Shown here one piece after another: positions 1 to 64,000 of a stretch of DNA of 64,000 nt (position 1 is the first letter of the stretch; each line of letters opens with the position of its first letter). The DNA lies in assembly GCA_036172245.1 (NCBI GenBank), contig JAYWIR010000024.1, positions 2,604,001 through 2,668,000 on the forward strand, read 5' to 3'. The notes beneath the pieces were generated by a model. The model ran no database searches. It was not told where the DNA came from and saw only the letters and a program-made list of their open reading frames with translations. The position numbers were made by a program, and so were the translations under genes. The DNA is from Raillietiella orientalis. Lineage: Eukaryota.

Positions 1-1619
1 GGGAGTGCAGCATATGTTCGGGATGACGTCGTCTGAGATGATCTTCCGTAGAAACCGGCATCACATGCTGGTCGGGGAAACGGGGGATTGTGACACCTCC
101 TCGGACGACTTTTCGAATTCTCGCGTCGCCGGGGACGCTGAGGGACTCCGTCGCAGAATTCCCGACGATCCCAAGAAGGCAACTTCCCCTTCCATCATGG
201 GACAAAGAGAGCGCGGTTTCCTGGCAGCGCTGAGATACATTCCTGCATTCCATCCCATCCCATCACGTCGCCTCCCCTGATTCTCGTCAGGACTTCCTGG
301 AAGGCACGAGACCACCCCATCGTTACTCTTTCGACCCATTTGGTGGGACGAGAGCGAGCGCAAGCGCGGTCGTCGCTGCATCCGGCCGCAGGGTCGCTCC
401 GCCCGGAGGAGACACTCGAGAAACCCAGCGAAGAAGGCCATCCGTGGCTACCGCCTCCTCCTCCCCTCTCATCAAGCAACCCTCCTCTGAACAGAAAGGC
501 CAGAAAGAGAGGAGTCGGGTGTTGCGAAAGTCCCTGGACCTCGAGGCTGGGAGCACCTACTCAGTTCGTCTGTGGTGCCCACGGGTCGAATATGGGGATG
601 CCGGAAGCTTCCCTTTCCGGGTGCGATTCCATCCAGACGCGCCGGAGAGATGAGAGTCGTCCTTTCGCTCGCCTCTCGAAGAATCACCTAATCGAGCAAA
701 GGGTATATTTGCGCCCTCTCGAACGACGACAACTCGGTGCCCGCGCGTGTACGTGACTCGGAGCGATGATCGGGCCGCGGCTGGAAAGGGCCGAGGCGCG
801 AGGTGGTTCCGAGCGTGCCGACTTTTTCTAGCGCCTTGGCTGCCAGGAGACCGCAGCAGAACAAAAGGAGGAAAGTGTTACACGGAGGATGGTGGCGCGC
901 GAACAAACAAACTCGGGAAAAAGGCAGGCGCCTTCCTTTGTTTGCTCTGCGCACGGCGACCCTATGCGAGGGCAGATCAACAGAGGGGCAGACGGGTCAG
1001 AGTCGGGACAGGTAGGCAGGTGAGCAGAAAGTCGAGAGCATCTCCAGGTTTCCCTCTGCCTTCTGAGTGGCTGGTGGAGGTCGTACGGTGCGGAGCAACG
1101 CCCAAGTTGCTACACGCGTCGCCGCGAAGCAGTCCACAGCGACGGAGGAGCCATTCCTAGCGCCGAGCCGACGACACTGATGTGCGTTCAAGATTGGTTT
1201 TCTCGTCTCGGAAAGAGCTCACCACGTCGTTTCGGAGGGGGAGGCTGCATCAGAAAGGATCTTCACGAAATGGGAAAATCCGAACCAGAGGAGCCCTTTC
1301 ATGGATCGAAATCCACCATGGCAACGAGGCGAAGAGATTTTCCCGACCTGTTCCTGTGTCTTCGTGAAGATGGAATCCTTCCAGCTACAGCTCATGGGAT
1401 CATCGTGGCATGAGGCTCAAAATGGAAGTAGCAAATTCCCGGATTGCCCGTTTTCTTGCCTTTGCCTCTGCACAGGAACCTTTGCCGCGCACCGCTTCCC
1501 GCGTGATTCGGACGGAAGAGACGCCTCCAGCGTCGGATCTGTGCCGACAGATCTGCAGAAAGATGGCGAGCTTTTGGAACCTTTGGGGTATTTCACGCCT
1601 GGCAAGACACGCAACCGCA

Positions 1620-1860
1620 TGTTTCGCTGCCGGAAGCTTCACCTCCGCCGAGACTTCCTGATTCCTTTGCCCTCCACATCCGCGGTTCATCAGCAGAGAT
1701 GCAGCCCGCACGCGGTCATCCGGTTGGTTGGTCAGCTGCGTGTGCTCCTGTGGGGACATCACAGCGTAAATACATGCACGTGGATATGTACACACCGCAC
1801 GCGTGCGAGAAGGGTTGCAATCCGGCTTCGAGGCGATCGGGAGGCTGATTCTGTATCACG
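1620..1860 (+). repeat. Diverged duplicated sequence, homologous in inverted orientation to about 5925-6150
   Basis: gtgctcctgtgggg..cagcgtaaatacatgcacgtggatatgtacacaccgcacg aligns with the reverse complement of 5960-6030; gattctgtatc and KLHLRRDFLIP/ELHFHREVRIP are also shared. Confidence 0.7.
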
Positions 1861-3872
1861 TGGAGCATAGCTGTCTACTCCTCCAACAGTCTTGTTATTT
1901 AATTGGTGCAGAGTGGAAGCTTGCTTTGTTGTTGTTTTTCATTTGTTGATTCTGTTCTTTATTGGTCCATTTGATGATGATGGTCGTAGCCATCACAATA
2001 AGCCTGCTGCAGTAAGATGAGGTGGGCCGGATGTTTCTTGTCACAGCTTGCTAAGGACTTGTAACGTCCTCTTAGCTCGCAGCAGTAAATACCTTGTGTT
2101 TTCAACAGACGCGCTGCGATGGGGACAAGATTCATGCCGAAGGGTGGTATAGGGGTGGACCCTATTGCTTTCAAGTAAGGACATCCATATAGAAGCAAAT
2201 AAACCTGCGGCCGTGGAGCGTGTACCCGGGGTAGCTGATCTGGGAGTCGCACGACACTTCTGCTGCGGTTCCCAGGTTACTCGCAACTCCTCAGGGGGTG
2301 GCCTAGTAGCGCGAGATTGAAGCATCCATTTCCGAGAACTGGAGATTTCTGGAATCGCAATCACGTGCCAGGCCGGTAACGGAAGGCGGAGCATTTTCTT
2401 GGACGTGGGGAATGCCGACTAAACGTGGATAGACTGGATGTGGATGACCGGCTTTGAAGGGAGAGTTGGTGAACTCCCCGGTTCTTCTCACCCTCTGGTA
2501 ATCTAGATGGTACCCTGGACGGCCACAAGGCAGGCAAGTGGATGATTGTGCTTCTCCGCCGGCCTCGCAGACTGCAGCCCGAGGCAATGAATTTTTGTTG
2601 GCGGAACGGAAACGGCAGGGCAAGAGGAGTGACGGTGCTCGATTCGCTCATCCGAGATCCTGAGGATATCTAAAGCCCAAGGTGACTGCTTTGCTTTCTA
2701 CGGAGACTCCCGCGACGGTGGGAGAGGATGAAGTCGCAGTCCACTTAGCAAGACAGGAGAGCGAACGTTTCCGCAAGCTGCCCGCAGAAGGTTCGGTGCT
2801 GCGGCCCAGCACGTCCAAGGTGGTCTGCGTCCATTTTTTTCCCGTCCTCCGTCGGCGGCGAAGAGCTGGTCCGCTGATTCGATTCCATCATTTATTAAAT
2901 CCGTCGCTTGCGAGCGGCGCCGGATTTTCCACCCCAATTATGTTTTAATGGGTCTTAATGGACCCCTAGGATCGACACTCCTCTCAGAAGGGTTGCGTTT
3001 TCACCCTCCCATCGGCAAAGGGGAAACGCTCGCAGACATCTTGGAGAGATTCGGGCGGGAGACCGGATTGGTGGAAGGGAACCCATCTTCGAACCATTAG
3101 TAGGTGTTTACCTGCGAGGATGCGGCCAGGGATCGTTTCCCGCCCGCCTCTGCGGCCGCGGAAATGCCGCCGAGCGGCGAAAGGGAATCCGGTAGCCTCC
3201 GCCCGCCATCACCAAGTGATGCATTGAGCGACCATATCCAACGCATTGCGAACATCGCGGAGAGCCAGATCACGCTCCGGACCGCGGGCACTGGGCACTT
3301 GTTTGCGGTCTCGGGACCTGCCCTGAGGCGGCAGGACCGCGGCTTCATGCTTCCCCCCTCACAGCGAGCGTCACGGAGGGTGGGGAGAAAACACTACTCC
3401 GAGGCTATTCCCGGTCGTACACAACGAGCGCGTGCACGCGCATGCCCTCTCTGAGGACAGACGCTTGGGGGAAGCAGGTGCGATGAAGGGATACCTCCTG
3501 GAAACGGGAGAGGGTCGCCATGAGGAGGAAGCAGGCTTCTCGGACGGGCTCTCTGGCGACCGTGAGCGGCATGCGTGTGACCGCGATCTTGAAGAGAGAG
3601 AAGGATTAAGGGAGAGAAGGGGAAGAGAGGGGGAGGGGCAGAGAAAATCAAATAAACAAGAGACTCGAGCATGGGAGAGTTTGCGCATGTATCGGAAAAA
3701 AGCGCTGGTGTTGTGCTCCAGAGTTTTCAGGATGTTCTTCCCGGCAACTACCGGCAGCGCGCGTGCGTATCCGTGTAGGGGGTCTCTCCCTGTTTCGAGA
3801 TGCTGGCACTCGACAAAGCCCACCATGGCTGATCATCCGTTTTGATACTGCAGGCAATGATTGAAGAAGCAG

Positions 3873-3914
<42 letters not shown>

Positions 3915-3918
3915 TGTG
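3873..3918. repeat. Compound microsatellite (TC)n(TG)n
   Basis: Direct reading. Confidence 0.95.
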
Positions 3919-4324
3919 CGTGCCCGCGCAAAGAATGCGCGCTTCGTTTTCCTGGCTGCGCAATAAAAAAAGGCGAGAAAGATGCTCTCTCAGAAGCACG
4001 ATGAGGCGGGGGAGAGAGGAGGGAGATCATCAACAGAGGAGCAGAGTGATCAGAGGATCTGCAGATCGCTCGTTCCGTTCTGTAGGGAATGCATCGGGTG
4101 CGATGGAGGGAAGGGGGGGAGAGGGGAAAAACGCGGAGTCAAGGAAGAGAGTGCGACAACGACATCCGATGATTTCATCCCGAACAGCACATCCTCCTCC
4201 TTTTTTTCCTCTTTTTTCTTTTCTTTTTTTTTCCGAAAAAAAAAATGAAAGAAGCGGGAAGGGACACCAAGGTGTAGTTGGAGAGTTGAGGGTAGGAAAA
4301 GGGGAGGTGGTAAAGAGGGCGGCT

Positions 4325-4420
4325 ATGATAATGATCAATATGATGACGAGGATGACTGTGATGATTGTGATAGTGGTAATGGTGGTTGCGATGATGATGA
4401 TGAGAGCTATTAGGATCATA
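4325..4420. repeat. Degenerate (GAT)n-type trinucleotide low-complexity tract
   Basis: Direct reading; it accounts for the poly-Met/Ile/His stretches in overlapping ORFs. Confidence 0.85.
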
Positions 4421-5459
4421 AGAGTGGCGTGTATGTTGAACGGGAGAGCAAGAAGAAGAGAAAGAGCTACAAAAAAGAAGGCACGCTCTGTTGGCTGCGA
4501 ACAAGGTTGACTTTCCCCCGCCTCGGTGCAAAGGCAGCCCTTCCCTTCCCCAAGGGATCGATCCGAGATCTCTCGCAGTCTGGGATCCAAACGGAGCGAC
4601 ACAGAGATCGGCCAGGACCCACTCCTAAAAGATTCTTCGGGGATCCTCTGCGTTCGGTTGCTCCCCATCACCTGGCAGCCGACAAAGCCCGCTCTTCGAG
4701 AAACAGCGATCCTCTGGACAGCGTGCAGTCGAAGGAGGGATCGTTCAAGGAGTCGCAGCCTTGAAAGGATGGAAGGAAAGAACTCCATGACCTTCGAAAA
4801 CTGGATCCAAGAGTTTCCAGATAAATCCTCTTGAGCTCTTACGCGCGGGCGCTCTCGCGCGTAAGAACGAACACCGCTGCCTTCTGCTGCAACCGACCAC
4901 GCTTTGTAAATGTTCATTTGAGTTGGTGCACCTCGCAACGCCCAGCTTGAGGATCCTGTATCTTTGTAAATCCAGCTGCCTGCTGCGCGCCAGCCCTGAC
5001 CCGCACCTCACAGCAACGCACGGAAGTGAGGTTACGCTTGGGTTTTCGGAACTTTCGACATTTAAAGATCTTCGTCATCGGTGGATCCTCGATTTCCAGA
5101 ACTACCTGAGAGTTCCCCCCATGCAGCAGGTGTGACCGGCTGGACCGGAATATCCGAAGATCCTTCGCGCAGTCTGATCGGGTTGGCTTGAGCACTGCGG
5201 AGTCCGTCCAATGCTACCGTCTTCTGCTTTTTTTTCTTTCACGTGACTCTCTACTCCCTGAAGGCTTTGCTCAACGGTGGTACGTTGCTGTTTCAACGGT
5301 GGTCCGCTGGCACTCCCGAAAGTAACCGTGCGAACTTGAATTTGTCTCGACTCGGGAGTGCCGATAAAAGTTCTTTCATAGTTTCGTTTCTCTTGCATCC
5401 TCTGGAGTTGGGTTCTTGAGCAGCCTGCCAGAGGGAATTCGGTCGCTCTTGGCCGGCAT

Positions 5460-6250
5460 TACGCCCGCTCTGCGGGCGAGGCCTTCCTCAAGCTGCGACC
5501 GACGACCGCAGCGGTAGCGTCAGGAGAGCTCAGAAGTAAACGCGGATGTGCACTGAACACTCTTCAGCATGAGTCACATCGCCAGAAGAAGCTGCAACGA
5601 AGCTCCGTGTGCTTCAGGCAGAGAGCACGGAAGTGTACTGCGGCGCAAGCGTAAAAGCCCTTGGCGAAACTGCGGAGCCAAAGGACGGCCGCCAGTCGCC
5701 AGCTGACTACTACGTTTGGTAGAGGAGTTCAGTGTGGAAAACTTCTGAAGGCATCGTTGCAGAAGATCTGGACGTCCTTGCACCCGTACGTGTGCACGTC
5801 GAGCCTATGCGAGAGTATCTGCACATTTGCATCTCAACACACACGAACACAGGCAACCGACTAACCGACCACACGACCACGCGAAAGTCTGAGCCGTGAG
5901 GTCTGCACTCGCAGTGGATCAACCTTTGCGATACAGAATCTCGACGCCGCACTGAGGTCATTCTTGCACTCGTACGATGCGTACATATCCATGCGTATGT
6001 ATTTACACTGTTCTGCTCCCCCAGGAGCACAACGCATCAACCACATGACCGTGTGGCCGAATGAGCATTTTGGTGAGGCTTGCATCTCTGTGGATAAACT
6101 GCGGATGAAGAGCGAGGAATCCGAACCTCTCGGTGGAAGTGCAACTCATAGAAACAATTGACGAGCGGCATAGCCAGGAACTCGAACTTCTCGAGAGGAT
6201 GCTGATCGATCTTGGACGGAGAGTGAAAGTAATCCCCCCTTGGCACAAAG
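5460..6250 (-). pseudogene. Decayed coding-like sequence of unidentified family (partner of 1620-1860)
   Basis: One frame runs about 200 codons with few stops and C-ending codons (EQCKYIRMDMY...RFCIAKVD...RLDVHTYGCKDVQIFCNDAFRSF...). Confidence 0.4.
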
Positions 6251-6285
6251 AAATCTCATGATGTGAAACTGATCAAGAAGACTGT

Positions 6286-7889
6286 TTATCACCCGGGTGC
6301 GCCGGGGCGTTTATTGAAAAACTATCCGGGAACAGAGTTCCCGGACAAAGGATACAGAGAAGACGAAGGGGGTGGGATCCCCGACACGCAGGTCGGTATA
6401 CCGAAAGTCCGGAACGGGAGGGAGGGGACCACAAATACACTACTATAAAAAAATAAAAAGAAAAATATGGAGGGCAGGGGACAGGGGTCTTTGGTGAGTC
6501 CGTTCCTTCCTTTCCAAACCGGCGATGGATGCCGGCGATCTCTCTCCTTACGTCCTGTGGCAGATGGGCCCACTCGGCAGCCGACGACATGCTTGTGCTG
6601 GCTAATCCGGTGGGCTGACGAAGGATGGCCAGCTTCTCCAACTCTCGGTGGGCCTTGTCGATGGCGCGGGTGCAACACACGGTTGCAACGACAGCACCTA
6701 AAGACAGGCCGCCTGGCGTGAAGAAGCGGCGCATCAAGTCCCTCGCGGTGTCCCCCTGGTGCAGGAGAGCTGAGGCCAGCCTCCGCCACAGTCCTAGGAG
6801 GGCACCGCAGTCCAAGAGCAGGTGCGGGGGCGTTTCCACTTCCCCGCACCGCTTACAGTTTGGGGAGACAACTCCACCGGAGACACGGTTCGTCCGCTGG
6901 TTGGAGTGAAAACCCCAATGCACCAACATGATGACGTCCTGCTTCCACGAAAGGGGGAACACAGAAGTGTTCAAACAGGAGGGAGGGACCACAAGTTCTT
7001 CGGGGGGCACACTCAAGTGTTCACTCCACCGAAAGAGTCCCTTCGAGATGTGGCGAGGCGTGGCGGCGTCTGCCAGCTCGCAAGTCCTCCAGCCGCCAAT
7101 GGGTCGTGTTGTTCCTGCGATGGTGCAGGCGACCTCCCATCTCGCCGGTTCGCAGCTGTCATCTCTTGCCCTGAGGGCTGACAGCACGTCGGCGAGCGGC
7201 GTGACGGCCAGGCGAGTCCACTTCTCCTGGCTGCTGCAGACCTCATCCACCGTGCAGTACGGGGAGAGGTGAACGCAACGGAGTTCCAGGAGGGGAGACA
7301 TCCTGGTGCTTTGCCCAGGCATGCAACGATTCCTGCCGCCAGGCGTCAAAGTTCGTTGGGCGGCAGGAGATCCATTCCTGGGCTGCCAGGAGCCGGTAGA
7401 GCGGTTTCAAGGGGAAACCGAAGCTTCTCGTGGCGCGCTCCGTGTGCGGCCGCAGCGACAGAAGTCCGTCGCTGCCGGTGCAGCGCCGCAGAAGCAGGCG
7501 CGCGGGAGCGCACCACGGAGTGGACCAAAGGTTGGCGCACAGGGCCAACATCCGAAGCTGCACCTGCAGCTCGATTCTCTCCAGTGTCAGGATGCCTAAG
7601 CCAGCATCCCGACGCGGAGCCGCCAAGTCTTTCAGGAGGATCCTGGACCTCGCAGGACCCCACAGAGCGTTCCTCAACAGTCTGTGCGCCTGGAGCTTGG
7701 CCGAGTAGGGGGGCGGGCAAACAAAAAGCAGGGGGCGCAAGAGGGGGGCCACGAAGGTGTTCCATATCGCGGCCCGCTCCGACAGGAGGAACCTGCCATG
7801 CTGGAACGGGCTCAGCGCACTCGTAGCCTTCCGAAGGCAGTCCGACCACACTTCCACTGGGCTGATGTTCCCCAGCGGAACGCCCAGAT
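6286..7889 (-). mobile_element. 5'-truncated L1/Tx1-like non-LTR retrotransposon, copy A (end of RT, zf-RVT-type CCHC region, 3' UTR)
   Basis: Translation starts at YLGVPLG and continues ...ERAAIWNTFVAP...ALWG...LAAPRRDAGLGI... and, after a frameshift, CKRCGEVETPPHLLLDC...W. Flanked by an exact 11-bp TSD aagaagactgt (6275-6285, 7890-7900); 3' end TGATAA, no poly(A). Confidence 0.9.
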
Positions 7890-8058
7890 AAGAAGACTGT
7901 GGTGGCAGTCGGGCGTCAGTGTCTCCCATTCAGCTTATCCTGGGAACAGGCTTGAAGCTGAAGTCGGACTCTGTGCTCCAGAACGAAGGGAAGGAAACTT
8001 TGCCATGGACGTCGCGTGTCCGTTTGAGCACCCGGCAGCGACACCAGAAGAGACAAGA

Positions 8059-8819
8059 CGGATCGCTCGCCCATTCTTTGAACGACTTACTGGAGCTGGT
8101 GCTGCGTAGCCTAGGTGATTCCGAAATCAGTCTTTGCCCACTGCTGGGTCGGTCTTCACGGTCTTAGGCTGAAGCCGGAAGCCCGAATCAAGCAGCCACC
8201 ATCCACTAACGTCCTCTTCCCTTCGTTTCGTCCCTCTTTCCCCCTTCAATCCATCCTTTGAATCTTCAGGGAGCAGTGAAGAACACTGTTGGACTGACTC
8301 CCCGATTCGCCTCTAAAGGAGTGCCTGCAGCAGCAGGAGCGCCGTTGAGATCCTTCGAACGAAGAAGCACCGAGGGAAGATTGAAGATCGCTAAGAGATC
8401 AAGAGGAGCACATCGGGAGTGTTCTCGAACATCGGATATTCCCGAGATAAGTACCGAAAGCAACCAATGGGTCATCTCTTGCACAGGGAGCGCCGTTCAT
8501 TATCCCAGATTGGCAATCAGCTGAAAAGGAGGGGCTGAGACGGTAGGCATGCCATTCCTCCATTTGTTTGTGCCTCTTTTCTTAGCAGGAATGGAATCAG
8601 CAATCTGGATGAAAATTCAAAGGATGGATTGAAGGGGGAAAGAGGGACGAAACGAAGGGAAGAGGACGTTAGTGGATGGTGGCTGCTTGATTCGGGCTTC
8701 CGGCTTCAGCCTAAGACCGTGAAGACCGACCCAGCAGTGGGCAAAGACTGATTTCGGAATCACCTAGGCTACGCAGCACCAGCTCCAGTAAGTCGTTCAA
8801 AGAATGGGCGAGCGATCCG
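8059..8819. repeat. Perfect 205-bp inverted repeat (8059-8263 / 8615-8819) with 351-bp spacer
   Basis: Base-by-base reverse-complement comparison showed no mismatch across the arms; no TSD seen. Confidence 0.95.
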
Positions 8820-11800
8820 ATCACGACGGATGCAAGGAACGCCCGGAAAAATCCCCAGAATGAGCTATGAGGGGGAGGCTCCAAGGAGCGTTTCGAAAGG
8901 AGCTACTCGTCGCTCTGCTGGAGCCGAAGTCTTCCCGATTTCGGCTACCGCCCTCTGACCGCTCGTCGTCCCTTCCCTGCTCAGCGACGCTCCCGAAGCA
9001 ATCTCAGCACCTCTCCGCTCATCTCCCGAGTCTCGTCGCAGCTGCAGAGCCAGGAAAGGCGAAGGCAGGTCGCCGGAGCTTCGAGCTCCATTGCCATGGC
9101 TTCACGTCTGCATCGCCTCCTGAAAGTCCAGCTCTGACGGACGCTGCTCGTTTGGTTTATTTGCACATCTGGAAAGTCCGTTCTTCCGCACAGGGAAGAA
9201 AAAGAAAAAAAAAAAAAAAACAGCTCAAAAAACTCCTCGAGCGTTTCCAAAGGATGCCGGTCATCACGATAATTGTCCTTCCAGAAGCAGGAAGAACCAT
9301 GGAGACGGACGGAGGAGGAGAGACGTGCGAAATAACATCCTCATTTGCGTCGCGAAGAGTAACGGAACAAACCGGCGGAAGGCTGATCGAGTTTTGGGTG
9401 AGTTCGCCGAGAGAACCAGATGCGCCTCTTCGGAGCGCCAGCCTGGAAGCTGGCTCTTCTGAGGAGAGGAGAGCGAGCTTCGGATAATGGGGACCTTCCA
9501 GCGGAGCAGGAGGAGGAGCGGGCGGGGGGAGGAGGGAATTTTTGTTCTCGGAGCAATAAACTGCGATTCCACCTTGGACCGGGCGGAGGCCGGTCCAGAC
9601 ATACGCAAACTTTCGGTTCGGCCGAAGAGCTGACCCAACAGAATCACGATTTCGTAAACAAGGGGATGTAACGATTATCTTCTTGCGTGTTTCCTTTGTG
9701 CCCATGGCAACCTGGCGCCGGGATCGCTTTGTGATGATCCCAGCTTCCCGGCTGGGCGGATCTTTACGAGGTGTCGGAGGAAAGAAAGCTGCTGCTGCTG
9801 GCCGAGCAGCCGAAAGAGGACACTCCAAATACCCTTCGTGTAACGAGGACGAGAAATCTCATCCCTGCCCGGAGCCTTCGCTCACGCCGCGGTACAGTCC
9901 TGAGCCCCGGGGAGGAAGGGGCAAGGCTGAATCCCGGGAAAAGGGGCTGCGAGTTCCATCGGAAGGGGATGGGGATCAAGGGTGCGATTTCCACCTGGCT
10001 CCACGGTTGGGACGACCCTTCGACGGCCCCAGTGCGTTGAGAACTCAGGGATGTCCGCTGCGACCACACACCCCTTTCCCACACAGAGATGGGCGGAAAA
10101 TGGCGGTCCGTTGCCGTGATCGAGCCTCCCCGCTTCCTCGGCCCGCCGCTCTCTTGCGAGTAGCGAAAGCTTAGTTTTCCGTCCTCCTCCTCTCGCCCCG
10201 GGAGGAGCCGGAGAGATGCCGACTTATCCTCCTGTTGCCGTCGCCCCCCTCCCGAGCTCCGACCAATGTCGGCGATCTTTCAGTGGGCGCCTTTTGGTTT
10301 CCTCTCCATTTGCCGTCCGCGTTGGTCCTGCTTTTTCCGAGAGGGAAGATGAGCCCGTCCGGGATCCTCCGGACCAAGAAACCCTGCGTGGCGGCGGTTC
10401 TGCTTCGCCTCGCGCTCTTGTCGACAGGAGCTTTTCCTGCTCTCCGCACCTTACGCGCTTCGAGATGTCGCCGCCGCTGGACCCGGGGCCCCCTCCAGCG
10501 TTCTCTTCCCACCTCCGCGAGCGTGGACTCTCCCTTCCGCCGCGCGCTTAGCCCGATCTCCCAACGGATTTGCGCCGCAGCCGAACGGGTGGGGGGGGAG
10601 GGGGGATTTCGATTTTTCCGTCTCCCGAGTGCGCGCACTCCTTCGCGAGGTGGCGCTGCTGCTACCGGAGCGGCCGGACTCGGTCCTCGTCTCTCTGATA
10701 CCTTCTAGCTTTCTCCTCCTACCATCCCTCCTCCCCGAGCGCGGCGCCATTGCTAAGGACAACTGCGTGCTCATCCCGAGTCGTCGTCGATTCCTGATGA
10801 ACTTGGTCACCTGCGAAGCGGAAACCCTCATCCAAAAAACTCCCTTTTTCTCCTCTCCCCTCGCCCTCTCTCCCTGTTTTTCTTTTTCTCTCTCTCTCTT
10901 TCCTCTCAAAAAGCCTCCCATCCGGGACCGGCCTTCTCAGCATTTCCTGCAGCCTCTCTGCACGCACCTTCCTCACAAAGCGCTTCGAAATCGGAAGTCT
11001 CTCCCCCCCCCCCCCCCCCACTCGTTTTCAATACTCTCGAATTCTCGAAGGTGTGGGCGTGTCCACCCATGCCCATAAGAAGCTTTTTCGGTTGTTTTGC
11101 GTTTAATTAGAGCGCCCTCGCAGAGTTCGGCGCCGGCAGGCCATGCGGATCCGCGGCTGCTCTGCCGTTCCATCTTTGGTTTACCTTTTATCTCCGTCGC
11201 ATGACTTAGGGAACGAGGTGGCCGCTGAGTGCAATTAGCCCCGTCGCTCTGACGTGCAATCAGATCAGCTGCGAGCCAAAAAAAAGAGGAAAGGGAAAGA
11301 AAGGCAGTGGATGGTGCGCCACTTGGAGATGCGTCCCTGATGCTGACGACGACGCACGTAGGAGCCAGGAGCCCCGTGTTGTCTTCGCGGAATGACCGCT
11401 ATCTTCATTCGGTGGCACTCGAGTCCTCTCGAACGCGGATCGGCATTCCGCATCCGGAATCCTCTCCGGAGAGCACGCGCGTCGGTGCCACCGTCGTCGT
11501 CGTCGTCGTCAAGTGGATTCGCGGATGATCACGAAAGGGTCGAAACGGCCCGCATGGCGCAGGCAGCCTCTAGCCGTCCTTGTCTTGTCTTGTCAGACCG
11601 GACCTGTGATCCGCAGAAATCACGTGTCAAAACACGCTGACTCTTGGTGCATCAGCCGAAGAGGGACCGCATGAACGAGGCGAGCGCAGCCGCCACTCTG
11701 GATTGCACCAGAGAGCAAGGGTTGGTTGGGTCCGCAGACCGAAGGCCCTCGAAGATGGCGTTCTGCTTCTCTGTGGCTCCGCTTGCTAAGGGAGCGCGGA

Positions 11801-12551
11801 GAGGGTGACTACTAGAATACGTGTCTGCATTCCTGTGGCTGGCAGAAACATGGACAAGAATGGAGGTGAAGCGGTACGAGTTCCCTTGAGGGCACAGAAG
11901 GGGAAAAGGGAGGGGGGGGAAGGAATCACCTTTTTGCGGCCAGCCAGCATCATTTGGTCTGAAAGCACCTGGATGAGAGGTGATTGAGGGCTGGGCAAAG
12001 CACAGAGAAAGATGCATCTTCAATTGATAGAATTTGCCTGAACCATCTTCTGCGATTTTTTTTTTCTTTTTTGATTGCAGCGTGTGGAATGCATGAAGGT
12101 CGCCCAGCCTCTCTTGTCACACACTCCCAGCTCCCACTTCGGCAATCGGAAAGAACCACGGATGTTGAGAGCAAGAAACGTGCAGCTCGAGAAAGGACTC
12201 TCTGGAAGGGAACCGGGCGCGTCGAAGTGGCAGCAGGTTCCGCCTCAGGCCTTTGCTGCAGGATGGAACGATCCCGTGTCGGAGAACAAGTCGATGAGGC
12301 GTGGTGGTGAAGAACGTCTACGCGTCCCTCGATGCGTAGACGTCCGTCACGACAAGCCAGATTGAGTCAGATCTCTTCAGTAGAAGTTGGTCCACCGGTC
12401 CGTACTCATCGAAGATAACGGTCCCTTTCGACCCAGTCACTTGCAGATCCCAAACTCTTGCTGTTCTTCGGAGCATCCTCCTCTAATCCGGAACGAGCCA
12501 GGGCTATCGGGAAGATTACTCCCTCGCGGCTTGCCTCGCCTCTTTCCCCAG

Positions 12552-12722
12552 GATGCCACACTGTCTTGGAGCAGCGCTCGAGAGTCCTCACTTCACCGGT
12601 CTTCGGTGTGCTTCCTTACCCCCAACAGCCTGGTCTTCAATTACCCCATCAGGAATCCCAGAGGGACGCCTCTGTCCCTGATCTTCTATCAACTGGACTT
12701 GAGCGACAGCGACTTTGTCCAG
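12552..12722 (+). pseudogene. Orphan CUB-domain exon (uninflatable/cubilin-like), frameshifted
   Basis: Pyrimidine tract plus cag acceptor, donor CAG|gtgata. Removing one C from a C5 run gives GCHTVLEQRSRVLTSPVFGVLPYPNSLVFNYPIRNPRGTPLSLIFYQLDLSDSDFVQ, matching the CUB pattern C..L....G.LTSP..P.YPN...C.Y.I.......L.F..D...DFVQ; G/C-ending codons. Confidence 0.7.
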
Positions 12723-13874
12723 GTGATAAACTCTGGTTGCACGGAAGGCGGAAGAAAGGAGAGAGGTGAAGGGTGGGTGCAGACTTTAGTGAAGGCAAGG
12801 TCGGGAGACCTGGGGATGAAGCGCTGCACTGGAAGGACTGGTCAGCGATTCCTCCCGGAGAATCTGGAGTTTCGTCTCGTGACCGACTTTCAGGGCGTTT
12901 CCCGCTGCTAGCTTCCCAGTCTCATCTGTTCTCCTCCCCTCTCCCCCCCCCCGTGTCAGTGACACATTTCCTCTCCTTTCCCCACCATTCCCCATCTCTC
13001 CGTTTCGTGATGGTGCCGAGGATGCATCCAGCGCATGCGCCAGCGGTCAATGGAGAGAAAAATCTGCATAGCGACTATCCCCTGCGGCATCATCATGCGT
13101 GTCTGCCGGGATCGGCACCGCGGCGAAAATAGTGCGGACTGTTTTGAGATGAGAAGACACGCTTCCCTCAAAAGGAAAACAAATGGCAATCAATGGTCCC
13201 TCTTCTGCTGATGCACCAGGAGTCAGCGTGTTTTGACACGTGATTTCTGCAGATTACAGGTTCGGTCGGACAAGACAAGGCAAGGACGGCCAGAGGCTAT
13301 GGAAACAAAACTGGTGTCAACCTAATAAAAGTTACGTATGGAGAGCAGTAAATATCCGGGAGGAGGAGGCGCGAACAACAAGGAGGACAAGACGAATCAC
13401 TGGGAGACAGGAGTCGCTGCAAACGTGGCCCACGGGCTCTGAAACTGTCGCGGGCTCCAAAGCCCATCAGCCGTGCATTCGCTCGGTGGGCCTCCTCCTC
13501 TCCCGGTGAAGGCGGTTCTGCAACGAAAAACCGTGGGTGTTGAGGAGCGTCCAGCCTCCGCACTCCTGCGCGCTGAGCTGGATTCCAGAGAGCCATCTTT
13601 TTCCCCCTTCTTCTCCTTTTTCCCTTGTCAGGAGTCCATGTGAAATGGGATTCGAAGGACCTCTACATAATTACTCCCCATGCACATACCAGAGTCTTCT
13701 TTCTCTATTTTTTTTTTTTATAAAAGGCTAGTAGAGACCTCACGGGAAGATCGTTGCTATGGGCCTAGAATGATGAAAATCTTTTGGAGTTCTTTTGTTT
13801 TCGCTGTCTTCCTTCCAGCTTTTTCTTTTCGGTTGCTGTTGTTGTTGTTTGGGGTGGAAGTGGGGGATGAGAGA

Positions 13875-14650
13875 GGTTCGCCAAGTGCTGAAGAAGTGTC
13901 TGCTCCTCAGGAGGGGTGGGGTGAGGAGAGGGGAGGTCACAAAGCTCTTTGACACTGTCCACACCACCCGAGAGTGCGTATATCTCCTTCAGTTATAGGG
14001 ATAACCACCTTGGGACCACCCTATGGATCTAGGAAGGCTCCAGAATCTCCACTCCGCCCCTCTTTGGCCTGATAGGGAAACTCCGATTCCTTATTCCTTA
14101 TTCTCTCCAGAGAGATCCCCCAGTTTGTGTGGGCCAATCCTCACTACTTCTCCGAGGGGAACCTGGAAAGAATCCGCTCCTGGAATTTCTTCTCCGGTGG
14201 AAACCCGCAAGGGAACCGGTTTAATCCTGGTTTAATCCTCTGAAGGAAATCCCAAAGAAAGGCTTCCGAATTTCTCTGAAGAGCCGCTCCCCGAAGAGGG
14301 AGCAGCACGTTTCTTGCACTCTGGAGAGACAATCCCCCGAGGGGGCTATCAACCAGCTCCATGGCACACGATGATACAGCTCCCTTTTCAGAATCGGAGG
14401 GGAACCCCCAAGCGCTCCTTGATTCCCAGAAGCACTCCGGAGGGTCGACTTCCGATCCCGACCAGTCAACGGGAGCATCCGGCTTCCACCAGTGCCGCAT
14501 CTGAATGATGCAACCAGCGTTATCCTGTAGGGAGGACTCGAAACCCACGACGCACCCATTTCTGGACGTCGATTTTCCATGTGGTGGTTCGAACCCGCGA
14601 CGTTCGGTGCCACACGCGGAGACCACAGCCACGCGGCCACCAGCACCAGC
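13875..14650 (-). mobile_element. tRNA-headed SINE, apparently full length (about 780 bp), copy 1
   Basis: Head tggccgcgtgg (A-box-like) ... gggttcgaacc (B box, 14586-14596); body aligns by eye with four other copies; a (CAA)n-rich run follows at about 13836-13850. Confidence 0.75.
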
Positions 14651-16834
14651 TTAAGAGACACGCAAGGCGTGGTTCCCGAAGAGTCTACGGTACTCTGAGA
14701 GCCCAAGGGGAAAGGGTGAACACCGGCGCGCACGATGGCCACGTGGAAGAGCGAGAAGGTTAGGAGAGGGGGAAGCAGTGAGTCAAATAAATAAATAAGG
14801 AAGGCAAGGGATGGGAGCAGCTCCCAGCGCTGCCGCCATCTTTTTTCCACAACGTGCGTGAAATGCAGGAGGCGTTCTCCGCCCCCTGTTCCAGGTGGAG
14901 CCGTTCCTCCATCCTCCTCATCATGAAAGAGTCGAAGTGCATCTCTACGAGAAGTAGGGACCGTATCCCAGAACTAAGTTGGAAACCGCTGCAAGCTGTG
15001 ATCTCTGGTTGCATCTCGCAGAGGAGCATCAGGAAAAGTGAGAAGAAAACAAGAATGGAGTTCTTATAAAGTACTTCCCCCATGCCAGCAAGAGCTGGTC
15101 CTGAGGACGGAAAATCTCCCGGTGAACGGAATCCGTGGGGCACAGTCCCCACGTCCGAGGCGTGGTTGGGATCGGAGCAAGAGAAAAACACTTTTTTTTT
15201 TTTTTTTTGCTTTTTCTGTTTTCATTTTCCTCCGAACGCGACCAGGACGAGAACGCTCGCTACCTGTCTCCTGCATAAGCACCATCAGCGAGGTCGCGTA
15301 TCAAGATCATTTGGTTGATCATCTCCATAGCAATTAGTGAAGCGAGGCGAAGAGCAAACTCGACCGGTTCTCAATCTCCTTGGGACATCACGTTCGGTAC
15401 CAGAATACGGTTCTCTGGATGGTTTAGCCGGAAAAGAAAGGAACCAGGTTTAACCAAGAGACCAGCTTCGGAATGTCACCTATAGTGGTCATTGCAGCTT
15501 TGAAGCTATGCCTGGAGGGGTCCGGCATGGACGTGATTCCCATCATCACTTCTTTTATCGAGATGATGACGAGATGGTCGCACCTGTCGAAATGTAACGA
15601 GAAGCTTCCGGAATCCTCCCGAGAATGCAAAGGACGCTCGGGAACCCTCTGTGACCCCTTATTTTGCCCCCCACTCCGAAAGATACACTCGTCCTTATTT
15701 CATATTTTTATTTTCTCCTCCTTCTCTCATTTTCCCTTAAGCGGATCTCTCTGGGCAGGCTGCCTGTTAGCAGGGGCACCCTCTCGTCATGAACGAGAGT
15801 AGGGGGACGGGTAACCATCTCTATGCACGGGTAACGATCTTTCTTTTCATCAAGAGTCCTTACCTGTAAACAATATTTTAGAATAAAAGAGCCGGATTCG
15901 CCAGGTGAAAATAGGTGCTGCCTAGCGCGAGACCAGTCGCTGCCTCGCACACTAAGTCACTTCATATGAAGCACCCTTGCCTCTTACAGGGAAAGTCATG
16001 ATGCCTCGGTAGGGTGTCGACAAGTGGTGGACTAAGGTTTTCCTGCAATCCGGCATCTGGTCTGGAGTCCACTCTCCTTTCAGACCGCGTCTCATCCCGC
16101 ACCCTGCAACGAAACTCGGGCAGCAATCTTGGATGTCTTCTGCCCGTTAGAGGGCACGTCAGCACAATTCGGGGAGTCCCAAGAGAGAAAGAAAAAACAA
16201 ATGTGCAGATCGTAGTCGCTGGACTCGCGGGGGTATGCCGAGCCACTCAAAGAGCTCGTGGTGTCCCGGTCGATTCAGAGAGAATCTTAGAAGCAACCCG
16301 AAGGTGCCTCTAAGATTTGCTACGACAGCGATATCGATTGGACTCATCCTCTGAGAAACCCACCTGATGGAGATTCGGGTCCACCTTCAGAACTTCAGGA
16401 AGAATTGCCTAAGGGTGGAGTCGAGGAAGGTCTAGAAACGCCTTTGCAGGTTCGACCCAGTGAGGCTTCTCCAAGCGAACGTTCGAAAGACATTGGACGA
16501 TGCGCGGAGGTGATCGAGGCAGGGGAAGAACTTGAGGAATTTCTTTATGAGCTTTCTGAAAAAAGACTGAGAGCACCACTGAGAGCCATGTCTGAAAGCA
16601 GATGCGTCAGGATCGAAAGCTCGGCCGGACCTTCTACGATCGGTTTTCATGAGGAGGCTGCGCTAGTTGAGGGATCTTTGACTTCGAGCCGGAATTCATC
16701 CGATGCTTCTATACCGGGAGATGTGAACGTTTCAGAACGACATTTCTTTTTCTGATGCATTTTGCCTGTTTCTTTCGAATCTTTGATTGCCCTAATACTC
16801 CCGTCTTTCCCTGGGTTCCAGGACCACGGAGATC

Positions 16835-17224
16835 CTAACGACGATGGCTCAAGGTCGCGAACTCTCCTTCCCTGGTGAGGTAGAGAGCCAATGTTTGCTT
16901 CCCTTCTTTTGCAGGGCCTCTTCTGTCCTCATAGCTGATTATTGTCCTGGAACGATCCTGGCGTCCTTTGCCTGCTCCTGGAGCACCAGATCTAGGTTCA
17001 GCTTTCCATTCGATCCCGAAAGAGGGAGCCAGCAGCTCCCAGTGTTCCCTTTCTGGCTGCGATGCCAGCTCGTCATGACTCTCCGTGGCGATGGTTTCGT
17101 GGTTGGCATGCCTCGTAAAGATGTGGCTTTGAGATTCTTCCCATACTCTGCACCTTCTGCACGAACGGCAGGAGTTATCCCTGCCGGGCGGTGCCTTCAC
17201 AGGAAAAAGATCAGTTCCCGCCAT
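16835..17224 (-). mobile_element. Decayed C-terminal fragment of an RLE-type (R2/NeSL/R4-like) non-LTR retrotransposon
   Basis: DLFPVKA..GRD..CRRCRVWEESQSHIF...IATESHDELA resembles the CCHC knuckle plus RHD motif preceding the restriction-like endonuclease. Confidence 0.55.
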
Positions 17225-19205
17225 GTAGACAAATCTGCAGTCTGCAAGCTTCTATCATCTAATTCAACGATGATTGATAATCGGAAACACTGAGAATGAA
17301 AGTGTGAAAACCGGAAAAGTTCGTTCATCTTTTTTGAGAGACGCAGAATCTCTGGTATCATGTGGTTTCAAATGCTTTCATACTTTGAGCTTGGCTAGGA
17401 ATGTGCTCCTCGGCACCACGCATGTGCGCTTAGGGGTTTCCGTATTCCCTCAACTGTATCAGACGGAACTTCGGGAAAAGGAGGAATAAAGTAGCAGAAA
17501 GCTGCCACAAGGTAAATGCAGCAAAATAGAGGAAAGCTGGAAGTCGGTGGAGATGAGCCAATCAAAAGGTTTGCTGAATGCCAAGAGCTCGTTCCATTCC
17601 CTGCGACCGACGCTCCATGAAAGCGTTAGATAACTCGAAAAAAAAAGCTGCTGAAGGAAACATACTAAGCGGAGGCTGCAGTGGATGGAATCTAACAAAT
17701 CGGTGTGATCAAACGCTACTGCCATTTATAAGAGACTGGATCTCGAACGTTTGGAGGAAGGTCGTGTGTCAGTATTGCTGCTGTCATGGAGTTTTCAAAG
17801 ATTCAGCGCTGCGCTTCCATTGGTCATTGTCATCTTTGCATTCCATCTGCATCGAAGTCTGCTGCTTATGAAATGCACACTCCTATTTAAGGATCCAGCA
17901 TCGAATATTAAAAAAAAAAAGATGAACAAAATACTTTTTTTAGTAGTAAAATAGCTTTATGGAATCAATACCGTTTCAATTTTATGTCTGCTATTAAGAC
18001 ATCGTTTTTGATAAACCATCCCTAGGGGACAATCGGTTTCTCGATAACGGCAGAAAGGTTATCTCATATCGACGGAAAGCTTCCTACCTACAGAACGGTT
18101 TCCCATCTTCGTCGAATGAGGTAGGGGAAACAAAATAAATAAATCAGCCGCCTGAAAGCGGGAGCATTCAGCTTCAGAGCACCCTTCACAGATGGCACTC
18201 GAGCAGGGTGAAGCTGCGTGGAAGTGAATTCATAGGATCAGCTGCCCAATAGAAAGAGGAATCTTCAGATGACATGAAATGAGAAAATCAGAATAAAAGT
18301 GATCATTCGTTCATGATGTGTGACAAATGAACGGAACATGGGAGGCCTCGTTCTGACAACCTTTGGGATGTGTCTTTTGAGACGCAGAAAAAGAAGTTTA
18401 GGAGAATAAGGGTGGGTTCCTGGTCCAATGACGTGTCATCTTATTTTCCACATTTTTGCAAGGGCAAGTTTCCTGGCTCTTGGAATCGAGAATGCTGATT
18501 ACCTGAGAGACGGTGGAAGATCTATCGCCACCATCTCTCAGGTAATCACTATTAATACAATGGTGTTATCTGAAAGATGCTTACTTGGGATCAAGAAACA
18601 CAGATTAAATAAAAAATGGAAACTACATTGACTCTTGATATCCGAGCCGATCGGACTTTGATCTCTTATGATTGTGAAATCCACGACAGGGGGTGAAACC
18701 ATATATTCTCTCCACCAAAGTTTCTTGCACCCTTAACTGGCACTCTATGAGGAATATCTGTCCATCAACTCAACGTAATATCGTCTACAAGCAATGTTTC
18801 GCGAGAGCATCTCTGTTTTTCTTAAGAAGGCATCCTCGATCTCTAGAGAACCACAATCGACAGGCGACTGTGGTCGTCTGCTTCCATCTTATTTTATTTT
18901 TTGATGAAAGTAGGCTGTTATGAGTAACAAGGGAATCTCGACTTGATGTGGGAAATTGAAGAAACACTCCGCAGCGCTGAATTCATCTCCTGTGTACAAT
19001 TTGAACAACGAAAATAAAATAAAAGAAAGAAAGCTGAACTTTTGTGGGGTGCACCTACTTCTAGAATGAAGGAATTTGGTTCGTAAGCTCTTTTTTCCGG
19101 GCTCCTACGAAGTTATTCCTCAGAGATATTTGAAGTCCCTTCACACGCCGGGGGAAGATCTTAAGAGTCCTACAATCTATCCACGAGTGGAAATACTTGA
19201 TCCAA

Positions 19206-20228
19206 CCCTGGAAGGATAACGTGACGTCATACACGACAACCAGGAACTAAAACGTGCAGACCGTCCGCCATGGTCAGTGCCGAGAGCATGCCGTTCCAGC
19301 TACCTCTGACTAAGCCTTCCGTGTGCCTGCAGTCGCAATGGCGTACAAATTGGTTGGTTTTTTTTTTTTCCTCTTCTTTTTTCCGTGTTGTGCCCGACTG
19401 TGTCGTGTACGACACCGCGCCACCGCTTACGTTGCATGCAAAGATGTTTGCACCCGTGGCCTCTCCCATAATAAAATTTTCGCGCAGAATGAAGTGGAAG
19501 GGTTGATTGGACTCCATGAGAGAGGAGAAACGAATTCAAAAGAGTTTTGAGCTGAGCCCTCAGGATGAAAAAAGAAATACTGAGGCACTTAATCGAATCT
19601 GAGATGTTCGAGCAACTTCTCCATATGAAATTTCCTTGTCTGATGAAGACCGGGATTGGGATGACGGAGGTTCGGAAGCAGAGGGCGTACAAGACGACGA
19701 ATCTGCAGCTGATGGAAGTGGTGCGGATGGCCTTTGCGCGTTTTGTCACGGAATGGTGGACGGCGCGTGGTGGTGTCCGCTGCCCTTGGGAATCCAAAGT
19801 ACAAAGCTGAATTTCCGGAAAAGTGCTCCTCCAAAATAGAAGGCAGCAGCTCGTAGCGCCTCACGTGGAACGCCGGTTGCCTGCGAGAAGAAGAAGTTGC
19901 CTCGTTCTTTGCGAGATTTGGTTGTATCTGTACGGAACAAGGAAGATCCGAGGTCCCAAGATGTTCCACAGGGAGCTTCGACCGCCCGCAAGCGCTGCCA
20001 AGTGTGCCCACGTCCCGCCGACCGGGAAGGAGGGGAAAAGTTTGCAAAAAAACCCTTACGTTGTGAATGTGCAAATGACTTATGAAATAATCTGTAAAGA
20101 GAATCGAAATTCGTTGACAGGATAAAATGTTTATGAGGAATTGGAAAGCTTTTATCATTTTAATTTGGTGTCCTATACGACACCACGCGGCCATCTGTGC
20201 ACAAAATGGCCGCGTTACCCTTCTAGGG
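19206..20228 (+). mobile_element. Internally deleted, non-autonomous piggyBac transposon (1023 bp)
   Basis: TIRs ccctggaaggataacgtgac (19206-19225) / gccgcgttacccttctaggg (20209-20228), 16 of 20 complementary. Right flank TTAA, left flank CCAA. Subterminal gtgtc..tacgacac repeats (19226, 19400, 20167). Acidic N-terminal relic (SDEDRDWDDGGSE) and C-terminal relics QLVAPHVERRL, LPRSLRDLV and RKRCQVCPRPADR (Cys-rich domain). Catalytic core absent. Confidence 0.85.
19552..19636 (+). pseudogene. sucA: Bacterial 2-oxoglutarate dehydrogenase E1 fragment, Wolbachia-like nuclear insert
   Basis: Reads LSPQD/KKEILRHLIESEMFEQLLHMKFP with one frameshift; this is the SucA segment just before the KRFS.EG motif, and near-identical to Wolbachia SucA as I recall it. 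Confidence 0.75.
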
Positions 20229-20570
20229 TTAATTATGCAAGGAGCGGACTCGGAAAATTTGTGGAGATTCGAAAGGGCGTACCCCATAGCAACAGCATTC
20301 CGATAGTGAGCCTTTGGACAAACGTGCTGGAACACAAACGTTTGAATTACTAAGGTGGCGGATTTTTTCCTTTTTCACCTAAGCGACAAAATGGAAGAAA
20401 AGAAATTCGTCCTCTGGAAAATGCTCGAAACGAAAGATAATGGTCCATCGCTCTCGTCAAGTAATCGACACAACCCTGCGATACACACGGATTCATTCGC
20501 GAAGTTCCCGGGAGTCCTTCTGCCCTGTCTTATCCCGGAAACTATAGACTATCTTATCATCCCCGCCTCC

Positions 20571-20611
20571 AAGCATAACTTCAAGTCCCGGTAGGACTTG
20601 AAGTTATGCTT
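20571..20611. repeat. Perfect hairpin, 18-bp arms with 5-nt loop
   Basis: aagcataacttcaagtcc-cggta-ggacttgaagttatgctt. Confidence 0.95.
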
Positions 20612-20779
20612 AAAGGAGCCAATTTTTGGTTAAATGAGAAGCGATTAATTACATTAAATGAGATGAGTTCCTTCTCTTGGAGGTCCCACAAGTTCCTATT
20701 GGTTGGGGTCACGGAATGCGAACTCCCATGGCTTCAGGAGTCGAAAACATCGAAATCTCTCCGGGTCCATTAGAGCAAG

Positions 20780-20990
20780 TCCAAACTTTTGTTCTGGAGT
20801 ATGATGGATTCCTTATGGATTCGTGTTCGATTACGCCTATTATGGAAATGGAATATACCGGAGAAATTGTGGGTGATGGCCATTTGTTGGCTGATGCGTG
20901 GATGGTTATGGTTGAAAAATGCGACACTCGTGTTTGTGAAGCTGCGGGGGTTTTCCCGAACACGGTAAAAGGAAGGATGGGAAAAAGTGA
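20780..20990 (-). mobile_element. Possible Penelope-like GIY-YIG endonuclease C-terminal remnant
   Basis: RVRENPRS...THNF...RTRIHKESIILQNK loosely fits R..EH.......H.F.....R.IKESI.I. Confidence 0.25.
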
Positions 20991-23900
20991 AGGTTTTATC
21001 ATGGCAGATTTCTAATTTTCGGAATGAGGAGAAGCCTGTTCAGGTCGAGCTTGGTAACCATGCTGGACTGCAGGATGCCTAATGGAAAAAAAAAAAAAAA
21101 TCCTTTCCCAGAGATTTTTCCCAGAAACACCCCATATTTAGATCTGATACGGAAACATGTAAATGCAACCACTCTTTCACTGCTGTAAAAAAAAAAAAAA
21201 AAAAAAAAAAAAGGCTGCTTTCACTGCTGACTCCTGGGTCGATGCTTGCTCGAATTCGACGGGTTGCACACCAGAGAGGCATTCCGAAAGTTTCCCATTA
21301 ACGCTTTTGTTCACAGTAATGTTTCCATTGATGTTGGGAATGATTAATGTTGCCAAATTATTTACCACCCCTGCGTCAGCTCCAGCTTGAAACCACGTCC
21401 ATTCACTGCTCTTAATGATGGATTCACTTACTGTTCCCTTTCCCTTTCTTTGCCGTTTGCAATCGGATTCCGTTTTCGATCGAAGCATTCTCATGGCCCG
21501 AAATCTCCATGCTGGTCCGGGAGAACCGACTCTTCAGCTTCGGGAAGAGCTCGCGGTTCGGCTGCTGCTCGCGCGGCGTTTCCAGAATCCCCTTAAGATT
21601 CTTTTCCTGACTTTCTTTGGCAGGGCTGTGCGGGAGCACCTCCCAAAGAACTCTTCTTCCCCCAGTCAATCACTTGTGCTGACCTGTGGGAAGCGTTGCC
21701 CTTCTCCCTTCACACTCTTTTCCTCTTCGTAATCGGAAAGATGTCCGTTCCAACACTTTGCCAGCGGCGTTGCGAAAGTTTGGTTTGTTTGCCTTGAAAT
21801 AAAAAAAAAAAAAAAAAAAAAGTCGAAGTCACTGAAGCTTTGGTGATGTGGAAATGGAACTCTGAACGCGTAAATACACACTTTCCAAACACCTTCTCCT
21901 AAAAAAGTGCTTCCAGTACGATAAGTAATTCCTTCGTGACCTGAAATTGCTGAATCCCGATTCCTGCTGAATGGGAGGTGTTCCGATCGTTTTTGCAAGG
22001 AATTTTGTTTCTATCACCAGTATAAGGAATGTTTAAAGAAATCAGAGCCTCCGGTGAAGGATGCGCCCACTATCGCCTGTGTTCCCTACGAGTCTGTTCT
22101 TACTCACCCCTGGACAACACGAGGGAAGCTCATACTGGTGATAGGAAGTCTTGGTTTCATTTGGGGTTAAAGGCTTTTAATCTTGCATCCCAAGAGCTAG
22201 GTTTTGCAAAAATCGATTTCGTTTCAAGCAAATAGGGAAACCCTCATAGAGTAATGACAAAAGGTGTACAAAGTGTTCCCCCCCTTATGTTCCATGGCTT
22301 TATCTCATCATTACCTGTGTTCTAGGAAAGCACTTTCTCAGAAAAGGCTTATTTATTTTGAAAAATGTGTCCCAAACAGGTACTCCGTTCTTGGACTCAA
22401 AAAAAACAACAACATGATTAACCTCTGTTTACCTCTTCCTGGTGCTGATAGATGAATACCTCCATCTTCCAAATTGGATAGCTTCGACAGTCTGATGGGA
22501 ATGGCGTCTATTCCATGATATCGTGAATGAAAAACCAAAAAACTTGGCGGTACTGACTGACGCTTACTGAATTAACATGACGTCAGTTTGAAAGTGACCT
22601 GGATGTCCATGCATAAGATAGGCAACGACTTGGATGTACAGAAGATGCTTTTAACAGCCTCCATCTTTAAATTGCACTTCAGCGTCGACATTGCGTTTAA
22701 ATACAGCTGCTTGCTTGATTGATGGCTAGTTCGTAGAGCATTTTCTATACATGGTTTCCACATTCCTTCTAGATATGACTCACGGGTCGCCTCTCTCACG
22801 CTCCTCTATCATAGTGCTGAAGAACGAGCACACCTGAAGTGCGACTGCAACTCAGCGTAGCGCTTCTGTGATCTTTTTGTGGAATTTTCTGCTGTGCCCT
22901 GGTTCAAGCATGCATTTATTTATACTCTAATTTCGTTGGCTCCCAACTAACTATCCTCTGATGTACACGTCAATGTTGAGGGGAATTAGACTGGGCCTCT
23001 ACTGCTGTCCACGGGAGTTTCTCACTTAGGTGCATCTTTGATTCAGAGAACTTCAAACCGAAACTCAAGCTGTGAAGTGTCAGTGACTCGACGGAAGCGA
23101 GACAGACGCGGACTGTTAAAGGGATAAGGAAGGAAAAGGATAGTTTCTTCTGCTCTCAAAGTCTGTTTCTACATTTCCAAGGATACTCCGTCATCTTCCG
23201 AAACGTTGGGAAGTCGCGGTAGATGTTGGTCACTGTGCTGGCGATTCCAGTTCACTGAAACTTGGAAAGGCACCCGATGGCTGCACTGAGAAAACCCAGG
23301 TTCTCTCTGGCAGAGTGAGTCGGTGTTCCGCAAGCAAGGAAAAAGTGGAAAAGAGAATGGTTTTCCCGAAATAGCGTCTGCAAGAGCGGAATTTGCACTG
23401 TCCGAGATTGACTGGAAATGGTGTCGTAGCACGAAAGAGGAACTTTTGGAGTCTGCGTGGGCGAAACTACGAGCATGGCAATAACGTGCTCAGCAACGCG
23501 GGAAATGCTAGGAACAGAAGATTTTTCTTTCGCAATTCTGCTTCGATGCAAATAGATTTTCCATGTATTTCCTGCAAACTTTGCCATCTCGTGGCGTAAG
23601 AACACCCGAAGAATATGAGCCCTCGAACCGCACGAAAGCTCCAACTCGCTACTGGATCCTTGAGTTCCGAACGGTCTCCTCGAATTAGCAAAGTGCAGCA
23701 AAGAAAGAAGCTCGGTAAAAACAACGAATACGAGATCGGTACGCGTGCCAGGAAAATGACTGAGAAGCAGAAGACCATTTGATTTTACCTCTAGTCTGGA
23801 TAACAGTGCAAGAGAATACAAGACTGGACGTGCCAGCAAAATGCACACCTGAAAGTCAGCCAAAAATTATCGAAACTCTGGGACAAACGAAAGGCTTCAA

Positions 23901-24949
23901 TTAAAGAAGGGAAAGGAAGCTCGAAACGTTTTCATGAACGCATAGAATAAAGTCAGCTTCGAAGCATCTCGGAAATGCTGGAGAAAACATCAGCAGTGAA
24001 AATGATTATGGAAAACTATTTCTGGGGATATCTTTGGTAGAAAAATGAGAAATAGGCATACAGCTGATCACAAGCGCAGTGATTTTGGAGGAAGGGATCC
24101 AGAGTGTGGAATGCGACAAGTGACACGCTTTTGGAAATTCTACGAAACACATGTGGACATGTGCTGAATCGCGAAAAGCATCTGAGGGAGCATCCTGCTG
24201 AAATCTAATCTGGAAATCCTCAAGCGGAAGATCAGAGAAGAAGGGAAAATGCGAGAAGGGTTTCCGAGCTTCCTTTCCATTGCGGAGGCGAGCGCGCTAC
24301 TTGTGCTTTTTCCTTCGAAGACACAGAGTGCCTATGGCAAGCGGAAACCTCAACTCGGTGCCCTCCTGCACCCTCCTTCGAGCGGGTGGTTCTGAGATAG
24401 CAAGATTGCCCAGGGAAGAAAGAAAACAGACACAATGGGAGCGCAAGGGCGGATGCGAGGTTCCTTGGAAAGTGCACCTAGCCAGAAGCAGAGGGACTCG
24501 GCGCGCGAGAGGGACTCAGCAGCGCGTGACATGGAAGAGGAAACGGAGTCCACGCAGAAGTGTTGAAAACCTCAGTCGTCGGTCCCGCACAGTTAGCGTG
24601 AAGGTGCAAGAGAGCCGGCGTTAGCAGGCAGACGAACTCAAACCCGCCATTCATTGCAAGAAGAGGAAAGTCCTCATCAGCGGAAGAGACTCGCGAGATG
24701 AGGCACCGCGAGCGGGAGCACGGGCAGAAGCTTCAGACAAGAATTCTCTTCGTTCGTGAAGGCGCTGATGCCTCTGAAGAAAATGTAATCTAACAGAATA
24801 CTGGAAAACGCTGACAACCAAGGAAAAACGAAAGTTTATACATGATAAGTATCTGAAAGAACTCTGTATTGGAAAAATCTGTCTAAATGAGCAACAATAA
24901 TTTTACGTTCTTCAAAAACTGGAAATGATCAATATTGATTAATGAATGA

Positions 24950-25110
24950 TCAATGATTATTTATCGGCGATAGCGTTGGCGATACTCGTATATATTGGAA
25001 AATGGGGCGCTAAAGGGAATTCAATCAGCTTTATTGTAAACGCATTCCAAGCCGATTTCAGACCGGTCTGGAGCCGGACGTGGAAAATTTCATCTAAGAC
25101 TCGGAAAACT
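24950..25110 (+). mobile_element. Highly decayed LINE reverse-transcriptase fragment (RTE-like)
   Basis: DYLSAIALAILVY...FQADFRP..SRTWKI resembles NYRGISLL..YK...QAGFRPGRST.DQI. Confidence 0.35.
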
Positions 25111-28100
25111 GTGCTGTCGCATGAAGAAAAGCTTCCGCAAACATTATTCGAGGGTCGGAAAGAGAGGCTGCTGCGAGGAAAAGAACGAGTAATGGGAAAG
25201 AAAGACGCTGCATACGAACCTGGACGAAAGGAGGGGGAGAACCTCATCAGGCTGCTTCGCAAGCTACCCTTAAAAGTAGCGTTTCTGAAGGGTTGCTCAG
25301 CATTAACAACCCTTGGTCGCAGTTCGTTTCAGGAGACAAAGGCTATGAATCATCCAAGACGTAAAATGCATGGATGGATGGAAAATTGAGTTAAGACTGA
25401 GAATGGCTATCCAAGAAAGTGCTTCCCTCCACGGAAACTGGTAGAGGGAACCATCAAAGCATGAACAAAATCATTGAGCAAGATATACATAAAGAGGCGA
25501 GAACGCTGGTAGATTTCTGTATGTGCGAATGAGATGATGCCAGGATGACTCTCCCAGAATGCTTTGAGCGGAAAGATGAAACACATTCAAGTTTTTATTT
25601 TGAAAATGCTAATGCGACTATGATGCGACCACAGACCGGAAAACCGCTCTGATCAAAATCACTCTTGACATGATTGCTCACTGAGAGGAACAAAGACACC
25701 AACAAACTGAAACGAACACACAAATTTCATGATTTTATGCTGATCCAATGTTTGGTTCAGAAAAAGGTTTTCCTAGAAATTAAAGTTCCATGGGAGGATA
25801 GGAATGTGCAGCGAACGCATTGCATCCTCCCACTGGAATCGGATTTAGAAGGAATGTTTCCATTATCCATTACCCCACATCCAATACACCAGGCACAAAA
25901 GCAACGATCGTTCAGATCAGGTGATGAATGTCTAAGTGGGAATCAAGCCAAGAAAAAAGTTGCTCTGAATTCCTCTGAAGGAACCACCTGCGTCCTCAAC
26001 GAAGAATGAAGGGAATTCTTTTCTTGAGCACAAGCCACGAGTCAACAAACCACCTCAAGGGAGCAGAAGAACCATCTTCAATCCTCTTTGTACGTCACCT
26101 GTTTTGATGAGGCAGTTTTCAAAGACCAGTCTGCTGGTTCCATTTTTTTTTTTTTTTCTTTTCTTTGCATCCTACGCTACCTGTATTGCTGCCATGTTTG
26201 TCCAGATGACCATTACCCTCGGAACAGGAAACTGTCACACCACGAGGTCTCAAGATCTCCTGAACACTTGCTCCATTACCACCACAAGGTAATAACGGAT
26301 CGAATTATCGTCTCCAAGAATCCCGACCGATGTAGACGAGACAAAGAAAAACAAAGATAACAACTTGCAAATGATCCTGTAGATTTCGTCGTGATTAACT
26401 CTTCCTGCTGCTAATCTCTTTAAACAAACACCAAGCAAGGGAAGCACTTTCATACTTCGTATGAATTTCCCATGGAAAACTTGGAGGGCATCTTACTTCT
26501 TTCCGTATAGCTAACACGTTCAATTATGGCAGAGGTTCCACCTTAATGATGATCGATGTAGCATTTCTGGTTTACGAATGGCGATCCGGGAGACTAAATC
26601 TTAAAAAGGGAGGATTCGATTACTGACCGAATCCCTCGTGCACGGCGATTGGCTTCGTCCTTTTCTAATCAAACGTCACGTGTCTGCTAATGAACACTTC
26701 AGTATACAAAAAAAAAATGCAAAACGAGAAGAACGGGCTTCCGGAATGAAGGTGTGCGACCCCATAACTCATCTACATAAAAATGAGGAAATCATAAAAT
26801 TTGGGACTTTTCTGGAGCCACGTGCGTTTTGCGTATTTATGGAAGCTGCGGACTGCTGCAGTGCTCCCTTTCATCCACAGGAAGTGGGAAACGGAAGCGG
26901 TGCTCTTCTTCTTCCCACCTCGTATTTCTGGAGCATCGATTCTTTCCCAAAAATCCTTCAAAGATGTCCGGTAGCTACCACCGGGCAGTGGCCACAACTT
27001 TCCGGGCAGAGTTGGTCTCCAGTGACACCTGACAACAATTTAACCCAGATCTTATTTCTCCTCATCTGAGATGGCAAAGACCGCTGCTCACGAACAACTC
27101 GCAAGAGATAAAAAGACAAGGCAATGTCTCCTCACGCTCTCGTTTCGGAAGTGCACACGACGGAAATTCAAAAGTTTTAAGTAAACTTGAGCATGGGTTT
27201 GCATTCACAATGCAAATAATGTGTCAGCATGATAACAAAAAAAAAACTATCATTATGCTACAGTGAAGACTGTGTTTGGTGTTCCCCAAAACAGGAATGC
27301 AGGTTTAGATCGTCTCACTAACTAAACCTCTGTGCAGCATAGGTTTGACCTTGGTTTGGTAGCACTCATCTTTTTTCCTTGGCAATTTGACGAAAGACCT
27401 TCATGAAGTATTCAGATGGTGACATCTTGGATTTCTTGTGCTTATAAGTTCATATTAATAGTAAAATTTATACTAACCGATTCGTGCTGACGTTCTTCTC
27501 CATGAGTGCATTGGCTATCTATCCATGCAAAATATACACACATAACATGCTAATGTGCAATGAAAATAAGATATTGCAATAATTAGCGTGCAATCCTGCA
27601 TAACTGTAAACCGAAGCATTCAAATTACAACCGAATGTGTTACGAAAAAACTTTTTTCAAAGTTTTCATTCAATTATTATCTGAAAATGAAAACCAGACC
27701 TACACATCTGTGACAAAGTTTGCCAAAGTTAAATGCAAAACGCTAAACTATTTGTTGATGAAACTTGTACATTAGAAACAAATCTGTGAAAGTGAACAAT
27801 CTTTAAATTTCCATCGCATGTTGGCTCTGGTTATCGTAATTGGAAGGTTATTTTCTGCTTTTTTTCTACAAATTAGTACCTGCAAACTAAAATGCCAAGG
27901 TTGACAACTTACTCCAAAGGATTAAATGGACCCTTGAACCATAATGAAATTCAGCATCACATTATTTTTTAGCCCCCTTTGGGAATATTATAAACAATCT
28001 TCGCTGATACATTACCGCTTAATATAATGTAGTAGCTCTGAAAGAAAAATGGCCACATATTGGATACTTTTTTTTTTGAGGAAGTCTAATCCTAAGTCTA

Positions 28101-31100
28101 ATCAAATCATCACATTCACTTGTGATATTTCGCATTGTATCTTTCTGTAAGAAATCCCTTCTTGTTCCTTTACTGTGAAAGTTTGAAAGTTGGTTCCATT
28201 TAGTTATATGATTTATTTATATGCATGGAATGAATGTTAACATTTTTCATACATAACCCAATCATATGTAGACCATTCTTAAAATCTAGTTGTCTTCCCA
28301 ACAAAATGCTGCAAACACATGTACTGAGATAATGTTAACCCTTAAATATGTTACTGGACATCCCAACAGGAAACTTTAACCCTGAGCTCTTATTTGTTGA
28401 ACAATTTTTTCAAGTATTTGTCAGAATAGAAAACGAGAATTATAGCAATAATCGCCAATTCTTTACAAATTGCTACATAATCCTTATTCATTATATGACA
28501 ACTGTTCATCATCAAAAAGTATCAGCAGTTGTACTTGAAATGCTAAATTTTCATAGTCACCAATTCAAATCTCTTCACCTTTCCCAGCTTTCCCTTGAGA
28601 TTGAAAAGAGAATCCACAGTTTCAGTTCTTTTAAGCTGTTATTTTGTTTACATTATGATTTCTCAAGTTTAAAGGAGAACCAATACAATAGTTTTTGTCA
28701 CAAAGTCTTCAGTAGCCATACCTAACAATGGTAGGTTGTAACTAATAAACAGTCACTGTGAAATGCTAACTAAATTCCTGCACACAAAATTTTACACTTT
28801 TATTTTTTTTACTTTCCTATTTGTAATATTACCATGAATATTTACATGAATTGACTACATTTAGAATAATAAAAAAACTGACAAATAGAATTTTCAGGAG
28901 CAGTGCTCATAACTCTCATATAGAATTACCTGTGAACTGTAGTTTAAACACTATCCTCAACAGATTTTAGATAATTACATGAATACTACCTGGGACTAAT
29001 ATTTCTACTTTTCCACGTATCAACAAATTATAAAATAATGATGATTTGGGACTGAAATCCTTCTATACAGACCAATACATAATGCACACAGTTTGTAGTA
29101 CATGAAGCTTCTATTCTAAACAAGTCGATACATAAATACTTGTCTTTTAATAGTGAATTAATGCAACAGTATGTTGAAGCATATCAACCAAAGATGCATT
29201 CTTCTAGCCTGATGTGTAAAAACCTGACTGAAATTAAAGACAAACTTATATTTGCAGAAAAACAAAACAGTACTATCAAATAACATTTTTGCTGAAGTGG
29301 TGGCAATAAATACGCAAATTAGAATTAAGTTTACTCAACAACTGCCACCAAAGTGAGATCTAAGTGCCAAACTCTTCAAAGGTGAAAAAAATTTCAAACT
29401 TCAATAACTTAGGCTCAGGAGAATAGAATAAGTTCATATATGCATGAAACATCCACTCTTAATTCTGCATAAATACAAGAAAATCTCAAAAACAAAATGT
29501 CAATCAAAATTTCCTTTCTACATAGGATACAATATGGCAAAGCTCCTTTAACAACTTTGATATTTTGTATCCCTAAGGAACTAACAAACCCTTGAAAAAA
29601 CTCAAAAATTACATAAGCAATACCAGTATCAAACTCACAGATATCATTTCAAAAGAGTATTGCAAGCTAAGTACTTTTTCCATATTACATTTTTCCTTTT
29701 ATGTTTTCGTAAATTACAAAACACTATACATAGAGAGATGTCAAAGAATAAATTCCCTTGTAACAACAGCCGATGTCATTTTTCTCTTATTCGTACTATC
29801 ACACAATAGTATTCTTATACCATCTTCACACTATTGGCACGAAATCTTTACATATACAATTCGTACGGTAACGAATAATCAATCTTGCATCTCCATTCGA
29901 CATGGAAAATGCACTCAGCATTGAACTAGCAACCAACTTCATTCTCATATTAAAGGTCTCTGCCTAATTCTCTTAAAACTGGAAATCACACAAACATGGA
30001 ATGATTCAATGGCATAATTGAAAGCACAAATCTCTGAGATATGAACACAGAATTGAGGACTAATGCAGCATTCCTGAGATGAAGATACCATATTGGAAAG
30101 TATGATTTGACAGATGGTTTTGTTGCAATGTCCATATCCCTAGGAGCATTTCGGCTACAATAAAAGAGAAAGGAAATCAAAGTAAATTAAAAATGATGCA
30201 TTGATAGCATGCTATCGACATTTTTTCGTTGGTTTTCCAAATGCAAAACGTTTTATCACAAGGATATACTGTAATTTGTGGTAAAACATTTGCAATCGTA
30301 ACCATCACTTTTTCACTATTTCAAGAGTAAGAACTCGTGTAAAGCGATAAGGTAAACCTAATACGCTTATGAGTCCAATGTTCCTCCATATTGAGAGTAC
30401 CAGATCACCTATGCAAATAAAAATAAAAAAATACCAGATCACCTGACAGCTTTATAACATCAATTCACAACTTGCTTAAGTCACAATATTGAAATTCAGC
30501 TTACTTCATCTGCTCTTTTGTTCATGAACAAAAAATTTCATCGTGATGCACAGCATTCACAGAAACACTTTCATTAACCTCTGGACAAAATTTGTGCAGA
30601 GATTTTTCAAACAGTTTTTTGAAAGAGGATGCGAAGGTGCATTCGATTAATTAGGATTACACTCCAAATCTGGAAATATCTTTTAACCCGTCCCATGATT
30701 CTTTGATTTATTCGTTTCTATGATGTCAGTCTGTGGCCCTCGGTTGAAGCAGAAGTAGATCAGATTGCATACTACTGAAGAAATAGATTAGACACCAGAA
30801 TGGAATATATATTACTGGACTGCAATCTAATATTTCAACTGGATGGGTAAACTAGCTCCAAAATGCTACGCTAGAAGATGTGGACATTATTTTGTAGTCA
30901 AACGTCCACAGTTTAAAATAGAATACACTAAAGTAGAAAAAAGATGTAATTTCCATAGCTCGGCACTCCTGAAATACAGTGTTGATTTCGATCTGAGGTT
31001 GGCTAATTTTCAAAGTTAATTTTTGTTTGAGAATCTGAAGCAAAAGATGCTCAGCAGGCACGCGCTCAGTTCATTGATTCGAATGAGTGATTTTCGCATA

Positions 31101-34100
31101 AATTCGAATGCACTCAAATGGCAACTGTTCTTCTTAACACATTGAGATGATCTATATTTTCCTCATCCAGGATTGGAATGCATCCTTCCCACCTCTGTGT
31201 CCCTATTTGGTCCGTTTGTGTTGCACTTCCGCTTTTACAGAACGAAGGAACGAAGTGTGCTCCGAAGCACGCCTCGCCGCGACGTCTCTTCAGCAAGGTG
31301 CTTTTGCCGAGCTTCTACAGATATGGGAGCTCTTCCCATTTATGACAGCAAATCCCCAGAGAGAACACACGGGGAAGCAACCAGATTTCGAAATTAGTGG
31401 ATGAAAGAAGTGGGGAGAATGATTTCTTCCCTAGGAAATCGGGGACAGATCTGGTCTTCCAGAAGCTGCAGAGCAAGTCATGAAATCTATTTCTGAATAG
31501 GTACACGCATGAACGTCGAGGTGAATGCCACCAAGGTAGCGGCATCCTCATCCAAAAGTGAGATATCGATTTCGTTTATAACTGGCATCCAGGAAGTGCC
31601 GACTCGCCGGCTGGCGTATGTGAAATTGCATACATATGTACACCGCACGTTTTGAAAGGGACTCCTCTAAGTAGAAAGAGAAAGAGAACTTTTGTCTTTT
31701 CTTCCTCCTCCCCCCAACGCACAGTCACAAGGCGTGGAAGAGGAGAAGTGAAATATGGTTCATCTGTTGATAAACGCTCCTTGAAATGTTCCACAAGATG
31801 AACAAAGTCCACGAGCAACGGAGGGTCTTGATCGGGGTCATGGAACTGCCCGCCGCACACGCAAGTTGGCAATTACTGTGGACCCTCTCTCGTTAAGCTT
31901 TGGAGCTCCCCCCGTCGTGATTGTGCTATGCGGCTTCAGCAGCACAAGGCGAGAGGTGCTTCGACCAATGACACTTTCTCTGTCGCTCACCCTCATGGAG
32001 TCCAGGCGAACTGCACGCTTCGCCGATTCCCAATGAGCCAAGAAACTTCTGAGATTTCGCAGATTTTCCCATACATATTGCTGATTTGCACCTCGAGTGG
32101 CTATTTGAGTGGGTAGGGCCTTGGACAAGGAGACCGGTAAACATGTCTTGGGTATGAGATGTCCATCAGGAGCCTTGCCTCGAGTGCTACAGGGTGGAAA
32201 ACTCTACATACAGATCTGTCTTCTGCATCCGGGATGCAGTGTTCTTTGACAGGCAGGAGAGACCCAAAGAGACTTGCAGTTCCATTCTGAGCACCGTTCG
32301 AAGACCTCCCCGTTGTCGTGGAATATTTGTTCATAGTGAAACTTCTAAATTTGCTTTCCATAATTTGATACATTAAGCACATTTCCTCTAGAATAGATGC
32401 CTATGTACGAAGCTCATTTCAAAAGTAATGGCCGAATGGCCATAAAGGAAGAACAAATAAGAGAAACCAAAATGTATTGGTGGCTCCAGACACAAGCATC
32501 CCCATGTCATTTTTCTACATGGTCACCAGTTTTTCCCAAACACTTTGGATACCGTGGAACGAGCTTTTTGAAACCATCTGCATAAAATTCCTCCGCCTGG
32601 GAGTTCAGCCAGTTCAGAGCTGCAGTTTTCAGCTCCTCCTCACTTTGGGAAAAAAACATGGCGACTACCTAGAAAAATGACATATTGACGCATGTGTTTA
32701 GAATACATACACTGATACATTTTTGCTTCTCTCGTCTGTTCTTTCTTTATATCCGATCGACCCTTACTTTTGAAATTCGTACTTTTTCTGGTCCCAAATG
32801 ACGTGATTCACCGGAGCTTGACACGGATTAGCAAAGAAATGGGCTAAATTCTTTGTCCCTTCCTACGCTCAGTCATACATTCGGGACTTCCGTTTGGGTA
32901 CTGAAAGAGCCCATATCGAAGTTCTTTTGCGTTATCTTCAGAATCGTCGACCTCGGTAAAGATGCGAAGCGGGGTCTGAGGGCTGGAATCCCAAAGGTGA
33001 TTTTTTGATTCTCTGGCTGCTGGTTCCATCTACTTGATAAGGAGTCGAGCGGAACGAAATGCAGAAGCGATTTCCTTTGGAGAAGAGAAACCTTGAAAGT
33101 TGCGTATGGAGTAGCAGAATCACTTGTTTTCAGCTGCACTGATAGTTTGACTCCTCTCTTGCCTGACCCGAAGCTCCCGTAAGAACTAAGAGTGGTTCTC
33201 GATAGCAAAATATCGGAAATATCCTTCCACTGAGTACCAAGGCAGGCACCACGATTCCGACATCTCTGTTTCTCTCTCTCTATATATATATATACAAGAA
33301 AAGAACTTACGTTTGGTTCTTGACATTCTTTCATCTAAAGCGCTCCCTGGTGCCTTGGAGGCATTCCAGATGGCTATCTCAGAATTTCATATTTCATTGG
33401 AACTTTCATCTTGTAGAGATTTCTGTAACATTTTCTGTAGGGCTTTGTGTCCCCAGAGAGAAGTTCCCAGCGAGAAGAGGGTAGCAGAGGTTGCTTCTCG
33501 GAGGACCGGCCTCCAGGCAAGAGCTAAAGAAGCTGGTGGTGAAATGGGACTGCAGACACTTTTATAGCACAATTTCATACTATTCGTAATCATAGTGACC
33601 TTTCCTTTTGTTTTCTAACGATTTGGGGAATGAAATGGTTCTCTTTGGTGAAATTTCAAGCATGTATCGATCTTTATCTCTACATCTCCAAAAATTTCTT
33701 CGTTTCGTCAGAGCAGTTGTTATTTACTCAGAATTTCTTATCCACGTGACCGCGCTTGAGTTTCTGGCAAGTACTTCACTACTGTAAGCAGAGAGCTCCT
33801 CGATCTTTCGTGATTTCATGCCAATGAACTTTCTGCCTTTAACGCGTAGGAAGGGGGAAATCCAATCAGGAATTTTTTGCGAAAAAAACCCGAAAATGAA
33901 AGCTGTGATTCGAGTCCGATTTCAGAAGCAAAGAACTGTCATGGACGGTGCAAATAGAATCTTACACGGGATTCAAGTATGTAGGTACAAGTCGTTTTGG
34001 AAAATGAGGATGGCTTCCCAGTGAAGCGAAGGTGAGCCATGGAAGAGAGCGGGCAAGACGGGGAGGTTGGTGAATGGACGTGTTGCTAGGGTCAGCTCTC

Positions 34101-35079
34101 GTAGCATTTCCAGCGACCAGCCACCGGGAAGGAAAGGAAGGAGCAAAAAGTCCTTGGGACTGGGTCACCGATCGAAACCCAACGAACGTTCAGGGTGCTC
34201 CATCTGACGACGTGAACACCCCATGTAGGATGTCGCAGAGGTTGCTGACGTCTGATCCTACGAGGGCACCGCGTGCCCGTTGGTGGAAACGAACGTTGCA
34301 TGCGTCTGGGGAGCCCGTAGGCAAACTTTGAAACTTTTCACATGCCGAATTGGATTTGATTTTCCTATAAAAGATGAAGAATCAGCAGATCAATTCCAGG
34401 CGTTCTCCATGAAAAGAAAAAAGCTTCTCGTGAAGTTTCAGAGTACATGGAAAGATGATGGGGGAATAACCTTAAACTGAAAATTCTCCCCATGATAAAT
34501 CGGGACAGCCAGTAGTCTGGAAGCTACACGCAGCACCAAATGGCAATTCACTGCCTAATCATAATGCGAAATTTCCAAGTAAATAATTAGCAAATAAATG
34601 ATGGCAAACGATGTGAGAAATGCACGATCATCGTCCACAAAATCAAACAAGTCCGGTCGCAACCAGACAACCCTGATCCAGTTGTGTTTATGGTTATTCG
34701 AACCTAGATCCCTCACTTTTTCTCTACCTTAGACTGGAAACTAAACATTCACAAGAACCCCGAAGAGCATGCACACTCCTGTTTTAGAGTTCTGGTGCGT
34801 TTTCCTGAGACCTTTCTGACGTTTGAAAGTCACAGATTACCTAGTGATGATAAGGCATTAAATGGGTGAATTCGGGTTTGTGGAGCCTTTTTGTCAAAAT
34901 TCATCTATATTTAAAAGACCTGTGTACAGACATTGGAAGATTTCACAATGCATCACGATGAGCTGAAAGCTTTCTAAAAAAAAGGAAAAAGAAAAAAAAT
35001 GACGCTATTTATTTAGGTTGCATTACCTTGAATACTCTTTAAGGTTTCATATTCTTCCTTAGCAGCATCTTTGGTGGTT

Positions 35080-35220
35080 CTACGAATAATGATCATGCCT
35101 ATGCGCAACATACATCCTCAAGCACTCCATCCACTTTGCTCATTATATGCACTCAGATCCACCATTAAGAACTTTTCCCGTCGCTATTTGCACTCATCTG
35201 ATCTTCCTCATAATTCATGA
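35080..35220 (-). mobile_element. Highly decayed LINE AP-endonuclease fragment (RTE-like)
   Basis: Frameshifted KVLNGG/DLSA/HIMSKVDGVLEDVC resembles the GGDLNAHVG motif. Confidence 0.3.
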
Positions 35221-35861
35221 CAATCAACTGTTCATTGATCCTCACATCCTCTGCCTATGTGGATAGAACGTAAAGTACGAATCCAATCCTAGATACGAAA
35301 GAGAATTATTCCGAATTCATGAATACTCCCGTTTCGGCACTATTTAATTTTGCTTCTTATAATACGACAATTTCGCCGAAACTCCCTTTGACTTTGCAGC
35401 TCCCGAATGCAAACATCAGACCTAACTTGGTCCGGAGGCTGCAAACGGTCCGTGTCCTTCGTGTAGATCGCACACGCTACCTGCAGCGGACACTTGAACC
35501 TTCTTCGAATACGAAGGCAACAACGTGACCATTCGGAGACTTTTCAATCAAAAGGGCTGATCCACTTAGTCACAAAGCCATTCAGTGTAGCAATTCATCT
35601 TTCTTGAAATGATGCATGTTTGTTTCCCGTGAGTGATAATGATCATTCCACAACAAAAAAATGATGACGTAACATCGAAACGGTCTGTTTCCCAGCAGAA
35701 GATTGCCATCCGCTATTCCCCACAAACAAATCAACAGGTGCATTCGTTGACACGCAGATAGGAACTGAAGTTGCCGTCATCGACGTGGTTGTTTGTCAGC
35801 CTCACTCCCGCTGGCTTCCTCCGTTTGTTTTTTTTGCTTTTCTTCGGATTTTCCTTTTTTT

Positions 35862-37946
35862 GGTTCTCCGAGTACCTCAAGAGCCATCGCGCGCCAGGGG
35901 CGAACAGCTCTTTCGCACTGTTCCACGCCACCCGAGGGTGAGTGTAATTCTTCAGGATAGAGGGTACCCCGGGTAACCGCCCTATGAATCCAGGAAGGAC
36001 TCCAGGGAAGGGAGTTCGTTCCTCTCACTCCTGGGGAGGGATCTTCGAAGAGAGTCTCCTTCCTTAGTTCCCCCGGAGGGACCTCTGGAGGGGTCTGCTC
36101 CATTTTTCTTCTCCCAAGGAAACCTGGAAAGGATCCTCTAGTAGAGATTTCTTCTCTGGAGGTGCTCAGCGTCGGGACGCTGGTCTCGGCCTCCTGACTC
36201 TGGATGGAAAATCAGCTGCGGTTGCGAACCTTGGCCATTGCAGAGACGTTGTGGAGTACCCCATGATGCGTTCCAGCACGTCTCTTTGCCAGCCGTGAGG
36301 CCGGAAGGAAAGGACTCGCATCTTTTTTCTCGTGCTTTCGCTCCAAGATGCGAAGATGCGATCTCCTCCTGGGTCGCATGGTTACCCTGGAGAAGGAGAA
36401 CGACTGGATGGTCTTCTGCCCCAACAACTCTATCTCATGGCTAGAAGAAACAGTTGGCGAGTAGGCGGAGATCCACGAGACGAGAACCGAGAAATGGAAC
36501 TGCCTGAGATTCGGCAACCACGCCCACTGTTTGCTCCGAGAGGTCCAGGAGTCTCCTGGCAGGAGCACGTGAGCGGAGATGACCCCCCTCGCTGCAACAC
36601 TGCTCTTTCTGAGGAGGGCAGTAGGCAGCAGCCAAGTTGGAAGCTTGCTGCAAGATTGTAGTCAAAAAGTTGATGAGTGTTTGGACCACGGGACAGCTGG
36701 AGGACACAGCGACCCGTAGGGTCCCTCCACGAGGAATACAGCGCTGGGTCGAGCTGCTCGGCATTTCATCAGAAGACCTGGAGTGTCCCCCAGTGATGAA
36801 GGACACGAGCACCTTCCCCTGAAGTGGCAGGAGTCGTCGCTGCTGCTGTTGCGCTGGGGCTTCCTCTGCAACGCACACCGATACCATTGGACTCTGGGGA
36901 GGGTAAATCTGGACTGTGGCTGGTCTGGGTAACGGGAATCCCTCCTGCATTGTGAACAGTGGACTGTGCTGCCCTCCGGCCCCTATGGGAACGTTTTGCA
37001 ACGACCCTCCGGATTCCGGTTGGCAGTCCCCCCAGGGACGTTTCATGTCTCCTCTGAGTGTGGGACGCTCTGCAGCTAAACGCAGTCCCAGCAGCACTTT
37101 GCTACATCAGCAGGATTGTGGTGGCATGGAGCGAAGCCGACAGAGGAAGAAACGGGAGGGGCACCGTCCAGTTCGCCGTTCGCTTCCTGCGGATGACGGC
37201 AAGATGGCTCCAGCTGGAAATTAGCCGGACGGACCTTGCTGGCATCCTGGAACGGATGCAGACTCCGTCCAGCTGGCAGTGATCCCCTTACCGCCCCTCC
37301 CAAATGTTTTTGTTTATTTTTATTTTTTTTTCATTTTCGTTTTCTCCCCTTCTTCTCCGCTGCCGAGGCGACCCCTGCCGGTCTACGCACCGGTGACCCG
37401 GCAGGTCCATTGTTGAGTTGGCCGTAGTAGGGCCTCGTGCCACGAAAGTTGTGAGTTTATTTTCATCAATAAGCGCCCTTGCACGACCGGGTGATAACTC
37501 CGGAGGGAACCCGCAAGGGAACCGCTCCCTCTTTCCTCCTCTGAAGAGAACCACGAAGGGATGCCTTCGAAATTTCTCAGAAGGGCGCTTCCCCGAAGGG
37601 AACAGGCACGCTTCTCTGCACTCTGGAGAGGTACCACAACTACTCCATGATACGAGACGGAGGGCGCTCCCGAAGGGGGGTCCACTCCTTTGCACGACCA
37701 GAGGGAAACTACCCACTCCTTGATTCTGTTTCCTGGAAGGTCGATTCCCAATCCCGGCCACTCATCGGGGGCATCCGGTTTGCACCGCTACCAGTGGAGC
37801 ACCCGAATGAATGGAAGCCAACCAGAGTCATCTTGCGGGGGAAACTCGAACCCACGGTTCACACAACTGGGTTCGGCGTCGATTCTTGTCGAGTGTCCGC
37901 GGTGCCACGCGCGGACACCGCGACCACGTGGCCTCCAACGCGGGCA
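35862..37946 (-). mobile_element. tRNA-headed SINE copy 2, split by retrotransposon copy B (pieces 37498-37946 and 35862-36162)
   Basis: The two pieces rejoin collinearly with copy 1 across the 9-bp TSD; an A-rich tail follows. Confidence 0.75.
36163..37497 (+). mobile_element. 5'-truncated L1/Tx1-like retrotransposon, copy B, inserted antisense into a SINE
   Basis: Starts at RRDAGLGLLTL (homologous to copy A), degraded CCHC region, ends gaccgggTGATAA; 9-bp TSD ctctggagg (36154-36162) / ctccggagg (37498-37506). Confidence 0.85.
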
Positions 37947-38240
37947 AGGATGCATGTTGTTTCAAAAACCGTTGTTTCTCATTTCCTCCGTTTCCGACGC
38001 GTGGGAGGAGATGCTTACGAGCTTCCGTGAAACCAGACGTGAGCATTACACGAGCATTTTCACGTTTCTGGAGGATGTTGACAAGGGAACAAAAATTTAT
38101 GGAGCTCCGACCTCGTAAGAGCTCTCCTGTCGCCAATTTCATCGGAATTCGTTGCTTGCATCTTTGGCATCAATGGGAAATAGAAGATTGAATGATAGAG
38201 CCATTCCGTTAAGACTCGAAATCACAGAAGAAACAACACT

Positions 38241-39861
38241 GCCCCGCGTTGGCGGCTGTGTGGCAGCGGTCTCCACGCGTGGTACCACGCGTTGCAAGCT
38301 CGAAACCCCACGTGGAGATCGACGCTGAGAAATGGGCACCTCGAGTTGCCCTCGTAGGATGACGCGGGTTGGCCTATTCGGGTGCGGCACTGGTTGACAG
38401 CTGGTCACCGGGACGTTCATTTATAAAAAATAAACGTCTGTGGCAGGACGTTTGATCCTGCCACGTTACTTATGGATACGAAAAGGAACCTGCCGGGAAC
38501 TGGCACGCAGGCCACCGGGTCGGCTCCTGGGCAGCACAGGGGAAGGGGAGACAAACAAAAAGAAAACAAAAATAAAACAGCCAAAAAAGTAGGGAGAGGA
38601 GCGTGATTCGAGAAGAGATCGCTGTCTGCTGGAGGGCGTTCTCTGCATTCTTGTAAGGATGCCAGCAAGTTCCTGTTTTATGGTTCCCAGATGGGGCCAT
38701 CTTGACGCTGTCCACATGAAGAGGACAGCCAAAAAAATGGGTTCCTGTCGTTCCGGCCTCCTCTGGTGTTGCCCCATGCAGCCATGATCCAGCGTAGGCA
38801 GCAAAGTGCTGCTAGGGATGGGGCCAGCGTGAGGGAGTCGTACAGGAAGAGACGCTTCAGGAGGTTTGTGGGGTTGCCCTCGAGGATTCCAGGACGCTTT
38901 ACCGTGCCATTTGCGGTTGCGGCAAGGAGCCAAAGGGTAACACAGTTTACTAGGAGGTGCGGGAAGGATTCCCGCTCCCCGTACCTTACACAGTTTGGGC
39001 TCACACACACCCGTGTCCACAGATGCTGGTGGGCGTTGCACGAGAGGCCCCCGTGCAGCGGCATCAATGCCGACTCCTGCCACTTTAAGGGGAGGGTGCG
39101 GGTGTTCATAAGCACCGAGGGCCACTGCAGATCTTTCTCCAGAATACCCAGAGCAAAAGTCCACGAGGTCGAGCACTCGGGGTCACAGAGTCAGTGAGCT
39201 GGCTCGTCGTCGACTCGCCCAGTCCTTTTCCCCTTACGGAGATTTCCACAGTAACCTCCCATCTAGCCATAAGGATGCTGTCTATGGGCTCCCTAAGGGA
39301 GGGCAGATCGGTGTACATCGGAAGCCGGATGCCTGTTGATTGGTCGGGATCGGAAGTTGATCCCCAGGGTTCCTTCTAGGAATCAAAGAGCCGGTTCTCC
39401 TCGGGGTTTCCTTTCCGGTTTTGAAAATGGAGCCGTATCAACGAGCTGGTTGATTGATTCCTCTCCAGAGTGTCAAGAAGCGCTCTGCTCTCTCCGGGGA
39501 CTGGCCCTTCAGAGAAATCTGGAAGCATCCCTTCAAAGTTCTCTTGAGAGGAGGAAACAAGAAGTGGATCCTTTTAGGGTTCTTTCGGAGAAGAAATGAG
39601 CAGCAGATCCCACAAACCTATAGGGATCCCTTTGGAGAGAACAAGGGCGAGAATTCCCTTTAGGGTTTCCTCCCAAGAGTAAGAGGAACAGATTCCTTCC
39701 TTTGAAGCCTTCCTGGATTCATAGGATGGTACCCTCCCGAAGTACCCCCCCTAAATTGAAGAGTTGACACGCACCTTCGGGTCGCGTGGACGGTGTTTAA
39801 AGGGCTTCGTGAGTCCTTGGGCGAACGACCCTGGGTGCTTAGCGAGGCAAAAAAAAAAAAA
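38241..39861 (+). mobile_element. tRNA-headed SINE copy 3, split by retrotransposon copy C (pieces 38241-38393 and about 39322-39861)
   Basis: ...gtgcggcactgg | aagccggatg... rejoins the copy 1 sequence gatgcggcactggtggaagccggatg; ends in an A run at 39849-39861. Confidence 0.75.
38394..39309 (-). mobile_element. 5'-truncated L1/Tx1-like retrotransposon, copy C, inserted antisense into a SINE
   Basis: VSPNCVRYGERESFPHLLVNCVTLW matches copy A VSPNCKRCGEVETPPHLLLDC; ends gaccagcTGTCAA; only a degenerate TSD (ggtgcggcactgg / ggtgtacatcgg), so the 5' boundary is approximate. Confidence 0.8.
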
Positions 39862-39904
39862 CAGAAAACTAAAGAGCTTTCCAGATTTCCAGCATCCTGG
39901 ACCA

Positions 39905-40843
39905 CTCCCTTTGAGCCAGTGCTTCCCTCCCTGAGGGACCCAAGGGACAGCATAATCTCGGCAATGTGGGAAGTGATTTCCTGCATAGCAGCAAAGAGGA
40001 AACTTCTGGGGGCGTGGACAACTCGGGAGGTGACGGACTCTGCGATTTCGAGTGTCCCAACCCAAGGACTTCCACACCGGGGAGACCTGCTCGGCATTCC
40101 TCCGGAGGAGGCGAAGTGGCCTCCAGCACACTGGAATCGTAGCGCCTTCCCCCGGAAGTGGCAGGAGTTGTGTTGCTGGTGGTGCAAGGGGGAATGCAGT
40201 GCAAAGAGTGCCTTCGCCACTGGACACGTGGATGCTTAGTGCAGCAGGTGCGGGAGGAAGTAAACTCCTCGCACCTGCTGTTGGACTGTGCTGCCTTCCG
40301 ACCACTTTGGAATCTCCTCGAGACGATCCTAGGAACCCCGGGGGTGGGAGACCCCAGCGAAATTTTCAGACGCTTCTTCGTGCGTGGTACTGCACTGTCG
40401 CCGGCCACGTCCCTCGCAGCTTCCTCCTCCTATCTCCGCGGGATCGCAGCGGCCTGAAACGCCAGAATAAGAGACCGAAATGGCAGGGATGCCATCCACT
40501 GGGTGTGGATCTTCCTGAAGAGCGCCTCGAGATGACCTCACCTGGGAGCTACACGGATGGAACTTGCCAGCATCCTGAACAGGATGTAGAGGACACCTGG
40601 CAGCGTACCGTGATCCCTTCCTCGAGCCCTCCCCTCCCCGTGTATAATTTCCCCTCCCCCATTTCGTGTGTTTATTTTTTTGGTGTGTTTTTGTTTCCCC
40701 TTCCCCCACGCTGCCGAAGCGGACCTCCTCGGTCTGCGAATCGACCTTCGGCAGGTCCATTAGATGTAGAACCAACGGTTCGACCACACCAATATATTTT
40801 TATTTCTTTATGTGATAAATGGCTCGGCACGACCGTGTGATAA
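39905..40843 (+). mobile_element. 5'-truncated L1/Tx1-like retrotransposon, copy D
   Basis: EEVNSSHLLLDCAAFRPLW...IFRRFF matches the other copies; ends gaccgtgTGATAA; probable TSD catcctggacca (39893-39904) / cattctgggcca (40845-40856), 10 of 12 identical. Confidence 0.85.
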
Positions 40844-41549
40844 TCATTCTGGGCCAATAGTAGCGATCTTTCTCCGTGAGGTTGCCACTGGTCTTTTTTA
40901 AAAAACAGAACCTCTGCTCAAGTTGGAGTGGCTCCATGTTTGCTCAACCTTTATTTATTAAGTTCCAAAACCTGAAGGGGATTTTTGAATTTCAACATGG
41001 CAAAGTATGGAATTGCAGATCTTTTCGTTGAGTCGGGCCGCTACAGGATTTGACTTGAATGGCTCACTAGCGACCATACTTTCCCGTTTTCCTTCGACTT
41101 CTTTGGAAGTCTTGGGTTAAACAGAGAGCATCCTTTCATGAGGACTAGGAGAGAGCAGCTACCCGATTCGAATGTTACAGGTTCTGTCCTCTCTTATCTT
41201 TTCATTTCAAAACAAAAGTGACTTCCTGTCTCGGTGGCAGAATTTTTTCAAGCGGTCAGTAGTGTTCTAAGTCTTGTCTTTCGTATTCTCCTTCGGTTCC
41301 TCTCGAAGATCAGTTTGAAAAAAACCATCATGAATTTAGCATTCGCAGGAAAATTCCAAAGATGGTGCCTATGTGTTCAGCTTTGGTATATACCCCATCT
41401 CTACACCTAATGCGTTGAAATGGCTCGCAACGTCAGTATGTTCGCTTTCAAAGTTTTCTCTCCGGTGCACAAATTGTTCTCGCAAGTCATGGACAGAACA
41501 CCGTCAATACATAAACGAACGAATTTTGTACACGCGAAGACCACGCTCT

Positions 41550-42950
41550 CAGCCATTGTGGGCTGAAGGAGTCTCTTTTGGAGGCGATTTCTACTAACGG
41601 TTTAAGCACCCATCAGCCGATATCAAGTTCATATCGCAGCCAGCTTGTAGTCTTGAGCCTCAAAGAGCTCATTAGCTGCAATGGACCATAGATGAAACCA
41701 ACGAATCCTAATGAACTGTGTACTTGGTGTTTAGCATCCTTTGCGACATGAATGCTGTTATTGGAAATAAATATTTGCTAAACGATCTAACTTTGAAGAC
41801 ATATATTATTTGAGTATTTCAAATGTTCATTCTTTCAAAGCAACTGGCTATCTGCTGTTTCTGCGGAATCTTCGTGAATTTTTCAAGTGAAGTTTCTTGT
41901 TTTTTCCGCAAACATTCTAGTGCGAATCGCTTGGTAGGTCTCTTCGTACTCGTACAGCGTAACAGTACAAGGAGCGATGTGTCTTGTGGTGCCGTTTGCC
42001 ATAATGCTCCTCACACACGGCCATCTCCTGCAAAATCGAGCGTTATTTCTCTGCTGACTTCACGGAGCCTTTCTCCTGGAATCCAATGATTTTCAGGAAA
42101 CGTCGTGGGTTTTTGAAACGACAGAAGAACAGAATTCATTTACAGATCACTAGATGCTGTGCTACTCTTTCGTGAGTGCGCAGTTCTCGTAAATGCATGA
42201 CTGTGGTCTGTACATCATTTGAAAAACGATGGTGACCCGGAAAAACCACCATTATGAACTCTGACTTTGTCTGTCGTCGTTGCCATGAGTTTGTTTCCAT
42301 GAGAACAGATTTCAAATTCCACTCATCATTCAGGGTAGCAGCATAGCTTGCGAAATATGTCCCACAACTTTATCAGCTAAATATCAGGGTACACTGCGTT
42401 CATTCCGAAATTCCTTTCTGGACTTATATGTTTAGTAGACAGACGATGACTGAGGGTCAAATTTTGGGTACCATCTAAAGCGCACCAGAAATTCGAGTTC
42501 TCTCATAGTTGTTGATAGCCACATAACTAATTGGCCATTCATCAGAGCGCAACTTCACGACGACAACATTTGCAATCTCCTTTGCATCACAGCGTTACGA
42601 TACCTGGACCGTTTTCAAGAGTTTCCATGTATTCAGCAACGATGCTTTCGATACGCATCCGCTAACGGAGGGAGCAATTTCTGGAGAATTCGATAGTTGG
42701 AAGGAAGTTGAAAATCGTGGTTGTCTGATCGTCGTTCCGTGGAAGTGGTTGTGGATGCGGTTTGATACAAGTGAAAGTGGCAACGGCTTGTGAGTACACA
42801 TAGACTTGCGTGGCCAATGGTCTTTTCGGAGTCCCTATAAAACCTTCCTCATTTCATGGGTAAGCCTTCCTTAATTCTGCTGAGTTCAATCAACCAACCA
42901 GCCGATGAAGAGTCCACATTCCATCTGGTCTCTCCTGACCTGTCCAGTCG
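41550..42950 (-). mobile_element. Decayed hAT (Ac/ZBED-like) transposase remnants, probably two fragments
   Basis: Scattered motifs: ETRWN (about 42918-42932), QPRF for DPRF (42712-42723), DEWPISYV (42520-42543), DEWNLKSVLMET (42292-42327), VLKPLVE (about 41600); many stops and frameshifts. Confidence 0.5.
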
Positions 42951-45900
42951 TATGAATTTCACTCGAGCGCTGTACTGCCCTGTGTACACGCATTGTCTTC
43001 TTGTTGCTTTAGATGTAAAAGTTGTTGTGGATAACTTGAACCCTGACTGCTCTCAATGCCTTGAGGTCTTATGGAAACGTTTGTGTAGAAAATGGAATTA
43101 TCACGGTGATGCAGTTGGATTTAAAAAAAAAATGCAAATGAAAATTCAAGAATTAAATAGAGAGAGTGAGAGAGAGAGAGGGAAGATGCAATTCGAGATT
43201 ATCTTATAAAGAACAAGAGTTGATAAAGGAAGCAGTTCTAGATTTCAAGCACTGGGGCCCGAGGCAGACATTAGTCCCGTATCCCCTAAACAGCTTCCCG
43301 ACCCCTAATCGGAAAACTGTTCCGGAACAAGCGAAATTCTCTGGAGATCTCGATTCAGGTATTCTAAGATTAAAGGAATTAGCCATCACGCTCTTTTCGG
43401 AAGGACCAATGCTGCCGATCCCATTCGTGGAAAAGCACGCAACTGTGATCAATCCGGTCGAAGGCAGATCAGAAGCAAGTTGGGCTGCTCACAGTTTATC
43501 CGGAGGTCGAAAGATATGTACAGTAGTAGTTTCCATACAGATATCCAGTACTCCATCAAAAGCTCTGATTGCAACGGATCGACGAATACCTAAGGAACAG
43601 ACTGTTTCCGGAAAACCCAGGCGGAATGCACGCCGGAAAAGAATTCTGAGATCATGAGTGAGGAAATCACGTGTCAGGAACCATTCCCACTGAGAAGATG
43701 GAAACTAGTAAACGAACCCTTTTCAAGAACAGCTACGCTCTCGAGTCACCAACTTATTTCACCTTCTATGTCATTGCAAATCTCTGACGTGGCTGTTCTG
43801 TCAAGTGAGAAACTTTGATTTTCAAATTTTCCTTCCGTCAGTAGACGTTTTTTCATGTTATAAAGTTTATTGAAACGGATCTTTTGTAACTCCGGGGTGA
43901 ACTGGCCCCCCAAAATCGGTTTCCCATTCCCCAGAGCTGAGCGTTCCGGCGAGATGACGGCGAAAATCGACTTGGCAGCAATTGTCCGTTCTCAGAGAGA
44001 GAGAGAAGACCTGCAGGAAGCTGAGGGCGCGGAACGCTCGAAAATGGCCTAACCTTCTTGCGTGTGGTCACCTGCCCCGTTGCGGATATATTATCAAATG
44101 CAGGCACAAATCTATCACAGCGAATTGCGTTCGTATCCCGCTCACTGGCAAAATGCTGCTGCAAAGGCTCCGAAGGAAACGAGAATGGATGCTTGGACAT
44201 CATGAAAATTATCGGAGTAGATTATCTTCAGCTGTCGGAATAGATTGCCTTCTTTCGTTGCCAAAATGCTCAAATGGCCACGAATCCGGAAAAAAGGAAA
44301 TTCATAGAAAGGTTTCATGTAGACCGATAAGTTTTCAGGTAGCCCGAGGTAATCGATATGGTCATTAATAAGGCATTAATGAAGACTTTACAAGCACAGC
44401 TTGAGGAGCAGTGGGTCACATCCCAAGATCACGAAAGTATCCAAAATAGATTTCCTTGAAAATTATGTTTCATCACATTCGCCTTATCTCCCATAAAGAT
44501 TCGAGAATTCCGGACAAGCACGCTGAAGGACAAAACAGCAGGAGGAGCAACGGAAGATTGCTGAAACCAACTCGCAGGCTGAAATTTTGCTTCTGCGTGA
44601 TCACAGTCGAGAGATCATCCAACTAATCAAAAGGGAAAACGGATTGAACTCTGCTGCAACGGTTGCCCGACGAGAAAACGTGAGAACACATACGATGAAG
44701 TTTGCATGGGCACTTTCACACTTTGGGATTCTCATCGAGTGCAGAACCCAGGATCCTGGAGAGGACACGAATGAAGCCATGGTGACAGTTTCACTGGAGT
44801 CAACTGACATCGATAATTGGAAACGCCTTGTCACAGAGACAGGAAAAAAAAGCCTATCGGATGCACAGTTCCAAGTTCTATGTCTTCATATTCATTTGCA
44901 TTATGGCACGCACACACACACACCCAACAAAAAACCAAGAAACCAAAGACGTGCTTTCAGAGAAAGGACTCCCTCGACCACTGTTAAGCGCCGAGTTTAA
45001 ATAAATAATAATTTAAAGGCGTTGTACATTTCCCTGGAGTCCGTCCCTTTTCGAACTGCATAACGTGCTTTCACGTTGATTTTAAGAGATAGCAAAAGAA
45101 ACGAATGAACAGAGATAACTCATCTTCCAGAACTTCATCACGTATTCCAAAAAGACTTCGTCTCTTAGAGAGATAAATCTCGCGGCAGTGCTTCATCCAT
45201 CAAACGTGGATCGCTGCAATTTTCGTTTCCTTCACCATTCGCACGCAAATTTTTGGTTCCTTCTCCACAAAAATTTTCCATTCATCGTGTACTTCGCTTG
45301 TCTTGCGTAGGTCACCCAGTAACTCGCCTCTGATGATAAAAGTGTGCAATGCGTAGAATGCTTTGTCTGCTCTGATGTAAATACATACATACATACATAT
45401 ATATATATATGTTTCATAGGTATGTCACTTAAACAATTGGAATGAAAAAAAATATAGAAGCCTTGTGAAGGGATTTCGGGAAGACTCAGTTGGCACTGGT
45501 CGCCGCCATCACCTGAAAACTGCCTGCAAACGACGCGTAAGAAGTGGTCTCGTTGCACAGCGACCCAAGGCTGGAATACCATCTCGATTTGCGATTGATT
45601 AGAGCAATCTGTGAAATCCGAAATTTCACCAAACTGTTCTCCCTACAAAGCATTCTGACGGGTCTGGGTCTGCGGAGCAAGCCCGCAGTTTCTGTGCATC
45701 CTCATGAGACCTCCAAGCACGCCATTCTCCTCGAACCCAGGAGAGAAGCTTTCAAGACCACTCATGAGACCGCACAAAGCGTTAGGTAGGGATACGCAAA
45801 TCCCCTACATAAAAATGGGACCGATGGCTGCACGCAATTCCTCCCGAGTGCGTTCCTCCCGTAAACAAGGAACCTCATGCCTCGTCCCTGTTCAAACACA

Positions 45901-48900
45901 TTTAGGCGCGGCGCTCCAGGCACACTCTTCCAAATGACAGAATCGCTTTACTTCCTCTCGCGAAGCACCCATGCAGCACATCTGACTATCCAAGAAAGCA
46001 GTCGTTTGAGGAGATTATTCCTGTGCCTACGGAGAGCGAAGAGTAAGGAAGCCCTGCATATGTAGTTTCCGTATCTATAAAGGTCACACCTGCCATTATG
46101 TTCATCTTAAAACTGTAGCCCTTGTAGCCCGGTTAATTAAGTGCACAAACTCCCGCTGTTTTGAAGACAAGTGATGAATGAATTGTGAAAGAGTTGAAGA
46201 GGTTGGGAGAGGAATGCATTCGGGAAGCCCAAACTGGAATAACGATGCAGGCAAGGCAAACCTTACTCCCAAAATAACTCTTCGGAAATTTGATCTAATT
46301 GGTGACGATGACAGCATCTCAATTGCTCCATCCCCTGGCGTTTAAAAAGAGACCACTCGTTTCCCACAACCCCGTGATGAAAGGAAAAGTTTCCTGAAAC
46401 TGTTCTTTTCAGGAAAATAAATCAGCAGACTTACTATATTGAAAAAAAAAAAAAAAAAAAAATAGAATTGCTTTTCGAAAATACGAGTTCTCAAAATTAC
46501 TGGGGTGTGCACAGACCATTTTCTGTGGTTCTATCGGACCAGAGATTCATTCGTGTTCTTGGCAGGCACCATGAGTTGCAAATTTAGCACTCGATAGAAT
46601 TTTGTTCTAAAGCAGCTGTCACACTGCACACCCTAAGTTTAATGCATCGTACAAGCATCACCACACATTCAACATAACCCCGATCTCCACCTAAGCTTTG
46701 TACAAAGCCTTGATGCGCGCACACGGTTTTAGATATTCACCACATTTGCATAAAGAATAGGAAAAAAAAAAAAAAATCATTTCTGCGATCATATATCAAA
46801 CAAATATCTTTAAAGAACGTCGCACAACACGAAAAAGCCACGTCTTTGCAGCGAGAACTTCAAAGATTGGATTCTACGGCGTGTTACTTCTAACAACGCG
46901 TCTTACAGTGCAAGACGTCCAGTGTTCAGCTGTCTTCACGCTTCATGAAAACTCTACCGAGTACATGACGCTTCATCTAATAAATTCCGGAAACTTTGCG
47001 CACACTGCCTGCTACAAAACCACAGGAATTTTCAAGTGATTCAGCCGTCTGATCGGATTTTCAAATCTACCACATTCGGACCGGCTTTCTTTATGGCTGA
47101 CGGCGACCCAATCCAAGGTCCCAACAGGTCAGCAGCATCCGTAAATCAGCTCCTGGCTCTTGCACGGTGAAGGCGTGCGCAATCCCTAACGCAGTAAGTG
47201 ATACGGCCTAGATCGTGTGCACTACCCCGAAATGTGCACTGAGACTTACACTTTTAACATACAAATTGAGCTTCAGAGATGCGTTGCTGCTAAAACAGTT
47301 GCACCCAAACAGTCCACACTTCCGTGGATGTCTCACATGCTCTCATAATCATTTCAAAACAGACGGGAGAAGAAGATGCCTTCTTCTGTTCTCAGAGAGA
47401 TCACTTCCTGATTGGATTGCACCAAAAACGAAGGAGGGAACAGTGCACTCGGAAGAGCACTCTCGCGTGTTACGGCAGCAACGTTCAGCCGCACTTTTCA
47501 AATACGAACCATCGCACTCGTCAAGAAATAATGCAGGATTTACAAATTTGGAGCCTTCACAGCCACGACATCCATGTTAATCTTGGTAACTAGGCAAGAT
47601 TTTGGTCGATCATTCGGCGGACACACAAATCTTCGCTTTCTCAGGATGCAGCTTACAAGCGTGTATTTGTAAACATCAGCACGAATTCTCAACGTATTCT
47701 AAAAGACGTACGGCAAATACTTGGCATTTCTAAAAACAAGCTAAAAAGCAGGCAATGTGAACTGCACAAAATCCAAATCTAAACTTGTAAGGCGATCCTG
47801 TGATGCACCCTTATAAGGTGAGTCACCATGTCCTGGAAAACTAGGACTTCGGTGTGATTTACATATTTCTGTTTCAAAGCTTTCTTAGCCATGCATGCCT
47901 GGGTACATACATTGTACACTTTCCTCTACACCACTAAATTGCGGACGCTACTAAATTTCTAAGCAGGGTTTTCTAAATGACATCAACACAGACCACCAGT
48001 AATTACTATGTTGCCCACAGTACACCCAAGTAAAGATACGTTATCATAAATCGTGTGTTAGGATGCTGTTTCATTAAATGTACCCTGTAATGCAAACCAA
48101 GCTGTACTGCTCGTAAGCTGTCACTGACATGTAAATCTACCATTCATCATGCGAAAAGTATACGTGCAAATTTTGAATGCAACTATCCCAGGTGGTGACG
48201 GGATTAACGAAGCATTTAAAAAGGAGAAACAGTGAGTCTGAGGTCAGCTTTGCTATGCAGAAGCAAAATGTTCCTTCCCTGGAAATTTAATGTATCCCAA
48301 CAGTTTGTAGAACTAGCATTTGTGAGCAAACGCAATAAGAAGGAATGCAAACATGAGAATAAAGGGCTCGTGCTTTCCGGGAATGATATACACTTCAGTT
48401 CGGATTAATTATGCAATTGCTTTTGCAACAAGTGCATAAGCAGTGTGTTCAGTAGTGGGGCACGCAGCTAGTGTTTCACACAACCTTAACGATCCGTCCA
48501 TTGACGTCAGTGCATTCCTCATGTTTTCAACTAAACAGCATAGTGATGCACACACAAAATCGTTCAGAGTTCCATTAACAGTTTTTGGGCAATTGCAATG
48601 CTCCAAATCACAGACTAAGGATGAACTACACACAGAATTGAGTGCATGGTGCAGCAATTTGATTTGTCTAGCATCATAGCTATTTTCAGCAAAAAGCAAC
48701 ATCTCAGGTAACCGACACTGTGCCTTAAATTTTATTTATTACATGTTCTTCGAATCTGTCATTACTATTTGGACACAGACGGTATGCTTATACAAACTAA
48801 TTAAATCAGCGTTTATGCGACTTACACAATTCCTTTGATGCAAACAAAAAGCAAAACCCCCATTAAAAATGGTACTCGTTAGTGAAAGGGGAACATGATC

Positions 48901-49459
48901 CACTTCAGATATTCGAAACAACTATTGAAAAGATGAAATCAGGTGTTCAAAACTGAAAATATTGACCGCAAAACCGTGTCTTTCAAAATGGAAACTTTTA
49001 CAATGCACACAACGCAAAGTTACCAGGAAAACAGATAACATGATAACATAAGCACTTAATTTAATCTTTATGATACATCAAAATGAAACTCTATTGCAAG
49101 CTTTGAATGCAAAGCAATTACACTTTGGATAAAATGAAAATGATCTACACACTTCTAAATTATTGCAGGTGCAAAAACATAAGTGATGCCAACATCCACA
49201 TCCTAATTTTACCAATACTATCAAAATTCTGTTTGTTATGATACTGAAAACTTTGTTTCATTAACTGTCATTCTCCACAAAATTTCAAACTTGTGTGATT
49301 AAACTTACAAATACAAAACCACACTCTGGGTTCTATGCTTGCAAGGCCTAAAAGTGAAATCCAGGTTTATCTAATGAATAAACTACACCTTTGACAGATT
49401 ACTTTGGAATGAAACTATTATTGTGCTTGTTTACTAAATTTGCACACAAAGATTACTAT

Positions 49460-49465
49460 TTTATT
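49460..49465 (-). promoter_or_regulatory. Candidate polyadenylation signal (AATAAA) of RABGGTB
   Basis: AATAAA on the minus strand about 150 nt past the stop codon; a further candidate lies near 48731-48740. Confidence 0.45.
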
Positions 49466-49614
49466 GCATTACAACAGTAAATTGCTGATCAATATGCAGA
49501 CATTTGATTCTTTTTAAGTGGAGATGACAACTAATGAAGTTCTTTATACAAGTGTTCTGGATTCTATATACAACAGTACAGACATCTTACTGGCATGCTG
49601 AGATTGCAACACTT

Positions 49615-49816
49615 CTATAAGAGGAATTGGGTGTGTATGCCCAATCGCTCAATAATGTAATGTGGCATACAGAAAACAGGATTGATGGGCTTCAATGAGG
49701 TATCACCAAGAAGACTGAGTCCAGCTAAACCAAAAACTGTGTGGAAAGGATCGGGCATATTCCCAGGACGGTCACTAATACCACCAGTCTCAGAATCTTG
49801 ACTAGCAAGAATGAAT
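49615..49816 (-). CDS. RABGGTB: RABGGTB coding exon 6 (202 nt, includes TAG stop)
   Basis: Acceptor attccag; [26 protein letters not shown]...QFLL*. Confidence 0.95.
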
Positions 49817-51766
49817 CTGGAATCAGCAAAATGATAGAAACTTCAGAACAAGTGTGCTTTCCCACCTAATCAGTTTGTTGCTATCTACCCAATTCTCACG
49901 TCCGAGAATTTTAAGAACTGAAAACACCCACCATGAATAGCATACATCAGGCAATTTTTCAGGCCTTCCATTCAGACCACCAGAGGGCAGTTGCCTCTCA
50001 CACAACCACCAACCTAACAAATCTGAATTGATCCTATGTAACTGCCCTACATACTACATATACTTTGTAAACTTTGTAATCATACATTACCAGTGAGAGA
50101 AAGAACACCAATACAACAAAATATTTGTCCAGCATGAGTCTCAGAACCAGGTCGACACCCAAATCCACCATCAAAATTTTGACATTTCATTATAAATTCC
50201 ACTGCTTTATCCACATCAACAGCATCCAAACGCTTCTAATGAATGACTTACTTTGAGGATGTATTTGTTATTGCTACTGCATGTACTAACCAACAAAGAA
50301 AGAGTAGCTATTGCACAAAATGTGAATCTACTATCCACTTCACCCCACTTGTCACCAAAGAAACTTCCATCTTTCTGCTGCAGAGAGCTCACATATTGCA
50401 CTACTTTTTCAACATCAATGGAGGGCAATGCATCTAAGATGGCTAAAATCTAAACACAATAATACTGAGATTTGGGACAAAACATAAAAGTAAAAAATGA
50501 AAGTGAAATTGTGTCAAAAAAAAATATGACATATGCTTAATACTGATGTACAACAGTGTGCACATATGAGTAAATTAAATGGCTTAACCAAGCATTTCTA
50601 AGCACAGCACAAAGTGAGCACATCCCTTTACAAATCATACTGATAACCTTGGCTTGATAACCCTGATACAGCTTTACATCCTTCAAATGTTATCTTACTT
50701 GGCTGCAAGCCATGATTCTTACTATAGTGAAGAAATGAGTCAACACTTCATAAACTTGTTTAAAAGAATTATGAACAAGAACTAGATCTGTAAAAACACA
50801 GCAAAATACTTGTTACCTACATTCATTATTGTTACTTGTGATGCTATATGTGCATTTTTGCTTCTGTATAACAGATTCGAAGCATTTATTTAAATATTAC
50901 ATGAAATATTCACCTACTGTCACAAGCACAGCTTAGTGAACATAACTTGAGCTTGTGTTAAAGTGCCCTGGTGCTTTGTAAGTTTTCCAAAATGGTGCAT
51001 TCATTTAAAGTTGAACAATCATACAAACAATTTCCAAATATATAGGGAAGCTTATTTCACGTGGTTCAATGGAAGTAGTTCACATTTATGTTTTCACTAA
51101 CTACAGGCTGATCACCGAATTTTTTGATTTATAATGAATGTTTGGCGGATGCATCAACAAAATGTCAATATTTATGATGGACATTTCGAATCCCATCGGT
51201 CTTTCCGAATTTTTCAATACATATCTGAACATCTGGACTTTAGTGCTAGCACACTTTATGAAAAGAACTAGAGAATAACTTCGAGTTCATTAAAGCTTAT
51301 GAAATAGCAAAGTTTTATACAGAAACAAAGAACTAAAAAGCACCGTTAATGTTTAAGACTCAAAAGAAAAAATAATTCAATAAGCAAACAAAACCTGAAC
51401 TGCACTTAGTGTATACAAAATATGTGCATCATGGTCAATGCTTGCACCGATTCCACCACATTCACGTTGGCAATGCTTAACAAAACTGATAATGTCTTCA
51501 TGATTCAGGCGATCTAACTTTTCCATTATATCCAAAGATGTCAAGCACCAAAATATGCCTGACATTCGAAAGGGCTCTGTGATATAATATTCCTGAAACA
51601 TTATTTTTTTTACTGCTCAGTATGACTGAGTACCATGTGAAGGATTGAAAACACCTACGTAATCATCATCTTTCTTGTGGTTGTATGATAATATAAACTC
51701 TGTGTGCTTATCGCTCAAAATTTCTTTTGGAATATCGTCAGAAATTGTGATATCACGTAGCCGCAT
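49615..51766 (-). CDS. RABGGTB: Rab geranylgeranyltransferase (GGTase II) beta subunit, 6 coding exons, 330 aa: complement(join(49615..49816,49866..50046,50091..50235,50291..50449,51395..51592,51659..51766))
   Basis: Manual splicing at GT-AG introns (66, 945, 55, 44, 49 nt) gives a 993-nt frame from ATG to [57 protein letters not shown]...[16 protein letters not shown]...[33 protein letters not shown]...[23 protein letters not shown]...[28 protein letters not shown]...[32 protein letters not shown]...INPVFCMP. The prenyltransferase repeats and zinc ligands (D-x-C, FH) are diagnostic. Confidence 0.97.
49866..50046 (-). CDS. RABGGTB: RABGGTB coding exon 5 (181 nt)
   Basis: Acceptor tatgtag; [28 protein letters not shown]; donor gtggga. 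Confidence 0.95.
50091..50235 (-). CDS. RABGGTB: RABGGTB coding exon 4 (145 nt)
   Basis: Acceptor ttcattag; [37 protein letters not shown]...; donor gtaatg. Confidence 0.95.
50291..50449 (-). CDS. RABGGTB: RABGGTB coding exon 3 (159 nt)
   Basis: Acceptor gtgtttag; [10 protein letters not shown]...[11 protein letters not shown]...LSLL; donor gttagt. Confidence 0.95.
51395..51592 (-). CDS. RABGGTB: RABGGTB coding exon 2 (198 nt)
   Basis: Acceptor tgtttcag; [12 protein letters not shown]...YTLSAVQ; donor gttttg. Confidence 0.95.
51659..51766 (-). CDS. RABGGTB: RABGGTB coding exon 1 (108 nt)
   Basis: ATG at 51766 with an in-frame upstream TGA; ends ...GATTAC before donor gtaggt at 51658. Confidence 0.9.
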
Positions 51767-51781
51767 GTTTCATCACAATAC

Positions 51782-52780
51782 CTAATGGGAAAATATAATT
51801 AGAATAGCTCTTTCCACGTCTTCACAACAATAAAACGGGCATTACTATTTGCATATTTCCCGTTAACTATGAATGTCACTTTAAGTTAATATATAAAAAG
51901 TTTATTTACTTTTGGAATGAAGCATAAGCAACACCACCCAAGTTTTCAGGATCCTCAAGATTTGAAGGCCCAAATACACACGCACAAAAAAATATGGGGT
52001 GTACCAGTATAACTAAATCGGAAATTTTACAAACGAAAGCTGAGGGCACAAATGTCTAATCATAATAACAAATAGCAGTAAGCATTAATGGGTTAACGTA
52101 ATCATGAAGAAAATAATAAAAAGGTGTAAAAAGTGTAAAATAAGGTTACCAAATTCATTGTACTCATTAACTGTAATGGTAAAATTTGAATTTCCACGTA
52201 ATTCTCAGACCTAGGAAAAGTTCTAAAAGTTTCATAATCACATTTTTGGGAAAAAAAAATTGTGATAAATTTCTATTCTTCGAGTCGAAAACATGCAAAT
52301 ATTTTTAGGGAAAGAGATTCATTTTCATGCAAAACACGAATATCTTTTTTATTTGATCTTTTTTTGACCACCATAGAGAAACACTGAAATCGGGATAAGC
52401 ACAGGAAAAAAAAACAGGATATATGAGATATTTTGACAAAATTTTGCAAGAATTTGGATATGAAATTGCAAAAGAATTAATTTGACATCAAAAAAGACCT
52501 TCTAGGGCTAAATCATGTTAGTATCAAATGACCAATGGAGAATCCAAAAAATATCAGCAGGAATGATTGAAACTTAAATAAAAGAATCTGGGAATGAATG
52601 CTAAGTTTGCATTCTAGAATTTTGGAAAAAAAAAATCTGGTTTTTCAATTAAAAAATTCCGTTTTTGCTTGATTGAGTTAATAAATACTTATTATAATAC
52701 AAAGGTGATTTTGCAATTCTTAACACATTAATTACGAGGATTTTGAGTTGCTGTTTCAAGAAAAGTAAGAGGTTACTTAC
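51782..52780 (-). other. Probable 5' UTR intron of RABGGTB
   Basis: Acceptor ttttcccattag ends 15 nt before the ATG; a consensus donor gtaagt is at 52780. The pairing of the two is inferred. Confidence 0.45.
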
Positions 52781-54246
52781 TAGCGAATCGTTTCTGAAGA
52801 GCAATCAGAAAGTTTGAAGAGTGGTGGAAGAGAACTGAGAAATTAGTCAGAAACTTCAAAGTGGAGTTGTGAGTCGTAATCTGAAGTACTGCTAGAGTTC
52901 AATGCACATCACAGAGTATAGGGTTCTGCTGTGATTAATCTTGAAAGAAGAAATTAGAGATGGAAAACTCACACTGACTTGAGGGATGGCAATGATGTTT
53001 TAAATAATAGTTACAAAATTTATGAAAAACTCGACACTGGTTCTCAGTAACGAACTCATCAGAGTGATTTGCTTTTATTGTCATGAACAGTTTTTGATGT
53101 TTCACTTTTACATTCGTGGCTGTATGAAGCCAAAAATTCGAGTCGAAGAAAAGGCGTCATATTCAAAAAAAAAAAAAAGAAGTGATTTGTTGTAGTTTTG
53201 TCGGAAATTTTCGAAACAATAATGCAATTCTCCGTCCTGAGAATCTCTCCCTTCTGAGCAATCTAGAACTGATAGGACAATATTAGAAAGTTTTATGCAA
53301 ATGCAACAAAACTAAATATGCCACCAGCTTACATGCTTATTCGCTTGTACAGTTGATGATTATTTTCTCAGTGGAAGTATGATTTTCAAAGGAAGAATAC
53401 ATCATAAAGATTACCAATGGCCGATGAATGCCAGAGCCCAATGACTGCTTACAAAATGAAGAGCGCTGCTTTGTGGAGATCCTGGTACTGCTTTAATGCA
53501 TGAAATTGGTTTCTAAAATGTATGTGCTTATTACTATTGAAAAGGAAGAAAATTAACAAATAATGCTTTAGATGCTTACCATGAATGGTTTCCCTTAATA
53601 GCAAAAGCAATTCTTGGAACGCAAGGTTAAGATTTTATGAATGAATGCTTTATAGTCACCAACGAAAATAAATGGATAACTCTACGAAACTATGTCTGAA
53701 GCACTAGTTACACATACATGCAGAACTAAGAAGAAGATACGGAAAACATGCATACTTAATAAACGAATCCTGAAAATCTCATATTGACTCCATTGTTTCT
53801 GCTATGGGCAATTTTGTTTGCAACTTCCAACCATCTAAGGGAAACGTAGGAGATGACCGGAGAATTGCGCTGTTCTGAATGAAAGAAACTGATTTCTGTT
53901 TGAGGAAGAATTTAAGAAGAAGCTTGAGGTCACAATAGGTAAGGAGAACTCTTGGAATAACGTCAGAGGATAGATCAGGAGTTTTGAACCCAAGTTTTTT
54001 TCGAAGAGTAGAGCGACCTCTGTTGCGACAGATGGTCTCGTTTCATCTGAGATGACGGGACAAGCAGGCAGAGAGAAACATGCCGAAGTAACGCAGCACC
54101 GCTTGCTCTGCATCACTGGAAATTGAATTTTCGTCGCTGCGATCGGTATCGGAGCTTGCGTCATTAGCCTCAAGTTTCGGAAGAGAAAATGTCCGGAGTG
54201 CCCTCTGACGATTCCCAATCTTAATGACCGAGCCTCCTCGTGCAAC

Positions 54247-54373
54247 CTGTGCATGGCCAGGAGCTACTCGCTCTCCACCTTCTTTTTGGGAGTGTGGTAC
54301 TGCCTCTCTGCCTGCAGCTATTCCGCTTGCTCTGTCTCGTCCTTTTGCTCCGTGAGGAGCAGCTTCGACTGTG
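54247..54373 (-). pseudogene. Orphan exon-like segment encoding a coiled-coil-like peptide with two in-frame TAG
   Basis: ctcctccag acceptor, AG|gttgca donor; QSKLLLTEQKDETEQAE*LQAERQYHTPKKKVESE*LLAMH; GC3-rich island in AT-rich surroundings. Protein not recognised. Confidence 0.4.
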
Positions 54374-55440
54374 CTGGAGGAGCTAAAAGTTGGGATGCAT
54401 CGAAGGATCCCAAGTTGGACTGTTTGTTGCAAGCGAAGAGATGTGTAAATCAAAATCTGAAGAACAGTTGTGGGGCGAATCAAAAGAAACTCTTTTTGAG
54501 TCCAGAAAATCTCAGTGCAGACAATGCAATGTGCTGTTATGAGTTACTTTAAAGAATCATTCGGAACGAAACAAATCATTATCATGAACAGTTTGAAGCG
54601 TTGCTCCTTCTTTCACTGGAAAGCGATTCCCCGTTGGCTGTGCGTTGGAATGCAAGCATTTCTCCGTTCCACAAAAGTATGAATTTGATTGTGGAATTCT
54701 GTGCTCGTGATTTGACACATCATTGCCTACCGGAACGATTTTCGAATTTCAAAAGAGGCTTAGCTTTGTGGTAGGAATGCATTCTTTCACATGAGGTGCT
54801 GTGCATAACCCTGAATTTGTGTATGCTTCCGGGCAGCAGGCATTCTTAGGAACAGCGAAGTGAGGAGACGAAATGGAACGCTCAGCTCCTAGCAACAGAA
54901 AGACGCAATTTCGGGAGTTATCAGATTTTTTTTTTTTTTGCCTAAATTTCTTCAGCCCGTCGAGAAACGAACAGATGGAAGGCCGACTGATGAACGGAAA
55001 CTTGAGGAGAGCTGCTGATTATCCTTCGGGAGAGAACGGACCATGATAGACAAGGGTAGGGCATCCTCCGATCAATTCTGAGCACTCAGTTTCAGAAATT
55101 TCGATTCTGATACCACAATAGGAAAACTCGTTTCAAGGAGGCAACTCAACGAGCACTAGTAAAATAGGAGTACCTCAATTTGGGGACTGAAAGTGATCTT
55201 TTCTCCTTGTGGAACAGGAAGCTGGTAAGATGTAGCGATGCAGATGGAATGAACTTTGCAACAAAGGCGCGAATTATATGTATATACGTATATATGTGAA
55301 GTATAACGACGTAGGAAAAGAATATGCTGAGCACCGGAGAATAGGAAGGCGCTGCTGCTCCATACCAAAGAAAGTGGCGGCTGTCAGCTTGATTCTCGGT
55401 GGCACTCACGCAGAGAAGAGTTTTAAGAACGACATGCCAT

Positions 55441-55945
55441 CATGAAACCCACCGCGCGATCCCTCTCCTTCGTAGTGAGCCACGGGCAAGAAACCTCAAG
55501 AAAGTGAACCTGCTTTGCCTCTAGAGAATCAAAGTCCTCTGTAATCTGGAAATCTGACCATCCGGAGATAAGTGGATACACGAGACAGCAATGTAAGAAG
55601 TTTCCATAAATGTGGCGTTAATGTATGTTCATCGAGCTGTTCATTAAGCGGTGGAGGAGCACTTCCCTCCGATTGCAGTAAAAAGCCATGACGAGCTCGC
55701 GGAGCCAATCGAAATCTTCTCAAGTATTTCCTCTTCCCACATGGAGGCTTCGGACGAAAGACTTTAAGACCTGCTTCGGTGCTTCCCTCGGAATCACGAG
55801 TTTGGCTTCGTTTTCCCCTCGTCGGCAACCAAAGATCCGTCTGGTGGGAACCGTGCTACCACGAAGCCCATCGAGCGAGCGATCTCCTTCGTAGTGAGTC
55901 ATGGGCAAGAAAGCTCTTGAGAGTAAACAAGAAACCCTGCTTATT
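55441..55945 (+). repeat. Degenerate direct repeat of about 75 bp (55441-55515 and about 55860-55945)
   Basis: Shared core tctccttcgtagtgag(c/t)ca(c/t)gggcaagaaa. Confidence 0.7.
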
Positions 55946-57930
55946 TTGATCCACTGGCATTCCAATGAGCCTAGATTCGGTGACACTTCACTCTACTGAC
56001 CTCTTTTCAGCATTGGCATTCTGCCCCACGTTGATTACTTTCATGCTTCTGGCTTGTGATCTTCACACGACGCCCTCGGAGTTTTCCACGAGGCGCTCAT
56101 AATCATTCTCAGGTTGCTTCACCTTTAGTGACTCTGACAGCCAGGAAGTAAGGTAAAAGCGTTTTCCGACTAACAAGGAAAGCACTCAGAAGTTGTGAAC
56201 GCTGTGATTAACAAGAGAAAGTCACAAATGATGCTGTGGGCCACAGACGCGAGCATCCTCTCTCATATTCTAATGAAACCAGATTTCGTTCCTGGGAAAC
56301 GGGGATCCTGCCTGCACCTTCAGTCATTCAAAAAACGGGGAAACATTCTCGTCTCAGGACGACCAATCTGGTGGTTTCAAGCTCAACCCGAATGACTCGA
56401 CACTCCTGGATTCGAAGTTGGTTTGTGGAGCCAGGGATGATGAAAGGAAAAAAGCCCTCCAATCCAACAGTTCCTTACAGAAAGAATTTTTTAAAGTTTG
56501 AACGACGAGCGGTTTTAGGATAGCTGAATTCTTCATATATCTTCGAATTTATCCCCTGCGTGGGTGCAGCTTGAGGAATGGTATGTTTTCAAACCGTCTA
56601 ACCTTTCTAAGTGGTTGGAGAGAGTGAAGATATCCTGTGCATTCCATCCTCAAAATCGCTGACTCTGCATTCAGACTCATGTCTTGAAGATTTATTTGTA
56701 GGATATAATGAAGCTTCATTTGCCATTTATAGGTTGGTACCTTTACTTTAATGCATAGGACATTAATCCTATGAGCTTCTGTCTGAGAGCAGTTCCTAAT
56801 CAAATGGTGACAGCTGAAGAAATTTTGTTGTTTTTTGGGGAAACAGCAGCACGATGCGAACACTGAAATACAAGATGGTCAGCAGGCCAAATCAGTGACG
56901 AACTATTCGTTGAACGAATGGCAACCGTCTGATTTGATGAACGTGTTGTTCATGAGATTTGTGAGAATTTTACGGCAAGCACACAAAAGGGCGTGTCACT
57001 TTACTTGTTCTCCTTTACCGTTCATGGAAGTATATTAAGACTAAAAATATCTTGAATGACCAGTCGCTCTTCAGGTAGTAATACGTAAAAACCGCCGAGT
57101 TTGGTATCTGAAAAGCCGTTTTTTTAATAACAGGAAGGAAAGGATTCCATATGAAGGGATTCCTGTTTCTGCACCACTGATTCCCTATTACTGATTTTTT
57201 TCGCTTTGACCATTGACTCTTTCAATAAAGATGGCTTTCCCATGACCGACTGCCTATCTTAGTAGCAAGGAACATATCAATCTCTTTTGGTCACACACGT
57301 TTGAAGGCCATCGAACTGCATCCTTCCGTCAAAACTGAGAGTAAATGCCCTCTGGAGGGAAATGCTATCAGCTGAAAGATAATCATCCCTCTAAGCACAC
57401 AGCGGTGAGCTTTCCTCATCTCAACCTTTAGTCTGTCGTGCTATCCTTAATCGAGTAAAAGGGAACAGGTCAGGTTTTCCCGTTTGTTCGGGATTTCCAT
57501 TGTGTAAGGTGCCTCTAGGAATGATGGGCATACCGGTGACGCGCGCATTCTTCTATCAAGTGGCAAATTTCGGGACATTCAATTCTATTCGATTCAACCT
57601 GCTGGATGTTTTCTTCTCCTCTGTTTCCAAGTTTCCACATGCGCACGGTTACACGGAGAACTCTCCTGGTGCTTCGAATAACTGGGAATGAAGTTTTACG
57701 ACCGACTTGTGACGACGTGAGTCTACGCTGTTATCTGCTATTTGTCAGAAGCGTGTTCTCGGTTTGCGTCGACGGGCATCCTCTCGACCTTCAGTTTCCT
57801 TTTCAATGCTGCAAGAAGCTTGTGTTTTAATGAAGCCATGTCTCGAGAAAGGGGATTTTTTTTTTTTTTGTTCCAGTTTTGCCGGAATCACCTCTAAGTC
57901 TGACAGTCAAGCATGTAATCATGATGTGAC

Positions 57931-58230
57931 TGCAATGAGGATGTCAACAAACGGAACGAAAGTCCAAACAGAAAAGTGTACTGACTGAGATCAAAGACGT
58001 GAGCGACGGCATGGTGCCAGCAGAGACGTCTCTGTTTACGAGACGACCAAAGCAGCTCTGATGAGACCTCAAGGGAGCACAGGGGATGGCCCTGGGAATT
58101 CCAAACGAAGACGCTGCCTCCGAAATTCTGATGCAAACGGATATCACTTAGAGATGGTGAATTCGGTAGGGAAGGTTATGATTCCAGTGGGAGTGACGGA
58201 CGAAGCATATGTGCACAAGAGTAGTCTTAT
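57931..58230 (+). repeat. About 300-bp dispersed direct repeat, copy 1
   Basis: Near-identical to 61929-62226; few differences in the first 230 bp, more in the last 70 bp. Confidence 0.92.
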
Positions 58231-60745
58231 GCATTTTTCAATTTCGTGGATGTTCTCTCCTCTGAGTGCAGCTGTATGGACCTCAGTTTTGGGCTAGGAA
58301 GAAACACTTGTAGAAACCGAAAGTGCTGAAGGCGGGTCTGATCCCAAGACTTTGCAGAGTGCAAGACAGGGACTCGTAAAAATGCTTTTCGGCTAGCTTC
58401 CAGGTTGGTCTGCACAATATCCGTATCTCGAGCAATCAACGGAGACTGAGTGTGAAATAAGCTTCCTGCAGCATCAGCGACTTCCAAAATCGAGGTGCAT
58501 TAACGTGTTTCTTGCGAACCTGAGGGAGCATCTGCCCTTGTTCAGTAATGCACGACGTTCATGCTGCCTGCGTATCAATGTGTGGTTACTTCAGACGGAA
58601 GCTGCATGGGAAGGAACCCTGAGATTGCAATTCGTTAGACGCCGGACTTGGACGTGTCCGCGTGATTGTATTTTATGTGCGATGCAGTCATGTCTGCAAA
58701 CTTCCAAGTTGAGCATGGATGGATTCTAAAGCATTGTGTGCTGCTTTGTATGTCCAGTGTGCATACCTTCACGAGTATAGCTCCGATGGAAGCCTATTGT
58801 GTCTATCAAGTCTATACTGAAGAAATATTCTGATGTGACTGAAAATTCTCTTTTGGAAGCTCACGGAGTTTTTGATTCGAATACAGAGTGAGTGACTGGG
58901 AACGAAGTCCTTCCTGATTTATTAAATGTTGTGAGCACTGTGTCCTCACATCCGTGGCATCTGTTATCGAGATAGGAGAAAAAAAAAAAAAAAACATCAG
59001 CGTTTTAGCACGAGAGGAAGCAAGAAATGCATGCGAGTGGAAGCTGATTGGTGCGATCCCAAGATTCTCACATTCATTTAGAGTTCTTCTTCGGGTGAGA
59101 GCACCCTTTTCATAAACATAAGCAGTTTACTTCAAACATTGGAAGAAGAGTTTGAAACATTTCGTGAGAAAGAATCTCATGAACCTTGCATGGTCTTCTT
59201 CTATGAAATGGAAAACCAAATGCAGGCGAAAATGGGCTATTATGAAATTAGATTTGAAGCCAATCCTCGAGTGAAGATCTTTCGATTTACAGCGCGGCCT
59301 CCACTCTTTTTTTTTTTCTTTTTCTTTTTTGGCAGCTATAAATGCATTGTACGAGGATGTACAACTACATTTCTTGTTTCGATTTGATTCTCGTCTCCTT
59401 GTCTGGAGAATCCTTTTATTCCTGTGCAGAATTTCGACCTTCAGGCTTTTCTCACATGCTCGATTTCTTCAGACTCTCACAAACACCAGCCTGAAAAATG
59501 AATAAGTCCATGAGACCGTGAGCATGCATGGATGGGAAAATAATAAAAAGTTGGCAACGAAAGGGATGAACAAAACCTCGTTTGCTATCTCTCCGAAATC
59601 CAAGACGTCAGAACATAAATCTTCCAAAGGCACCTAACGAAAACGCTTCCATGTTTCGGTTTGAAACCGTTCTATTAAACGGCCTCACAGGGATGCCAGC
59701 TTCCATCCAACGGACGTATCGACGTTAATGCACACACGCTCATGCACAACTGGGAATATTTTGCGCAGCATCCCGGGGAACGATACGAGACCGAAAGTTT
59801 CAGGCAAACTGAACAGAATGCTTGCACGCTTCTTATCAAGGTAGGGAATATAACAAGTTGTCATCCACTCAAGTTAAGGATATCCTAGTAATTTGAGCTT
59901 ACGGCACTGATGGATGGAGGCGATTTGGGAAGGAGATGTACCAAAGTGGTAATGCCGAATCGAGAGACCAATATGTTTCGAATAACACTTTTAGCCCCAG
60001 ATCTTGAGAATGACTCCTCAGAAATCGCCTGAAATCACAGCCTACTCTGGAAAATGATGGTTCCAGAAGAATGTGTGTGTGTGCGTTTTTAACATCATGG
60101 CAAGCCCCTTTCTGTAATTCAAGGAGGAGAAGATCCCTTTTTTTAGAAATGCATCAATTTTCAGTACGGTGAACCTCGTTCGAATCGACATTTAGGAAGT
60201 TTCTGGAAAGCAAACAAGGATATGTTCATCCTTGAAATGAAAGGTCACGTGAATGCCAACTCAGAAAGAGAAAGGATTTTTTTTTTTTGCCAAATGCGAT
60301 AGCAGATCAGTTGCTTAATCATGAAGAGGAAGTATTAAGTATTAATCTGGGAGGAATTTTCAATTCATATGTAGAGATACAGTAACTGTATAATAGACGA
60401 CGAAGCTTACAGAAAGGTAGTTCCATTCATGATTTCAACAAGGAAAAGTGGGTCTGTAAGCTTCAAAATTCTGTATACTTAAAGTGGATTTTCAAGTACC
60501 CATTACTGCTCCGTTTGATAATTTAAAGAGAGCTCAGACTGAGAGCATTATTTCTAGATATGTAAAAGCATGATAGTTTAGGATGCATATAGTAATGAGC
60601 TTTCGAGGTTACATTTTGTGCATATGATTTTTCCTAATGGATCGACCGTTAGGAGAAGAGCTGACTGTTGTAACAAAGGAATGACTGAAGGATTTAAAAC
60701 TCATCTTTAGCAGTTGGGTATCTTCTCAACAGATCTGAAATGTCC

Positions 60746-61074
60746 AAAGAACGACTCCGAGAAATGAGCGAGTCGTAAGTTTGCGAGTTCATCCTGGCAG
60801 GATGACGCTGGTTGGCCTATTCGGATGCTGCACTGCTGGAAACTGGCCGGGACTGGAAGTTGACCCTCCCGGGTCCCTTCCAGGAATCAACCCTCTATCG
60901 AGCGCCATGGGGCTGGCTGGTTGATCCCTCTCCAGGGTGTCAAGAAACCCCCACACCCTTCGAGGTTTTCTCCAAAGGGGGAAACAAAGAGAGGATCTTT
61001 TCCGGTTCCCTTCGGGAGAGAAATGAAAAGTGGTGGTCCCCCCTCCGGGAGGTCCCTCCAGAGAGAGAATAAGG
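60746..61074 (+). mobile_element. Internal fragment of the same SINE family, copy 4
   Basis: Closely matches about 63592-63920 of copy 5; head missing. Confidence 0.7.
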
Positions 61075-61928
61075 AATAATCCTGGAATACGTCGTTTCTT
61101 ATTGTGGAATATTCAGCCTCCCTCGTTGGCTATGTCTTTGAAATCGTGGTTCATCGCTACCTTCTCCAGTGGGTAGCTCTGTTTGAGGAGAACACGGCCA
61201 GTTTCGTCGAGGAGACTTCGAAACACCGCTATCGAAAGTTCACTTGGTCGTATGTCGTAGACGAGGGATGAAGAGACAAATAGAATAACAAAAGAAAGAA
61301 GAAAACGCTCAGCATCGATCAGAATGCCATTTTTCACTTTTTTATCCTGGTCAACTGAACAGAATCCAAGCGTCTTTTGGTGACTCTAAGAATGAGGGGA
61401 AAGAAATCCCAAAGAGTAAGAAATCCGAAATTTTTGGGATTTCTCACTCTTAAGGTTCCATCTCAGCTAGATTTTTTTAAAGGAGTGCATATTATACAAA
61501 ATTACGTTGATTGCAGTGATCTCAACTTTAAAAGTGTGCTGTGGTAACTGTAAGGATTATACCTGAGAAGAAACCCATCCGTCATTGATAATCTTGAAAT
61601 CCTCTGGGATAATGATGTGTTGCTGCCACAATAAGTTATTTCCCATCCAAGGACTCAACTGATCCAAGAAGGGTATGAAATCGTGAAATCTTTCTTGCTG
61701 AAATGGAGGCGATGCGTAAGATTACCCGTCTGCACTTCCTGGACAACAAACATTCGTAGGAGAGTCCAGAGGGTGCGTAATCGTTGACTCAAGGGATAGC
61801 GTCATTGATTGTCTATTAGCAATCGATTGGAGTACAAGCAAAGTGCATCTGCGAGTTCTCCACCTTCATTTCACTGGAAGCATTCAACTGAACAAACTCA
61901 CTGACCATCAGTCAGTGGTCCATAGCTG

Positions 61929-62226
61929 TGCAATGAGGATGCCAACAAACGGAACGAAAGTCCAAACAGAAAAGTGTACTGACTGAGATCAAAGACGTGA
62001 GCGACGGCATGGTGCCAGCAGAGACGTCTCTGTTTATGAGACGACCAAAGCAGCTCTGATGAGACCTCAAGGGAGCACAGGGGATGGCCCTGGGAATTCC
62101 AAACGAAGATGCTGCCTCCGAAATTCTGATGCAAATGGATATCACTTAAAGATGGTGAATTCAGTAGGGATGGCTATGATTCCAGAGGGAATGGCGGATG
62201 AAATATGTGCACACGAGTAGCCTTAT
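61929..62226 (+). repeat. About 300-bp dispersed direct repeat, copy 2
   Basis: Near-identical to 57931-58230. Confidence 0.92.
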
Positions 62227-63520
62227 ACTGAATACGTTGTGGGGGAAAAAAAAAAAAAAAGCAGCTCCAACCAAAAGTCTGTGTTTCTGGGGGGTTTCGG
62301 GCATGATGTTCAAATTCGATCTTCTACCTGGAAAAAGCCTGTGAAGTTTACATCCCTCTGATCGAGGATTTCTGGTCGAAATCCCTGATACACAATGAAG
62401 CTGGGAAGCCTTCCTAAGGAACTGAGCTAAAATGGAAACATGGTTTGTAAACGCAAAGTGACGCCTTTGAGCAGTTGGCCATCCAAGCATCCATTTTTTT
62501 TTACTTGTTTTCCTTCTGAACCAAGAAAACTCTTGTGTCCTCAAAGTCCTGTTGCTATTTACATAACAAATCCAGGGAAAAATTGTGTTTGATGCTTCCA
62601 AAATCACATCCGTCAAAATCGATCCACACAAAACATCTTAATCCATCAGTGTCTTTCTGAAGTCACACTTGGATGAACCGATAGAACACATCCAACGCGT
62701 TCTTTTTTTTCTTCTTCCTCTTAACCTTGATCTGGAATCATGCTGCTGGAATTCCAAAAATTTCCGGGCTCGGAGAATGAGTTGTTCGGAGTGGAGAACT
62801 TCCTCGCAGAGCTCGAAGCAGCCTCACCTGCTGCTCCGTGAATCTGCACGCATTTTCCAATCCTGGTCCTGATCTTGTTGTGAAGGAAATTGGCATGCGG
62901 AAATGAATGCGTGTGCCGAACGGTCTCCTGTGTGCACCGACTCGAAGGTTAGTCGAGGTGAAATAGTTTGCATTTAGAATCATTGATGGGTGAGTGGTTC
63001 AAGGAAAAAAAGCACAATGTGCCTTGCCCCAGTCTCTTTCAGGATCTGAAATGTCCTTGGATCTGCGCTGAACGCACGTTTCCAGCTTCATGCGTTTCCA
63101 CTGCGCTCCAAGAAGTCCGACTTCAAGCAGGCACATGGGGACATACAAGAAAAGTTCCTGCCATGGACCCCGCGTTCACCTTGGAAGTGCTTTTCTCGGC
63201 TAACAGTTCTCAATAAGGATGGAAAAAGAACAACTTCTGCAAGATTCTTTAAGCTTCTTGAAGGACGAGATTCAATATCTGACTCCGGTCCACAGTTTTT
63301 CCAAGGGGTAAAGGAAACCTGAAACAGTTTCAATGCAGTTTAGAATTAAAAAAAAAAAAAGATGAGAAGGTTTCAGAGTGAGAGATTGCTCTTTTCTCGA
63401 AGGAACAGCACAGTTTTCCTTTAAGGGTAAGAAACTTGCGTTTTTTGATGATGCAATCATCAAATCTCGATCTTCTTGTAACCACCTTGAAAATTTTGGA
63501 TCCCAACAAGAATTGCGACT

Positions 63521-64000
63521 CGCACTGGAGGCCATGTGGATGCGACCTCCACGCGTGATACTAGTGTTGCGGGTTCGAACCCCACCCGTGGAAAGAACGA
63601 CTCCGAGGAACGGGCGAGTCGTAAGTTTGCGAGTTTATCCCCGCAGGATCATGCTGGTTGGCCTATTCGGATGCTACACTGTTGGAAACTGGCCGGGATT
63701 GGAAGTTGACCCTCCCGGGTCCTTCCAGGAATCAACCCTCTATCGAGCACCATGGGGTTGGCTGGTTGATCCCTCTCCAGAGTGTCAGGAAACTCCCCAC
63801 ACCTTTCGAAGTTTTCTCCAAAGGGGTAAAGAAAGAGAGGATCTTTTCCGGGTTCCCTTCTGGAGAGAAATGAAAAGTGGTGGTTCCCCCTCCGGGGGAG
63901 GTCCCTCCGGAGAGAATAACGAAGAGATTCCCTCCCAAGCGCTAACAAGAACAGACTCCTTCCTCCGGCAGCCTTCCTGGATTCATAGTGTGGTCCCCTC
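63521..64000 (+). mobile_element. tRNA-headed SINE copy 5 (runs off the window)
   Basis: ggccatgtgg ... gggttcgaaccc (63571-63582); shared body and ccttcctggattcatag motif. Confidence 0.75.

Follow-up and report, generated by a model that had tools for sequence, protein, structure and literature searches.

The four hexaloop hairpins of the analysed window (the whole stretch of 64,000 nucleotides) lie in the 3′ UTRs of four 5′-truncated copies, A, B, C and D, of a high-copy, divergent LINE of the L1/Tx1 group in an animal genome, and each copy comes from a different sub-lineage. The hairpin, designated P1, is a real small RNA hairpin of the LINE 3′ tail. By sequence comparison and by analogy with known elements, we propose with a probability of roughly 60% that P1 is a module of a structured 3′ tail of the stringent type, in which a terminal hairpin, P3, would set the start of reverse transcription and P1 would have an accessory role.

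Identity of the element

On its encoded domains and insertion traits, the family is an L1/Tx1-group non-LTR retrotransposon. Its ORF2 is about 1200 aa long, and the domains Exo_endo_phos (APE) and RVT_1 were detected above the cut-off in all three full-length ORF2s; zf-RVT, the C-terminal cysteine motif, was detected in full-length ORF2s below the cut-off only. The nearest PDB structure to ORF2 is the human L1 ORF2p (E 1e-43). The upstream ORF of most full-length copies contains a CCHC-spaced motif (pattern match). Neither of the two scanned ORF1 products of the family has a Pfam match, and the sister family has a zf-CCHC match. The copies show the variable 5′ truncations and target-site duplications of the L1/Tx1 group. 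In a tree built without a labelled Tx1 reference, the family and its sister form a branch of their own among the L1/Tx1-like matches. The closest public proteins are 69 matches, all at most 30% identical. Copy A agrees to 90–92% with the full-length ORF2 of L202 (tblastn). The features of the window are listed in Table 1.

Table 1. Features of the four LINE copies and their surroundings in the window
Feature	Position	Strand	Remarks
LINE copy A	6286..7889	-	5′-truncated; C-terminal ~470 aa of ORF2 (one frameshift) and 3′ UTR; young sub-lineage
Target-site duplication of A, 11 bp	3′ copy 6275..6285; 5′ copy 7890-7900	-	sets ends of A
P1 hexaloop hairpin of A	6381..6396	-	5 bp, loop CUGCGU
P2 hairpin of A	6325..6345	-
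AATAAA poly(A) signal of A	6310..6315	-
P3 terminal hairpin of A	6292..6306	-	5 bp, 5-nt loop; followed by 6-nt end 6291-6286
LINE copy B	36163..37497	+	5′-truncated; degraded ORF2 end (stop 37280-37282) and 3′ UTR; within repeat R
Target duplication of B, 9 bp	36154-36162 / 37498-37506		imperfect
Outer stem around P1 of B	37360..37404	+	arms 37360-37368 / 37398-37404; P1 37378-37393
Tail of B	37420..37497	+	degenerate P2 37420-37443; decayed poly(A) signal 37468-37473; decayed P3 37477-37491; end 37497
LINE copy C	38394..39320	-	5′-truncated, degraded; within repeat R
Outer stem around P1 of C	38490..38534	-	arms 38526-38534 / 38490-38496; P1 38501-38514
Tail of C	38394..38464	-	P2 38440-38464; decayed poly(A) signal 38416-38421; decayed P3 38400-38412; end 38394
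LINE copy D	39900..40843	+	5′ end approximate; 5′-truncated; degraded ORF2 end (stop 40611-40613) and 3′ UTR; within repeat R
Outer stem around P1 of D	40711..40754	+	arms 40711-40719 / 40747-40754; P1 40729-40744
Tail of D	40769..40843	+	P2 core 40769-40781; decayed poly(A) signal 40814-40819; decayed P3 40823-40837; end 40843
Repeat R, ~1 kb, interspersed, uninterrupted copy	13700..14650	.	preferred target of sub-lineages B (site 14192), C (about 14484) and D (13773)

The hexaloop hairpin P1

All four hairpins were found where the preliminary description had placed them. The outer CTGCC...GGCAG stems were likewise confirmed in B, C and D, and so were the second hairpins (P2) in A, C and D. 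The second hairpins had been regarded as unrelated to one another; they are instead positionally homologous, and a degenerate form is also present in B. A loose pattern with a CTRCGN loop and at least 4 closing pairs matches 11 times in the window, compared with 4.1 ± 2.0 times in 200 block shuffles. Its background is about 0.005 per 150-nt strand, yet four matches occupy the same place in four homologous tails, so they are not due to chance. A covariance model built from other copies recovered exactly these four hairpins in the window with 43.5–57.6 bits, the next match reaching 16.4.

The 5-bp stem is kept across 40 sub-lineage representatives. Paired cells make up 87.9% of 199, against 79.7 ± 1.2% after column shuffling (0/500) and 15–51% when slid; the percentage is inflated, since the script used to place P1 favours paired positions and the alignment omits 4 of the 44 representatives. 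The pair that closes the loop is C-G in 23 of the 40 representatives, U-A in 12, and G-C and U-G in one each. Its coupling on the tree (0.89) is the highest among 603 comparably variable column pairs (mean 0.28 ± 0.15), with 10 and 9 changes on the single sides and only 11 changes of the pair. In this alignment the closing pair covaries above a tree-aware background, and the earlier suggestion of a selected RNA element is supported by these changes in step. Only this one of the five pairs exceeds the background: 35:48 and 37:46 come in at ranks 605 and 842 of 1970, and the remaining two are too invariant for covariation testing. RNAalifold gives only -0.5 kcal/mol, the full P1 is part of the minimum-energy fold in two of six sense-strand tails folded, and the tail z-scores are weak (A -2.0, B -0.7, D -1.7).

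It had also been claimed that stems and loops differ among the four copies with pairing kept. The stem is indeed kept, but part of the variation is decay of single copies: the loop CTACGC of B reads CTGCGT in 23 of the 34 copies of its lineage, and the outer T-A pair of D is C-G in the lineage consensus. The CUGCGN loop is found in most lineages, and P1 is no universal feature: a single clade carries different loops, the 3′ arm is absent in one lineage of eight copies, the sister LINE family has no P1, and a CUGCG-type loop is absent from 10 of 20 ends picked by ORF2 protein similarity. The outer CTGCC/GGCAG stem was rejected as a family-wide feature: only 55% of its pairs are formed over the 40 rows, and it is confined to the clade of B, C and D. 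An asymmetry between G-U and A-C (3 versus 1) involves too few cases to judge.

The terminal module and the tailless end

From the ORF2 stop onwards, the tail consists of U- and C-rich tracts, P1, a longer and variable P2, a U-rich linker, AAUAAA and P3. P3 (5 bp with a pentaloop, CCCGG-N5-CCGGG) is followed by exactly 6 nt, the last two of which are AA. The insertions stop at this terminal AA, and the target-site duplication starts directly after it, without poly(A), as is the case in 21 non-tandem A copies. The terminal-module pattern has 439 exact matches in the genome and a variant pattern 191, with 0 for reversed controls. The module is present in all 20 ends selected solely through ORF2 protein similarity. 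AATAAA occurs in the consensus of 23 of the 24 multi-copy lineages at a constant 24 nt from the end. The poly(A) tail of a relaxed, mammalian-type L1 is not found here: 205 of 207 ends carry 2–3 terminal As, and the maximum is 4.

P3 is better conserved than P1, and it is more likely that the exact, poly(A)-free end is set by P3. The loop of P1 starts at a variable 56–118 nt upstream of AATAAA and the end is fixed 6 nt past another hairpin, so that a role of P1 as the 3′-end module is not supported. The stem of P3 hardly varies within the family, so the evidence for its pairing comes mainly from the sister family (25–30% ORF2 identity, SH-aLRT 98), in which AATAAA is followed by a covarying hairpin with compensatory changes and 1–5 As. 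An additional lower pair of P3, -22/-5, is C-G in 171 of 224 ends and U-G in 17; it was not counted as covariation because the alternative is mostly U.U (18) and only rarely U-A (3). Long-range pairing of the P1 3′ arm with the P3 5′ arm, seen in single-sequence folds, was rejected as a conserved state, since the P1 3′ arm varies with its own 5′ arm while P3 is constant. The preliminary description did not include AATAAA and the terminal hairpin, which together are the best-conserved element.

Proposed function of the tail

Stringent tails have a conserved stem-loop close to the 3′ end that shows compensatory changes; here the P1 closing pair and the terminal hairpin of the sister family fit this description. 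We propose that the element is transcribed as an ordinary Pol II RNA, which would be cleaved and polyadenylated just past P3. The tail would then be bound by ORF2p chiefly through P3, and target-primed reverse transcription would begin at a fixed distance from P3, so that at most a couple of A residues are copied. The missing poly(A) would be explained by this proposed fixed start beyond P3 rather than by self-cleavage. P1 with its CUGCGN loop may be an accessory stem-loop that binds a protein of the RNP: ORF2p, ORF1p or a host factor. It might improve the selection of the element's own RNA in most sub-lineages, and its loop could change or P1 be lost. A reverse-transcriptase recognition signal, one of the functions first considered for the hexaloop hairpin, is plausible by analogy with stringent LINE tails; since some lineages have replaced or lost the hexaloop, it is unlikely to be the core signal.

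The tail hairpins might instead serve host RNA metabolism, namely the choice of the cleavage and polyadenylation site, stability, export or translation, and not recognition by ORF2p. The exact end would then result from cleavage at a constant site, with priming at the first As. The host is an animal (it has Wnt genes), AATAAA lies at a fixed distance from the end in nearly all lineages, AATAAA and P3 could serve host 3′ processing instead of ORF2p, and the U- and C-rich tracts resemble those described for L1 3′ UTRs of fish, frog and lizard in the accessible text of PMC5381506. We nevertheless consider this explanation unlikely. According to the same text, vertebrate L1s with AATAAA copy their poly(A), whereas nearly all ends here have only 2–3 As, so that something must fix the start of reverse transcription. 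A role in host metabolism and the stringent-tail explanation are compatible with each other. Self-cleavage or 3′-end formation by the hexaloop hairpin, previously offered as the reason for the missing poly(A), is not supported, and a tail ribozyme that makes the 3′ end by self-cleavage is highly improbable. A self-cleaving ribozyme would account for ends that are exact and tailless. LINEs do contain ribozymes, but in the listed literature, as far as accessible, these sit at the 5′ end (R2, L1Tc, human L1 5′ UTR). No Rfam ribozyme family (hammerhead, HDV-like, twister and others) matched the window, the B and C tails or 20 lineage tails at permissive E-values; the variable position of P1, its loss in one lineage and the conservation of a canonical poly(A) signal also argue against a ribozyme. 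A 2′,3′-cyclic-phosphate end would render a poly(A) signal pointless.

Two further readings concern P1 itself, and we regard both as very unlikely. The P1 loop (UGCG) could kiss the P3 loop (CRYR), making the tail one tertiary unit; all four positions can pair in 11 of the 21 hexaloop lineages, mostly through G-U-compatible variation. P3 loops permuted among lineages score alike (71 versus 70.5, P = 0.47), so this contact shows no covariation, and it is impossible in the pentaloop clade. Neutral inheritance of P1 as a near-palindromic CCGG repeat carried by descent has slightly poorer prospects. Four of the five pairs are mostly invariant C-G or G-C, several lineages contain mismatches, and P1 was lost once, as would be expected of such a repeat. 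Against neutrality, the coupled changes of the closing pair recur, and the stem is retained while flanks and spacing diverge, even with a wholly different loop. The stringent-tail reading is preferred.

Comparison with known systems

Elements of the L1 clade are the standard example of "relaxed" LINEs, which recognise poly(A), and L2-clade tails end in a microsatellite repeat. The stringent L2-clade elements ZfL2-1 and ZfL2-2 of zebrafish and UnaL2 of eel likewise have a 3′ UTR stem-loop near the start of reverse transcription with a conserved loop and an exchangeable stem, and ZfL2 ORF2p binds its own 3′ stem-loop, tolerating stem swaps but not loop changes (accessible text of PMC4176376). 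In contrast to them, the present family belongs to the L1/Tx1 group, has three hairpins with AATAAA directly before the last, and lacks a terminal microsatellite repeat. Within the L1 clade, stringent tails were proposed from plant and algal cases: LINE1-1_ZM (a monocot L1, with ZmSINE2/3) and Chlamydomonas L1-1_CR have a conserved 3′ hairpin with compensatory changes (Ohshima 2012, PMC3472496, in part). Their loop is UCU; here the host is an animal, poly(A) is absent, and an undirected look at 266 distinct ends revealed no partner SINE sharing the tail.

Tx1L, which inserts into Tx1D (PMC1919474), and the crocodilian Tx1-Mar, which inserts into Mariner-N4 (PMC4494074), likewise have two ORFs, an APE and fixed target sites in the accessible text. 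The present family resembles such Tx1-group LINEs in that its sub-lineages target constant positions within another repeat or within related LINEs, and differs from them in being at most 30% identical to any public protein found. No such tail architecture is mentioned in the accessible portions of these two papers. An exact 3′ junction without long poly(A) and a structured 3′ UTR are shared with R2Bm (PMC10499050) and R1Bm (as cited in PMC7265360), consulted as excerpts. R2Bm binds a small 3′ UTR core, with homology fixing the start of reverse transcription (PMC10499050), and in both the start can be set by downstream target sequence present in the RNA (PMC10499050; for R1Bm, via PMC7265360). 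These elements belong to other clades and are rDNA-specific, whereas the short target motifs here differ by sub-lineage. Non-mammalian vertebrate L1 3′ UTRs end in AATAAA and poly(A) in the accessible part of PMC5381506, whereas the present elements have a hairpin after AATAAA and copy no tail. The literature searched, mostly non-subscription papers, yielded no description of such a tail. Twelve metagenome matches to the terminal pattern have no ORF2 similarity nearby.

The hexaloop hairpin by itself is an ordinary type of signal. With its high copy number, intact ORF2s, exact poly(A)-free end and dozens of naturally occurring tail variants, such an L1/Tx1-group family in an animal would lend itself to testing whether ancestral L1s read a structured tail. 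It would also help to ask how a fixed start of reverse transcription and short target motifs arise, which is relevant to retrotransposon-based gene insertion.

Target preference

The target duplications open with a motif of 3–5 nt that is typical of the sub-lineage; the junction motifs are NCAR for A, TCATC for D and CCAG for C. It is possible, though doubtful, that the RNA tail acts as ruler and guide, the target motif being inherited from the landing site of a master copy rather than arising through changes of the endonuclease. AAUAAA and the terminal hairpin would direct cleavage to a point a few bases inside the flank of the donor copy. Tail-docked ORF2p would begin copying 6 nt beyond the hairpin, and the short read-through would pair with the nicked primer. 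The motifs seem to be one-sided, on the primer side of the nick only, as the ruler-and-guide model predicts; endonuclease preference remains the alternative. Target-sequence preference, a trait of the Tx1 clade, shows in the flanks: 19 of 31 in sub-lineage B, 23 of 27 in C, 8 of 30 in D and 2 of 45 in A lie in repeat R, at fixed sites.

Copies of the family in the window and in the genome

Copies A, B, C and D come from one LINE family. Each is a 5′-truncated 3′ end with a match to the C-terminal portion of ORF2 and represents a different sub-lineage named by the same letter. Many Wnt loci in the genome mark the host as an animal. In full-length members, ORF2 measures ~1200 aa, encodes an APE endonuclease and a reverse transcriptase (RT), and is preceded by an ORF with a CCHC-spaced motif; among solved structures, human L1 ORF2p is the closest to ORF2. 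None of the 69 hits among 8000 scored public proteins is more than 30% identical to the family. Its partner in the RT tree is a sister family of the same genome (SH-aLRT 98, 25–30% identity), and both form a separate branch among L1/Tx1-like proteins in a set without a labelled Tx1 reference. The tails A–D gave 1015, 905, 1104 and 419 genome candidates; for each tail, 40 of these were scored and 30 fetched.

Features of the window and of related loci
Feature	Position	Strand	Remarks
P1 of A	6381-6396	-	hexaloop hairpin
P1 of B	37378-37393	+	hexaloop hairpin
P1 of C	38501-38514	-	hexaloop hairpin
P1 of D	40729-40744	+	hexaloop hairpin
Conserved motif in A	6407-6417	-	upstream of P1
Inverted duplication	8059-8268 and 8610-8819		210 bp, 99.5% identity, just upstream of copy A
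Isolated fragment	12333-12443	-	match to endonuclease region of family ORF2
Possible fifth tail	15690-15910	+	heavily decayed; pyrimidine tract, AATAAA, P3-like end; no ORF2 match upstream, no P1 hit
Repeat R	13700-14650		~1-kb interspersed repeat; B, C and D insert into it at fixed sites
Repeat R, interrupted copies	35900-37860 and 38250-40905		
Repeat R, fragments	60750-61080 and 63520-64000		
Direct duplication	57931-58230 / 61929-62226		95% identity
Direct duplication	60746-61076 / 63592-63923		91% identity, made of repeat R sequence
Extremely short insertions	L038:1088, L051:1754, L009:2835	-, -, +	confined to the final 30-50 nt of the tail
Sister family	L131-L150 (e.g. G000:C71:68500-98499)		head-to-tail arrays (spacing ~5.5 kb) with many intact ~1200-aa ORF2s
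3′ flanks of copies inserted antisense into own-family ORF2	L032, L034, L036, L038, L042, L047, L052, L195		

The four P1 hairpins, the CTGCC...GGCAG outer stems around P1 in B, C and D, and the variable longer hairpin 3′ of P1 (P2) in A, C and D are present as in the preliminary description. The window contains 11 instances of a loose hairpin pattern, versus 4.1 ± 2.0 in shuffles. With ~0.005 expected per 150-nt strand, chance does not explain its recurrence at one and the same position of all four tails. A covariance model of 40 other copies recovered exactly the A–D sites in the window with 43.5–57.6 bits, the next hit scoring 16.4. The claim that the stems vary while pairing is kept holds for the P1 closing pair, which shows a coupled change, but some of the differences are decay of single copies: the loop of the B lineage is CTGCGT in 23 of 34 copies and the outer pair of the D lineage is C-G, so the deviating B loop and D pair of the window reflect copy decay. 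The conserved motif upstream of P1, with equivalents in other copies, directly follows a C-rich tract and occurs both in lineages that have the outer stem and in lineages that lack it.

Constant tip and exact 3′ end

In a lineage sample partly selected by the tip motif itself, every lineage ends in AATAAA, 3 nt, the terminal hairpin CCCGG-N5-CCGGG (P3) and 6 nt finishing in AA. The tip motif is also present in 20/20 ends picked by ORF2 similarity alone (13 from the lower part of one list, seven from another). Two tip patterns have 439 and 191 exact matches in the genome, and reversed controls have 0. Of 140 A–D copies, 35 gave a duplication-like match, five of the 35 being artefacts or tandem copies. 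In 21 clean A cases the target duplication begins directly past the terminal AA, with 0–2 nt of leftward ambiguity. The terminal A run measures 2–3 nt in 205/207 ends and never exceeds 4, whereas vertebrate L1s end in AATAAA and poly(A) (PMC5381506). The sister family ends in AATAAA, a hairpin and 1–5 As, and the upper stem of its hairpin covaries (CCC/GGG, CCG/CGG, TCG/CGG). The extremely short insertions are consistent with copying begun at a fixed 3′ end.

Variation and covariation of P1

P1 is not universal. The 20 protein-chosen ends carry a CUGCG-like hexaloop (10), a pentaloop of other sequence (nine) or an unrelated hexaloop (one); judged by eye, the stem is retained, decayed in places. 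One cluster of eight copies has the 5′ arm of P1 and lacks the 3′ arm, with a degraded ORF2 upstream in 7/7 extended copies. P1 is absent from 27/27 sister-family ends; the covariance model was also run on six sister-family loci.

The 266 distinct 3′ ends form 69 clusters, 24 of them multi-copy. The P1 alignment comprises 40 of 44 full-UTR representatives. Four were omitted: L222 lacks P1, the hairpin could not be placed in L232, and L165 and L226 are out of register. Of 199 cells in the 5-bp stem, 87.9% are paired, versus 79.7 ± 1.2% when shuffled (0/500) and 15–51% when slid, the 87.9% being inflated because the script found P1 partly by pairing. At the closing pair, 23 of the 40 rows have C-G, 12 U-A, one G-C and one U-G, and three are unpaired. 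On a tree computed from sequence outside the hairpin, this pair shows 10 and 9 single-side changes but only 11 as a pair. Its coupling of 0.89 is the highest of 603 comparably variable column pairs (mean 0.28 ± 0.15) and ranks third among all 1970. Two further pairs could be tested and, at ranks 605 and 842 of 1970, do not rise above background. The earlier suggestion of a selected RNA element, and with it selection on the P1 hairpin, thus has the support of one pair. Overall the outer stem is 55% paired, and it was seen in the B/C/D clade only. Thermodynamic support for P1 is weak (RNAalifold, −0.5 kcal/mol), and the full hairpin appears in the minimum-energy fold of 2/6 sense tails. P2 lies below shuffles at z < −2 in 20/43 representatives.

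Proposed function of the tail

We propose that the transcript would be cleaved and polyadenylated normally, just past P3. ORF2p would dock on the structured tail and reverse transcription would begin at a fixed distance from P3, so that the added tail would not be copied; P1 would be an accessory binding element. We infer this joint reading with a probability of about 0.6. It is modelled on ZfL2, whose ORF2p binds a 3′ stem-loop via the loop (PMC4176376), on R2Bm, in which binding involves a small core of the 3′ UTR and 3′ homology fixes the start (PMC10499050), and on R1Bm, which requires downstream target sequence (as cited in PMC7265360). That the tail hairpins act in host RNA processing or stability only is a less probable alternative. 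A kissing loop between P1 and P3 is improbable, the two loops showing no covariation (P = 0.47), and neutral inheritance of P1 is slightly more doubtful still. Least credible is a self-cleaving ribozyme, the cleavage module of the preliminary description: Rfam comparison gave no match in the window, in the B and C tails or in 20 lineage tails, leaving the family tail outside the Rfam ribozymes, and the P1-to-end distance is variable.

Under the proposed docking and fixed start, the tail would work like that of a stringent-type LINE; the poly(A) defining relaxed L1s is missing. PMC3472496 reports 3′ hairpins with compensatory changes in elements of the L1 clade from monocots and one green alga, as well as L1 families without a tail. 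What appears to be new is that an animal L1/Tx1-group family combines AATAAA and a terminal hairpin with an end fixed at 6 nt and lacks poly(A); this set of traits was not found in the literature searched, whose coverage is incomplete.

Target preference

Repeat R flanks 19/31 B copies (15 at one base), 23/27 C, 8/30 D and 2/45 A copies. The 5′ truncations vary among the copies of a sub-lineage, so these are independent insertions. Such sub-lineage preference is Tx1-like (PMC1919474 and PMC4494074). The bases 3′ of the terminal AA belong to the target and are specific to the sub-lineage: positions 2–4 are C (42), A (44) and purine (44) in 45 A copies, and D copies continue with TCATC (25–30 of 31 per position). 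At one end of repeat R, a small inverted repeat precedes an A/T-rich run. Many young copies have landed antisense in the ORF2 of their own family, where the endonuclease-coding region begins.

Follow-up and report, generated by a model that had tools for sequence, protein, structure and literature searches.

A Wolbachia sucA fragment inside a decayed piggyBac copy of Raillietiella orientalis, and the probable overwriting of old element copies by distant paralogues

Introduction

P-element replacement in Drosophila is a process in which transposase-induced gap repair swaps the whole interior of an element for that of an ectopic element and the tips stay; P excision leaves TIR stubs. The excision of piggyBac is seamless, as stated in the available part of PMC7351741. 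Conversion between transposon copies has been described for Alu, Ty/Tf2 and the ISX Helitron, with old copies replaced in place, mosaics and copies that look younger than their insertion, and raised conversion rates are given for similar copies within 10 kb (PMC6598467, accessible sections). Synthesis-dependent repair also copies chromosomal DNA, often from the same chromosome, the resulting duplicons being mostly <620 bp, within 5 kb and with arbitrary ends (PMC2671141, excerpted text). Wolbachia DNA in host chromosomes (nuwts) derives from many events and is decayed and sometimes multi-copy (PMC3849323 for Brugia malayi; bioRxiv 10.1101/2025.03.17.643741; portions of each). In Brugia it ranges from a 'few hundred bp to whole genome', and the origin of multi-copy nuwts is left unresolved in the same portion (PMC3849323). 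Short NUMTs, which enter double-strand breaks by end-joining, belong to a size class of about 45-200 bp, with blunt insertion and 0-2 filler bases (PMC11372161, partial text). The passages of PMC6544945 on cargo capture by transposons contain nothing on Wolbachia cargo. A literature search that left most subscription papers outside its scope returned no report of near-identical pairing of piggyBac copies or of nuwt spread inside a transposon, and, in the same scope, no paper on P-element replacement or on conversion and gap repair of non-autonomous TIR elements.

Here, we have analyzed a window of 64,000 nucleotides (C24:2604001-2668000, on a 3.1-Mb contig of a 210-Mb assembly with 491 contigs), in which a scrap of Wolbachia DNA lies within an old piggyBac copy. 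It resembles the known nuwts in being decayed Wolbachia DNA in a host chromosome, one of many such events and present more than once. Unlike the Brugia nuwts, it measures only 86 bp, and paralogous transposon copies show the empty state, so that the junctions can be read to the base and the duplication route can be followed, which makes the insert valuable as a marker. Size class, blunt junctions and filler are shared with short NUMTs, but the DNA comes from a bacterial endosymbiont, and the mechanism is deduced from the junctions. Replacement in place, mosaics and a misleadingly young appearance recall conversion between transposon copies; unlike those cases, the element is a DNA transposon, 22 of the 50 copies examined are affected, and the tracts extend almost from one end to the other between distant sites and would have bridged a divergence of ~25%. 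The pattern also recalls P-element replacement in that the interior is swapped and the tips are kept, but the excision of piggyBac is seamless, and no transposase was found for the family among the best candidates scored. Repair-mediated duplication, which likewise copies DNA often within one chromosome, was rejected, as size, distance and ends all fail its definition: the unit is 1.0 kb, the copies are 581 kb apart and the ends are those of the element.

Results and discussion

The host element and its family

The element and its parts are listed below (positions in the window).

19206-20228, plus strand: non-autonomous, internally deleted piggyBac copy of a ~940-bp family, with both TIRs
19206-19223, plus strand: left TIR, 2 mismatches to the family 18-mer
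19456-19730 (end approximate), plus strand: putative N-terminal relic of the transposase, acidic, frameshifted and split by the insert, its stop lying at 19548-19550; placed by family alignment and consensus frame (ORF 19314-19550)
19551-19636 (86 bp), plus strand: Wolbachia sucA fragment, codons ~139-166 of P0004, 82/85 bases identical to the best alleles
19637-19638, plus strand: two extra junction bases, either filler or a continuation of the Wolbachia match by two bases, one of them changed
19885-20082, plus strand: C-terminal transposase relic (cysteine-rich domain), 53% match to residues 59-136 of the L150 relic
20211-20232, minus strand: right TIR (20211-20228, 1 mismatch) and intact TTAA (20229-20232)

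The family TIR has 18 bases and gave 65 genome matches at <=2 mismatches, compared with 16 for a reversed control. The CCC...GGG TIRs and the TTAA target site that define piggyBac were found family-wide. Only the two ends of the transposase are kept in the family. The C-terminal relic of the L150 copy matched the Trichoplusia ni piggyBac transposase (PDB 6x67, residues 465-586, E 4e-7), and a Pfam search with it gave no hit. The N-terminal relic, for which no database match was found below E 0.1, would be the transposase N-terminus by its position alone. The family is a non-autonomous piggyBac derivative.

A search of the genome with the element gave 78 matches representing 39 copies. Together with 11 copies from 13 further regions (two of these, L238 and L243, matched weakly or not at all and were excluded) they form the sample of 50 used below. 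The median divergence from the family consensus was 14%, with 10.0% for the TIR 18-mers and 15.7% for the interior; that of the window copy was 17.9% (about 17-18%; 17.4% was used in the age test). No autonomous parent with the same ends was found when the family was compared with 15 transposase-bearing loci (best candidates scored), which gave no match. Most of the best matches in a PF13843 genome search had stops, and no full-length parent was present among 65 matches of the C-terminal relic (best candidates scored). As the preliminary description of this DNA had stated, the window copy retains both TIRs; its left target site, however, is CCAA (19202-19205) and only the right one is an intact TTAA. 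Two tight hairpins flank the element, at 18491-18553 (26-nt arms, 88%; 0.65 kb away) and 20566-20616 (23-nt arms, 91%; 0.34 kb away).

Identity, junctions and age of the insert

Both DNA and protein comparisons assigned the insert to Wolbachia sucA. The best identity (82/85) was shared by four Wolbachia genomes, followed by 80/85 to wStri, which we take to belong to supergroup B. Matches to the insert DNA at E<=0.001 occurred in 56 of 60 genomes of the genus (best E 6.6e-33). Thirteen of 14 candidate proteins matched the insert, and all seven named ones were Wolbachia 2-oxoglutarate dehydrogenase E1 (SucA). The 23-aa insert peptide had a single family hit in NCBIfam, PRK09404 (SucA, E 0.018), and, being too short for Pfam and PDB searches, no match there. 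When 80 sucA loci were scored, the top 13 were Wolbachia-like (L033-L045; 12 titled Wolbachia and one a Rickettsiales MAG), the next score being 39 versus 138. Two changes were host-only relative to 33 allele rows, a substitution at 19616 and an extra base at 19567. The intron-containing DHTKD1-like gene of the host encodes a different peptide at the homologous site (34% over that stretch) and has no DNA match to the insert, whose only matches in its own genome are its two copies. The preliminary description had proposed from recall that the insert encodes Wolbachia SucA, with Wolbachia sucA and not host OGDH/DHTKD1 as the expected best match, and had suggested an endosymbiont-to-host DNA transfer and a past or present Wolbachia infection. 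The transfer and a past infection are supported by the DNA and protein matches and by the nuwt load described below. Both flanks of the insert continue the host transposon on the 3.1-Mb contig (assembly level). By these matches, the insert is a nuclear Wolbachia transfer (nuwt). It is ordinary for this genome and has no function.

Relative to insert-free copies, the net gain is 88 bp (19551-19638), of which the Wolbachia match covers 86 bp. Among 14 aligned insert-free copies, 11 had a clean empty site and three had deletions of their own there; no host bases were lost or duplicated at the insertion site. ORF 19314-19550 follows the family transposase frame, and its stop lies directly before the insert. 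The foreign insert had been placed earlier at 19555-19635 (81 bp), and its removal was said to restore an in-frame peptide. The insert itself was recognized correctly, but its limits were not; removing 81 bp does yield the peptide, but leaves four Wolbachia bases behind and reads the upstream part in a frame that is not that of the family transposase. The proposed in-frame restoration was rejected for these wrong boundaries and this frame.

The insert is <=3.5% from living Wolbachia, compared with 17-18% between the host copy and its family consensus (3/85 versus 17.4%, P about 1e-4; P 0.006 if 12% is used). Being so much closer to its source than the element is to its consensus, the Wolbachia DNA therefore arrived when the element was already dead. 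Only four of 49 sampled Wolbachia matches in the genome (see below) reach 90%, two of which are this insert, placing it among the youngest sampled. Size and junctions suggest capture by end-joining at a break, as for short NUMTs.

A second insert-bearing copy on the same contig

A genome search for copies with and without the insert, as the preliminary description had recommended, found a second insert-bearing copy (L002, C24:2042167-2043219, minus strand) 581 kb from the window copy on the same contig. The two are 98.9% identical, differing by seven substitutions and three gaps, and share the following tracts.

19197-19205, plus strand: left flank common to both copies, 8/9 bases matching, including CCAA (19202-19205) and a TTAA-like 4-mer (19197-19200)
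19408-20188 (781 bp), plus strand: tract identical in both copies by pairwise alignment, insert included

Six of the seven substitutions fall within the first 202 bp, and a 781-bp identical run has P=0.00025 if the seven are evenly spread. Homology stops nine bases past the left TIR and exactly at the right TTAA, the other flanks being unrelated; 10 kb on each side of L002 gave only repeat matches of 66-82% to the window. A segmental duplication was rejected as the source of the pair, as no homology was present beyond the nine flank bases within +/-1.5 kb. L002 has lost its left terminal CCC; placing its left end three bases beyond the consensus spacing would give it TTAA on both sides and bring the pairs (see below) with a TTAA-bracketed member to 3/11, otherwise 2/11. 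All private changes found from element position 4 inward belong to the window copy and none to L002, so that almost nothing is left in L002 that would prove an independent old insertion. It should be noted that an old repeat family (66-73%) occurs at 36700-40900 of the window and beside L002 (L147, C24:2032200-2042100), too diverged for a joint duplication.

Near-identical pairs across the family

Pairing was common in the family. Near-identical pairs (twins) comprise 22 of the 50 copies (44%), in 11 pairs and no triplets, and the tree of the 42 alignable copies (of 50) was a star with 11 cherries. Non-twin copies had a median identity of 74.8% (850 pairs). In ten pairs, twin cores differed at 20 of 7461 positions (0.27%) and twin tips, taken as the outer 15 aligned bases, at 27 of 285 (9.5%; Fisher P 3e-27). 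This count leaves out L026/L134, an 89-91% mosaic (8/30 tips, 39/737 core). Non-twin tips differed at 18.9%. Left twin tips differed at 21/150 and right ones at 6/135, which may reflect the asymmetry of piggyBac ends. With unlocatable ends set aside, changes affected 29/168 target-site bases of twins and 41/188 of singles, and TTAA flanked both ends of 2/20 twins and 3/20 singles. In most pairs both members carried private end changes. In one pair (L015/L020) the first ~80 bp are unlike and the rest is 99% identical; in another (L136/L137) nine bases past the right TIR are common to both members and neither has TTAA. Twin tracts were 0.7-1.7 kb long, with members 59 kb-1.6 Mb apart or on other contigs, and 8 of the 11 twin pairs were same-contig pairs, compared with 2.4% of all pairs. 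No recent short conversion tracts were evident among non-twins, whose longest identical run in 850 pairs was 53 bp.

One twin pair, L008 (C1:1112893) and L010 (C1:1822205), carries the same ~800-bp insertion, which by eye resembles the LINE-like repeat at 6300-7900 of the window. We considered whether this extra DNA could be transposase and rejected this for a LINE-type insertion, again by eye. As the insertion is shared, nested cargo not derived from Wolbachia appears to have been duplicated along with the element as well. The window repeat is young and high-copy, 93-95% identical to the best 40 of 3482 candidates, with ORFs that have no Pfam hit. It served as a non-TIR comparison: 30 copies of the 3482 candidates had a median identity of 93.8% and a maximum of 98.7%, a family too young and large to decide whether the pairing is specific to piggyBac.

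Similar pairs were observed in a second piggyBac group. All six pairs picked there share 1.3-1.8 kb at 89.6-99.5% with unrelated flanks; they were chosen for equal scores among PF13843 matches and imply no frequency. In the five pairs whose ends were examined, the shared block stops at or inside separately decayed element ends. The pairs (L244-L255) are at C22:1.16/1.29 Mb; C17:3.10/3.86 Mb; C12:0.17/0.34 Mb; C10:3.27/3.52 Mb; C4:6.06/4.60 Mb; and C29:1.87 Mb/C97:0.16 Mb.

Overwriting of old copies and other explanations

The combination of near-identical cores with independently decayed tips and target sites argues for whole-element overwriting of old copies. High-identity tracts bounded at or inside old, independently decayed copies, together with mosaics, the pattern by which gene conversion is recognized, were observed here. 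For the family as a whole, the simplest reading is that homology-directed repair replaced the sequence of old copies with that of a paralogue. Support is weaker for the window/L002 pair than for the family; for this pair we give ectopic gene conversion over the whole element, as opposed to cut-and-paste, a probability of about 0.68. A point against it is that homologous repair between copies about 25% apart is hard by textbook expectation. In addition, the same-contig enrichment fits local hopping equally well, and one pair (L230/L231) also fits transposition with carry-over of the donor's 4-base flap. Such a route for the window pair would require that the insert-bearing dead copy was re-mobilised in trans and made a local hop to a new TTAA, the donor being restored from the sister or homolog, possibly with the left cut shifted by ~5 bases or the donor flank carried along. 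We regard this as unlikely, although several observations speak for it: homology ends exactly at the right TTAA between otherwise unrelated flanks, TTAA brackets L002 if the left end is set further out, both copies are on one contig, and the TIR 18-mers are better kept than the interior (10.0% versus 15.7%). Furthermore, piggyBac can be excised from flanks other than TTAA, but its integration remains at TTAA when the donor lacks this site (PMC7351741, available part). Because of this integration preference, a fresh copy should have a fresh TTAA and nearly every transposed pair should have one fresh member. However, the TTAA on both sides and intact tips expected of a transposed copy were not found family-wide (2/20 twins versus 3/20 singles), and in L002 they depend on the placement of the left end, with the terminal CCC missing. 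The crowding of six substitutions into the first 202 bp beside the 781-bp identical run (P 0.00025) also speaks against a hop, most other pairs are unreadable in this way even with flap carry-over, and neither a family match at the 15 transposase-bearing loci, nor a full-length parent among the 65 relic matches, was found, with stops in most of the best PF13843 matches. Thus, the earlier suggestion that bacterial DNA was spread by transposition holds in that the insert did spread once, as the second copy demonstrates, but transposition is not the best reading of how.

Two further explanations concern the assembly and the origin of the scrap. Near-identical repeats are often given one consensus, and the identical core could have been sharpened in this way; that the second copy itself, or the perfect identity of the core, is a product of assembly or polishing seems highly improbable, given seven substitutions, three gaps and unique flanks on a 3.1-Mb contig. 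Moreover, copies 25% apart would not be merged by an assembler, and the two host-only changes in the insert indicate that it is not carry-over from live Wolbachia sequence. A templated insertion, with a longer nuclear Wolbachia segment at another host locus as the source of the scrap, would be in line with the many nuwts of this genome, including two other sucA pieces. We consider it improbable, as neither piece overlaps the part of sucA found in the insert, and nothing in the assembly matches the insert except its own two copies.

Under the overwriting reading, the history of the pair could be as follows. The ~940-bp internally deleted piggyBac spread once, long ago, as the star-like tree and the decay show, and its copies decayed to a median of 14%. 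Much later, a break in one dead copy would have been sealed by end-joining with an 86-88-bp Wolbachia scrap. Homology-directed repair would then have made this copy and another old one, 581 kb distant, alike, one serving as template and nearly the whole of the other being overwritten, with its outermost bases spared or scrambled. This overwriting may have overshot the left end by ~5 bases, to the TTAA-like 4-mer, and a later tract may have homogenised the central 781 bp. Because the tracts run end to end, our preferred guess is that the gap was opened by piggyBac transposase cutting near the TIRs in trans. In a broader proposal, a trans-acting or domesticated transposase would cut dead piggyBac copies at or just inside the TIRs, and the ensuing gap repair would routinely exchange these copies from end to end for distant paralogues that are ~25% diverged; we consider this doubtful.

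The insert alone adds little, as nuwts are well known; more unusual is the overwriting from end to end. The scrap illustrates how a nuwt may become multi-copy, the question left open for Brugia in the available part of PMC3849323. If the overwriting is true, near-identical transposon copies in this genome are no evidence of recent activity, and germline repair works from distant templates that have diverged strongly, a property that may be linked with the heavy uptake of Wolbachia scraps. If replacement triggered by transposase is true, there would be a natural, piggyBac-specific route that spreads cargo, here Wolbachia DNA, long after transposition stopped, and dead families would look recently active.

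Wolbachia scraps in the host genome

We also measured the load of Wolbachia-derived sequences. With three 20-kb pieces of one Wolbachia genome as queries, 15, 18 and 16 host matches were obtained (49 per 60 kb), most of them 50-450 bp long, with 70-90% identity and a higher AT content than the flanking DNA; L183, at least, is a host gene, and a few long matches of 65-73% are ambiguous. Scaling from 26 (>=80%) or 36 (>=75%) of the 49 gives a rough genome-wide estimate of about 550-760 nuwts, in which repeated IS matches are counted. Comparison of the window and the 39 family loci with 33 sucA loci and seven 20-kb pieces, a small part of the Wolbachia genome, yielded no further scraps. The two other sucA pieces are at C12:3254313 (226 bp, 84%) and C11:2938900 (72 bp, 82%). 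A larger decayed Wolbachia block was observed at C41:712-715 kb (L182/L191), where AT-rich Wolbachia intergenic DNA adjoins an IS-like segment of 533 bp that matches one Wolbachia genome at 89%. Finally, gappy matches of 65-73% to Wolbachia genes, 1.1-1.4 kb long, at C40:170862-172281 (L200), C34:2034222-2035392 (L212) and C13:4194097-4195154 (L204) are probably old nuwts.
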